DNA of 64,000 bases. It comes from Obrimoposthia wandeli. Its lineage: Eukaryota. Positions 1-64,000 of the stretch are shown here, piece after piece (position 1 is the first letter of the stretch; every line of letters starts with the position of its first letter). The notes beneath the pieces were generated by a model. The model was given only the letters and a program-made list of their open reading frames with translations. It made no database searches and was not told where the DNA came from. The stretch lies in contig CDROCS010002398.1 in assembly GCA_977020255.1 (NCBI GenBank), positions 310,001 to 374,000 on the forward strand, written 5' to 3'. A program made the position numbers and the translations under genes.

Positions 1-102
1 CAGAAGAAACTCGCAAACAAAGAAGAGAAAAGGAGCTTTTTCTACGAGAAGAGTTTTTTATTGTTTGTTGCTGGATGTTTCGTAATAAAATATTTTAAAT
101 AG
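1..102 (+). CDS. 3' end of small protein with hydrophobic C-terminal tail (partial)
   Basis: Frame 1 reads QKKLANKEEKRSFFYEKSFLLFVAGCFVIKYFK*; same position (just upstream of the ATPase) as the small C-terminally hydrophobic ORF of element B. Confidence 0.4.
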   Translation, partial: QKKLANKEEKRSFFYEKSFLLFVAGCFVIKYFK

Positions 103-145
103 TTTTGTCTAATAAACATTATTCCGATAATCTAATATTTTTAAT

Positions 146-796
146 ATGAACTTAAAAAATAATTCAGTTTTTCAGATTGTAGGTCCTAGTGGTAGTGGGA
201 AAACACACTTTGTATGTAAATTACTGCAAAATAATAAATACTTTAGTTTTAAGTTTAATAAAATATACTGGCATCAGGGAGGAGATGGAGAAGCTGGTTT
301 AACCAGTATAGAGTTTAAGAAAATCAAAAATATAAAAGTCATTAATGGATTCGATGATAATTGGTCTGAGCGATTACAACGACATGATGTTATTGTTATT
401 GATGATTTATATCAAGAAGCAAATAAAGAGAGTGATTTCAATAATTTATTCACTAAAATAGCACGACATCGGGAAGTAACTGTTATTTTCATCACACAAA
501 ATCTATTTCATCAAGGAGGGAACCATAGAACTCGTAATTTAAATGTACATTACCTTGTTCTCTTCAAGAATCCACGTGATCAGACGGTTGTTGATTTTGT
601 TTCAAGACAAGCTTACCCGAATAATAGAAAGTTTTTAATTGATTCATTTCAAGATGCAACTACTATTCCTCATGGATACATTTTTATTGATTTTACTCAA
701 GATTGTCCCGATGACTTTAGAGTTAGAACTGATGTATTCAATCCATCGGGAATAACCGTCTATAAACAAACAAAGAAACCAGTTTTGAGAAGATGA
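146..796 (+). CDS. A32/FtsK-like genome packaging ATPase
   Basis: Walker A GPSGSGKT, Walker B VIVIDD, ARH motif, ITQNLF and RTRNLNVHYLVLFKNPRD typical of Polinton ATPases; clear paralogue at 33870. Confidence 0.95.
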   Translation: MNLKNNSVFQIVGPSGSGKTHFVCKLLQNNKYFSFKFNKIYWHQGGDGEAGLTSIEFKKIKNIKVINGFDDNWSERLQRHDVIVIDDLYQEANKESDFNNLFTKIARHREVTVIFITQNLFHQGGNHRTRNLNVHYLVLFKNPRDQTVVDFVSRQAYPNNRKFLIDSFQDATTIPHGYIFIDFTQDCPDDFRVRTDVFNPSGITVYKQTKKPVLRR

Positions 797-1215
797 ATTT
801 TAAAAAGGAAACTGTTAAATCCGAAGTTAAAAAATTGATTAAATCAGTTTTAAGTGCAAGGAAAATGGTTGCTCAAAAATCAAAAAGAACTGTTGTTAAG
901 AAATCTAGGAGTATTGCCTATTTCAATTCTCTCATGCGTGCACCTGCTATTCGCCGCCCAGCTATTCTTAAATCATTCCCTACTTTTGTAATTGATGATT
1001 TACTTAATATGATACAGAAAATAGTTTCTGGTAAAATAATTGTCAAGGCTAACCGGAATCGGCATAAGAAACCTCTACTTGCTTTGTTTCATGCCAAAAC
1101 ACGAATCGGTAAACGTAAGTTGCTTTATAAACAAAGTGGTGGATTTTTAGGATTTCTCGTACCAATTATTAGCTCAATAGTTGGTGCACTTGCTAGTAGA
1201 CTAATAAACCGATGA
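793..1215 (+). CDS. Basic pVII-like core protein
   Basis: Lys/Arg-rich; ends in LYKQSGG-FLGFLVPIISSIVGAL (adenain-type GG site followed by a hydrophobic helix); paralogue at 34688. Confidence 0.75.
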   Translation: MNFKKETVKSEVKKLIKSVLSARKMVAQKSKRTVVKKSRSIAYFNSLMRAPAIRRPAILKSFPTFVIDDLLNMIQKIVSGKIIVKANRNRHKKPLLALFHAKTRIGKRKLLYKQSGGFLGFLVPIISSIVGALASRLINR

Positions 1216-1254
1216 TTATAAACATAAATTCGAATCAATAATATGAATTTATAT

Positions 1255-1420
1255 ATGGGATCACTTCCATCTATTCCTAAATTCAATTTAAAAATCAAAT
1301 CGTCTTGCTGCAATGGAGAAAATATGGTTCGATCCAAGTCATCCCGTTGGTTACACAGGGGTTTCAAAATTAGCAAAAGAGTCAAAGAAGACAAAGCAGG
1401 AAACTTAGGCATGGTTGGAA
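1255..1420 (+). CDS. Small putative N-myristoylated protein overlapping the integrase start (3' end blurred by frameshift)
   Basis: ATG 1255: MGSLPSIPKFNLKIKSSCCNG; paralogue MGASPSLPKLKFSFYSNCCNG at 35046. Confidence 0.55.
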
Positions 1421-2340
1421 ATCAATTAGCTTACAGCTTAAACAAACCAATGAGACGTCGGTTCCCAACGAGATCATACAAAACGAGCGTCCCGAATGAT
1501 TTATGGCAAGCAGATTTGATGGAAATGATTTCGTATGCGAGTATTAACAACGGATATCGATATATTTTAACTTGTGTTGATGTCTTTAGCAGATTCGCAC
1601 GAGCTATTCCATTAAAGTCTAAGTCTGGTACCGATGTTTTAGCCGCAATGAAGCTTTTGATTAAAGAAATAAAACCAAAAAATTTCCAAACGGATAGTGG
1701 AAAGGAGTTTTATAATAAACATGTTGAAACACTATTGAAAAAACATAATATTAATCATTACTCAGTATTTTCCCAATATAAAGCCGCTTTAGTTGAACGT
1801 TTTAATCGAACATTGAGAGATCGTTTGAAAAAGTATTTCACAAAGCAGGGAAATAAGTCCTGGGTTACTGTTTTACCTCAAATAATACATGCATACAATC
1901 ATAGTGAACACTCATCATTAGACCGAAAGAGACCCGTTGATGTTACAGATGAGAATGCTATGGAAATTTGGCAACGCCGTAACCAAAGTCAAGTTGCGCA
2001 GAAACCCAAGTATAAAGTTGGTGATTATCTACGTATTTCTCAAATTAGTACTACTCCTTTTATAAAGAATTTCAAAGAGAATTGGAGCGATGAAGTATTT
2101 CGTATAACTAAAATTGATAATAAACGTATGCCGGTAATGTATTTCATTGAGGATGAAACCAATAATGTAATCACGGGTAAATTTTATCATGAGGAATTAC
2201 AAGTCTTGCCTGAGAAACCAAATGTATATAGAATCCAAGAAATTTTAGAGACAAAAGGTAGAGGAAAGCATAAACAATATCATGTTAAGTGGCATGGATA
2301 TACTGAACCTAGTTGGATATTAGCTTCTCAAATAGAATGA
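1313..2340 (+). pseudogene. Retroviral-like (rve/c-INT) integrase with C-terminal chromodomain-like region
   Basis: True start MEKIWFDP at 1313 (matches element B), then an in-frame TAG and a -1 frameshift near 1420; WQADL, CVDVFSR, QTDSGKEF, VERFNRTL motifs; C-terminal YHVKWHGY. Confidence 0.93.
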
Positions 2341-3301
2341 ACTCAATGTATGTTGTATTACCAAGTAATGGTTCGCCATTAACTCAGCCGAATAATACTG
2401 CTAATAGTTTTAGTATTGATTATCAAAGCTCAATCAATTTACCTGGTGGTTGGGAAGCTGCTATTACGGAATTTTCTTTCAATTACTCTCTCTATCTATT
2501 CAAAGTGAAACTGAGATTGAATATATTACTCAACAAGAAACTGATAAAGTAACTGATGTGACTTTACTATTTGATAAGGGTCAAATGGATTTGGCTCGTA
2601 TTAAGGCTGGCGATGATTTCACAATCTTTTTAAATAAAGAGAATCGAATTCAAATTATGGGAAAAGGAGATAATTTTGAAAAAGTTTTTAATGATGAAAT
2701 TGTTGCAGAACAATATGGATTTCTGACTAAAGTTGAAAAAGGTAAGCATGCAGTTTCACAAATTATGGATAATCATGTCAAGTATCCGATAATTACATTC
2801 AAGATAAAAAACAGATTCGTTAAACGCGAGAGGAAAATATATTCAGTTCCCAATGATTTTCTTTTTGCCGATATCAAAAGCATGTGTAAACATTTTAAAA
2901 TAGTGTTACCAAATGTATTTGAAAACTTTAAACTAGTTAATAAATTGATTCATTTCAAATTGAAATCTAATATTGATAAAGTTATCATGGATAAATCATT
3001 AGCCTCAATTATCAGTTTTGATGAAAATGAATTTGAAAATAAAAATGAGGTTTTCAAAGCAAAGATTATTCCTAAAATGACTAATGCATATAATCAGATT
3101 TATATCTACACGAGTATTACCGAACCAATATTCGTAGGAGGAAGGAAACTTCCCTTAATTAAAGAAATTTGGGTTCAACAGGAAAAGCACAAGTATGGTG
3201 ATGTTATACATATTCCAATTGAAAATCCAATGTATATTCCTGTGAGTTCTTCTTCTATAAACAATATTGAAGTTAATATACAAATGAATCTGGAAGATTA
3301 A
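2337..3301 (+). pseudogene. Minor capsid protein (penton), frameshifted near 2490
   Basis: Starts MNSMYVVLPSN (ATGA overlap with the integrase stop), WEAAITE motif, C-terminal IYIYTSITEP...LPLI...MYIPVSSSSINNIEVNI; frame change inside a CT run. Confidence 0.88.
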
Positions 3302-3354
3302 TTACATTTGCTTACAGAGCTAAAAACAAGTTTAACGGTTCATTTTCATAAATT

Positions 3355-3690
3355 ATGATTGATTCAAGTATAATAGATGCGTATAGTAAACCCATACAAG
3401 GAGGTGATTTGCCTTATTTTGTGGGAAAACAGAATGGATCAGGATGCATGAAGGTTTTTGGTCGTTTTGCTTTCCCAATACTTAAGCGACTCGGGAAATT
3501 TATTGCTAATGTTGGATCAAAATACTTGTCTGGTGATGAGAAATTTCTTCCCACACTAAAGGATGCAGCCTTGGATCAGGTGAATGAAATTTCTCCAAGT
3601 CTAGCTGAATTTTTGAAAAAGAAAACTCAAAAGGGAAGTGGTTATAAACGTAAGAAAACATCTAAAGCATCGGGTATAAAAAACGTTTGA
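3355..3690 (+). CDS. pX-like small virion protein
   Basis: IQGG-DLPYFVGKQNGSG-CMKVFGRFAFPILKRLGKF: G-x-G/GG cleavage-like sites followed by an amphipathic helix, basic C-terminus; paralogue at 37164. Confidence 0.75.
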   Translation: MIDSSIIDAYSKPIQGGDLPYFVGKQNGSGCMKVFGRFAFPILKRLGKFIANVGSKYLSGDEKFLPTLKDAALDQVNEISPSLAEFLKKKTQKGSGYKRKKTSKASGIKNV

Positions 3691-3715
3691 AACTAGGTGG
3701 AACAATTTTTAAGTA

Positions 3716-4952
3716 ATGAGTTGTGCTAAAACTGAATTGTGTATATTCGATAAATCTATACCTCAGGATGTGGTTGATAGTGCTAGTTTTGAAGAAATAT
3801 TTCCGACAAATACGGTTAACGGGACATCTTCTCCGGATTTAGAATTCAATATTAATGGATCCAATACTCAATATCTTGATTTGAATGATAGTTTATTTCT
3901 CGTTAAATTGAAAGTTACAAAGGAAGGTGGAGGTGATTTGGATGATGGTATGGATATCAAATCAGCTAATTACATGTTGCATACTCTTTTCAAGGATGTG
4001 ATTCTCAGTCTCAATAATGTGAAAGTTGAGGGAAATAATACTAGTTACACCCATAAAGCAATGATTGAAACATTGTTGAATTTTGGTAATGATACGAAAT
4101 TGATTAATCTTGATGCAATTGGGTTTGACAATGATGAAAAAAGAAGAATTGCTTCGATTGCAAAGTCTAAAGTATTGTCACTTTGTGGGAGTCTCCATTT
4201 GGATTTCTTTAAGCAACCAAAGTATCTTTTACCCGGTGTAAGTGCACATATTCGAATGAAGAGAAATCCAGTAGGTTTTAGTGTTGTTTGCGCTGATACT
4301 ATTAAAACCGCAATTGAGATTACGGAAGCAAAACTGTTGGTTCGACGAGTAAAGGTGGAACCATCTGTACTCGTTGCACATCGAATGGGGTTGGTGAAGC
4401 AAAATGCATGTTATCCTATTAGAAAAAATAATCTTGTTTCTCACGCTATCCCTACGGGAGCACTATCTTATTACAAGGATCAGATTTTTGGTGATATGCA
4501 ACTTCCAAACTTTGTTTTAATTGCTTTTCAAAACACGTCTATCTATGGAGGTGAGTCTAAAAATGAGGTTTCTCAATTTGGACACATGAATGTGAGTTCA
4601 ATTAAACTTGCACGAAATATTGATTATCAAGAATCTTATACGAATGACTTTGAAAACGATGATTATGTGTTTTCTTATGTGCAATCTTTAATTAGAAATC
4701 TTGGTCATTTGGATAAGGATGCTAATATTGGAATTTCAATGACTGATTTCAAGGACAAGTATACACTGTTCACATTTGTTCTCTCTCCTGATTTCGATAT
4801 TAATCAAGCTCAAATCCCTAAACAGGGAAATTTGAAATTTGAAAGTAGAAATCAAGTTTTCAAAAGCACTTGAACACCCTACTAATATTATAATCTATGG
4901 AGTATTCGATTCTGAGGTTCAAATTACCAAGGGAGAAACAGTGCTAGTATAA
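3716..4952 (+). pseudogene. Major capsid protein (hexon-like double jelly roll), C-terminal frameshift
   Basis: MSCAKTELCIFD start, LEFNING..YLDLNDS, QPKYLLPGV, VLSPDF motifs; a TTTGAAA duplication near 4840 shifts the frame, and the true end ...IYGVFDSEVQITKGETVLV* (4952) matches the other two copies. Confidence 0.92.
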
Positions 4953-4983
4953 ACAGAATGAAAACAATAAAGAAGATATATAA

Positions 4984-5361
4984 ATGAAGTAAGTCAGTTT
5001 GAATTTATTAATTAATATATATTCTAGTTCGGACGAGATAACAAAAAGCGGAAGAAAACTACTCGGTTCGCGTTTCAATGGAGTCTACAGCCTTGATCAC
5101 ATCCCCTCTTTGACTCGACTAGGTGGATATGTAATCAATACACATTCATCTAATTTGCGTGGTGAACATTGGATTGCAATACATGTTAAAGAAAATGAAA
5201 TCTTTGTTTTTGACCCCTTTGGGATATATTACCCTTCTAAATTAGTATCTACAGTACTTGATTCTGGAAAGAAAGTACATTTTAGTAAGAAACATTATCA
5301 AAATGTTTTAACACAGTCATGTGGACAACTCTGTCTGCTTTGGTTAAAGCATAAACAATAG
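4984..5361 (+). CDS. Adenain-like cysteine protease, 2 exons (intron 4989-5027)
   Basis: GEHWIAI (His), FDPFG (Asp), YQ...QSCGQLC (Gln/Cys); ATGAA|GTAAGT...TTCTAG|TTCG splices to MNSDEITK in frame. Confidence 0.9.
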
Positions 5362-5397
5362 ATATAAACAATATCAAATAAAATTATTGCTATAAAA

Positions 5398-5907
5398 ATG
5401 TCTGTTTATTTTATTGATTTTGAAGCTTTTATTGATAATAATACTGAATTTGTAATAAAAGAACTATGTATAATGGATGTGGATGCAATCTTCTATCCTA
5501 GACATTATGTTTTTAAAATGCAACCCATATGGGACATGATGAATAGAAAATCAAGAAAAATAAATAGATATCTCATTAAGCATTACCATCGACTAAAACT
5601 AGTTGATGGTAATAGTTATTTCAAGATACAAGAAATAACTGAGGAAATAAAACGTTGTTGTGATGTATCCAAATCAATTTTCTATGTTTTGGATGAAAAT
5701 AATGAAGCTAAAATAAAGACAATCAATAAATATTTTCCTGAATTTAGAGTGATAAATTACTCGAAAACATTAAAACAATTAAATCCATCAAATATCAATT
5801 GTCCATATATTAAACATGGCGAGCATTGTGCATACAAGAAATGCTTTGCAGCTAGTTTGAATTATTTAAATATTAATGAAAATTCAACTACTCACATCTG
5901 TCAGTAA
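5398..5907 (+). CDS. DEDD-like 3'-5' exonuclease-type protein
   Basis: N-terminal YFIDFEAF...IKELCIMD (DxE), C-terminal CPYIKHGEHCAYKKC; paralogue at 43659-44146. Confidence 0.6.
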   Translation: MSVYFIDFEAFIDNNTEFVIKELCIMDVDAIFYPRHYVFKMQPIWDMMNRKSRKINRYLIKHYHRLKLVDGNSYFKIQEITEEIKRCCDVSKSIFYVLDENNEAKIKTINKYFPEFRVINYSKTLKQLNPSNINCPYIKHGEHCAYKKCFAASLNYLNINENSTTHICQ

Positions 5908-5957
5908 ACTATTATGTTTTAAATTAATCTGGTTGGTTTAAATAATGAATGAATCTG

Positions 5958-5991
5958 ATTGGCTTAATACTAGCTCGAAAATAGTATATAA
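5958..5991 (+). promoter_or_regulatory. CCAAT (ATTGG) and TATA box upstream of pPolB
   Basis: ATTGG at 5958-5962 and TATATAA at 5985-5991, about 50 nt before the ATG at 6039. Confidence 0.5.
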
Positions 5992-6038
5992 GCAAGCATC
6001 AATCAACAAATAATCCCCTATTATAAACGAAATTGAAA

Positions 6039-8827
6039 ATGGTAAGTTTATTGTTATTTTTCTGCTAATTTATTTCTTTCTAGAATTGCAATATGAACAA
6101 AGAATTATGCTTCGAGGAGAGTCACAAGGAATGTGACGGAAAAATGAAGAGCTACTTTGGACAGAAGTTCAACGGACAACAATTCTACGTATGTCCAGTA
6201 TGTCTCTCCGCGGAGGAGATTGATTGGTCGGAGTTTGTGGCGCGTCATCGTGTCCATCTTCGTCATTTCCAGCAACGTAGCAAGAAGGCCATCTTTCAGA
6301 ATAGATCTGCTACTATTTCTCGGGTTGCTGGTCCAGTTGTTGCTGCTTCGCCAATTGCTGCCCCTATTGCTGCTGTTCCAGTTACTAGTCCAGTTGCTTC
6401 GCCACCATCTGTTGTATCAATGGTTCCAGTTATGCCTCCTCCAGTTGGTATGATCCCCGCGCCGTTACCAGCATCTACCCGCAAGAGAAGTGTTATGCCC
6501 ACTTCAGGTAGCTCTGTTGCGAAGTTTTCCAGGGTTGATGCTGTTAAGCGTAAGACTAGTCTTCGGGGCACGATTGAGACATTGTCATTAGATGTTTCTA
6601 ATGACAATCTCATCAATTTACAAGTTCCTGTATCCCTTTTGACTAGCTTAAGGGACACAGTCAGCAAGTTTGCGACTTGCAAGGTTCAATTCGGGGTGCG
6701 TGTTGAATTTTCCAATATTGGAGAAACACGCGCTTGGAATTTTTCCAATAGAGGGCTCCCCATAGATGAGGGGTTTATAGATGCGAGAGTAGATGGAATC
6801 AACAAGAAGATTGAGAATTATTCCCAAAGTAGCAGTAATTGGGTAGTGAACCGCTTCCTGGAGATTTCGTTTGTTGTGACTAAAACAACAACAATGAACT
6901 ATATCCAGGGAAGTAGTTATATACCTACTCCATCTGAGTTAGCACTCTCACATTGCATTATCAATGTGCAGAACTCAAACACTTTTTGCTTCCTTTACAG
7001 TATCTTATCTGTACTTTTCCGCGAAGTATTTCGCTCTAATCCTCATCGGGTTAATCAATATGATGCCTTTTTGAGTCAATTAGTTTTTGATGAGAATGAG
7101 ATGCCGATGCGTCTATGTAATATACCGCGATTTGAGAGAAAGAATCCATCTCTTTCAATCAACGTATTTACATTCAATGGGTTCTCTAATGTGCAAACAG
7201 ATGGAGATATCTTCAAAAATCCCTATGTGGATGTCATTTACAGAACCACAAACCCGGACGCTAAGCCAATCAATCTTCTCCTTTTAGAAAATAATGATAA
7301 TTTTCATTATGTCGGTATTCCTAAACTCAATAGGCTGCTTAATTATAGGAACAGATGTGTATCTAATCGCATCCAGTGTACTTGGTGCCATAAGTGTTTT
7401 CATAGCTTCCGGAGACCAATAAGTTACGCCAAACACGTTCCACTCTGTAGGATGAATTTAGATCATACAACGCTTTATTCAATGCCTACAGAGAAGCATA
7501 TTGAGTTTAAGGACTTTTCAAAAACGATTTCTCCGCCTTTTGCTGTTTACGCAGACTTTGAGGCTGTGCTACCGCCGCATGGAATCCACCATCAGATTCA
7601 GCTTCCAATCTCGGCCGGTATGCTCATGTCTCCCGTTGCAGCCACGAGAGGGTATACACATGATTACTCGGTCTTTACCGGAGAATCTTGTGTGGTATCC
7701 TTTTTGCAGAAATTAGAGGACTTGGCGAAAGAGGTTGTACTCCCATGGTACAAGAAGCATGCGATCGAGGTGATGCGATAACTCACACAGGAACAGGTAT
7801 CGAGTTTCAATGCAGCAAGAATCTGTTATCTGTGTAAGAAGAAACTCGCAAACAAAGTTCGAGATCACGATCACATGACTGGCGAATACCTGGGAGCAGC
7901 GCATACGAAATGCAACTTATCAAGGAGAATCAATCGATCTTTTCCCGTCATTTTTCACAATCTTATGGATTATGACATGCACCACATATTGAAGCACGCA
8001 CTATGCAAGTTTCCCGACTGGAATGTATCTGTTATACCTCAATCAACAGAGAAATTCCAGGCTATGATGGTGTATATTGGAGGAGTCTGTATATGTTTCA
8101 TCGATTCCCTTCAATTTTTGAACAGCGGACTTGAAAAACTTGTGGAAAACCTGGGTGTGACTCCTCTTACACATTCGGTCTTCCCGCAACATCTGGTGAG
8201 CGCCAAGGGAATCTTCCCATACGATATGGCAGTATCAGAGACTGCTCTTCGTGCAATCACCAGCTTACCGCCAAAGTGGGATGAGAAGATCAAGCCAGCA
8301 CAATATGAAATGGCGAAGATGGTCTGGACTCAGAGCGGCTGCTCATCGCTCTGGGACTATATGCTGGTCTATATGAAGATGGACGTCTACCTTCTAGCAG
8401 ACGTGTTTACAGCATTCCGGACCAAGGCCATTGCTGACGATGGATTGGAGCCACTCAATTTCTTATCCATCCCTGGTTTGTATTTTACTAATTTTTTCTA
8501 ATTTTAGACACTAACACATATATATATATATATACATGTATAAGAATAAATGTAGTACTTGTTACTATTGATTACATAAAGATGCAGGTTTTTGCAATAT
8601 AGATGCAGCACGTCTTTGTAAGTATTGATGATTGTCTTTGTTAGACACACGTGACTATCTTTGTAGGTATTGATTACTGTCTTTGTTAGACACACACGTG
8701 ACTGTCTTTGTTAGATACTCATATATATATATATATATACATGTATAAGAATAAATGTTACTATTGATTACATAAAGATGCAAGTATTTGCAATATAGAT
8801 GCAGTACGTGACTGTCTTTGTTAGATA

Positions 8828-8876
<49 letters not shown>

Positions 8877-10416
8877 AAGAATAAATGTTACTATTGATTA
8901 CATAAATATGCAAGTATTTGCAATATAGATGCGTGACCGTCTTTGTTAGATAGATGATTTTCAAAGTAATGATTTTCACAATGATTTTAATAAATGATTT
9001 TATTTCCAGGACTGACTTTCGCGAGTGCTTTCAAATCCCTGCTTCGTCCGGCTTCTTCTTCTGCTCCCGTTGTGCGAGTCGAGCTAATACAGGATCCAGA
9101 AATGTACCGACTCTTCCGGTTTGGGATTCGCGGGGGTATGATTTTTTGTTAATGAACACCGCGTTGACGCCATCAATGGTACAGAACTTTTGTACATTTA
9201 TGTAAATAATTTGTACGGGTGGGCTATGTCCCAGTTTTTACCTTGTGGTAACTTTTCCTGGGTGACTGATCGGTTAGAGTTGGGGAATATTATTTCCAGC
9301 TTAAAATCAGTAGATTTATCCTGTAGTCGCTTCGCTCATTTATTGGAAATAGATTTATCCATTCCCTTTGAGCTTCATAATAAATTCGACGATCTTCTCC
9401 TTGCTCCCATTAAACAGCGTCCACCAGGGTGTAAGACTGAAAAATTGTTATTAACGCATTACCCTAAGAAACATTATGTTGTGCATTCTAGATTGCTACA
9501 AATGTACGTTAGACTTGGTGCTAAGGTAGATTTTGTATATAGAGCAATACAGTTTGAACAAACTAATGTTTTTTCAAAATATATTGAGGATAATTCTCTC
9601 AAAAGAGCTGCGGCTACAACAGATTTCGAGCGGGATTATTATAAACTGAAGGTGAATTATTTATTTGGAAAACTCATTGAGAATCTGATGAAAAGAATTA
9701 ACATCCTGATTTGTAATACTCCACAGAAGCTGGTTACCTATTGCAGTAAAGCCCACTTTCGTAGGACAATCGAAATCGATACGGACCTTATTGTAGTTTT
9801 ACTGGATAAGGAAAATATTGTTTTGGATCGTCCTAGTTACATGGGCCAGGCGGTATTAGATTTAAGCAAACTTCGTATGTATGAGCTACAATATGAGCAG
9901 TTGGAGAAATATCGAGTTCAATTTAACTGCGACATTAGAATTATAGCGGGTGACACTGATAGCTTTTTCTTGGAGTGTAATAATGTCAATGTTCAAGAAT
10001 CACTGTTACCTGCTATGATTGCTGATGGAATGTTGGATACCTCGAAATTTCCAAAAACCAATCCGCTTTATACGACGCTTAATACAGCGATAGGAAAATT
10101 TAAAGATGAGAGTAAGGGATTATTTAGTTATAGGCAAGAGATTTTTCTACGACCAAAATCATATAGCCTAGAGACTACAGAAGGTGAATCTCAGATGAGA
10201 GCGAAAGGTATTAGGCACTCTAATTACTTAGCCGTATATGAGAGTGGCGTTAGCGAGCGTGTACAACAACAACGTATAAGCTCGCTAAATCATCAACTTT
10301 TTACTGTAAGGTTAAGTAAAATTGCCTTAAGTAGTAGTGATGATAAGCGCAAGTGGGTGGAGAAAAACCGTTCAGTCGCCTATGGTCACTTTTTATACCC
10401 GGACGAGGTTGTATAA
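6039..10416 (+). pseudogene. polB: Protein-primed family B DNA polymerase with endonuclease VII-like insertion; introns 6042-6083 and 8476-9009
   Basis: AVYADFEA (ExoI), CYLC..DHDHMTG..CN (endo VII-like), FHNLMDYD, KLKVNYLFGK (motif B), GDTDS (motif C), GKFKDE, LRPKSY; in-frame TAA at 7779-7781; +1 frameshift in the T-run 9142-9147; motif A reads YIYVNNLY (Asp replaced by Tyr). Confidence 0.95.
8476..9009 (+). other. 534-nt GT-AG intron in pPolB with (TA)n tracts and internal tandem repeats
   Basis: CCTG|GTTTGT ... ATTTCCAG|GACTGACT splices to SIPG-LTFASAFK...ELIQDPEMYRLFRFGIRGG, which continues the pPolB sequence in frame. Confidence 0.85.
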
Positions 10417-10437
10417 ACTTTTTATATGTGTTGTACA

Positions 10438-10960
10438 TATTTTTATTCTCCTTTGTGATTTTAAGGAATATATGTGTTTGAAAGACTTGTCTTTATTTTA
10501 AAATTATTTACATAAATTTGCAGGTTTTTGCAATATAGATGCAGTACGTGACTGTCTTTGTTATTTGTTATTTTTATTCTCCTTTGTGATTTTAAGGAAT
10601 ATATGTGTTTGAAAGACTTGTCTTTATTTTAAAATTATTTACATAAATTTGCAGGTTTTTGCAATATAGATGCAGTACGTGACTGTCTTTGTTAGATAGA
10701 TATAGGAACGTTTAAACATGATTATCAAATTATATAATACTTTATTTTATAAGTAGATAGTTTAATTTAGTTTAAATAAATTTATCAAATTATATAATAC
10801 TTTATTTTATAAGTAGATAGTTTAATTTAAATTATAAAACACACACACACACACACTAAATGTATTTTATAAATTTATCAAATTATATAATACTTTATTT
10901 TATAAGTAGATAGTTTAATTTAAATTATAAAACACACACACACACACTAAATGTATTTTA
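10438..10960. repeat. Tandem/direct repeats downstream of pPolB
   Basis: A ~130-bp unit duplicated (about 10438-10697), plus a TTATCAAATTATATAATACTTTATTTTATAAGTAGATAGTTTAATTT unit three times and (AC)n tracts. Confidence 0.85.
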
Positions 10961-11035
10961 TTGAATTGGTGTTAATACAGTCTTTAGATAAAAGATATAT
11001 AGATTTAAAGAATGTTACTAAAAATAGAATCTTTT

Positions 11036-11521
11036 TGACCTCACCGTGACCTTAAGTTGTCCTCATGACGTCATGACCTTAAGTTGACCTTAAAGTACAT
11101 TGTCCTCATCATGAGCTTAACTTGACCTTAAAGTACATTGTCCTCATGACGTCATGACCTTAAGTTAACCTTAAAGTACATTGACCTTAACTTGACTTGA
11201 CCTCATGAGGTCATGACCTACATCTTGTCCTCACCGTGACCTTAAGTTGACCTCATGAGGTCATGTCCTCACCGTGACCTTAAGTTGACCTCATGAGGCC
11301 ATGTCCTCATCGTGACCTTAAACTGTGCTCAAGGGGGGGGGGGTATACTCAAAAAGTCTTTGTCCTGAAAGACACACATCCCCCTACTTGATGTGTGTCT
11401 TTCAGGACAAAGACATTTTTCCTGTGCATAGGGGGGGTCATGACCTCATGAGGTCATGACCTACATCTTGACCTCACCGTGACCTTAATTTGACCTATAT
11501 TTTTTGTCCTCAACTTGACCT
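11036..11521. repeat. Subterminal array of TGACCT/AGGTCA hexamers
   Basis: More than 20 TGACCT/AGGTCA copies counted by eye, plus TGTCCT variants. Confidence 0.9.
11356..11414. repeat. Perfect 25-bp inverted repeat with 9-nt loop, made of terminus-like sequence
   Basis: GTCTTTGTCCTGAAAGACACACATC-CCCCTACTT-GATGTGTGTCTTTCAGGACAAAGAC. Confidence 0.95.
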
Positions 11522-14472
11522 TAAAAAATTTTGTCCTCAGGGGGGGGGGCTTTGTTCCAGAAGTCACACATCTACCTACTATCGTCACTTTTGGATAGAA
11601 AGATATTTGATAATAAAAATATAGTATAAAATTGAAAGTATGCAACTTCTTTGAGTATAGAAATAAAGAATCTTCTACAAAACGAGAGAAAAAAAATGCA
11701 TAGAATCTGAAGTTTTACTTTTATGTGTGTATTTATCTTGTATTTTCCTTTATTAAATGACCAACAATAATATTGCAATAATCTACACAAAATTTTACAA
11801 TTTTCCTTAAAAATATTTACTAAATATTTCCGAACTTTACAGTTTAATTTAAAATGTTGAACAATTTACAAATCTACGACTAAATATAAGTATAAATCTT
11901 TATAATTGTAACATATTCTATAAACTGTTTTCCATGTCAGGTCAGGATGATTCAAAATAATTTTTACAAATTAAATTCTTAGAAATTCACGATAAACTGT
12001 TTGTATTCCTTTTTTTATACTTTATTATTTTTATTGTGAAAAATGTGTTTAGCTATTTTTCGGACCTATGCAAAAAGTACTGTAAATGGAGAATTTCATT
12101 TTGTTAATCGGAAACAGATGGATATTCGATGCTGGAGGAAATTTTGGGAATTTGCACAATGTAGACACAGTGACTGGTTCCTCTATCGAATTACATCCGG
12201 TTGACTCCAGTAGCACTGTAGGTGCCGGATGACCAGAATAATTGGCTGTTTATCCCATCGACTATGTATCCCAACACACAAAACAGGGGTGGCTGATTCA
12301 TAAAAGACAGGCGTCCCGCCATATGTCTACTAACAAATCCCTATTACTTTGATGTGAGACCTCGTCATTTGGCAGCACCACCAGCCGCCGCGCGAGCAGC
12401 TGTTTGAGGAGAACTGTGAAACTGAGAATTTTATTTGATTTGGTCAAAGGCTGTATAGTGCTGCTGCTGCCGTAGAAGTTGTATTCCAAAATATATATTT
12501 TCGTAAATCTATTTTGTTTAAATCAGTTATGTATAGGATACAGGAGAACCATGACTTTCCGGTTTTGTCGAAATTGCTGAACCGGAATACAACAATAAAA
12601 AATCGGGCAAATGTATCTAAATCCGAAATGTCTTGAATATATGTTTTGCCCGTCTATATTGTGAAAACCTCTGGTTTTAAAAAGGTCATAAATGAAACCC
12701 TGTTTGTTCAAATCAATTTAACCAATATTGATTCATCAATACCCTTTCTACCTGTTGAAATCGTAAGCGATTTCTTTGTTTTGTAGGTATCTTAAAGTTG
12801 AAATACAATCAAGATTTCACCTATCCCCCACCTGTTAATTTCGTAAGGGTCCCACAGGTAAACAGATAACTCAGTTTTAGAAAGAACCCCGTTTCAAAAT
12901 CATGATAACTCTCAGATTTCGTAAGGGTCCCACAAGTAAAGTTGTATCCACGTTCTCGAAAACAGATGGATACCAACTACATGTCAATTTTGTTTTAATC
13001 AACCAAACCATTATTTATTTGAAAAGGATTTACATATTAAGTGAGTGAGTATTATACTTAAATGAGCGAATAAAGTTTTTTAGCATGAATATTCATAAAA
13101 TCCTCATATAAATTTTAACAATTCTTTTCAGTATAATTAAATTAATTACCATACAAAAATATTTTTTTTTGTGAAAAAAAGAATTTTGCGAAAAAATATG
13201 TAATACATAAGTTTTTATGTTGGTTTTATTGGTCTACACGCTTTCTTTTAAGGGCTATTGGTTAATTCTTTGCGGCTGGTGCAGCTTTGCATTTTTAAAA
13301 TCTTACAGCCATTTTAAGAATAGGTTTGTATATGCAATCTTTTAAATAACTTAAACAATTATATCTGGATTGTCTCCATTCTTCGTTGTCGAATCTGATC
13401 ATACACCATTTACTTGAATTTTTAATTGATCAAATGTTCTCTTGATGTTTACATTTTTTCAGAGCAGTTGGTAGGTAAATAATAAATTTTTGCATAAACA
13501 AATATTTGTACTTTTTCCCCTTGATAAGCTGTGGTACATAATTTTACGACATTTGACTGAAATTTGCGTCACGATCTCTTGATAAATTCACGATTATCAT
13601 CTCATAACGACTAGAAATTGAGACATCTTTTATAAGATCTTTGCTTTCTGTAGAGAATTATTTTGTAAGGATTCCACGTTATCAACCGTCAATGAATCTT
13701 CTCGGAATAAAGTCATATTTGTTTTCTATTATATTTGTTCCAAAGAAAGTGCAGATCAGTCTAAATTTTTTATGATCTAACCAATTTTTATTTGAGTTTT
13801 AAACATGAGAACTTGCATTGTCTTGTTTAAGGAATGATAATTTGTGCTATTTTAACCAATTATAAATAGCCCCAAACCACAAATATTTGAATTTCTAAAT
13901 ATTACATGCTTCAAATCGTGACAATAAAATCATTTCTTAGTGTACGTTCAGTGTAAATCTGTTTCCTCGCTTAATTCAATTAAATTTGGATTAAATTTTT
14001 CGGTTTTTGATAAAAAATTTCCTATTTCATTTGATATTTTTTCCGGAAGTCATTTTAAGCTTCGTGACTAACTTGTTATTATAACCTGAAAGCCGCCTTC
14101 TTGGATGAGGTTTAGCGCCAGCAATTTTTTTATTAATTTTCCATATGAAGAATAATTTTTTATTGTTGTTTTATGTCATTTTTAAGTTCTTGACCACGAA
14201 ACATCCACTTCTACCTTTAAAAGAATAATAAAAAAGTTCGTATTAATTTAATCTGTATATTTAATTATTTAACACTTTAAATTGCAAAAATTCCTAACTG
14301 TATGTTAACGAAAATAATCGATGTACATAAAATATTACTCAATAGCTAAATATTTCCTTAGGATTCAGTTAATTTCCACTTTTCCCGTTGTCAAATAGAG
14401 GCATACAACCCCCAAAATGAGTAACAAAACATGCACAAAATGCCAACAAAGTCTATTTTTTTTCTCAGAAAA

Positions 14473-17400
14473 TTACTCGCTGTAGCTCTCGGATGACTGA
14501 ATTACAAAATGCACAACTCCTTTGCGAGTAGGAGCATTGGAGGCCCAATAAGTGACCGCACGGGATCAGCGAGCAGAAGACAGGCTCGTCCTCACAAATT
14601 TCGCAAAAGACAGTTTCATCACTCAAAGATTCATCCTGAATTGTTATTTATGAAAAGTAATTTTTTGAAATTTTAATTAAAAAAACAATTTTTTTAATTA
14701 AAGCTTAAACAGATTAGGAAACTCACAAATCTCTTTTCCAGTCTCTCGTAAAGTGCATTCCATGATTTACTTTCTGTTTCAGCGTGATGGATTGGTGATT
14801 TACCAATCTAAATTGAATATAAAATTTCAGGGCAAATAAATAACTCACTTTGTCAACTAATTCGATGTGTGCTCCATTGTTGAGAAAATATTCCAAAACC
14901 CTCAACTTTCCTCTTTGAACAGCATTAAAAATTGGTGTTCTTCCCAGCTAAATTAAACAAGCCAATGTTAGATGTCGAGGGTGAAAAAACCCCACAATCA
15001 AACTAGGTCTACGTAACTCACAGTTACTGTGTGAAATGACGAGAGAAAAATTTGACAAACTCTAAAAATTTTAGATCATTAAACACATCATGGAGTTCCC
15101 GTTATTTCTCCGAGGGAACAAAAAAGTATTCAAATAAGATATTCCATTGACCATACAATATGGAATCCATATGTTAAATCCCAGGTGTCTCATAACAAAG
15201 CCTTTGGCCTCAAAAGTCATAATATTATAAAAAGTTGTATTACATCGACAAAATAATAAATTACTAGATATTAAATGCAGTTTATTCTCAAAATTGTTCT
15301 TCTATAGTGCGAACCGGAAGAATCTAGATACCAGAGTAGAAGACAAATAGTTTAACCCATGATCAATATAAACGATAGAAATCACGACGTGTTGCATCAA
15401 TGCAGGACTTTGCAATCCATTTTTAAAGTTTTTTTGGCTTCGTGCACGATGGCAGTACGACGTAAACTTGAAAACATTTTAAATAAGCTTTTTGAAATTT
15501 GGACAGCTTTTAAAATTCTCGAAGAACTAAAGAGCTGGTCATGCTGACTTGGTCAGTGGATCTATCACCAGACAGCTTACTACATCCACACGAAGATTAT
15601 CAGAAGAATTAGATATTCCTAGAACTGTATGCAGAATTTTGAAAACAATCCTGCAGCTCAAACCCTGGAGACCTGCCACAGTCCTATTTTCCCAGATAAA
15701 TGGATTAGCAAATTCGGGACCTCCGAGGATCATCAGCTTAACTTCGCGTGATAACTCCGCTCTGGGTATTGTCAAGCAACGGGTGGTGTCTGCTAATGCC
15801 AAGGTTCGTATGGCTTTTGCATAAGTAAATCCTTAAATGCCTCGAGAAAAAAAAACACAGTTGATCAATTGGACAGTTTAAATTACGCATTGACAATTAT
15901 TGTGTTGAGATCGATCCCCGTGATAACTAATCCTTATTTGGACTTTATTGTCGATTTTACAGAATATTGTACGTGTTGTTATAAATTCTTGTTGGTTAGA
16001 GGTATTTCTGACCCACCTTGTACACAAACTCATTGAGAACTTATTATCCCTATTACTGAAGAAAATAACCAGCTTTCAGTATTTTTTCTCACAATTTATT
16101 ACTCCCAATCTCTTCGAATCTTATTATCAGTGTTGGCATTTAATCTGCTTAATCCTTAATCTGCTGAAATATTCTATCAAATTCTCTACAATTACCAGTT
16201 GGATTAAATACACAGTAAAAACGATTATAGAATCGCTAAAAAAGAATATGGTGGCTATATTGAAAATAAACTGTATTTATATATAGTTTGTTCTGACGTG
16301 AGGAGATTGTTTTCTTTAATTATTTACTAATATTAAATTTAATTTGTAATTTTTGTTTTAATAATTCTACGTGTTAATGACATAAAAAAGTAAATAATAA
16401 TAAAATTTATGATTATCGATTTTTTGTAAATTTATGCATATGGCTAATAAAATAGCTTCTACAGATGAAATTTGGGGGAAGTTAGCGCATCTTGGGATGA
16501 AATTAGCAATGTAAGTCAACAATGAAGACAAGATTGTGAATGCTATGCATCAAGGGGTATTAGTGGATGATGAATACATAGCTTCGCTGTTGGTTAAGGA
16601 GATTGAAGCCATTTTCTGAAAATATGAAGTAGTCGTTCTTGATGGATTTCCAAGAACAGTTAATCAATTAGAAATGTCTTTAAAATGTCTATCCATTATG
16701 CAGTATTTTATTATTTATTGGGATGAATTGCCTCTCAATTCCCGGTAGAATATTTTGTAGTTGTGATATACCCGGTTTATTTGTTGGATTGATCGAAAAA
16801 ATGCCTTGGTATAAAGGATGGACTGTTAAAAGTGATTTATGTGAGTTAGTAGAAAATAAATATAAAACATTTTTATTCTATTTTTTTTCCCGAAGACATT
16901 TAGTCATTTATTATTTTGTAGATACTTTCAATATGGGAAAGGTATAAAGGTTTCCCAGAAAATAATTTTAAAAATGAGAAAAACAATTTATTTTTCTATC
17001 ATGATAAAAAAATTACGCAAGGTTGAGGAAGAGTAAAAAAAATTCTAACAAGGAAACGTTTCGCACGGTCATAAAAAGAACTCAGTGAAATTTTAGTAAA
17101 TGATAAATATTGCAATATTAAAAATGTAGTTTTAGTTGTTATTTATTTATAATAAAAAAGTTATATGTATTAAATTTTTATCAAATAAATTTTATGATTT
17201 GGTTAAATTGAAATAATTAGTCGCCACATTAGCAGTTTTGGGTTGATTTTTAGCCAACACTTCACCTTATCTTTAGAGTTGATGTCTATCCCAGCTTTGA
17301 CGAAATATTTCACCAACCCCAAATGTCCACTCGAAGCCGCAAAATGTAAACACGACTCCCCATTCTGCGAAACTAAACGGAAGTAGACTAAAATTAACAA

Positions 17401-18484
17401 ACCACTGTTCTCCCTCTAATATCGGCTCCGCTTTCAACGAGAACCTTTACAATCTCGATATAGCCATCGGGTATAGCCAAATGAAGAGCTGTGCGTCCTT
17501 CCTAAATTGAAAGTATTTTTTCGAGTCTAAAAATCTCACTTTGTCAAAGGCATGGATGTTAATTCCCATGGTGATGAAATATTTCACCAACTCCAAACGT
17601 CCACCCAAGACAGCAAAATGTAAACACGTTTCACCGTTCTACAAAACTAAGCGGACATGGTTTAACTTTAACAAACCATGGAGGTGCTCTGAAGTTCGGC
17701 TCCATTGTCAATTAGAAGCTTCACAATGTCGATATAACCGTCAGGTACAGCAAAATGAAGGGCAGTATGTCCATCCTTAATTGAAATTAATTTATCGAGT
17801 CTAAATTAATCGTTATAAAATACCCACTTCGTCAATTTCATTAATATCAAGTCCGGCTGCGATGAAATATTTCACTGCCTCTAAATGACCCCCTTGAGAA
17901 GCCATGTGCAAACAATTCAAATCAAACTGAAGTAAACATACTTTAATCAGATTACTGAACCAAATCTACCTCATCTGTTCTAAAAACGTCAGCACCGTTC
18001 TCAATAAGAGTCTGTATTATGGGCATGAAACCTCGGGCAGCAGCCAAGTGAAGAGCTGTATTTTGGAGCTGAAATCAGTAAACAGATCTCAGTAAATACA
18101 CAATTTTACTCACATGGCTGTCTTCATCCACACCGACGCCGGCATCGATGAAATATTTCACTTTATCCAATTTACCACTTTTAACAGCTAAATGCAAACA
18201 GGTGTAGTCTTCCTAAAGATAGGATAAAGGTTTTATTTCCCACTTAAAATGTACATCTCCAGTTATTTTGATATCAAATCCGTTGTCAACGAGAATTTGA
18301 ACAATTTCTAAAGTACTCTTGTAAACCGCCAAATGAAGGACGTTATTTCCGAACTGCAATTTATTCAATAACACAGACCATTGTTTACATTACCCTATCT
18401 TTCTTTGTAATAAATTCCGGACAGCACAACATCCGCACACTTTCTGTGTCAGCAATTTTTACTGATTCCACGAGTTGAGTATAC
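14473..18484 (-). CDS. Host multi-exon ankyrin-repeat protein with C-terminal RING finger (5' end uncertain)
   Basis: About one ankyrin repeat per exon (e.g. NGESCLHFAASSGHLGLVKYFVKAGIDINSKDK, LGRTPIFNAVQRGKLRVLEYFLNNGAHIE); introns of 40-42 nt (18354-18393, 18213-18254); last exon 14473-14635 CEICEDEPVFCSLIPCGH...C...CAFC. Confidence 0.8.
15400..15700 (+). pseudogene. Tc1/mariner-type transposase N-terminal HTH fragment inside an intron of the ankyrin gene
   Basis: TSTRRLSEELDIPRTVCRILKTILQLKPWR resembles the second HTH of Tc1/mariner-superfamily transposases; flanked by stop codons. Confidence 0.5.
16440..16790 (+). pseudogene. Adenylate/NMP kinase fragment
   Basis: QGVLVDDEYIASLL...VVLDGFPRTVNQ with in-frame stops. 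Confidence 0.6.
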
Positions 18485-19107
18485 CTGCATGTTATTAGCG
18501 GAACTTTAGTTTTCAAGTAAAACAGTCTTGCATGGTAAAAACGACCAAAAAGTCAAATTATTTGAATATTAAAAAGAATTGTAAAATAGTCATTTTCATC
18601 ATTATATCTTAAAAATGAGTTCTAAAAATTATAGTTAGTTTATAAATACTTGTCAAATGACCATTTTTACTTAAGATATTTTTTACTTTAAACATCAATC
18701 AAATTGAAAATAAATACCTTGTGAAAGTTTATAAATTCTTCATTATTTAAATATTTCAATTTCTATGTTATATTTATAATATATTTATTCTTTTTCTAAT
18801 TTCAATATAAACTGACATAATAATGTATCAGTTATAGGTACTACAAAAATACATACCTTTTATTCATTCTCGATTTAGATGTGTATAAACAAAACCACTT
18901 TGTAATATGGTTACGCAACTTTTATTCAAATTCTTTTCAAACAATTGCTATTTAACGTATTTTGAAATGATTATCAAAATATAAGCTTCTGCAAACTTTT
19001 ATTACTAAATTATGTGAAATAAAATAAAATTTGGTTTACATATTACGATACTTTCGTTTTATTATCAATTTAAATGTTCATATCACCAGTTATAATTATT
19101 CTTTTTA

Positions 19108-19267
19108 AATCAATAAGAATATATATTCGGCAATTTTTAATACTATAATAGAATTTATTTACATTTAATTTTAAATATATACGATTAAATCAATAAGAAT
19201 ATATATTCGGCAATTTTTAATACTATAATAGAATTTATTTACATTTAATTTTAAATATATACGATTA
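19108..19267. repeat. 80-bp tandem duplication
   Basis: AATCAATAAGAATATATATTCGGC...ACGATTA repeated at 19108 and 19188. Confidence 0.9.
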
Positions 19268-20239
19268 ATCTGAGATACAGCCTGAGCAAATATCGGGTCG
19301 TCATCAATTCCTTTGAATTATGTGTCTTTCAAATATAATTTATAATTAATGAACTCATTTTTGAGTTCAAAATATAAAAAATATATTTAAAACTTTTTTG
19401 CAACTTAGATTTTTAATGTAAAGCACGTCCTATTTTGAAATGTATATACAATATTTTTATATATGATATATACAATTTGAACAATTATATGCAAATTTAA
19501 TGTTGTCTTTTGAGCATTTTACACAGATTATTCTCTGACCAATACAAGAAAAATGATTCCTCCTTACCGTTTGAACAGTGATCTCCATTAAGATAGCTCA
19601 ATTGGGACCAAATTTTTGATTCCGAGAGTGATTTGTTCGCAGTCAATTTATCGAGTTTTTCCCTTGGTCTGGTGTCTCCAACGTATACTTATCAACTTTG
19701 TTTGTCAAATGGCCAAGTATATAAAACAAGTTACTTCAACAATATATAATTTACTAAAACAGGGAAGTACAACAATTATAATAAAATTGTTCATATTGAT
19801 TTTTTGCATTGATAACACTAATTGATATAAATCACTTGTGGTGTCCATTGATAAAAACAATATTCAAAATACAGATTTATAATACAAAGGGTTCACTCCT
19901 AATCCGACTGGTCAGTTATTTTATTGTATTCAACAAAAGAGCCGATATAGGCTGATACAATGTTTAAAACCAACGGTAGTTATAATCTTAAATGATACAA
20001 ATTGACGGTGATTTTATGCCTAACTTTTGTAAAATGATCCCAATTTAAAATCTGAACTCCTTTTTTTTCTTTAATTGTAGAGTTAATTAACTCTTTCCTA
20101 TTTGAACATTTCTGTTATTTAAAATAAAAATATTTTAATTAATTTTATTTTGTCCAGAAAATGATCTTAGCCAAGACTATAAATAATAGCCATTTATAAC
20201 ATGAAAAATTAAATTAAATAGTATTACAATTGGACAAGT

Positions 20240-23200
20240 ACGTACGCAGAGTGTAAATGATGGTGGTGAACATTCTTTGGTCAAACTCACATACTTAATT
20301 GGTGTCACTGGTGAAATCTCGGCTCCTGATACAAGTAGCTGGTCAAGGGGTTACTTTCCAGAATCATCATACGCAGCCACAACTTATCCCTACTGCTCCA
20401 GACCTCCAAATGTTGTCAGCCTTGCAGCGCCATCATCAACCTTCGTCTTGAGCTAAGCTGCTTGAAACTACCTCCTCACATGCCTGGTGAACAAACACTC
20501 GACCTGCATCCACCAGTTACAGCCATCACTGGGTTTCTGGAGTCACATATGGCTTTAGGAAACACCCCAATGTTGATTGAAGATAAGTGGAACCTTCAAT
20601 TACAAGACCTGACCTAGCTCCGACGGTGGAGATACTCACCCAGTTTCTGGAGAACCTAGTAGAATCTTGCTCATAGGGTAGAAAAGTCCTTTATACTTCT
20701 GACTGTTGTGACGTCCACTACACCGGTGTTCCTGCTTCTGCACTGTTGTTGCTGCTTCTGACTCTGGTGCTCCTACTCCAACTGATGGTGACTACCGGAT
20801 AAGTATATGCTCTCTGGACGGTTAATCTCATTCTTATTTTTTCGTGCCGATATCATTTATTTAATTCGGACGGAAGGCTTTTTTCGGTACTACAAATCTA
20901 ATAATTGTAAGCCCGGGTATCCTTCTTTGGATATTATTTGTATCAATATTTTAATATGAATATATATATTTTTTTGTATAAATTGCAGTCATTATGTATT
21001 TTTTTGCAGTAAGAGGGAAACACTTTGTGCCACATGCCCTAACCTTCCTCGGTATCCTCAACTGTACACACATTTTATCGTACATGCACCATATTTGCAG
21101 ATTCTGCAAACTCAATAATAATAGTTTAGTAATTGAAAAGGTAGCTCTCATAAAGATTCTAAACTATTCCATAATACCTCTAGCACCCCATCTCGTAGAG
21201 ATGACCTTAACTATATTGATATAAGTTTACATAAGGCAGTACACTACTACTGATGACAATGTTCCTTCTGATAACTCAATGCCCAATAAGTATATATCTA
21301 ACCATAGTACTACATTTCCTAAACTCAAAACTAAACGAATTTACAGCCATGAAACCCATTATTGTAATGGGTTTGGTAACATTGTCCATCACCATCCTAA
21401 TCATATTGTTGGTACCAATATTGGGGATGTTTATCCGATACTTAGTTTATTAGAAAACTATATTGTTATTTCGTTAACTACAATTAGTTCTAAAATTAAT
21501 TCTTTGCCTTTACTTTAACCCTAAAATTTGTATAAAAAGGTTTATTCTCCCCAATTTAGTTAATGTAGCCAATTCTAAAACTTCTCATAAATCCCTTCAT
21601 TTCAAACGTATCCCTAAGTTAGGAAGTTTTAATTTTTTCCCAATCTCAATCTGTTATTCTCCTATTAAGTCCACTTATAATCCCGATTTTTCTCAACCCG
21701 TTCAACATAATTCTACAAACATTTTCAATCGTTCACTGTCCCACTTTGAGGTTGATCTAGATTGTCGCCTTTAAGTAAACTATTTATAATTTTACCTGAC
21801 TCAGAAAATGAGCTCAACTTGGACTTGTCTAATAACAAGTCCTCCCAAAATTTACACATTAATCCATTTATAAGTTCATTATCCTTTTAAGTTTCCTAGT
21901 TCAAACCCATCGATATTTTGTACTTAATTTCTCAGATAAAGACTTAAACTACCCACCAAAAGCTAACTTAAACATTTTATCCCTGACTCTTATAATGACT
22001 TTGTGAACGACTTGACTGATTACAAGTCATCTCATGTATCCCCTTTAATTCCTACCGAATGTTTGGAGTCTCTTTTCATCAATTTAATTTCAAAACCTTA
22101 GTGCGAGTCAGATTGGTCTGGCGATTGTAATTCTTTAACTCCGCCCTCAAACTTAAGGAATCCTCATAGTCACAAAAAACTCCATATAAGTTTGTAGATT
22201 TGACTTGCAAAGCTTATCCTGTTATTTTAAAAAATAGGCTATCTAACAGTCGTCTTCCTGCCCTAACTCCTAATATGTGAACTTCTCAAGATGAAATTTC
22301 TTCATCACTCCTGGACCCTTCAATTGCTAAAACTAAAAAGTTTATTTCACCTTTCAATAACATTTAATTCATCTGACTCTTCCTCTTTCAAGGAAGTCAC
22401 ACTTTTATGACTTGATAGTAACGAAACCAATACTTTAATGTAATTCTACCTGTTCACTATAATAACATCTTTTAAAATTACACAAAATGATTTTTCCCTA
22501 ATTATTGACCACTCAAACTTTACAGATCAAATTTCTTTTCTAGCACTGGTCACAGTTATTGCTAAATTAGGACCCACTTGTTGCATTTTTCATCCCTCTA
22601 TTTCAACAGCTGAAATACTTTCAGCGAGCGAGGACCTAATTCCCCTAATAATCTCTTCAAACTTTTCCTAATCTGGGAGTATATGTTTTGACCATATGAT
22701 ATGAATAACACTCAATTCCCATCATATTTTAAGAAGTATTTAAAAAGGCTGCTTTTCTCTTCCCAAATTCCTTTACCTACCAACTGAGACCGTCCATTTA
22801 TACCCACCTTAAAATTATACTTGGCCTCTTTAACCTAACGATCTGCCCAATTCGTCTTGAAGAATTCCACTTCCCCAATCATCTCATCACCTTAATTAAA
22901 ATATGTGAAAATTTTGCAGTTATTGATAGTGCTCTTAGAATAGTAAATTCTCTCCCGTTAAATTTCCCTTAATAAACCAAACAATTTTATTCAGGTCCTA
23001 ACCACCACAGCAATTTCTGATTTTTGCCAGGTTTCTAACTTCATTAATTCCCTAGTGAATCTTCTTCCACTCTTCACATTTTTCTTCTACCGATCTCTTA
23101 TTTTAATCCCTTATTTTGATCCCTAAATTCCAATTCCTTGACAACCTTTTACCAAAGTTTCTAAATCAGATTGCATTTTCTTACAATGTTACAACCAATT

Positions 23201-25370
23201 AATTTCTGTACTCGTTCTGATTTCTTTTTGCTGAAACCTAAAACCCCAATGTTAACTAAAATTAACAAAATGTATTCCAACAACGCGCCTCGTGATATCC
23301 TCTTAATTCTGAAAGATTATGAAAGCAGATCCCTTCCTGACCTTAGATCAATAATCTCTTATCATACGAATCTGTTCAAACCCGTTATCACCTCTCCAAC
23401 ACTCCTATCACTTGCGACTTATATTTCATTTTACCACGGGAAGTTATTGATGTTTTTACTCATCGTGACTCTGGCCATAGAGAAAATTTTGTACATTACT
23501 TCCAAAGGCATTATAACTGTCAAACTTCTCAATATTTTTCTCACACACGCATCCTTTCCCGAAGATTGGCGTTTCTTTTAAACAATACTTATTCTCAAAC
23601 CCGATAAAGACCAGTCCTCCGTTAATGGATGGGGTCCGATTGCTAAATTAAGTACGATCTATAAACTCCTAACTGCAGTATTGTCCAATTGCTTCGCTTC
23701 CCAACTATGTTCACTCTTCTAGAAATCCATAAACATAAAAATGGGGACATACAAACCTGCTTTCATAGCGGATCTGCCTTTATACTGGTATTCGAAGGCA
23801 TTTCCAATTATATATATAGGCAAAATCGGGTAACAAACATCCATACCTTTATAGGGGTTGGGCTTCTTTACGGACGTGCCTTCATAACGGTGCTCTACTG
23901 TATTTAGTAACTCCATAGCTGCATTCTTTATCGTGGTAAGAATGAACTTCATATTGCCTTTCTAGACTTTAAAGACGCATTTTCATCTATCTATCTATCA
24001 TTCGCTCTCTTTCAACACGATGAAATCACCTTCCTTTACGAAATATGTATCCTCACCATCAAATGTGGCAAGTTTGTCACACCACCTATTCCAGTGGCAA
24101 GAGAAATTAGCCGGGGCTGTCCTCTTAGTATGTTTATCTTCAATCTCGTGTTTGACCAGGAACCCGCCACATCCAAGCATACCCAGGCACCTTCTGCTTT
24201 TATGATCTTGCAATTAAAATTCTTGCGTATACTGACGATTTAGTCGTCTTTGCCAATTCTCAGCTTGAGCTCCAAACCACGTTTATCCACTTTTTCAACT
24301 TTACATTTTCTCTTCAGCTCACCTTCCGTCCAGAAAAATATGTGCATTTTGCTCTCATATGCAACAACATTAGCCCTATCACAATTTGCAACAAACCTAT
24401 TTCGTATATTTCGTATATTTCCGAATTTTAGATTTGTTCAAATACTTAGAAGTTCCCATTGACTTCCAGAAATTTAATAGTATTAAAGACCTCATTTTGC
24501 AAGTCTTTAAATCACTTTAATAAAAGTTTCCTATCCGGTCTAAAAAGGGATGCTTCCAAAGTCTTTCCCCACATTAGATTCATCTTCTTTTTCGCACCCT
24601 TGTCAATTGCTGCAATGCAACTTATATTCTCCCTACTGTCACTGCTCCTCCATCACTTGACCTCAATATCAAAACCTGATGTAATTTTTGGTTGTTCCTT
24701 AACCTGCAAAATTTGTACTAGCCTTAACGTTTATTGTTCATCTACTCATCGCGGCGGCCTTGGACTTACTCCATTTGAGGTTGAATTTCACTTTCAATTC
24801 ATTGTTCACACCTTCGTGATCCTCAACAGCAATGACCCCATGAAATGACCGCCCTGAAAATGTTGATCGCACTGGAGCCACTGAAAAATGCCTTACTTTA
24901 GTCAATACCTACTGCTTCTCTCTTCCACAATATCAAGTAGGTTTTTTTTTGCTTTTATTTCCAGTGTTCTTGGATCTTTTAACAAAAAACCCGAGATAAT
25001 GCTGAAATGGTTGGTTTTCTCCAGAATGAATATATATAATTATTTACGAGTATTACGTTGAGTAATATTAACCACTTACGATATAATTACTATGCTTTCA
25101 CAGCTTAAGTTAGCCAGCTTTTCCCAGTCCCAACTGTCCTGAATCTCGACTTATGAACCTGAGTCTCGGGTGTTAGATCTCTGCCGACTCAGATATGACT
25201 TTCCTCCTCCGGACCAGCACCAATCTATCTCTCTCGTTATCTCACTCGCCGGACTGAAGCACTCCAATGCCTCTTCAGTCCTAACTTACCATCTCCACCC
25301 AGCAGCCTCTCTTATGATACTTTTTTCATTTAACCGGTCTTCTCATCTTCTCTCTCCCCTAAAATAATAA
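20240..25370 (+). mobile_element. Highly degenerate non-LTR retrotransposon (boundaries approximate)
   Basis: RT motifs in fragments: TILILKPDKD...WGPI..LSTIYKLL (~23580), IAFLDFKDAFSSI (~23960), SRGCPLSMFIFNL (~24110), ILAYTDDL (~24220), RGGLGL (~24750). Confidence 0.75.
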
Positions 25371-26342
25371 TATTAGAACAATGTAAAATGCGTAACATTT
25401 TGAGCTGGCACCGAAGTGTAATGGTCCAGTCTAGTCATATAGCACGAAGATTGCGTAAATAACATGTAAATGGGATAACTCAAGGGGAAATCGAGTTGAC
25501 TCGATATTCAACCACTTACGAGGTATACTAGATAAAGAATAAGTTGTAAATAACAATAATAATGTAACTGTAACAAATGTAATGCTGTGACAAATGTAAT
25601 AAGAAAACTAAATATAAAAAGCAAAACTAAAAAAGAATTGTACTGTAGAAAAGAAATGCATAAAAGCTAAGTGCACACTACTCTTCAATTTATCAAGAGT
25701 TCGGGTAAAAATATTTAAAGAATTTTTAGGACTTGATCAAATTTTATTCAGATTTTGTTTTAGAATTTTTCGCATTTCTTATCTGAAGTGTAACGGAAAG
25801 GTTTCAGAAACATCAAGGGTAACTTAATCTTTCTTCTCATTCATGCTTTAACTCTTTCAAATCCAAACATAAATTTGCCCGAAAATTAAGGTAAAAGTTG
25901 AAATGAGTTAAAATGACTTGTTTGGGAGATGTAACTGTAATTTTTTGTAATTTTTGAATTTTAAAAATGTGACATATTTTTACATTTCAAAAACTAATAT
26001 TTAAAAAAAATAACTTCAACCAAACGGCGAGACCCCAGCTGCATGGTACATGTATTTTATTTCGAAAATAGTCTAAGGAACTCATGTACGGCCTAATCAA
26101 TGCCATGTACTAAGAACTCTATTAAGAAAAAACCTGATCAGATGGTCCTGGTATATTGCTATATTTTATGAGTTTTTAAACAATTAAATTTAGTGGAATA
26201 GTCGGCCATTGTTCATTTGTCGATATTTTAAAATCGGATTCTTCGTAAACTGCTATGGTTAATATATTTTTTAAAGTTTTTAGCATTTTTATGTGTCGTT
26301 CCTTTCAACTACTTGTTTCTGCTCTTTAAGACAAAATTGTTG

Positions 26343-26760
26343 CTGGCTTGTCTAAGACCCTTTGAGGATAAAAATGGCTTCTACATTTATACCCACCCAG
26401 TGACAGTAGGAAATATTTGCGAAACAGCAAAAATCTGCAAGTCTAAGTCAGGGGAAGTATCCACACCCGAAGAGACTTTTGACTTTGGCGTTAATATCGA
26501 TGCATATACTTGGGTGAGCGTGTCAGACACTCTTTACGAAAGAGGAAACAACAGCACCGACTGGCGCTACTTCAATGGCACTGAGTTCCAGAATATTTCG
26601 CTGTGGTCACAAGGAGAACCAAACTCAGAAAATATGGACTAATATTTTGTTGCGGGGGTGGACAATACCAAAATACATTGTCTGACTGTGGACCAGACGT
26701 TCCAGCGTATCTTTACTACACATTCAATATCCAGTTGCCTAAAAAATGAACATCTGTTGA
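26343..26760 (+). pseudogene. C-type lectin-like domain remnant
   Basis: YTWVSVSD...WRYFNG...LWSQGEPNS pattern with an in-frame stop at 26640-26642. Confidence 0.55.
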
Positions 26761-26854
26761 TCATTCTACCACAACGAGGGCAGCTAGCAGTGCATCCTAG
26801 CGATATACATGTTAACATTGTTACAACAACAACAAAAACGATATTTAACTAATT

Positions 26855-28034
26855 ATGGGTTGTGTGAAAAGCGAGTTGTGTATTTTTCGTTGGACTTTGT
26901 TGTTGAAACGGAGCATTTGAAGAGAATTTTCATGTAAATTCAATTACTAGTAGCAATTTAGTTGATTTAGAATTTTTATTCAAGGTTTGCAGGATAGTTA
27001 TTTAGATTTATGGCAATATGTAAAAGCTAAAGCCACTAAAACCGATGCAGAAATTTGTAAGAAGCCAATAATTACATGTTTCATACTCTATTTAAAGATG
27101 TTTTACTAAGTTTGAATATTGTGAAGATTGAAGGTGGTAATAACACATATTGTCTAAAGGCAATACTGAAATTCTTTTGAATTTTTGCACTGATATGAAA
27201 AAGACAAATTCACACTGCAGAGGTTATAATTCGATTAATGATGCTCGTAAAGGATATCTGACAAAGTCTAAAGCTTTTGAAATGTGTTGTTTGTTGCGAT
27301 TAGATTTTTTGGCAAACCAAAATACTTCAAACCTGTAGTTGATATTCATTTATGGATGCTAAGAAATGATGCTACTCATTGATTAATTACAAATGTTGCT
27401 AATAATAAACCGCTGTTGCAAATTTAAGATGCTAGATATTATGTAAGACCTGTAAAGGTTGAAAACTCTGTAATTATCGATCATAAGATTGATTTACTAA
27501 CTCAGAATTTTATTTATCCAATTCGTAAAATTCGGATTGTTAATTATTCAATCACAACTGGCGCCAATTCAAAGTTTAAAGATCAACCATTTGAAGATTA
27601 TGCATTACCGAAATTTATTGATGTATGTTTTCAAACAAAATCTAAATTATCTGGGAGTTTTAATACTGGTGCATCAACCTTTCATCACTTTAAAGTTTCT
27701 GATATAATTTTAACAAAAAATAATGATTATCGAGAAACACAAACTGCCGATTTTAAAGGTGATAGTTATTGGGCTGCATATACAAAATGAAAATTTAGTA
27801 ATATGAGTATTTTAGATATATTATTTAATAATGGAATATTTTATTCTGATTTTAAATTGTACTTTTCTTTTTGTTCACGGCTTTGAAATAAACACAACTC
27901 AATTACCAAAGAATGGTAATTTAAAAATAGAAATAAAATATTTTGAAACCCTTGCTGGACCCATAAGTGTTTTAATTTACGGAATATTTGATTCTGAGGT
28001 GCAGATTACAAGAAATAAAACAGTCATTGTATAA
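26855..28034 (+). pseudogene. Third hexon-like major capsid gene, heavily decayed
   Basis: Starts MGCVKSELCIF, ends GPISVLIYGIFDSEVQITRNKTVIV*; internal fragments align by eye with the 3716 and 37538 copies. Confidence 0.85.
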
Positions 28035-28250
28035 AGTAAGTACTTTTTATAATTATTAATTTTTTAGTACTTTAGAGATTTTGTAGTTTGAAAAAATTTC
28101 GCTTGGTGATGAATTTATTGAAGTTTATTCTTTGGATAAAATTCCAAAGCTTTGTGATTGTGGTTATGTTATTTTGGTGAAGACGCATACGAGCAATATT
28201 TTTGGTGAACATGGGATTGCTATACATGTCAATGAAAAAGAAATAAAGGT
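28035..28250 (+). pseudogene. Truncated adenain remnant
   Basis: GTAAGT...TTTAG micro-intron remnant (28036-28067), then VYSLDKIP...KTHTSNIFGEHGIAIHVNEKEI. Confidence 0.75.
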
Positions 28251-30330
28251 ACTCAATCTTCTCACTAATGAGTGTCACAGAAACAAAAAATCCTGTCATG
28301 ATGCATTCCTGGATATCGCTGATGCCTTTGGGTCAGTACCAATAGACTTCATCGTGAGAATGATATTGAAAGTTAAAATTTCTGAAAATATGTGTAAACT
28401 TGTAATCTATAAGGAGAACAAAACCGACATCAAATGTGGAGAAACTAAAATTAAATATATACCAATTAGGAAGGGTATACGCCAAGGTGGTTCATTGTCC
28501 GTGATTATTTTTAATCTCTGTATTAATCCCGTCATTGAGGCAGTGCACAAAGTACCCAACGCTGGATTCAAACTTGGTTATACTCATTTTGCTACCCTAG
28601 CATATGCAAATGATCTTGCCTTACTCGCTGAAGGCAAATCTGTACTGAAGATGATGGTGGATACTGCAGCAGATACTGCAGCCAGGATTCAATTGAGATG
28701 GAGACTCTATATCTGCAGTAACTACATATGGTGCCTACATATACCTAGGTATGAACAGGAATACAGATACAAAACACAAATGTGAGGATCTATTTGAGGG
28801 GAATCTTGACATGACTATGAAGATCATGGACATTAGACTGTATCCTCAACTGAAAATCTCGGCGTACAAAAGCTTTGTACACTCCACGTTTGTATTCAGT
28901 TTCAGGCAAAACAACATATCCTACGACAGATTCACCAATGATAGATGTACTAAAGGAGTAACAAAATACGCGTATGACCGGCAAGTGAGTAAACAACTCC
29001 GAAGAATTGCAGGACTGCTTAAAATACCCCTCTTGGAACCTTGCATAGAAACAAAGATCATGGAGGATTCAGTTTACCAAGTATCACGAATGAGTATAAT
29101 ATACAGGCCATAATCCAGGTCTTCAAAATGGCGAATGCATACCATGGAGGATTACGACAAGCCGTTAGACTTGAATTAATCTCTTTAGCAAGTAAACGAA
29201 TCCCGGAATGCAGATACTTTTGGAGTTGCCTAGCCAAAGTCGTAAATGAAAAAGTCATTCAAGCAACAGACAGAAATGAGTGGTCAAGGTATACTGAGGC
29301 TCACAAAAAAATCAAGAAAGAGTTGAATTTCGAAATTATAATCTCTAGAGAAGCTACAGATGGTGAAAATGATGAAGTAATAATTTGAATTAAGAAGGGT
29401 AATGTTAATACCGTACTTATAAGCGATGATAACAAAGGAATCAGTGCCAATCTCCACAACCAGATTGCAATTGCTAGGACTGAGTATGCAAGAATTAATG
29501 ATAAACCAGGATTGGTGATTTATGAAAATGCTACATCTGATACGGACATTAACAGGTTTATCCTAAAGGGTAGACTCACTCGTAAAGCATGGTACTTTAT
29601 ACACAAAGCCCGAATAGAACGCTTGTATGTTAAATTCCTATATAGTAAGTGTGAAGTTAACTGTTGCCGATATGGGTGTAAAAGAAACAATAAAACATCA
29701 CCCGAGACAGTATCTCATGCTATAGTAGGATGCTATACAATGCATCACTGGAAAGTACATAGGCATGATATGGTAGTTCGAGAAGTATATGCCTTACTTA
29801 AAATTGCCCTAAATGACGGAGATACTATTGCCATCGAGGAAACTACTACAGTAAGCAAGCAAAATCAGATATTACGGTAAAAGGTAGAACCTAAATTTAC
29901 TGTGGAAATTAAAGTTCCCTTTGGCAGTAATATGATTCAAAATAATAGTTACAACAAAGATATAGACAAATATCAGAATCTAGTCGAGACTACACAGAAA
30001 GACAATAGTGACAAGATTGTAGCACTCTATGTCATTAGAGTGAAAACCCTTGGATTCTGGAATACCGACAACAACCAACTCTTTCGGGCTTACAAATATT
30101 ACAAATATTCAGCGGCAGACCGAAATAAGATTAAAATCCGAACTCATAGAAACTTCTTGTTCTAGGTGGAATTGGTTTAGACTACGTGTAGTTTCAGAAA
30201 CTGTGGATACAATACCTGATCGAGTAGATTCCCTGACTGCCGAAAAGTTGTAGAAGATTGAAAGATGGATGTATGTATTATGAAAATAAATTAACCAATT
30301 AAAATTTCTGATCAATACTTTTTGGAATAA
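28251..30330 (+). mobile_element. 5'-truncated RLE-type non-LTR retrotransposon (R2/NeSL-like organisation) inserted into the adenain relic
   Basis: AFLDIADAFGSVP, KGIRQGGSLS..FNL, LAYANDL, HGGFSLP, CRYGC...ETVSHAIVGC (CCHC), RHDMVV, VEIKVPF; frameshifted; 3' end approximate. Confidence 0.8.
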
Positions 30331-31940
30331 ATTGAAATACTTACTTTTCCAATACTCTGGAAATACTCAGAAAATGCTGGCACAACCTTGGAAACACAAA
30401 GCAGTGTCATACAAATAATCTCCTCTGGATATTCATTGGTCCAACATGAAATAGAAGACACTTTACGGTGTATCGCTACAAGGAATTTAATTACCTGAAT
30501 GTGTTTACTATGAATATAGCTTTCTTATCTTATCTTTTAATTGCCTCAGGTTTTAGCCTCTGCATTTACATTTATGTTAATTAAAACATTAAACCAATAG
30601 GATCTTCATAGTAAATGCATGATTTCCAATGATCAAAAACATAATGTCGTTGCTGCTTTTTCGGATGATCCTTACGCATCTCAATGTAAAATATTCTATT
30701 AGTCAGTCTGGTGCATGGCCAATTTATTATTTTTGGTTGTAGGACAAATTTGAAATAAGTTGTACAAAGAACTAATTCTAGGCAATATAAGAACTGATGT
30801 AAATGCTTATTCATTTATTGCAAAGCTGTCGTATATGAAGGCCATTTTGAGAAATTGCTATGATAACTGTTTTTGTATAATTTTTCTATAAAGTTTTGTT
30901 AATATATTTTTAAATAAATACTACTTTTACTGTTAATACACTTTCTATTGAAAACCTCTGAAAGGCCACAAGCTGCTCATGATTTGAAATCACAAAATAA
31001 ATTTTCGGATATCCGAAAAATAAATTGGAAGTTTGTGTCTTGAATATTAGAAGATATTTCTATTGATATTACATAAATTTTTCATGTTTATCAATCTAAA
31101 TGTGTGAAAGCCGATATCCGGTGGGTCATTATATTAGTGTCTATCTAAATTACATGATACGATTCTACAATACATATGGAGATCAATAAGCTACATCAAC
31201 AGAAACGATTCGGGGGTCTTAAATCAATTATTGCGAGTCAGCGGAAAACCGACATTGACATCCTACAGCGACAGACAACGCATTGTTACGACAGAGTGTC
31301 AGGGAGTAAATTGATTTATTGGTAAACACGATCAAATAGCGAAGAGTTGATTATCTGATAGATTGTGATGACGAAAAGCTCATAAATATTATAGGATGTT
31401 ATCTCTCTATAAGGAAACTTTCCTTCCTCATTTCCATCACATATTTTCTCTTAAATGACAACAACTACAATATATTTATATATGCTTATTTAGAGTACGC
31501 TTTTTTAAGGCTGTTCCACAAAACACAGAAAAACTTCAATATCAAAAATCTTTTAAAAAATTTACCAAAATTTTAGAAATCTAAGTTTAGTTTCTTGGGT
31601 TTTAAACATATTTTGTTTTGATAAATATTTAATATAATTGAATTACTTAAATATTATCTGGTTTCATAAATGTGCAACTTGTTTAGTTTCAAAAATTCAG
31701 AATTTAAATATAGTTGTATCTTTTTGTAGCTAAATTATAAAATTATAAATATATAAAGTTTGACTAAATGGTCACACGCAAAAGCAACATTTGTTAAAAA
31801 TCATCTCACTGTGCTTTAAAAACTGTTTATGTGCTTTAATAAGAAATGTTGATTTGTACGAAATATTTGCCATTGTAGTAATCTTAGTAGTAAGAATTCT
31901 TTTTCTATATGTCTGTTCCATGTTCATTTTATATTATTAA

Positions 31941-32060
31941 AGTAGGTGGATGTGTCCGGTCTAATCCACACCCCCCCCCCCTTTGTCCTTTAAAACCGAG
32001 CATGTGTGTGGAGTGAAAATTCGTGCATGTGTGTGGAGTGAAATTTCGTGTATGTGTGTC
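31941..32060 (+). repeat. Left terminal inverted repeat of element B (imperfect)
   Basis: Shares the terminal 27 bp (1 mismatch) and the TGTCCTTTAAAACC and GCATGTGTGTGGAGTGAAATTTCGT blocks with the right end. Confidence 0.85.
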
Positions 32061-32344
32061 TCCATCCCACCCAAAGGGGAAGGAAGGGGGTACTACCTCC
32101 CACACCATATTTGTTAAACTTTTACCATGAATCTCAAAAGTGGTTAGAGAAGACCACGAGAATCCATATTGACCCCGGCGGCTTTTCGCAGAGGAGATTT
32201 CAAATATTACTACTATTTTTAAGAAAGATTTTAGATTAATAAATTACTACATGTTAAATATCTATGTCAGTTTTAGAATTTAGAGGAGAAAAATCGGTCA
32301 GATCTATATAATTTAGAGGAGCAAAAACAAAATACGAGACAAAA

Positions 32345-32779
32345 TTACTTTGTTCCCATTTCATCTTTCTTGTAACCATAAAGTCGAATTGTTAGAGTCC
32401 ATTGCTTCTTTTTCGGAAACGCATCAATATCAACATATCTTCCATAGTCATCTAGAAATGCTTCATCGGCTCCTCGGATATAAAATTCGTTCTTATTGAA
32501 AGTAAAATTTGGAACTGCCTTTTCTATTTTCTGTTTAAGATATTGAAAATCAGGTTTTTGAATACCTGATAGATAGTAGCTGAACTTTCTTCTTTCAATT
32601 GTCACAGGATTTACTAAAGCAATCAGTTGAGCCTTCTTCAAGAATCTGACTTTGTATTTGAAATATTGTTTCACTTCTTCATACATATCCTTATCCGATT
32701 CTTCAAATATTTCTTCGTCATCGCTTAATACCCGTTGGCTATCGTCCATCGTTGATAATTGTCTTTGATATGAATGCAT
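32345..32779 (-). CDS. Hypothetical protein with acidic N-terminus
   Basis: Clean 144-aa ORF in AT-rich DNA inside the element, divergent from the TBP-like gene, with a TATA-like element upstream. Confidence 0.65.
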   Translation of the reverse strand: MHSYQRQLSTMDDSQRVLSDDEEIFEESDKDMYEEVKQYFKYKVRFLKKAQLIALVNPVTIERRKFSYYLSGIQKPDFQYLKQKIEKAVPNFTFNKNEFYIRGADEAFLDDYGRYVDIDAFPKKKQWTLTIRLYGYKKDEMGTK

Positions 32780-33028
32780 TTACTGTGATTTGTCCTCCAA
32801 TGGCACATTCTTTTATACTAATTTCTAACAAAGACATGAATCTCATTGGTTAATATAACTAAAGCATTGAATTTGATTGGACTAAATCTATATTAAAAAT
32901 CAAAATTGATTGGAAGAAATATATCATCCAATTATAATAGCTTTGCAAGATAATTACAAGAAACGTGCAATAAAAAAGCAGGTTCAGACATATATAAAGA
33001 AGATTTTACAGAATATAATTTCAGTCTA
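32780..33028. promoter_or_regulatory. Putative bidirectional promoter (TATA and CCAAT boxes)
   Basis: TATATAAAG near 32990, TATAAAA on the minus strand near 32815, and four ATTGG/CCAAT boxes between the divergent ATGs. Confidence 0.45.
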
Positions 33029-33567
33029 ATGAAACTCGTAAATATAAATTATAAAGGTAGAACAGAAGATGATGTTTCGTACTTACCATTCAATGAATGG
33101 AAGCCGAGACAATATGTAGAAAAGTTTGACAATTTCACAGTTGTTATTTTTCCTACAGGTTAGTTTTTTATTTTATTTTTATATTGAATTCTTTAGGAAA
33201 TTGTCTTGTTATGGGATGCAAAATACCAATGCTTGGGTTCAATTTACCATTTGGAATTCAAATCACTGCAATACAATCAATCACGATTTCGGCTAATCTC
33301 GGGAAACAGATAAATCTTTTTAAAACTGCAGAGAAAATGAAAGAAGAATGCATGTTTGAACCAGAAATTTTTCCTGCTCTCAGTTATTTGAAGTTTAAAC
33401 CGCTATGTGTAAATATATTTTCCAGTGGTAAAGTTATGATATTGGGATTGAAAAATTTTGATTATCCAGACATAGTTGATTTGATTTTAGAAAATATATC
33501 TTATTACATCTTGTTATCTATTTTCTATAAACAAACCCCGTTTAAACTTATTGTTTCAAATGAATAA
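33029..33567 (+). CDS. TBP-like (TATA-binding protein fold) protein, 2 exons (intron 33159-33196)
   Basis: Spliced product MKLVNINY...VVIFPTG|NCLVMGCK...FEPEIFPALSY...VNIFSSGKVMILG: both TBP repeats are recognisable (cf. IFSSGKMVCTG, YEPELFPGL, IFVSGKVVLTG). Confidence 0.8.
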
Positions 33568-33832
33568 TACTATAAATAGAGACAATGAAGTGGATCGGCT
33601 TGCCGATGAAATATTTTCTGGAAAAATTAGGGGTAAAGAAATTTTATCAGAATTAAAAAATAATGATATAACAAGAGATAACATTGAAATATTGGTTAGA
33701 TCACACGTTATTCGAGAATTTAGAAATCTTACACAAATAAATAAAATTATAGCCAAATATTCATTAATTAATTTTTGTATTTCATCTACAATAGCTCTAA
33801 CATTGTACATTTCAATAAGGAAACTTCTATGA
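33560..33832 (+). CDS. Small protein with C-terminal hydrophobic helix
   Basis: Open 90-aa ORF ending YSLINFCISSTIALTLYISIRKLL, directly upstream of the ATPase. Confidence 0.55.
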   Translation: MNNTINRDNEVDRLADEIFSGKIRGKEILSELKNNDITRDNIEILVRSHVIREFRNLTQINKIIAKYSLINFCISSTIALTLYISIRKLL

Positions 33833-33869
33833 TAATATAAACAATATTAAAAATGAAAGAGTATATGCA

Positions 33870-34559
33870 ATGGAGCTAAATAATAATGCTGTATTTCAAA
33901 TAGTTGGTCCCAGTGGAAGTGAAAAGACACATTTCGTATGTAAATTGTTGCAAAATGAATCTCTTTTCAAATCTAGTATTTCAAATCTAAATATTTTTTG
34001 GCATCATGGTGGAGGAGGGGAAAGCGGGTTAACCAAAACAGAAGTTTGCAAGTTGAAGGGTATAAAATTTATTGAAGGATTTGATGCAAATTGGTGTGAA
34101 AGATTGAAAAAAGAAGATGTAATAATAATTGATGATTTGTATGAGGAGGCTAACAAGGAATCGGACTTTAATAATTTATTTACAAAGATTGCAAGACATC
34201 GTGAAGTTACAGTTATATTTATCACTCAAAATCTGTTTCACCAAGGAGGTCACCATAGAACAAGAAATCTTAATGTACATTACTTAGTTTTATTTAAAAA
34301 TCCTAGAGATCAAACAGTTGTTGATTTTGTGGCCAGACAGGCATTTCCTCAAAATAAGAACTTTCTAGTTGATTCATTCCACGATGCTGCTAAACAAGCA
34401 CATGGGTATATATTTATTGACTTTACACAAGCTTGCCCAGATGATTTACGTGTTTTAACAGACATATTTAATTCTAAGGGAGTAACTGTTTATAAACAAA
34501 TAGAGAACAATTATAAAAAATATATTCGCAATGCCTTTTACAAAGTTGATAAAATCTAA
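33870..34559 (+). CDS. A32/FtsK-like packaging ATPase (Walker A mutated to GPSGSEKT)
   Basis: Highly similar to 146-796; G-to-E change in the P-loop. Confidence 0.93.
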   Translation: MELNNNAVFQIVGPSGSEKTHFVCKLLQNESLFKSSISNLNIFWHHGGGGESGLTKTEVCKLKGIKFIEGFDANWCERLKKEDVIIIDDLYEEANKESDFNNLFTKIARHREVTVIFITQNLFHQGGHHRTRNLNVHYLVLFKNPRDQTVVDFVARQAFPQNKNFLVDSFHDAAKQAHGYIFIDFTQACPDDLRVLTDIFNSKGVTVYKQIENNYKKYIRNAFYKVDKI

Positions 34560-34687
34560 GAAATCAAATAAAAGAATCATTAAGAAAAAATAAGTGAAAA
34601 AATTAATCAAATCTGTAGTTAGAAATAAAAAAAAACTTAAATGGCTTCGAATATAAACAATATTTAAATTGAACCTTTTTTATTAAA

Positions 34688-35017
34688 ATGAAGAAAATAC
34701 AAAGAAGCATACCCTATTTTAAAGCTTTAGTCAAAGCCTCTTCTAATAAGAGAATGATTATTCTTAAAGCATTTCCATCCTTTGTTGTAGATGATTTATT
34801 GGAAGTTTTGTATAATATAGTTTTGGGTCGAGTAAAAGTTGGAAATCGGAAAAATATATTAAAAAAATATAGAAAAACTCTTCTAGATATTGCTAATGTA
34901 AAAAGTAAAAAAAGGAAACGAAATATTATTCTTAAACAGAATGGTGGTTTCATAGGGGCTGTTATTCCAGTTGTTGCTTCAATTATCAGTAGTATTATAG
35001 CTGCGACATGTTCATAA
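34688..35017 (+). CDS. Basic pVII-like core protein
   Basis: FPSFVVDDLL shared with the 793 ORF; ends LKQNGG-FIGAVIPVVASII. Confidence 0.75.
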   Translation: MKKIQRSIPYFKALVKASSNKRMIILKAFPSFVVDDLLEVLYNIVLGRVKVGNRKNILKKYRKTLLDIANVKSKKRKRNIILKQNGGFIGAVIPVVASIISSIIAATCS

Positions 35018-35045
35018 ACAATTATTTCTAAAATCAGCTAAAGAT

Positions 35046-35264
35046 ATGGGTGCTAGCCCTTCTTTACCTAAACTTAAATTTTCTTTCTATTCAAATTGTT
35101 GTAATGGAGAAGATATGGTTCAATCCAAAAGATTCAATTGGCTACACCGGAGTTTCAAAATTAGCAAAAAGAACAAAACAAAATTACAAGAAAACGCAGA
35201 AATGGCTGAGCGACCAGTTAGCCTACAGCCTGAACAAGCCGATGAGAAGAAGGTTTCCAACTAG
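35046..35264 (+). CDS. Small putative N-myristoylated protein overlapping the integrase
   Basis: MGASPSLPK...SNCCNG; conserved with the ORF at 1255. Confidence 0.55.
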   Translation: MGASPSLPKLKFSFYSNCCNGEDMVQSKRFNWLHRSFKISKKNKTKLQENAEMAERPVSLQPEQADEKKVSN

Positions 35265-36132
35265 AGCTTACAAAACCAGCGGTCCTAATAATTTATGGCA
35301 AATGGATTTGATGGAGATGATCCCATATTCTTCCATTAATAAGGGATATCGATATATTTTAACATGTATTGATGTATTTAGCAGGTTTGCTCGTGCAATT
35401 CCAGTTAAAGCAAAGTCTTCAATAGCTATGCTTGAAGCCATTAAAGAAATATTAAAAGAGGACATTCCACAAAATGTGCAAACTGATTTAGGAAAAGAAT
35501 TTTATAATAAGCAAGTACAATCATTATTTAAACAAAATAATATAAATAATTACTCTGTGTTTTCACAATACAAAGCAGCAGTAGTAGAAAGATTTAATCG
35601 TACTCTAAGAGATCGAATAAAAAAGTATTTTACAAAAGAAGGAAATAAAAAAATGGATCCAAGTTTTACCTAAAATAATACATGCATATAATCACTCTGA
35701 ACATAGAGGTCTCAAGGGAATGAGACCTGTTGATGTTACTAATAAAAACTCTATTGACATTTGGATGAACAGGAATAAAAAAGATAAAATTAAAAAAGCT
35801 AAATATAAGAAAAATGAATATGTTCGAATTTCGAAAATTAGCTCTACTCCATTTATTAAAAACTTTGATCAGAATTGGAGCGATGAAATATTTTGTATAA
35901 GTAAAATTGATCAAAAGAGTAATCAATAATGTATACTATTAAAGATGCTGACAATAATATCGTTCACGGTAAATTTTACGAGCAAGAACTACAAGTAATA
36001 TCAAATAAACCTAGCGTTTTCCGTATTCAAAAAATATTAAAATCTAAGGGTACAGGTAAACATAAACAATACTTTGTTAAATGGCATGGTTATTCTGACC
36101 CAACTTGGATATCAGCATCTAATATAATATGA
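35104..36132 (+). pseudogene. rve integrase with chromodomain-like C-terminus, two frameshifts
   Basis: WQMDL, CIDVFSR, QTDLGKEF, VERFNRTL, YFVKWHGY; frame changes near 35650 (A-run) and 35928. Confidence 0.93.
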
Positions 36133-37186
36133 ATTCTATGTATATGGTTTTACCAAGTAACGGTTGTCCGAAGACTTAACCATATAATGACGCTAGTAGC
36201 TTTATTATCGATTGGGAAAATTCTATAAATCTCCAAGGAGAATGGGAAGCGGCTTTAACAGAATTTTCTTTTTATTATTCTCCAATTACTATCAAAAAAA
36301 CTCACATATCTCGTTTACAAAAGAAGTTGATAATGAAATAACAACTGAAGTTGTGATCGGGTTTGATAGTAAAGGACAATTCTATTACAATAGTATAGAT
36401 AAAGAAGTGAAAGTAATATTTGAAAATAACAAAGTCAGATTTAAAAATCGATTAAAAGTTCTTCAAGTTATTAAAATTAATTTTGAATCTAAAAAAGAAG
36501 CTCTTCAATTCAGTTTTGATAGTGAACAAACAGTAGCTCGTAATAAACGGGATATTATCTCATCTAAATCGGTTAGAAATGTTCCTGGTAGAGTAGCAAA
36601 AGTGTTGTTACTTGAAACGAGACCAAAGACTGTAGTGGAACTGAAAACGTTTTCAAAAGATTATAAAATAGATAGTGAAGTGAATTTCTGTAAATTAATA
36701 CAGAAGGAATGTAGTGAATATTTTGATAAATGTGAAACATTAAATGGTAAATTAACGTTTACAGTAAAGAGCAATATAAAACGAGTTTCATTTGATGATA
36801 AACTCGCTAAAAACCTTGGTTTAAACAGAAATACCTTTGAAACCCATACAATAAAAACCATAAAAGCTAAAAATAAGGCAAAACTTTTAAATGCTGTTAA
36901 TCATTTATATATTTATACTAATTTAATAGAACCAACGCTTGTAGGAGGACAGCGAGTTCCACTTTTGAGAACAATATGGATATCTAAAAATGAAACTAGA
37001 GATGGGGACGCTGTCGGTATGTGTATAGATCAACCAATGTATCTTCCAGTTTCTCTCTTTTCTATAAACAATATTGAAGTAAATATTAGAGATGATTCCG
37101 GACAACTAATAGATTTCACGTACGGGGCCAAGACAAGTTTAACAATACATTTAAGAAAACAAAATGGCGAATCCAGCAATAATTGA
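36129..37186 (+). pseudogene. Minor capsid protein (penton), N-terminal frameshifts
   Basis: MNSMYMVLPSNG start; LYIYTNLIEPTLVGGQRVPLLR, MYLPVS, NIEVNIRDDSG. Confidence 0.88.
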
Positions 37187-37541
37187 AGCTTATAGTCAAA
37201 GCCAACAAGGTGGAGAATTACCATATTTTGTTGGTAAACAATACGGATCTGGCTGGCTTAGAACATTAGGTAGATTTGCCTTTCCTCTTTTAAAGAGACT
37301 CGGGCGATTTATATCAAAATTAGGAAAGGATTACCTTTCATCTAAGGACAACAAACTAATACCAACTTTTAAGAAGCATGCGCTTGATGAACTTGATAAT
37401 GTTTTACCTGAAGTTGCTGATTTGATTAGAAAACGTAAATCAAATAAAAGCCAAGGAGGTAGTGGATTTAAAAGTAAAAAGAAGCTAAAAATTAATATAA
37501 ACAAACGTAAGAATGTTGAAGGAACAATATTTGCAAAATGA
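37164..37541 (+). CDS. pX-like small virion protein
   Basis: QQGG-ELPYFVGKQYGSG-WLRTLGRFAFPLLKRLGRF; paralogue of 3355. Confidence 0.75.
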   Translation: MANPAIIEAYSQSQQGGELPYFVGKQYGSGWLRTLGRFAFPLLKRLGRFISKLGKDYLSSKDNKLIPTFKKHALDELDNVLPEVADLIRKRKSNKSQGGSGFKSKKKLKININKRKNVEGTIFAK

Positions 37542-38767
37542 GTTGCGCCAAAACTGAATTATGTATTTTTGATAAACCGCTTCCACAAGTAGTTGTAGAT
37601 AATGCTTCCTTTGAAGAAATATTCCTAGTTAACTCAGTTTCAGGAACCACTTTAACCGATTTAGAATTTAATATTAATGGTTCCAATAGCGAGTATTTAG
37701 ATTTGAATGATACTTTGCTTTATGTTCAAATAAAAGTATTAAATCGGGATGGTACTAATTTAGATGAAAATGCCGATGTAACACCTGTAAATTATCTCTT
37801 TAATTCTTTATTTAATGATTCCATTGTTACTCTTAATAATGTCAAAATTGAAGGTGGAAATTCTTCCTATGCTCATAAAGCTTTGATTGAAAGTCTTTTG
37901 AATTATAGTACTGATACTCAAAATACTAATTTGGTAACCATTGGTTATGATAAAACTGTTGCAACTCGCAAAGAATGGATTGCAGGTTCTAAAGCTTACG
38001 AAATGTGTGGGTCTTTGAGATTGAATTTCTTTGAACAACCGAAATATTTAATTCCCGGTGTTAATGTACATCTTCGTTTGAAACGTAATAAATGGAATTT
38101 TTCTTTGATAAGCGCGGACCTTTTAAAACCTAGACTTGATATTTTGGATGCAAAATTGTATGTTTGAAGAGTTTAAACCGAGCAATCAGTTTTAATGGCA
38201 CATAATATAGGAATGGAAAAAAACAATGCTTGTTATCCTATTAGAGAAACTAAACTTATATCTTATTCTTTAGGTACGGGTACACAAGCTTTTAATAAGG
38301 ATCAAATTTTTGGTGATGTAAGATTACCGAAATTCATTTTAATTTCTTTTCAAAAACCTGCAAAGTTTCTAGGAAATTATACGACAGATGCAACTCAATT
38401 TGACAATCTTAATGTTGGTTCAGTGACACTTTCAAGAAATACTGATTATCGTGAAACATATAAAACAGATTTCGAAGGTAACGCTTATGCTTTGGCTTAT
38501 ACGCAATCTATTATTCGGAATTTGGGTCAACTAGATAAAAATATAAACAATGGTATTTCTTTCACTGAGTTTAAAAGCAGCTGCCCGTTCTTCACATTCG
38601 TTTTGGCACCAGACTTTGATATAAACCAATGCCAACTACCAAAGGATGGAAATTTACGACTAGAAATTAAGTTCAATGCAGCTTTAACACATCCTACTAC
38701 GGTGCTTATTTACGGAGTATTTGATTCGGAAATACAAATCAATAAAAACAGAACTGTCATATTATAG
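37538..38767 (+). pseudogene. Major capsid protein (hexon-like) with two in-frame stops near 38165-38176
   Basis: Both ORF halves are in the same frame; LYV*RV*TEQSVLMAH aligns with LLVRRVKVEPSVLVAH of element A. Confidence 0.92.
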
Positions 38768-38768
38768 A

Positions 38769-39149
38769 ATGGAGTAAGACATATTTTAAATTTATATTTA
38801 TTAATTTTTATTTAGTTCAAAACAAGTAAAAGAATCAGCAGAGAAGGTCCTGGGTGATAAATTCAATGGAGTTTATCCTATTGATATGATTCCATTTTTT
38901 TAATCTGGAGGTTACATTATCAATACTCATACTTCGAATTTACCAGGAGAACATTGGATAGCTATTTATGTTAGAGAGTGGACAATACATGTATTTGATC
39001 CACTTGCAATGTATTATCCACACAAACTTGTTTCAACTATTCAAAAAGGACGAAGAAGAGTATTTTACAACAAGATACAATATCAGGATCCTGCGACGAG
39101 AAACTGTGGACATTTATGTATTTTATGGTTATCGTTGCAAAACAATTAG
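38769..39149 (+). pseudogene. Adenain-like protease, intron 38774-38815, frameshift in a T-run near 38895
   Basis: ATGGA|GTAAGA...TTTAG|TTCA gives MDSKQVKE; NTHTSNLPGEHWIAI; YQDPATRNCGHLC. Confidence 0.85.
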
Positions 39150-39408
39150 TGTGTTATAAAAATAAAAATTTTAAATGTTTTATTTTGAATTATTTTTTAA
39201 ATCTCTAAAAATATAAGGGTAAAATAATAAAAGACATAAGACAATTTTTTTAATACATTTATTAATCACAACATCACAATGAGATATTTCAGCAAAGATA
39301 AGGTCCATCCTAAAAATGTATTGAAATAACAAATAAGTTAGAGTCTAGGTGCCATAGGGATCTAAAATTAAAAAAAACTAAACTAAAAAATCAAAAAATG
39401 AAAACCGT

Positions 39409-42400
39409 TTAAATTCTGAAGTGTCCATAAGCCAGGCTAGCGTTCTTTTCTATCCAAAAGCGCTTGTCTTCATTACTACTCAAAGCTATTTTGGTTGATT
39501 TATGGGAATACAGTTGATGGGCTCTTGAAATAAATCTAGTTTGCTCAACGCTTTCAATACACCCAGTATCATAAACTTTCCGGTAGGCCTCATGTGTAAG
39601 ATTGTTTCTTCCCACACCCTTTGCTCTCATTGAACATGTATTATTAGATGCATGTAAACTGTAGCATTTAGGGCGTAGGAAAATACAATCATCATACGAA
39701 ACCTGTCCCTCGCTTTCATCCTTAAATTTCCCGATAATGTCCTTTAAACTCATAGAGTGTAGAGGATGGTTAGCGGGATATTTATGGGTATCTAGTAAGT
39801 TGTCCCTAAATTTTTCCTAATAATTTCCCAAGAGCTTAATGTACCCAACGCATATTTAAGTATATGATGCAAATCATATCCTTTGAGGTTATGAAACACG
39901 ATGGGAATGCGTGGTTTTTTAGGGAGACGACGGCCAAGGTTACAAAGGTTGCACGCCGCTCCCAAGTATCGCCCCGTAACATGATCGTGATCTCTGACTA
40001 ACTTAGACTGGGTTCCACACAAATAACATAATCTACACGAATTAAAATTAACCCAGTCTATGCCTGTCATGATCATTGCTTGATGAGCATTGAGATCATA
40101 CCACGGTTTGACAATTGTTGTTCCTAATTCCTCTAATTTTGACATAAAATCTAAAATACAATTTGGACCGGAAAATTTATGATACTGGGTAATATTGGGG
40201 CCTAAGAATAGTAGTCCTGCCGAAGCCGGTAGGTGAATACTCTCATACTGGTCGTGCAATGCTAAAATTGACTCAAAATCTGCATACACCCTGAATTCCA
40301 CGGGTATGCATTTTGCCCAATCCCTGAATTTTAAATCCTTATCCTTAGGCATGCTATATAGCGTATTGTCATCAGGATTCAGTGAACATAATGTCAGATG
40401 TTTGCTGTAAGAGAGCTCGGATCGGAATCCATGCAAACATCTATGACACCACTTACACCCAGTGGTGGGATTCAAACTGTTTAGGAACCGGTTCGCGCGA
40501 ACCGGTGCGAACCCTTGAATCCCACCACTGATTATATAACAGTATCATGTGATAAATTTAATATTTAGTGTATCATATTATAATATCCCATTACAAATTA
40601 CATGTAAAACACTCGATATAATTTATCATTAAAATATATTTATCAATTTTACTTAAACGGTTGAACCATTGTTATATGTAGAAGGTTCATTTCACCATAT
40701 TATATATACATGAAAAAATCTGTGCTCTGATTTTTTTATGTTTAAATATTAATATATTGTAGTTAAATGTTTGCTGAATTTTAATAATAGTTTCGAAATT
40801 TTGACTTTCCCATTAATATTAATATAAGAATAAATTAAAATTAAAATAAATTACATTAGTACATTAGCTAAGATATTTTTTGACGTAAATTATTCATTTA
40901 TAAGACTATTTTATGCTGCAATGATAATTTTGATTGTTTATTATATTAATATGTATTGTTTAAAGTAAAAATAATACATTTGAATTTATATATACATTAT
41001 ACAGAGGAAGCATATGTTAGTACGCGTTCAATCAACGAATTAAAAAATTATATCTTTTTTATCCAGATGATTATGTACGTTTCAGTCGAAGAAGGTAGTT
41101 CAGGCGGTTCTGCGAACTTTTATATTTTTAGGAACCGGTTCGCGCGAACCGGTGCGAACCCTTGAATCCCACCACTGCTTACACCTTATCCTAACCGGTA
41201 AGGCTCCATTATCTAAATTTAGAAGACGATCTAAACTGGGAATTGTAGCATAATGGAATTTATTATTCTGTTTGAGCAAAATGAAGTTGACCTGAGTCCC
41301 CTCATATTTGCTCCTATAAATTACATCTACAAAAGGATTTTTAAAAATTTCTTTATCTGTTACATAAACTGGGATATCAGTATTACATTTGAATACATTA
41401 ATACTCAAGTTATTAAGATGTTCAAATCTTGATATCGCAGTTAATTTAACAGGAAAATCTATTCCATGATACTGCAATTCATTTAAAAAAGGGTATATTT
41501 ACTGACACGCTCTCTATGCTCAGTAATTACATCCCTTTTGAGGATGGCCAACACGCTATACAGAAAGCAAAAGTTATCACTGTTTTGTACGTTAACAATG
41601 GAACCTGAAAGTTGAAGAGATCTAGGTGAAGGAATGTATGAACTCCCCGAAAGATATATCATGTCAGTGAACTTTGTTAGAACAAAGCTAACATCGTGAA
41701 TTCTAACTAGAGTCCATCCACTACTTAACTCGCTATAATTAGCAATTTTTTCATCCAGGTTTCTTCCAATTTCAGTTACAAAATTATCATAGAAAACAGT
41801 TGCTTTATGTGAAATTACCCAAGTTTTAGTCTCCTCATTGACATTTTTAAACTGCACTGTTGCACAAAATTGAACCTTAGCCTGTTCTAATTTAGTCACT
41901 TCTGATTTTACAAGATTTTCAATATTTGAATCTACACCTACGTTTAATAAAATTTCATTTCCTAATGGCACCTTAACTATAACATATTTATTATTTAGGT
42001 GATACTCTATAGTAGCACCGTTTTCTCTACGTTTTTTTGGTGGGACCTTATTAAGAAATTGGCCTCGCCTCTTTCTTCCGTTTGTCGCTGACAAACCTCT
42101 CCCTAATTGAACGGGAAGACAACTAGTTATATTAATCGCAGCTGAGGTTGAAGGTGCTGCTATTGGTGATGCTGCCGATGTTGAGGCAATTGCAGCTAAT
42201 GTTGAAGGGGCTACTGTAGCAGGTGCTGCTATTGGTGATGCTGCCGATGTTAAGGCAATTGCAGCTAATGTTGAAGCGGCTACTGTAGCAGGTGCTGCCG
42301 ATGTTGATGAGACAGTGGCAGTTGTAAAGGCTTCATTTGAAGCTGACCTTGCCGATGAAGAAGCGGCTGTTGTAGAGAAAATTGTAGAAATTCTAATTGG

Positions 42401-42462
42401 TGAAATTCCGATGACTGGAAATCCGATCAATTTCTTCTCTGCCTTTTCTTGTGTGACGACTA
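39409..42462 (-). pseudogene. polB: Protein-primed PolB, internally deleted (polymerase core missing) and interrupted by a hAT MITE
   Basis: INVQNSDNFCFLYSVLA, VYADFES, CYLC..DHDHVTG, FHNLKGYD, then a jump to GKFKDE/LRPKCY/SSNEDKR; motifs A, B and C are absent. Confidence 0.9.
40460..41177. mobile_element. Non-autonomous hAT-type element (MITE) with 8-bp TSD CTTACACC
   Basis: TIRs CAGTGGTGGGATTCAA / TTGAATCCCACCACTG; CTTACACC at 40452-40459 and 41178-41185; removing it restores RIRCKWCHRC in PolB. Confidence 0.92.
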
Positions 42463-42559
42463 CTGGAAACGATGGTAATTTGTTTGGATTTATATAAGAT
42501 TTACCTTTATGTGGTTCGGACGCTAATGGATTTCCTCGGAATTGGTGTGTTGGCGATCA

Positions 42560-42840
42560 ACTGCAGACAATTTCTTCTCTAATGTGGCGATCAACTGCAG
42601 ACAATTTCTTGAAATTAGCAAACTGCTTGGTTAATTTTCTGCTTCTCTGTATTGGCGACTACTTATCTGAATCGGCTTCTCTGAATTGGCGCCTGCTTTC
42701 TAATTCCAACTTCTCTAATGTGGCGACTGCTTTCTAATTCCAACTTCTCTAATGTGGCGACTGCCTTCTAATTCCAACTTCTCTAATGTGGCGATCAACT
42801 GCTTTCTAATTCCAACTTCTCTAATGTGGCGATCAACTGC
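42560..42840. repeat. 34-38 bp tandem repeat in the PolB 5' region
   Basis: TTCTAATTCCAACTTCTCTAATGTGGCGA core repeated about four times, plus partial copies. Confidence 0.85.
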
Positions 42841-43658
42841 AAATAACGGTAAGTTTATTTGGTTTTATATTAAATTACCTCGTCAGTTGTCTCCTGTCTT
42901 CAATCGGTTCTGCGATAATTCTCCTAATTGGTATTCTTCTGGTTCGCACTGTGGATAGCGGTAATTTAATTTGTGTGTATCGATAATTTTACCTCTTCAG
43001 TTGTCTCCTGATCTGGTTCTGCTGGCGCGACGGTGATTCACTCGGCTTGTGGAGATGTGTGTCTCTTGCTGGCCCGATCCTGGTTTCTCGATGACGATGA
43101 CTGTTGCTGGCTGCGAGACTGTGATTCCGTGGGAAATTAATCAGCACCTGTCAATTATGACAGTTTACATGCAAATTAACTCCGCTTACCTTTGATGCCG
43201 TTTGACTAATCCGGCTGGCTCCCACGATAACGCTGCTTGTTAATTTCCCCCTCGTCGATGATTTCTTCTTGTAAATTAATTTATTCGTTTCTTTCTTCTT
43301 TGCCTTCTCGTTTCTAATTTCTTAGTTTTGATTTCTCGTTTAACTCTTGTATTTTGGGGCCCTTTATTTAATTTCAACCCCCTATATATACTGCGCACTA
43401 CACACGACCTTCGTGGTCCTTAATATTTAATTTTACTCTTAATTTTACTATTTTAATACTAATATTTAATTTTTTATTTTAATTATAACCTTGCTTCCAA
43501 GGATTTTATTTCTATATAATTTAGATCAATTATTTAATTTTTTCAATTCCCTATCCTAACAATTGGTTGAAAAAATAATTTTATTCCTCCAATCAAAAGG
43601 CTTATTTGTAAATAATTGTAAAATTTTAATAATGAATTCCTCCAATTAGAATAATTGT

Positions 43659-44146
43659 TTATCTACATGTCAAATAATAATAAGAAAGACTTAAAAAAAT
43701 TTTATATGCGCAATGGTCACCATGATTACGATATGGACAGCAAATATTTTGTGGAATATTTAATAGATGATCACGTGAAATATTTAAAGTATTCAACCTC
43801 AATTTAGGAAAATATTTTTTTAAAGTCTTATATTTTTGCCATCCATTTCATCTAAAACATAAAAAATTCCATTTTCAATATCAAAATTAGATTTAATAGT
43901 ATCGAAAATACATATTTCACAAAAAGCCTTATGTCCTTCTTTCCATTTTAATAAATGGAAATATTTAGTTATATATAAATTAGTACATTTTTTCTTATAA
44001 TCTAAACTTTTAAATGGGATATCTATATGAAATATGAAATGCAAAGGATGAAAAACGTCGCATACATCCATAATACATAATTCTTTTATAATATAATCCC
44101 CATTTTTGTTAATGAAAGCCTCAAAATCTATGATATATTCCTGCAT
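43659..44146 (-). pseudogene. DEDD-like exonuclease-type protein, frameshift near 43825
   Basis: YIIDFEAF...IKELCIMDV; continues in another frame as ...CCPYRNHGDHCAYK; paralogue of 5398. Confidence 0.65.
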
Positions 44147-44293
44147 AATTACCCAAATTGTAGCAAATCCCGTTGTTTATAACGAAAAACTATTAATCAA
44201 AAATTTATTAAAATGACAAGGTAGTATTTAGACAATTTTATATTTAGACAATTTTATAACATAATCAATAAAGACAAAATAATAATCAAAAAT

Positions 44294-44614
44294 TTATTTT
44301 TTTGTGGAAGGACCCTCTTCCGGTTTAATCTGGAGGATTCGCTTTCTTGCTGCTCGCCGAACATCCTCCGTCTCTTCTCTTCTTTTTTCCTCCACCTTCT
44401 TTTTTTCCATTTCGATTTTCTTGTTCCACTCCACAACCCGACGTCGTTCTGCTAGCCGCCTGTCCTGAATCTCCACCCGACGATTCCACTCGGTCGCGAA
44501 AGCAGTATATAAATTCTGGTTGAGGATCCTCTTTCGTAAGTCTCCTTTCTTCACATTTATTCTTATGTTTGCCTCGATCTTCGTCACCAAACTTTGCAAT
44601 TTAATAAATTCCAT
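44294..44614 (-). CDS. Charged coiled-coil hypothetical protein
   Basis: 106-aa ORF with an EWNRRVE/EWNKKIE internal repeat; TATA-like element upstream near 44650. Confidence 0.55.
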   Translation of the reverse strand: MEFIKLQSLVTKIEANIRINVKKGDLRKRILNQNLYTAFATEWNRRVEIQDRRLAERRRVVEWNKKIEMEKKKVEEKRREETEDVRRAARKRILQIKPEEGPSTKK

Positions 44615-44790
44615 TTTTTAATTATGAAGATGTTAATAAATTTGAACCTATATATATAAATTTAAGATATTTTTAATCCAATCACAAGCAATTAAAATAT
44701 ATTTATCAAATGAAAGTTTAATAAATATATAACTAATCATTGCATTTATATTTAATCCTAAAAAAAATTAATTATTCCTTAACAATCCAA

Positions 44791-46186
44791 TCACATTCGA
44801 ATGGCCCGCTTTGTCCTTTTCTTAGGGAAAGGAGTAACTTCTCCCCAAGTCTCCTCAATTATCCGGACAGGTTCCTGCAAATGAAAATAAAAATAAAATT
44901 TATAATAAATTTTATTTAATTAAAAAAATATTTAAAATACCAAAAAATTACCTCAATAATCTTATACGGAAGTTTTTCCTGCCGCTCAATCGTTACTTCA
45001 CTCGAATTGAGCAGACAGGATTTCGCCTTTCTAAGACGCCGTGTCTTCCGTACAGCAGCCTGCCTCGTTCGCTTCTGCGGGAAAGGAGAAATTTTGGCCC
45101 ATGTCTCCTCAGTTAATATTATTGGTTCCTGCAATAAAAAAACATTAATAAAATTTAAACATATAAATAATTTACCTAGATGACGGGCAGATAAGCCTGT
45201 TTCACCAACTTGGCCTTCTTTCGATGGACCGTATTGGTTTTGACCCGATGGCATCGAGGTTTCTTAACTGCCGCTTGCTTCCTATCGACAGGAAGTCTCC
45301 GAGATGCCTCCTCCCAAATTTCCTCCACCAATTCAGCTTCCTAAGTGAATAATTAAATAAATTTACCTAATTTATAATAATATACCTCAATTTTAGCCGG
45401 AGTCGGTAGGTATCTCTGATCACTCCTGGGATCATCCTGGCTACATTGACTCGCCAAGTGATGTCTAACCTCATTCGTCGCCTTTATCCTCCTAACAGGA
45501 CGTATCGGAGATTGTGGCCTTCTGAATGGATCAGGCACTGTATTGTCGGGTATCGGAGTCGGAGTTGTAGAGGGAGTGAGACCATCCCATTCGTCGGTGA
45601 ACAGATGCCACTCATCTTCATCCATTTCTGCAACCATGGACTCGTTGGCTCCTGGGGCTCCGATACTTGGCTGTATCCACTCATCCTCCCCATCCGACGG
45701 AACGTCATCAGTAAACAGCTCCTCGTCTGAGTCTGGTGCCAGTATTATCTCCGGTTGAGACAGCGGGATCAATTTCCAGGGGCATTTGATTGCCGCCTCA
45801 ACATTGTCAAAGAGATTGGATCTCCTTGCTGCTACTGCTGAAGTTGCCGGACGATTGGCTTCTGTGTTCAGCCTGGGAGTACAGTCTTCCCAATTCTCTA
45901 TCGAATCCTGACTAGTCAGATCGATATATTGGGATCTCTGTACCCCACTTCGCACGCTCATTGGTTCTTCTCTTGGAGTTGAGCTGGCCAATGGCGGTTC
46001 TTCTAGCAACAGTTTGGCTCTTGCTGCTGCTTCTCCTTCGTCTCCTTCACTCACCACCGACGAGTCTTGACTAAGTAAGTCAATGTACTGTGCCGGTGGT
46101 GGCGTTCGCTGCTGTACTGGAGAGAGATCCCCATACAGCTGAACCTCCGTCTCTTCATCCAAATCGACGTTTTTGAAATTTGACAT
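44791..46186 (-). CDS. 4-exon acidic/basic protein with SUMO-interacting-like motifs (introns 45341-45385, 45129-45175, 44875-44951; TAG at end of exon 2)
   Basis: ATG 46186 after a TATA box; YIDLLSQDS and YIDLTSQDS; exons 2-4 start EAELVEEIW / EPIILTEETW / EPVRIIEETW; phase-0 GT-AG junctions. Confidence 0.7.
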
Positions 46187-46269
46187 TCTTGCTTCTTGAT
46201 TAATGATATTTGATTTATGAAAAATAATGAAAAGAGGTTTCCTTATATACAAAAATAATAGACTAACCC

Positions 46270-46538
46270 TCTTTTGTCGTCCAATGAGAGCGGGTTAATC
46301 AAATAATTTATTTGAAAATCAGTAGGCTTTTCTCAATTTTTTAACTATGTTTGAATGCTGGAATGTCATTGGATAAAACATATTTTATTCGAAAATATAT
46401 AACTAAACTTTTGTCGTCCAATGAGAGCGGGTTATTCAAATAATTTATTTGAAAATCAGTAGGCTTTTCTCAATTTTTTAACTATGTTTGAATGCTGGAA
46501 TATCATTGGATAAAACATATTTTATTCGAAAATATAAC
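46270..46538. repeat. ~140-bp tandem duplication upstream of the SIM-motif gene
   Basis: TTTTGTCGTCCAATGAGAGCGGGTTA...GGATAAAACATATTTTATTCGAAAATAT occurs twice. Confidence 0.85.
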
Positions 46539-46731
46539 TTTTTTCTTAAGATTTTCTTAAGATTTTGTTGCATAAGTTTAACGTCCAATGAAAACGTATT
46601 ATTCCAAGAATTTATGGTATTTTCTTAAATTTTGTTGATGTTTGAATACATGTATGTCTTTGGATTTAAAATAGTAATATTTTTTTTGACTGTACATGTT
46701 TGGATGGTATAAAAAATTCATGAACTCATTT

Positions 46732-47280
46732 CAGGTCAAGTTAAGGTCATGACCTCATGAGGTCATCATCATGAGGTCAAGGGTACAAAGTTGTCTAGGT
46801 CATCATGAGGTCAAGATCATTTAAGGTCATGATGACTAATTTGATGACTCATCAAATAAAAATGAAATTTATTTCGAATTTATGTAGTTGATTATTTAAA
46901 ATTTTTTGCGACCCTATATATATATCTTTCTTATAAATTCTTATAAAGAAAATTTTTTTTATGACCTTGTATATATGTATGGATATAAATTTTTATAAGG
47001 AAAATTTTTTTTATGACCTTGTATATATGTATGGATATAAATTCTTATAAAGAAAATTTTTTTTATGACCTTGTATATATGTATGGATATAAATTTTTAT
47101 AAGGAAAATTTTTTCGCGCCCATAGGGCGCAAAAAAAATTTCTCGCGTAAAATTTTTCGCGAGCCTGTATTTATTACTCGTTGATCCACCGCGGGCCCGG
47201 AGGGCGCGCGTGACCCGCGGTGGCCCGATGAGTGCAGCGAGTTGATCCACCGCGGGCCCGGAGGGCACGCTTTGGCCAAT
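46732..47280. repeat. Right subterminal repeat region of element B
   Basis: About 8 AGGTCA/TGACCT hexamers (46732-46840), ~53-bp tandem units (46930-47110) and a GC-rich direct repeat TTGATCCACCGCGGGCCCGGAGGGC x2. Confidence 0.85.
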
Positions 47281-47399
47281 TTTTTTGGCCTCTCAGGACC
47301 TTAATCAAAATTTTGGGAGCATTATGAGATTTTTAAATTTACAGGGTGTTATATGGAGTTAATTATTTTTTTGAGTGTTTGGGAGAGGGGGGTAGAAAA

Positions 47400-47494
47400 T
47401 TTTTCTACACACCTATACGAAATTTCACTCCACACACATGCATGGTTTTAAAGGACAGTAGGGGAATGGATTAGACTGGACACATCCACCTACT
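47400..47494 (-). repeat. Right terminal inverted repeat of element B (imperfect)
   Basis: Reverse complement begins AGTAGGTGGATGTGTCCAGTCTAATCC. Confidence 0.85.
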
Positions 47495-50400
47495 TATTAA
47501 TTTGACAATTCATATTTATATTTCCATCGAGGATGCAACCAATATTCGTTATTTTAATTTTAAATTATTAATATTTTTATTGACATAAAATTATTTTTTC
47601 TTTAATACAGTTTATCAAAATAATCTAGTTTCGATTTTTTTCATTCATCTTCATTTGTTTTGATTTCATCCATACAGCTATTTCTTTAACAGATGTTTGC
47701 GCAAAGGTAAAAAAACTTTGAACCAAATCAGCTTCTTTTCATTGATTTCAATATTTTGCAAATCTTTCAATAATATTTTACGATTAACAGCGAAAAATAC
47801 ATTTATTGTAACACTTTTGTTCAACATGAAGCCAACAATCTTTAGGTTACATTTCATTTACATAATACCCACATAAATAAAAGTTTGTTGTGTTTTAATA
47901 ATTTTAACGTACTGTTTAGATAATTTTTTTTTCAAACTAATTTTTTTGATTTAATCTAAATTCACATTCATTTCAAATTTCCACAAAAAATACCATTTTC
48001 CTTCAATATAAAGTCGAGTGTCACTAACGTAAAGGTGGTATTATATTTTATATTTATTGATAACGGTAACTTTTGAACTGGTACAAATTGAATAACCGTT
48101 GTAAACTGCACACTAGAGTGTCACGCACTATGGATTTACGTCTTTCATGAGGATGCATTAGTTACTTTTCATTGAAATACAACTCTATGTGAATTTTCCT
48201 TTTCCTAATATGTGTTTAACAACAATTTTATGTCAATTTTGGTTATATTTTAACACTATTTTTTATAATTGTATATTGATTTGTTAAAAAGATTAATTCG
48301 CTATAATTAATCATATTTTCCAACATCCACTATTCAACAATTTTCAAGACAGTTTTAAAATCAGATTTATGTTGTCAAATTTTCCACTACATCTTCAAAT
48401 TACCACATATTAATTATATTTTCTAAACAAATCATCATCTAAATTGAGATTATCGTATGGAATGTAACAGTTTTCATGCTTTTTGACGAAGTCTAAGCTT
48501 TGTAATATTTGTTTTAACGATGCTTTCCGACAGTTTTCAATGAAATTTCTTTCTAGGTTTATACTGGCAGATTTCAAACGAACTAAGCCACTAAATTTAT
48601 GCTTGAAATGTTTCTATATTATTTTTTTATTAGCTTTTGATGTTCAGAATTTACATGAGAAGGGATTGGTATTAAAGTTAATTTTGAACTAAAATAAAAG
48701 AAAATAATATTTTAGTGTTCATTATAAGTAAGATTAAAGAATGTCTACTATGTCAGGTACTTCTGTATTAATATAGTTTCAATTGGTATAAAAGCCACTA
48801 TAATTCCCGTTTTCTCCAGAATCAGAAGCAGCAGTTTTGGTGCGAATGACCTTGAATATATTTCGGATTTTGGATTGATAAATTTTCAGAAACCTTTGGA
48901 TGTAGATTCAGAGAATTTGTTCTAATATTCTAAATTTGAAAAATTCTAAGAATTGCTTATTCATTCTATAGCTACTTGATTAACAAAATATTTGCTCTCA
49001 TATTCATTATTTTAAAATCTACTTATTTATTTGTTTGTTTATGTTAAAATTGTTATAAAATATATATTTCTTGATTATTATTTCCGCCTCAGTAATTTTG
49101 AGGATTTATACATTTACCGGACGTTATTTTTCGTCAAAGTGGTTAAAAAGAAAATTCGTTTACGTTTTAAAATTGCTTTAAAATACATAAATTTTTGAAA
49201 TCCTTAGCAACATCACATTTTAATAATATGGTTACACACAAATTTAATAGTTTGATTATTTCTATCTCTAATTGTTTTTGAGGAGTTGGTATTAAACATG
49301 GTTACTGACAATAATTTTCTTGAACATTTTGAAAATATGAAGAATATTTGTGATATCCACTCCGACAAGTTCCCTTTTCAATTGCATATATTAGCCATTT
49401 TAATTATTTGTTTATGTACACTCGTTATTCTTATTTTTGTCATAACTGTGGGGGAGACTGGAAGCTGATTTTACCAACCGAGTGTTGATTTGTGTGAAAA
49501 GAGGATAATACGCATTCAAGCCCACTGTGTTGAAAGTTTCAAAAAGGATTTGACAAATGTAGTCAATTTTTTCCATCGAAAAAACGATATATTTTTTAAG
49601 GGAATAAAATACTTAAAGGTTGAAAGCATATTTATTTTTACATATTGTAATTTGTATTGGATAGTTTTAATTAATCTTTTTCAAGTAGATTTCATTGGGA
49701 AATTAAAATTGTTTACATTTTTGTTAGTACTCGAATATTTCTCCACTTCCATACTTCAAAGGGTTTTTTTTCAAGATTCTAGAAACCACACTGCGTTTTA
49801 TTTTATTTGCTTATTTTGATTTTTTGCAGAACAGGAAATTTCTCTTTCGTTGAGATTTTATTTTCCATCAGCATTTAAAAATTTTTTCAATAATCGACCT
49901 GGTTTTTTATAAAAGTTTAGACTGTTGTAAGGTGTCAGTGAATTAGTTTGCTGATCTAGAATGAATTTTATGTTTTAGTAGATCCAAAATAATTGTATTC
50001 TTATCTTTATTTCGATATTGATTCTTTGTCATACCGTTTTTTTTATAGTACCTATTACATTCTTAAAAGTAAACAAATAATTCAAAAATATATAAAAATG
50101 CTTTTAATTTTTGAGACTTTTCACTAAAAAATTAAATGTTTAACCTTATTAAAAAACAATTTTCATTTATAAAATTATATTTTTCAATATTAAAGTTTGA
50201 AAGTTCTATATAATCCTGATTTTAACATGCTATAAAAATTTGGGACAGAATATACTTAGTTAACTTGGTCTACCTAATTTAATAAGCGTATACATATAGT
50301 TAGTACCTGCTGAAAAAAGTCATTGATCACACAAAATTTTTAAATCACACTAAATAATTTAAAACAAAAGGTAATTAATAAAAGAACATTATCTACCTAA

Positions 50401-51241
50401 AAATAGTTCACATTCTTAGAAACCTAAATAACAATAGTAAATTAATTATTTGGTAACATAAATGATACCCAGGTAACGTAGGGTTAACTAAAATATTTAT
50501 ACTCATAATTAAAAACGGAAATTTTAAACTTTTTTGAAATAAATAAAAACTTATTCAACATTGAATAAACGAATTTAAATTAGAAGAAGTACACAGAACA
50601 GAAAACAGAAAATATAACTGATAAAATAAGAATAAATAATATCAAAAAATATGAAAAACAACTACAGCAGAACAAATTCTATTACAATTCAAATTTAATA
50701 TATTTTAAAACTTTTCATTTTTGTAATTTGTATTTACTACTAACAAATGAAGAAACCTTTTAGTAGACTTTCTGAAATATACAAGACTAAATAGGTTAAG
50801 AAAGAAATTTAAAAGTATATATGAAATACTCAAATGATATTTTTGGTTAATTTATAATAAGCGAATTAGTGAAATAATTATATATGATAGATATTTTAGG
50901 TTTATACTTTTTTTTATTATACTTATACTAATCAACTGATTTAATAGACCAAAACTTCAAACTGGTTGGTTGCTAAATCAATGTAGTTTATTTTTTATAT
51001 CGCTTTTGCAGGATTTCAGACTAATCCGATATTTGTCAGTAAATTAAATGAATTATTATTAACAAATTGACGAGTTATATCAATTAGTTTTAGTGATATT
51101 GTTGAACATTTGAAATTTATTAGAAATTACCATTTTGATGAAATAATCTTTTACCAACTAATCAGCTGTATTTTTTTCACAAGACAATCACAGTAAAATA
51201 TAAAATTGTGTAAAAGGAATTTTGCAGTCTATGATTATAAA

Positions 51242-51930
51242 TCATGTTTCGCACTTCGTTATATTTCGATTAGATGTTAATAGATGATGTTCTGTTTCTT
51301 GTCTCGATGATCTGCAGCATAATTTCTGAACATCACTGCGAAATCTTTGTAAAAAAATGAGATTGAGGTAGAAATTGATTGCGTAATGAATGTCCTTGAT
51401 GGATGATGCAAGTTTACTGGTCTCTGAAAGCGAGATTGTCAACTGTTGTTTGGACCCTTTATTGAATGGTGATGTGAGAACACTTCGTACGATGATTATG
51501 ACAGCAAGGGGTAAAGTAACGAGAGAGAATGCAGAACTGAGAGCGAGATAGCCTATGAGTTTCATAGAACCGGCATTGTTGTCAGTCATAGCGGATTTTG
51601 GTGTGCTGCTGGAATGGGAGCTGAGTCGCTGACGTAGTTGTCGACGACGGGAGATCTGGCGACCAATGACGCAGTTGCAGCTCAGTACGAAGACCAATGG
51701 AACAACGTAGAATAGCAGTGATTCACAATAGAGCATCATCTGGGAGGCGGCTGTTGAGATTACGGAGCAGCTGATGTTGTTGAAATGCTTGTTCAAGTAT
51801 GCTTCATGGTCAACACGGAAGAACGAGATATATGGACAACATAGAGCTATTCCGACTAGAACTATGCCGCTACACAACAGCCTGCAAGCAGATACGAGAT
51901 TTGATACAAATGAATTGTGATGTACATTGA
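51242..51930 (-). CDS. Rhodopsin-like (class A) peptide GPCR, 3' part (TM4-TM7)
   Basis: Hydrophobic helices LFYVVPLVFVLSCNCVI, LALSSAFSLVTLPLAVIII, IHYAINFYLNLIFLQRFRSD (NPxxY-like region plus helix 8). Confidence 0.75.
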
Positions 51931-53449
51931 AAGATAATTAAATTCTGTTTATAAATAAGGCATTCCAAAAAGATGAATTATATTCAATACATTCTTTTAT
52001 ATTTAATCATCAGGGTTTATTAAATTTCTGTAATTTGAAAGTTCATTCGAAATTGTTTGAATTATTTTATTTTAATATTATAAATTTATTATATTTCAAC
52101 TTCTACTTTCTGTGTATAGAAAGTTTGTCACTATTAACAAACTTAAAGGTTGTCAGAACATAAAAATAGTAGTAATTAAAGAGAGTTTACAATATTTACA
52201 TTGCATCTGCTCAAACCGGAAGTAAAATATTTCCAAGCTTCAGTTTCTTTTCCTAATATAGATAAAAGTCTACATATTTGTATAAGAATTGTTCAAAAAT
52301 CTAATACAAATTGCTTTTCGTATATCTAAAAATAATGTCTCCTACTTTATTTTTGATCAACTTCAGATAAAATATTTACAATTCCAAATTTTGTTCATTC
52401 CAAATTATTTCATTTTACCTTCAATTACTCTTTGGATTTATATACTCTCTCGCTTTCTGTAGAGAGTGAATTAGTCTTACTTATTTGAATAAATAGTGTA
52501 TTTCGCCATCAATCATTGATTTACTGATAAACTTTACTGATAACATTTACATCCAACAAGTAAAGACACATACTAAATGGTTTTCTAATCTGCAATTAAT
52601 TCTCTCTGCTATCTTTCAATACAATGCTACAGCTTCTTAGTAACTACTGTAAAGTTATTACGAAGTCTGGATTTATGCTATACATTTATCTAACAAGAAA
52701 TTGTTTATGCCAATAGAAATAAAATATGAAGGTTATAAAAGTGACCTTAAGAGAGTCAAAATTGTATCAATACATATATTTTTATTACAAAAGACTTTTA
52801 GAGAAAAAATATCAACAAAATATTCAATAACCCTAATATTACAACTTTTAAAATATGAAATTAAGTTTGCAAGGTTATTGATTAATTCAGATCCAACAAT
52901 TTAACGCTTCTACCTGGGTCTGTATATAGTCTCGATTTATCTATTATAGAGAATGTATAGAAAATTTTAAAATATTTTTTGGTCTATGGCAGTTTCGATT
53001 TGTATGGCAGGGATATAAAGGTTTGAAAAATAATCGATGACCAAATTCAAATCTTTGAAAATAAATTGCCATTTTGGGAATAATATTGACTGATTTGTAA
53101 GGGTTCTTGTAAATGAAAGTTCTAGGGGGAAATTGAAAGTGTAAATTATCATAAAAATATGTATGCATCATATTTGTGTTTTTAATTGAAAAGCATATTT
53201 TTGTTTTTCAAGTTATTTTTGTTTGTTTTTAAATGATATTAAAATAGCTATTATTGTGAAACATTGTTTGATTAATATTTCAAATGAAATAAAAAACTTG
53301 AATATGCTTACAACAATTTTTATTAAAAAATACTTTAATATCGTCCATATGTACTGTTAAAAGAACTTTATATGATTAACATACGTGGTTCATTAAATAG
53401 GGAGTGACAAACGTAAAAATGGGGATAATAAAGTATTAAAGTTTTTATT

Positions 53450-54330
53450 TTTCTATGTATGATTCAAGTCGGTCAACAGATTATTCAGTAGGTTAAATGG
53501 CATTCTTGAGAAATAATGTTTCCCAGTATTCTGAAAAGCATCAGTATCTTCTTCTATAAATTTGTGCTTATTTGGAAAATATTTAATCCTCGAATGGTTC
53601 TTCGAATGTTTAAAAAGATAAAAGTATCTGGAAGTATGGAGGATGTTCAATCAGGTCCAGGCCAGCATTGAGAATTCACTGCATTGATTTGGTACTTTGA
53701 CAAATTAATGCATTGTCTTGTATTTCTTATTTCTTACTTTTTGGAAACTTTCAATTAGTTCATAGAAAAAATCTGAATTTAGTTTGAGTAATTTATCAGA
53801 AAATTCAACTGACACAACACCATCAATGTTCCAAACGATGGAAATGATTGGTTTCACTTCCAATTAGTTTTGATGCAGTTTCTTTCCCAATTTCCATTCT
53901 TTGGATTTTCTCTATCACCTAAAGTGGTAAGGACTAAGTGGCTTTTTAAGAATAACAATATTTTCAATAAAAAATCTTAAATCAGAATCTCCAAATGGAT
54001 TTCTCAAGCATATCTCCAATTAGAGCATATTTTACAACAAAACTGTATGACGAATCATGAACACCGTTTATAAGTGTCACATTTCTCCTAGATGTTATGA
54101 AGTTGTTCAACGCTGATCTAAAATTTGAATGAAACTAATCACTCAAAAATAATGGTTTTCTTTTATTATCCCCCTCCCAGATTTCTATTGGTATCTTGAT
54201 TTTCATCATAAAAAACAGTGCTTCGTTAAGCTTTAAAATATCCAATTAAACGAGTTATTGTTGCAAGATTCGAGGCTTCGTCTTTCTATGCTCGTTGAAC
54301 TTATGTTTTAATTTATTTTAAATCTCTCCA
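53450..54330 (-). pseudogene. mariner transposase remnant
   Basis: IISIVWNIDGVVSVEF, QDNA and LIEHPPY fragments; many stops. Confidence 0.6.
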
Positions 54331-55081
54331 ACTCTTAACAAAATTTCCATATCTCATTTGAGAAGTCAGAATTTTCAGGAATATATTGTTGGCAGATTTT
54401 ATAGGGTTTTATAACTGTCACTGATGATACAAGAAAGAAAAAAAGAATTTTCACTCTAATGCACTATGGATAGATAACACTAATTTTTGACATGATATTT
54501 TAACGTTATAACACCTGATAATTGAGGGATAAAAATAAATAAAATTTCTAAACGTAAGTGGAAAAAGGTAGGGGTCTGAGTAAAGAAGGAATTTTACTTT
54601 CGAAAAATCTTTTGTCCCATTAAAGGTAGTGTTTGAGTCTGATAAACAGGAATAGACTGTATTCTGGAAAAACACACGTTCAAAATAGAAATTTCAAAAC
54701 ATACTTACATGACAAAGGAATTAAAAATTAGCTAAATTCTGCTACTCAATTTATTTCGAATAGAATTGATTTTACCCAAATTTTATTATCGGTGACTCTA
54801 TTCATATAATTATGGGATTTACTTGGTAATGGGTAAATATTCATTTAATTAAAAATTGTTACTAAAATTTACTTATTAATAGGGCAAACAAAATGCAACT
54901 TTTGCAACTTTTTTCTCCTTTCTAAAATTGTCTTAGAAAGCTTATGATACAACTTATTTTTATTGGCTTCATAATCGATTTATTAACGCTAATTAAATTC
55001 ATTTCTAATATTAACCCGGTTACATTTAAGTAAGTTTTAATCATTTATTTACTTATTAACTCACTTACCAAGAATTTTCAA

Positions 55082-56061
55082 ATGCCTCGTGTTCTAAAAT
55101 ATCAAAAGTCTAAAAACATGCGAAGGACCATCCCAAAGAATTTATTGTAACACCAAAAGAAGATTTTTTTGTCAATAATGTAACCAAATCATCGCGTCTG
55201 GTCGCCGTTCATCTGTCTTACAAACCTTTCAACATCGAAGCATGTCAAAGAACTTCAAAATTGCAGTGGTACATCTAGGCAAACATCCATGCCTTCTAGT
55301 TCGACAGCAGGCAATAAGAGACTAATTCGGGCATGGCTTGCAGCTGATATCCCATTACATAAGTTGCACAACAATGAGCTACGAGAGCTTTTCTTATCTT
55401 TGGGACAATCACTTCCTTCGGTGACTACCTGTCGAACGTATGAAGAAGAGACTTTGCGAGTACAATCTTTAATATCTGAAGCTCCTTTTTTTCTTGTAGT
55501 TGATGAAAGTGACCTAAACGGTAACAAACATTTAAATATACTCATTGGCCGTCTATGCACACCAGAAAAAACATATTTATTGTTGCAATTTAAAATAATT
55601 TGCCATTTGTTAGGGAAGTTGAGGACCGCTGAAAAGGTGATGGACTCATAATCAGCCATGCGATTTCATCTGTCAATGCAGTGAACCTTCCTCGCGATCT
55701 GCTTCATATTAAAAGATGTTATGAATGCTTGGCAAAATTAGTGGTAAAATGCGAGTCAACTGCTTACAGCATTCGGGAAGCTCGGGCTGATCTCCATTCC
55801 TTAAACTTCGATGAAGACCCTTGCAATATTCAGACGTATGTAAATTCTCAGATCATCTAGAATAGCGGATTCAACGATATAATGACGATGAATCGAGGTG
55901 AGATTTCACCGTCATGGTACGAGCTTCTGCAGTTCTGTCAACCAACATCTGCATCGGTGGAACGGAGTTTTTCAATGTGGAGAAAATTGTTATCAAATGA
56001 CCGCAATTTTTTGCCGTCAAATGTGGAAAAATACCTAATTCTTTTACATAATAAGAAATAG
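55082..56061 (+). pseudogene. hAT-superfamily (CGGBP1-like) transposase remnant
   Basis: AWLAADIPLHKLHN..LRELF, FLVVDES, PTSASVERSFS..RKLLSNDR; frameshifts and stops. Confidence 0.7.
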
Positions 56062-58390
56062 AAATGTTTTGCTGTTGTTCTGAAAGCGATTAATTCGAAA
56101 AAAATGAATTTTTTAAGCATAGTTCTTAAATGAATAAATTATTAAAAATAAAATAATAAATGCAACTTTCGCAATATTTAAGCGCAACTTTAGATCGCTT
56201 TACTTTTTATGTATCATTTAAGATCAGTTTAAAAACAAGTTTTATTCGATTTAAAATAAAATAACAAATATATTTATCATAATATCATTATGGAAGATTA
56301 TAAAAACACATTAATTAAGTAATTTTCTTTATTTTTAATATATAATTTCTACTGTTGATTTTGTCCAATCACAACGGTTTTTTTAAAAAAGTAATCACTA
56401 ATTTAAAAACATCAGACTTTCAAAACAATTCTTTCTTTCATATATCATCCCTAAATTACTTTATTAATAGAGTTACAATAAAATATAAATTAATTAAAAT
56501 AAATCTAAACCAGAAGGCCAAAATTTAGGAGAGCTCATTAACTTTGAGTATAATGTGAAAACCAACCCTATATATAACTCTGATGATGACTTAAATGTCT
56601 ATGAATGAAATGTAACTAAGACTATCACAATCCATTTATCTTTTGTGTTTGGAGAGAATTTAATTTAACTTTGTGTATTTTTTTAGAGTTCAGAGTTCCT
56701 TGAGGAATTCACAGAGCCCATTAATCAGTACTGCAGATTTCTTAGTTTGATATTGTTCTCGGTGGGCGCCAAATTTGATAGTTGAAAATATTCAATATTT
56801 CATTAACGTTTTCTTTATATGTTCATCAATTTGAAGTTGTTTAATAAAACTGCGTAACAATAAAAACTCTTATTTCCCTCTTTAACAATATATCATATTT
56901 CTAGTTTAAATGTTTTAGAGTTTTTCGAAAATATCATTAAAAATCCATCGCACTCAGATTTTGAGAAAATGATATGGTCAGAAACACAAAATAGCGATTT
57001 GACATATATACATATATACATTCCTCGGATAGTATGGTTTCGATTGGTGCGGTTTTTGCTATAATACAATTTTTACCTTTGTTATTTTTTAAATTTGAAT
57101 AATTTATTAGAAATTGATAATCAAGATTCTTGGATGTACCTTTTGGCAAGCTATTAAAGTAACAAGGGGGAGAAAATTCCATAAGTGCAAACGAATTTTG
57201 AAAATGTTACAACATCTGAAATGCCATTGAAAATATCGGCAAATGATGGCGTGAAGTAACAGCGACCAACATTAAATCGGTTTGGAAAATTCTTTGGTAA
57301 AGATAACTTTGGATTTGAATATCTGGATGGTGAGAATGTGCTTCGCATTCTGACGACATCGATCAGTTGTGGAGGCGTTACAGACTGGCATTCGTTGCTA
57401 TAAAGATATGCATGCTGATAAGAAAAAGAAGAAGCAAGTGGCACTCACAACTTTGTGGAAATATTTCTCAAAATAAATAATAGACTACCCCTTATAAATG
57501 TTTTAGAAGCAATTAATTGTTTTACATTGGTTTAGATGGTAAAACAGGTTTAAGTTAGTACGTTTTTACATATTACGGTATATTGTTGGAACAGATTAAC
57601 CGTACTATTCAAGGACTTTCTGTATTTTGTTATGACAATCGATTAGTAGGTACGATCTGCTATGAAACATTGCCATAACACTCTTATCTAAGACACAGGA
57701 ATATAGTTTATCAACTAGAAGGTACTCCTCCTTTTTGGTCAACAGTAGTTCCTGATTTGTGGAATTAAAATTAGACAAATGGATTATTTGGACTTCTGGC
57801 TTTACAGCGACTGGAGGAATAGATTCTACCAAAATCTGAGACCAATAAAATCTTGGTGAACTCAGAGAAAGATTAGTTACACTATTTAACAATGACAAAT
57901 CTAATGAAATTCAAAACTCGTGTGGATCTTTGAGAAAGCGTCGCAACTGTGTGTAGAACATGATGCTGATCAGATTGATAATTTATTATGATCTTATTTT
58001 ATAAACCTATGTAAAAATATAAAAACTATTTTGTTTCTTTTTAAATCTATATAAAAATACTTATCAAAAACGGCTGAAAGATCACTAACACCCTGTATAA
58101 TTTGTAGGGGGAAAATATCTATTGAAATAAAAATATATATTCAAAAACTGAAATATTTATTTATCTTTTGTTAAGTTTTAAACCATTTGTTAGGCATGTA
58201 AACCCATAATTAGTTTTGGTGTTCGATGAAAGTGTAGCATTATAAAATATTCAATGGTTCTGCAATGATGCAACAAAAAATTAAATTATTCACTGAAATA
58301 TCTCATCTCTAGTTAATGAACATTGTCAAGTTTGCTGGAAGGTTTCTTTGTTTGATAAGTGGTTTTGAGGGGAAAATAAAAGTAAATATT

Positions 58391-58627
58391 AGTAGGTGGA
58401 TATGTCCGGTCAAATCCACCCTCTCCCCGTAAAAACAACAAACGTAAATATGTGTCGAGTGAAATTTTGTGCATGTGTGGAGCGAAATTTCGTGCATGTG
58501 TGTTCACCCACCTCACCTCTCAAAAACTTCCTCAATATGTGGGAGTATTATGAGATTTTCAGTTTTAAGAGGTCTTAAATGGAGTTAATTAGTATTTTAG
58601 GGTGTTTGGGTAGAAAAACACTTATAC
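58391..58627 (+). mobile_element. Mini-Polinton / orphan terminus related to element B
   Basis: Starts AGTAGGTGGATATGTCCGGTCAAATCC; 58539-58627 matches the right subterminal sequence of element B (47313-47415) in the same orientation. Confidence 0.75.
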
Positions 58628-61600
58628 ATTACTTTATATAATTCATGGAGTCATATATAGGGATTTAGTGGCAGTAGTATGGTACTCGTGCAGACAAATT
58701 GGTGAATTTCAAAATTTAAATGGTAAGCCAGGAATCGCTAAATCAATAAATATTTTGAACAATCGATAATCTTAGTGGGTAAATTAAAAAATCCATTAAT
58801 AAAGTTCTAATGGATTATTTAAAACTTTAAATATTTTTGAACACTTTTGAATAAAACTCTTCATTCCTATTTGACTCTTTTCAGTTAAAACTGACAGCTA
58901 CAAAATTAATTTATACTACTTAAATACGTGTATTGAATATTTAGATTTTTTGAAGTAAAAAATGACTAAGACAGAAGTTGTATTAGAGCTCTATATATTC
59001 AACTTAAAGAAAAGCACTTGTGTAAGTGAATATTTAATGAAGCTCTCTTGGCTGTTGATCAATGTCAGAATTTAATTCAAGATCCTACATATTTCTATGA
59101 ACTTCTCTAGTTTGGTGCAGTGCGCATGTATATGCATCTAGGAGCAGCGATGATAACAGCAGATTTGTTAATAAATTCTCAAGTAACAAACAGAATGATG
59201 AAATATTTGAAATTTATGTTCAGAATTTTTACAACTTACCGAAGAATATAAAATACTGGAAAAATGTTGGAAAATTTAAGCTGAAGACTTTGCTATTCAA
59301 AAATATTACGAAAGAGGTGATTTCGAGATATAAGTCAAATTTATTAGATATTAGCGCCATATTAAATATATTATTGTTGTTACTCTAAATCATCAACCGG
59401 TTTTCTTCCTAATTTCTTTTTTGATATTAATTGTAATTTAAATGCACTAAAAATGCACCGATTGAGAAGCAAGTCCATCTTTAAAGTGTGTATGTCAGTG
59501 TGCCAAAATGTCAGCTGATTTTTTGATCATTTACTTTCTATTTGCAGCTTTGCTTATCGATTTTTGTTTATGACAATTAACTTCAAAACGATCTTTTATG
59601 GCTTGTTTCAAAATGACAATAATTTAAACTATACAATTAACAATATTTTTTTACTAACAAAATTTATATTTAAAATATGTTCCATTGAAATTGAAATTTT
59701 GATATATATTTAATTACAGTGTTTAATAAATCACTACTTTTACTTTCCCATTAAATAAAATGGTATATTTCTAGTTTAAATGTGTTAGCTTTTTTGGAAA
59801 ATGTTATTGAAGAAATTCAATATTGTCCGGATTTAGAAATATCAACATGGTCAGAAATCACATTTTTTATACAAAATACCGATTTGAAATAGATATGAAA
59901 CAGTATATTTAGGCATAACAGTTAATTATTAGGCACGATCTCTTACGAAATCATGATATGTTTGTATTGATTTCTATTAGTTTCCATAGTTGCAAACGTG
60001 AGCCAGGAATTTCAGCTTAGCGGCTAGAAAGATTAAAATTTCCTACTAACTCATTCAACTAACCCTGACTTATTTATAAAGGTTCTCTAAACATCGACAT
60101 TTCATAATCAGTATCTGAAATGTCATTTCTCATAATAATCTCTTCAGTATCGAAATCCGACATCATTTTTTTACAAATTAAGATACGTTTTGGTTAGCGC
60201 TTTCAGAAGGACAAACTAATCATGGAACAAAGGTAATAACAAAATTAATGATCTACACAATATCCTGTTCAAAATCTATGTAGATGCTATAAAAAGTATA
60301 AAACCTTTCTAATTTTCGAAAAAAAGATTCAAAGGTCTAAAGATATAAAATAATATAGTATATATTTCTATAAAGACAGTAAAAAAATAATTTATATTTT
60401 CAAAAAGGCCATAAAAAGTCAAAGTTAATGATATGAACAGTAAGAAAAGACAAATCGTCATCAGGGTGATTCATAGCACACGAAATGAATCACCAAGTTA
60501 GCAAGTTTATTGTAGCCCTTATATTAAAGAAATCTATGTTAAAATGTGGCAAACCAAAGAAGGATGCAGTTCTTACCAAAAATCACAAAATAAACCCAGC
60601 AAATTTTTTAAAAATATACTTTTAAATGGGATGAATATCACTAAAAGATCGCTAAACAATTGTATGAAAGCTTTATGAGTATTTAATTGAGTATTTTTAA
60701 AGTATTACGTTAAATTGAAAGTTTGACTGTTTTAGAGCTTAAAAAACTATTCGCCATTATATTTCTCTTTTGAGTTTATTTCGGTAAAATTTATAACTTT
60801 TATATAGTTCTGAAACACTTAGGAACAAACATGTTTTTTTTATTTTGAACCTATGGTGAATATAAGTATCTAAAGATGCCAGATGCCTGTATCAAAATTG
60901 TTTTATAGCGCGTCTGCAATTTGATCTAGAGTTCACAACAGATAAATAAGTTTGAAAATTTTCACAGTAAGAATTTTTTAACAAAACATTTAAAAGAAAA
61001 AATGTAAGAATTAAAAAAACAAACAATAATTTTGCATTGAACATTTTACGTTTAAATAAGTGCTGACATATTAATTTAACCTGAAACTGGTTGGTAGAGC
61101 ATATTTTAAGAAAAGTATCCTGCATAACAATTTTAAAAATCTGGTAACCCTATAAGTTTCATAACAAATTCCTTACAGTCTGATGTTTAAATTGAACATA
61201 ATTTTTATTTTAAAAATTTTCATGGAATTTCTTGTAAAAATTTAGTAAAATTGGAATATTTATTCCTGGGACAGGATCTATTCAATAGATGGATTTTAGA
61301 CATCAAGGATATAAGAATTATTAGAAAATTCTGGATAAATAAATACTGTTTGAGATTCTTTTGAAAAAAGGTCATTGACATTAATTAATTTTCTATGTTT
61401 TTTATACAGGCTTTGTCAAAAGTCTTTTTAGTACACAAATTAAATACAACCGTCAAATTGTGGAATTTTCTTGTTCCAAAACTCGGTATGGGATTACATA
61501 ATCTGTCAACTTTCATTGTCAATTGCTGGGTTGATGCAGAACAATAGGGAAAATTGCATTGTCTTTGTTGTTGTTTTTCGTATTTATAAGTTGTCATGGT

Positions 61601-61949
61601 AGAGGTCTTTTTCGTATAAGTTGTAAAATATCCTTTTACTTTCTGCACATTTTAGAATGAAACTGCACATGACATTCTTCACTAGCACATATGTCTTGCT
61701 GTGTAGTTGAATTGTACATAAATCGATTGATATAAGAAAATGAAGTGTATTAAATAAACTCTCATAGCACTTACTCCAAAAATCACGTTTCTTTCTGATG
61801 GGGTCAAAATGACACCATTAATATTATTCAAAACAGAAGTAAAGAATTTGGATTTTTTGTTTCTTTCAGAAGTAAAAGGTTAAAAAATATAAGTAAAAAA
61901 TGAAACCTTAGGTAAATTGTTTCAATAAGAAATATACATGTTTAAAATT

Positions 61950-62320
61950 AGTAAAATGGAAGCCTTCTACCACAACGATTCGACTGAAGATTATACTACT
62001 TAAGATCCTTGTAGCAATGAAGAAAAATGTTCCAGTTGCTCACAAGAGATGCGTCTCTCCAGCGAGGATGAACCCCGTCTCAAGGTTTCTGTTGACAAAG
62101 ATGGTGATGTGTGGTCTCACGAACCTTTTATAAATAAAAATAAAAATTATTGATACTGTAAGACAAAACAAGCAGTTTCTACCTGTATCTACAAATGTAA
62201 GAGCAAGATCAATATTATCTCAGAAGAACCGAAATCTTATTTTACTAAGTTCTATACAACCAAAAGGTGAATTCAATATGAAGAGAGAAGATAAGAAACC
62301 AGAAAGGTGCTGACGACAAT
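61950..62320 (+). pseudogene. Possible piggyBac-type transposase N-terminal remnant
   Basis: Acidic stretch, then VDKDGDVWS resembling the KDGxxW motif of PGBD proteins; degenerate. Confidence 0.3.
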
Positions 62321-64000
62321 TTAGAGAATTTAGTTCACACTTGTATATTTAATAAATTATATGAGGTTTCTAGGATTTATTTATGTTTTAAGAATAAAAA
62401 CTGTTTATAATTATTATGGGGTCATTTGTGATCCCATTAGTATTTATCGTAAAGTTTTTTAGAAATGCATAACTTTGAGATATATAGATTTTTAATTGTT
62501 TTCATGTGTTTCATTAAATATGAAATAGCTTAAAAGAAATATTTTTCAAGATATCTAAGAAAATTCTTCAACATTTAAGAATATATAAGAGATTTAGGAG
62601 GATTGGGATTGTTTTTGACTACATTAGTACTAAGAGGGGTAATTAATACTAAACTATAGTGAACGACAAAAAATTTCCGTCAAATATTTATTTTATTATA
62701 TAAGAAAAAATTCACTAAAATTATAAAATAAAAGAATATAGATAGAAAATTCAAGAAACAGTAAAAAAATCATAATACCAAAAATATTCTGCCATTACGT
62801 TTATACATCAGTAACCATTATTTACTAATAACTTCACTGTGCTTCGATAGTAATCAATTCCATATTGATCCATAAAGGGAAATTATATCTGCTCTTTATT
62901 GAGTATTTAACGCCTTAGTTGAAATTTATTTAGCACGTTTTAATTCCATTTTTCTTTAAAATATGGAAAATCATAAACTATAATCGACATTATTCAAATA
63001 TGGACTTTTTGAAATCTATTTCAAAGTATATAAACAACTTTCTTCGAAGAAATCTTCATCAGTCTGGTTTCAGATGCGAAATGTTATGAATACTAAATTA
63101 CAGTTCTGCTTGACAATAAAATAATTTTGCCATGTTTGATTTATTTATTTGCTAGATAATGAAAATGGTGTATAATTTGTGCATGCACCTATAAGTCAAC
63201 CTCCCTTCTTTAGCAGCTCTAATATAAGATAAATACATCGTCTTCTACGCAAGTATATACGGTAATACATAATTGCACTCATAAAATAAATATATAAGTT
63301 ATGTTTTATGAGACCACATAGACAGATTTAAATAAATTTTCTACCCTGAATTCAAAAATATGAATAATTTTTGTATCATATCATAATTTTTAAAAACCAT
63401 GGACGCAAAATTACAAATAAGCTATCATTTAATATAGACAAAAAAACATATAGATACACAAAGTACACAGAAAGATACTGTTATATAAACAATTAGGTAT
63501 GCTTTGGTACAGCCAAACCGCTGCATGGCTCTAGCCCCTCCGTTTTCGTCCCGAATACGTATAAAATCTTTTTTTTTATATATACTTTTCACACCCTTTC
63601 ACATTCCTTTGGTAATTATAAATCAAGACAATAATGCGCTACCAAATTCTGACAAAATTAACTGCATCAAAGTCCATCGTAGGACAGGAATAGATTTCAA
63701 TGTAAGTTGATTAAATAGCCTTCACACTCCAGTAGACAAAATCTCAAAATATGACACCTAAAAAATGTTAAAAAGTTTTAAAATCAGCACTAAAAATACT
63801 TATAGAATATTTTACTGAATTTTTGCAAAATAAAATCATGTTTAGTAGATTTATTGTAGGAAAATCTTTAAAATTGTAAATCCAGAAAAGATTGGTTGAC
63901 CAGTATGTGTCCGATTGTATTGCATTTGTCTATGCGGCTCTCCAGCAAAGACATTTGGTGAGCCTGACAGTCTAGGAGTTGACCTACTTGCAGCGGAGTC

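Follow-up and report, generated by a model that had tools for sequence, protein, structure and literature searches.

The window, by which we mean the whole 64-kb stretch analysed here, is occupied by Polinton elements A and B, a decayed capsid-protease relic of family D (26834..28250, + strand), which groups with L073 in the capsid tree (support 100/99), and a host ankyrin-repeat gene (17265..18393, - strand); a tRNA search of the window found none. Element A is present as its right-hand 11.6 kb (1..11580, + strand), the full element measuring about 16.5 kb with its left end upstream at L021:5082, and element B as a 15.6-kb unit (31941..47494). Both have terminal inverted repeats beginning AGTAG and a 6-bp target duplication. 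Family A is abundant, with at least 40 copies at 98-99% and 1783 exact matches to the 24-mer at its protease start. On the + strand, A encodes a packaging ATPase (131..796, PF04665 Pox_A32, E 2e-6) and a retroviral-type integrase (1228..2340, PF00665, E 7e-14), both without introns, followed by a major capsid protein (MCP) gene (3713..4952; 55% identical to the L117 MCP and frameshifted near 4840-4870 in this copy), an adenain-like protease and a protein-primed DNA polymerase that matches PF03175 at 7782-8498 (E 7e-10). The polymerase of B is homologous to that of A, its integrase likewise matches PF00665, its ATPase scores 21.8 bits against PF04665, just below the cut-off that A exceeds, and its capsid gene (37520..38767, + strand) has stops at 38165-38176 in this copy. 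The A protease reaches PF00770 at E 5e-4, just below the cut-off, and the protease profile matches the adenovirus protease 1avp (E 4e-7) with the His and Cys aligned.

As a sequence search of the PDB with the capsid gave no match, its structure was predicted by folding. The model of P0167 (the L117 MCP, 55-58% identical to those of A and B; pLDDT 90) matches the capsids of PBCV-1, iridovirus, Sputnik and mavirus with E values down to 1e-16, which by its predicted fold makes the A/B-type capsid a double jelly roll major capsid protein. Candidates for minor capsid proteins, chosen from position alone and without a Pfam match, lie at 2420-3301 (A) and 36200-37186 (B). With the tested hallmarks present, A and B are, as judged from their sequences, Polinton/Maverick elements of the Eupolintoviridae type. 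The group is large, since capsid matches at 50% identity or above fell into over 60 distinct clusters.

An initial annotation of this DNA had placed eleven GT-AG introns in viral genes, four on the + and seven on the - strand, and a further segment in the relic; all coordinates, lengths and GT..AG ends proved correct. Seven of the eleven lengths are divisible by 3. The window contains 297 GTRA..YAG segments of 35-50 nt, fewer than the mean of 376 obtained from 20 shuffles, so the motif alone is meaningless here. Comparison with relatives supports seven of the segments as introns of viral genes (the protease introns of A and B, the A polymerase-start intron, the B TBP-like intron and three introns of gene X), and the remaining four belong to a Gypsy-type LTR instead. 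On this comparison we consider it likely that the seven are true spliceosomal introns.

Both proteases are interrupted in phase 2 within codon 2, as annotated. The predicted splice model for A has an exon 1 consisting of the start codon and two bases (4984..4988, + strand), a 39-nt intron (4989..5027, + strand) that is identical in 19 of 20 A loci, and an exon 2 (5028..5361, + strand) of 110 open codons that lacks Met. The B gene (38769..39149, + strand; interrupted in this copy by a stop at exon 2 codon 29) has exon 1 at 38769-38773, a 42-nt intron at 38774..38815 (+ strand; 39-42 nt in 29 of 30 B loci) and exon 2 from 38816. The remnant reported in the family D relic was found again at 28036-28067, where the ATG is gone. 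The conservation across copies that had been claimed is also seen: the intron occupies the same base in families A, B, C and D, and of 80 related metagenome loci the 12 closest to the query have it there too. Being common to these loci, it is not an adaptation to this one host, as had been proposed; the metagenome locus tested against this genome has a DNA identity of only 65-70%. An IMG/VR search returned only two protease loci, both distant.

Over the 16 rows formed by families A-D and the 12 metagenome loci, the protease intron is 35-43 nt long and falls in all three classes modulo 3. The donor is GTRA in 16 of 16, every intron ends in AG, and the acceptor is YAG in 15 rows, the AAG of L120/L121 being the exception; these ends are those of U2-type spliceosomal introns. 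The interiors are unrelated, with a similarity of 0.644 compared with 0.637 when shuffled (66 pairs, 12 lineages). In 12 rows from distant loci a plain ATG stands exactly two codons 5' of the homologous codon, and 29 of 64 homologous proteins begin at that ATG. The intron site is likely to reflect one old gain. Five close database proteins have a hydrophobic N-terminal extension ending in Ser at the intron site, and we infer that such extensions fit read-through of the intron acceptor.

In all 16 rows the unspliced reading frame from the protease ATG ends after 1-2 codons, so in most lineages the protease would come only from spliced RNA. Other possible starts are an upstream in-frame ATG (3 of 16 rows) and a Met of exon 2 ahead of the catalytic His (B, C, L119 and L130). 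Family A has no other Met in or before exon 2, which implies that its protease expression depends on splicing, and no match to an intron-free version of its protease start was found in G000. Neither a trans-splice acceptor 5' of the protease ATG (judged by eye) nor a poly(A) word 3' of the stop (5 of 15 rows) is conserved.

In the protease tree the intron-bearing loci form one side of a branch (14 of 80 rows, support 95/81; our own C, D and the relic, where the match was too short, and four duplicate loci were omitted), as they do in the capsid tree (15 of 35 rows, support 96/99; 35 of 57 rows were used, distant near-copies having been thinned, and L115 and L116 had no capsid stretch). Adding 24 database proteins to the protease tree blurs the branching and places P0008 among the close relatives (99/87). 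P0008 has a Met at its start and is thus apparently intronless. A single group of intron-bearing and intron-hinting rows is marginally rejected (p-AU 0.04, 115 columns). Either some members may have lost the protease intron, or it may fail to mark a clean clade.

The polymerase of A has the start codon alone as its predicted exon 1 (6039..6041, + strand), followed by a 42-nt phase-0 intron (6042..6083, + strand) that is present in 20 of 20 A loci, with a length of 43 nt in eight. Eight of nine usual B copies have a 47-nt intron at the same place, and the intron is absent from L115, L116, L117 and L125. In L124, too, an intron follows the polymerase ATG, but there the second exon begins about 19 residues deeper in the protein and the site may not be homologous. 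The suggestion that an isolated start codon makes expression dependent on splicing thus holds for the A protease and not strictly for the polymerase, where A offers an in-frame ATG at 6093, the fourth codon past the acceptor. Exons 2 and 3 (6084..10416, + strand; this copy has stops at 7779-7781 and near 9140) are separated by a 534-nt phase-1 intron (8476..9009, + strand) that had been overlooked. The C2606 family has an intron of about 153 nt at this site, and the frame is unbroken there in B, L117 and L125. IMG/VR held no relative of the L117 polymerase. We also placed contigs from four runs of one sample on L265, the left arm of A up to the polymerase start: cover was flat in 30 of 30 bins, and none of the 15 joints listed (of 416) fell at the TBP-like, protease or polymerase intron, which bears neither way.

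The TBP-like gene of B has two exons (33029..33567, + strand; PF00352, E 8e-12) around a 38-nt phase-1 intron (33159..33196, + strand), identified by comparison with A and relatives. A has a 38-nt intron at the same site (L021:8111-8148), and the gene is continuous in L117, L126, L136 and L137. Gene X of B (44790..46186, - strand) encodes an acidic low-complexity protein with repeated exons and belongs to no known family, having no Pfam match and no homologue outside the genome when proteins of 146-468 aa were searched. Comparison of B copies supports three phase-0 introns, 44875-44951, 45129-45175 and 45341-45385 (- strand), which are 87-91% AT against 48-60% for the exons and vary in length among B copies (44, 44, 47-49 and 77-87 nt). 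The exons are multiples of 3 in five of six fully anchored B copies, and the copy in the window is broken by a stop at 45176-45178 and two deletions.

The remaining segments, 42463-42504, 42837-42878, 42949-42992 and 43148-43189, all lie in a foreign LTR fragment (42380..43561, - strand) from a giant env-bearing Gypsy-type retroelement. It occupies the place that in usual B copies holds the polymerase promoter, start and first introns, and the B polymerase remains (39409..42379, - strand) lack their own 5' end and about 1.4 kb of the core. LTR copies occur as same-strand pairs 12-26 kb apart on five contigs, adjoined by gag, RVT_1, rve and a fusion glycoprotein, and 42380-43561 is recognisably part of a Gypsy-type LTR retroelement. 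The fragment has no ATG in 836 exonic nt where 13.9 are expected, and two of its five exonic pieces have stops in all three frames, so it is not confirmed that these segments continue a reading frame; a reading of 42463-43189 as polymerase exons was rejected. The 42-nt segment 42463..42504 (- strand) is a predicted LTR leader intron that one LTR copy lacks precisely. Burro elements are giant planarian Gypsy retroelements with env-like and RING genes, according to the available part of PMC6431247; for 42380-43561 only, the element here is like them by description, as a giant Gypsy element with env-like and RING genes, and differs in having separate ORFs with dual-specificity phosphatases and units of 12-26 kb.

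The viral introns had been called host-sized by reference to ankyrin introns of 40-42 nt. The ankyrin gene, for which no close second copy was found, consists of 99-nt exons of one repeat each and has eight introns of 38-52 nt. The description suits this short class only, as six chaperonin-gene introns of this assembly measure roughly 85-850 nt, on a rough reading in which many of the matches were to bacterial groEL operons.

Taken together, we regard it as quite probable that Polinton A and B genes carry seven host-spliced introns, an old protease gain followed by later ones, and that the four other segments are part of a non-coding leader, that of an unrelated Gypsy retroelement from which an LTR fragment has taken the place of the B polymerase 5' end in this broken copy. 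Transcription of the elements would take place in the host nucleus, followed by splicing by the host machinery, which production of the protease likely needs; the introns are each short and AT-rich, close to the smallest size that the host uses. The polymerase-start, polymerase-core, TBP-like and gene X introns are likely later gains in sub-lineages, those of gene X probably by tandem duplication of an exon-intron unit. We suggest two reasons why the introns persist: an element that replicates as DNA seldom loses an intron, and an intron close to the 5' end benefits expression or at least does it no harm. Their retention may thus be explained without any switch.

A reading compatible with this explanation, and one we hold to be a reasonable possibility short of an even chance, is that a promoter for the protease lies within the last part of the capsid gene and that the protease intron is an ordinary first intron of a single-gene mRNA and raises expression; this differs from the gate model considered below. 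In 8 of 12 intronless relatives a TATAAA-like word precedes the protease ATG by 71-75 nt, and TATA-like words lie 39-63 nt upstream of the polymerase, gene X and TBP-like starts. However, none of 15 intron-bearing rows has a TATAAA-like word at that distance, and the word may be fixed by capsid codons.

It is rather unlikely, in our view, that the intron instead acts as a gate on a capsid-protease mRNA, which would give capsid only when the intron is retained and also protease, by re-initiation behind the capsid stop, when it is spliced, so that intron retention would set the protease-to-capsid ratio. This model would explain why the intron is held in codon 2, since only there does it lie within the 50-55 nt zone that spares the capsid mRNA from nonsense-mediated decay. 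The capsid stop and the protease ATG are 31 nt apart in A and 1 nt apart in B, and they overlap or are at most 6 nt apart in 12 of 12 intronless rows. The ATPase, integrase and capsid genes of A and L117 have no introns, and decay of spliced polycistronic viral RNAs under the 50-55 nt rule is described in the part of PMC7888593 available. The model could further draw on the donor, which lies 1-47 nt past the capsid stop in 15 of 15 rows, and on the early stop of the unspliced ATG frame, yet a codon-2 GTRA intron beside an ancestral stop-start overlap yields both patterns, which are therefore not independent evidence. Moreover, the junction rule in that source comes from human cells and may not hold in this host. 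If the gate were true, an old and widespread animal Polinton lineage would be tied to hosts that splice introns of 35-45 nt.

That the segments are never-spliced AT-rich spacers or insertions, with the proteins starting at other codons, seems highly improbable: GT..AG segments of this size are no commoner than chance in the window and some lineages have alternative ATGs, but across 12 lineages the segment ends hold to the exact base even as lengths and interiors drift, relatives have exact empty sites, and family A, with its 1783 exact start-donor words, has no other protease Met. We give hardly any credence to insertion after integration by an introner transposon, for which dinoflagellate eupolintoviruses are the precedent (PMC12166617, in the part available), as the introns are fixed in whole families (19/20, 20/20 and 29/30 loci) and shared across samples and the protease introns have no common interior, though an ancient introner origin may apply.

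Host-spliced introns in Polinton core genes would have consequences for how this group is surveyed. Maverick surveys call genes with prokaryotic gene finders (PMC10120064, available text), and the accessible part of PMC8097293 scores elements as intact if their ORFs are intronless, so a fixed-intron lineage would be mis-annotated or counted as broken. Among the 11 best-scoring database proteases (P0001-P0007, P0009, P0010, P0013 and P0014, with P0008 excluded), five carry unusual N-terminal extensions and the other six begin late. In the literature searched, no conserved intron is described for any Polinton core gene; Repbase reports may record spliced Polinton genes. The conserved protease site would show dependence on nuclear host splicing and could provide a fast-evolving virus group with a rare marker that changes slowly, and the introns together would offer a dated series of gains within one small genome.

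A and B are like the animal Mavericks/Polintons (Eupolintoviridae, 'adintoviruses') in their protein-primed polymerase, rve integrase, A32-type ATPase, adenain-like protease, double-jelly-roll capsid, inverted repeats, 6-bp target duplication and size of 15-17 kb. In adenoviruses the protease is translated from late mRNA after splicing, and a small upstream exon supplies the first codons of polymerase and pTP. Adenovirus splices over long ranges with shared leaders, whereas the Polintons here have single introns of 35-50 nt. Maverick core genes have been reported to lack introns in vertebrates (PMC8097293) and in nematodes (bioRxiv 10.1101/2022.07.12.499685), as far as the available portions of these sources go; the protease and polymerase here differ in having fixed introns, and the reported intronless trait is not a taxonomic criterion. 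Nematode Mavericks do carry introns within the cargo genes wasp and krma, in the accessible text of the same preprint. Those introns arrive with captured host genes, whereas here core viral genes are interrupted and their relatives are continuous. The dinoflagellate introners are likewise spliceosomal introns within polinton-type elements, but they are repeated, transposon-derived and mostly post-integration, and the part of PMC12166617 available describes no site conserved across lineages. Cryptophyte polinton-like viruses also have introns near the capsid gene, which in the available text of PMC12220804 are self-splicing group I introns of 309-376 nt, in contrast to the GT-AG micro-introns found here.

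Our comparisons bear out the core observation of the initial annotation, that Polinton genes carry introns and that one of these is conserved: an intron at codon 2 of the protease gene appears to be real, is predicted from its sequence to be spliced and extends more widely than was first seen. All eleven segments originally listed do have the lengths and the GT..AG ends ascribed to them. Such ends and length are weak evidence, since GT..AG segments of this size are no commoner in the window than in shuffled sequence (297 vs 376), and each segment was therefore compared with its relatives.

Two Polintons lie in the window, C2398:310001-374000 of the 1.35-Gb assembly (G000): A, from position 5082 of the upstream stretch L021 to 11580, and B, at 31941-47494, both with inverted repeats beginning AGTAG and a 6-bp target duplication. 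The gene content of A and B comprises an ATPase, integrase, polymerase and adenain-like protease, and a close relative has a capsid protein modelled as a double jelly roll fold. The 24-mer at the family-A protease start has 1783 exact matches, and family A is young and abundant. A decayed capsid-protease relic is present at 26834-28250, with PF00078 reverse-transcriptase fragments beside and inside it (23900-30200). The left arm of A (L021:7105-9682) contains an IAP-like gene (BIR and RING), a TBP-like gene and a dual-specificity phosphatase, and at about 8800-8835 of L021 an extra short GT..AG segment can be seen by eye between two small open frames. The polymerase of B carries a 718-nt insertion (40460-41177) that other B copies lack, with an apparent 8-bp target duplication.

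In the protease gene of A and B, a segment of 39 or 42 nt separates the ATG and the first two bases of codon 2 from the last base of that codon. Two further families of the assembly, C (L071, 37 nt) and D (L073, 35 nt), are built in the same way, the relic keeps the intron as a remnant, and 12 of 80 metagenome loci share it (L115-L125 and L130), these being the loci with identity of at least 46%. The printed rows of the remaining 68 show no such intron, most having an in-frame ATG and about seven being unreadable. In the 12 intronless loci whose spacing was checked, the ATG precedes the homologous codon by exactly two codons, and this ATG position is also where 29 of 64 homologous proteins begin. 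Among 16 intron-bearing rows the donors are GTRA throughout, the lengths fall in all classes modulo 3 and the interiors are no more alike than shuffled sequence; with ends fixed and interiors and lengths free, this is the pattern expected from selection by splicing. The site predates the families of G000, because the metagenome locus L117, which has the same site, is without a close match there (65-70% identity). In both the protease tree (support 95/81) and the capsid tree (96/99), a single branch divides the loci with the intron from the rest. Adding 24 database proteins gives an unresolved protease tree (115 columns) in which P0008, an apparently intronless database protease, is placed among close relatives; grouping the intron-bearing and intron-hinting rows in one clade is rejected by a narrow margin (p-AU 0.04). 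These results count against a clean intron clade. One gain with some losses is the best-fitting, not a proven, history.

Host splicing is probably required for the protease in intron-bearing lineages, since the reading frame opened by the unspliced ATG closes within one or two codons in each of the 16 rows. As for other starts, family A has no further Met, an upstream in-frame ATG is missing in 13 of 16 rows, and the earliest Met encoded by exon 2 comes after the catalytic His in most rows. The suggestion that expression depends on splicing thus stands for the protease, but the polymerase of A is not strictly dependent, as it has an ATG at 6093. The overlap of capsid stop and protease start is ancestral, and in all 15 rows the intron donor follows the capsid stop at a distance of 1-47 nt. 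Should capsid and protease be made from one mRNA, intron retention could ration the protease, a reading we consider unlikely; given such an mRNA, the zone behind the capsid stop would be the sole one to spare the capsid message junction-dependent decay, for which the part of PMC7888593 cited here gives a 50-55 nt rule. However, both this spacing and the early stop follow from intron position alone, and eight of 12 intronless relatives carry, 71-75 nt upstream of the protease ATG, a TATA-like word that points to a promoter of its own for the protease. These introns are quite probably ordinary and largely constitutive.

The Polinton introns are nested, with one old shared intron followed by lineage-specific gains. 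An intron behind the polymerase ATG is found in 20 of 20 A loci (6042-6083) and, at 47 nt, in eight of nine usual B copies; the polymerase start is continuous in the metagenome loci L115, L116, L117 and L125. A metagenome relative, L124 (at 3635-3688), likewise has a 51-nt intron directly after its polymerase ATG, and a shorter N-terminus. For the TBP-like gene intron of B (33159-33196), A has a counterpart of 38 nt, and L117, L126, L136 and L137 have none. A 534-nt intron in the polymerase core of A (8476-9009), initially overlooked, shares its position with the C2606 family and not with B, L117 or L125; at 8500-8950 it is swollen by repeats resembling the inner part of the terminal repeats. 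The polymerase 5' part of usual B copies holds two additional intron-like segments, and three phase-0 introns of gene X separate exons that resemble one another (165 and 177 nt). In five of six anchored copies the exons keep to multiples of 3, and the introns vary in length.

Four of the eleven segments (42463-43189) had been wrongly assigned to viral genes. They sit in a stretch (42380-43561) that usual B copies do not have. Its other copies form same-strand pairs 12-26 kb apart and neighbour genes for gag, reverse transcriptase, integrase and a fusion glycoprotein, which identifies the stretch as an LTR fragment from a giant Gypsy element; here it has taken the place of the 5' end of the B polymerase gene. 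In the 836 nt that separate the segments, 13.9 ATGs would be expected and none occurs, and two of the intervening pieces have stops in all frames, as would a non-coding leader; we reject the four as viral-gene introns in the original sense. One LTR copy, L101, is exactly without the 42-nt segment, the same two flanks are exactly 42 nt apart in six other places, and the junction is spanned by only one of 29 candidates. This suggests that the segment undergoes splicing and that a cDNA step once removed it, in a single case with 2-nt microhomology. The Gypsy element (LTR fragment at 42380-43561; further at L094-L112 and L231-L239) bears env, has an LTR with an ATG-free, multi-exon leader and, like the left arm of A, carries phosphatase (dual-specificity) and RING genes.

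The description of the introns as host-sized fits a short host class, the ankyrin gene having 99-nt exons separated by eight introns that measure 38-52 nt, but six chaperonin introns are, on a rough reading, much longer. A close second copy of the ankyrin gene was not found. A rhodopsin-class receptor ORF (PF00001) lies at 51242-51937; it is the strongest indication that the host is probably an animal, the abundance of introns in the ankyrin gene being another. The assembly also includes bacterial contigs, with intron-free groES-groEL operons at three places (L256, L257 and L259) and about 20 more.

In the portions of the papers cited here, Maverick core genes are reported to be intronless in vertebrates (PMC8097293) and nematodes (bioRxiv 10.1101/2022.07.12.499685), and one survey takes endogenous viruses to be intron-free (PMC10120064). 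We found no report of a conserved spliceosomal intron in a Polinton core gene in the literature searched, Repbase being outside that search. The introns known from such elements are of other kinds in the sections consulted: those in cargo genes of nematode Mavericks (bioRxiv 10.1101/2022.07.12.499685), introners in polinton-type elements of dinoflagellates (PMC12166617) and group I introns in polinton-type elements (PMC12220804).
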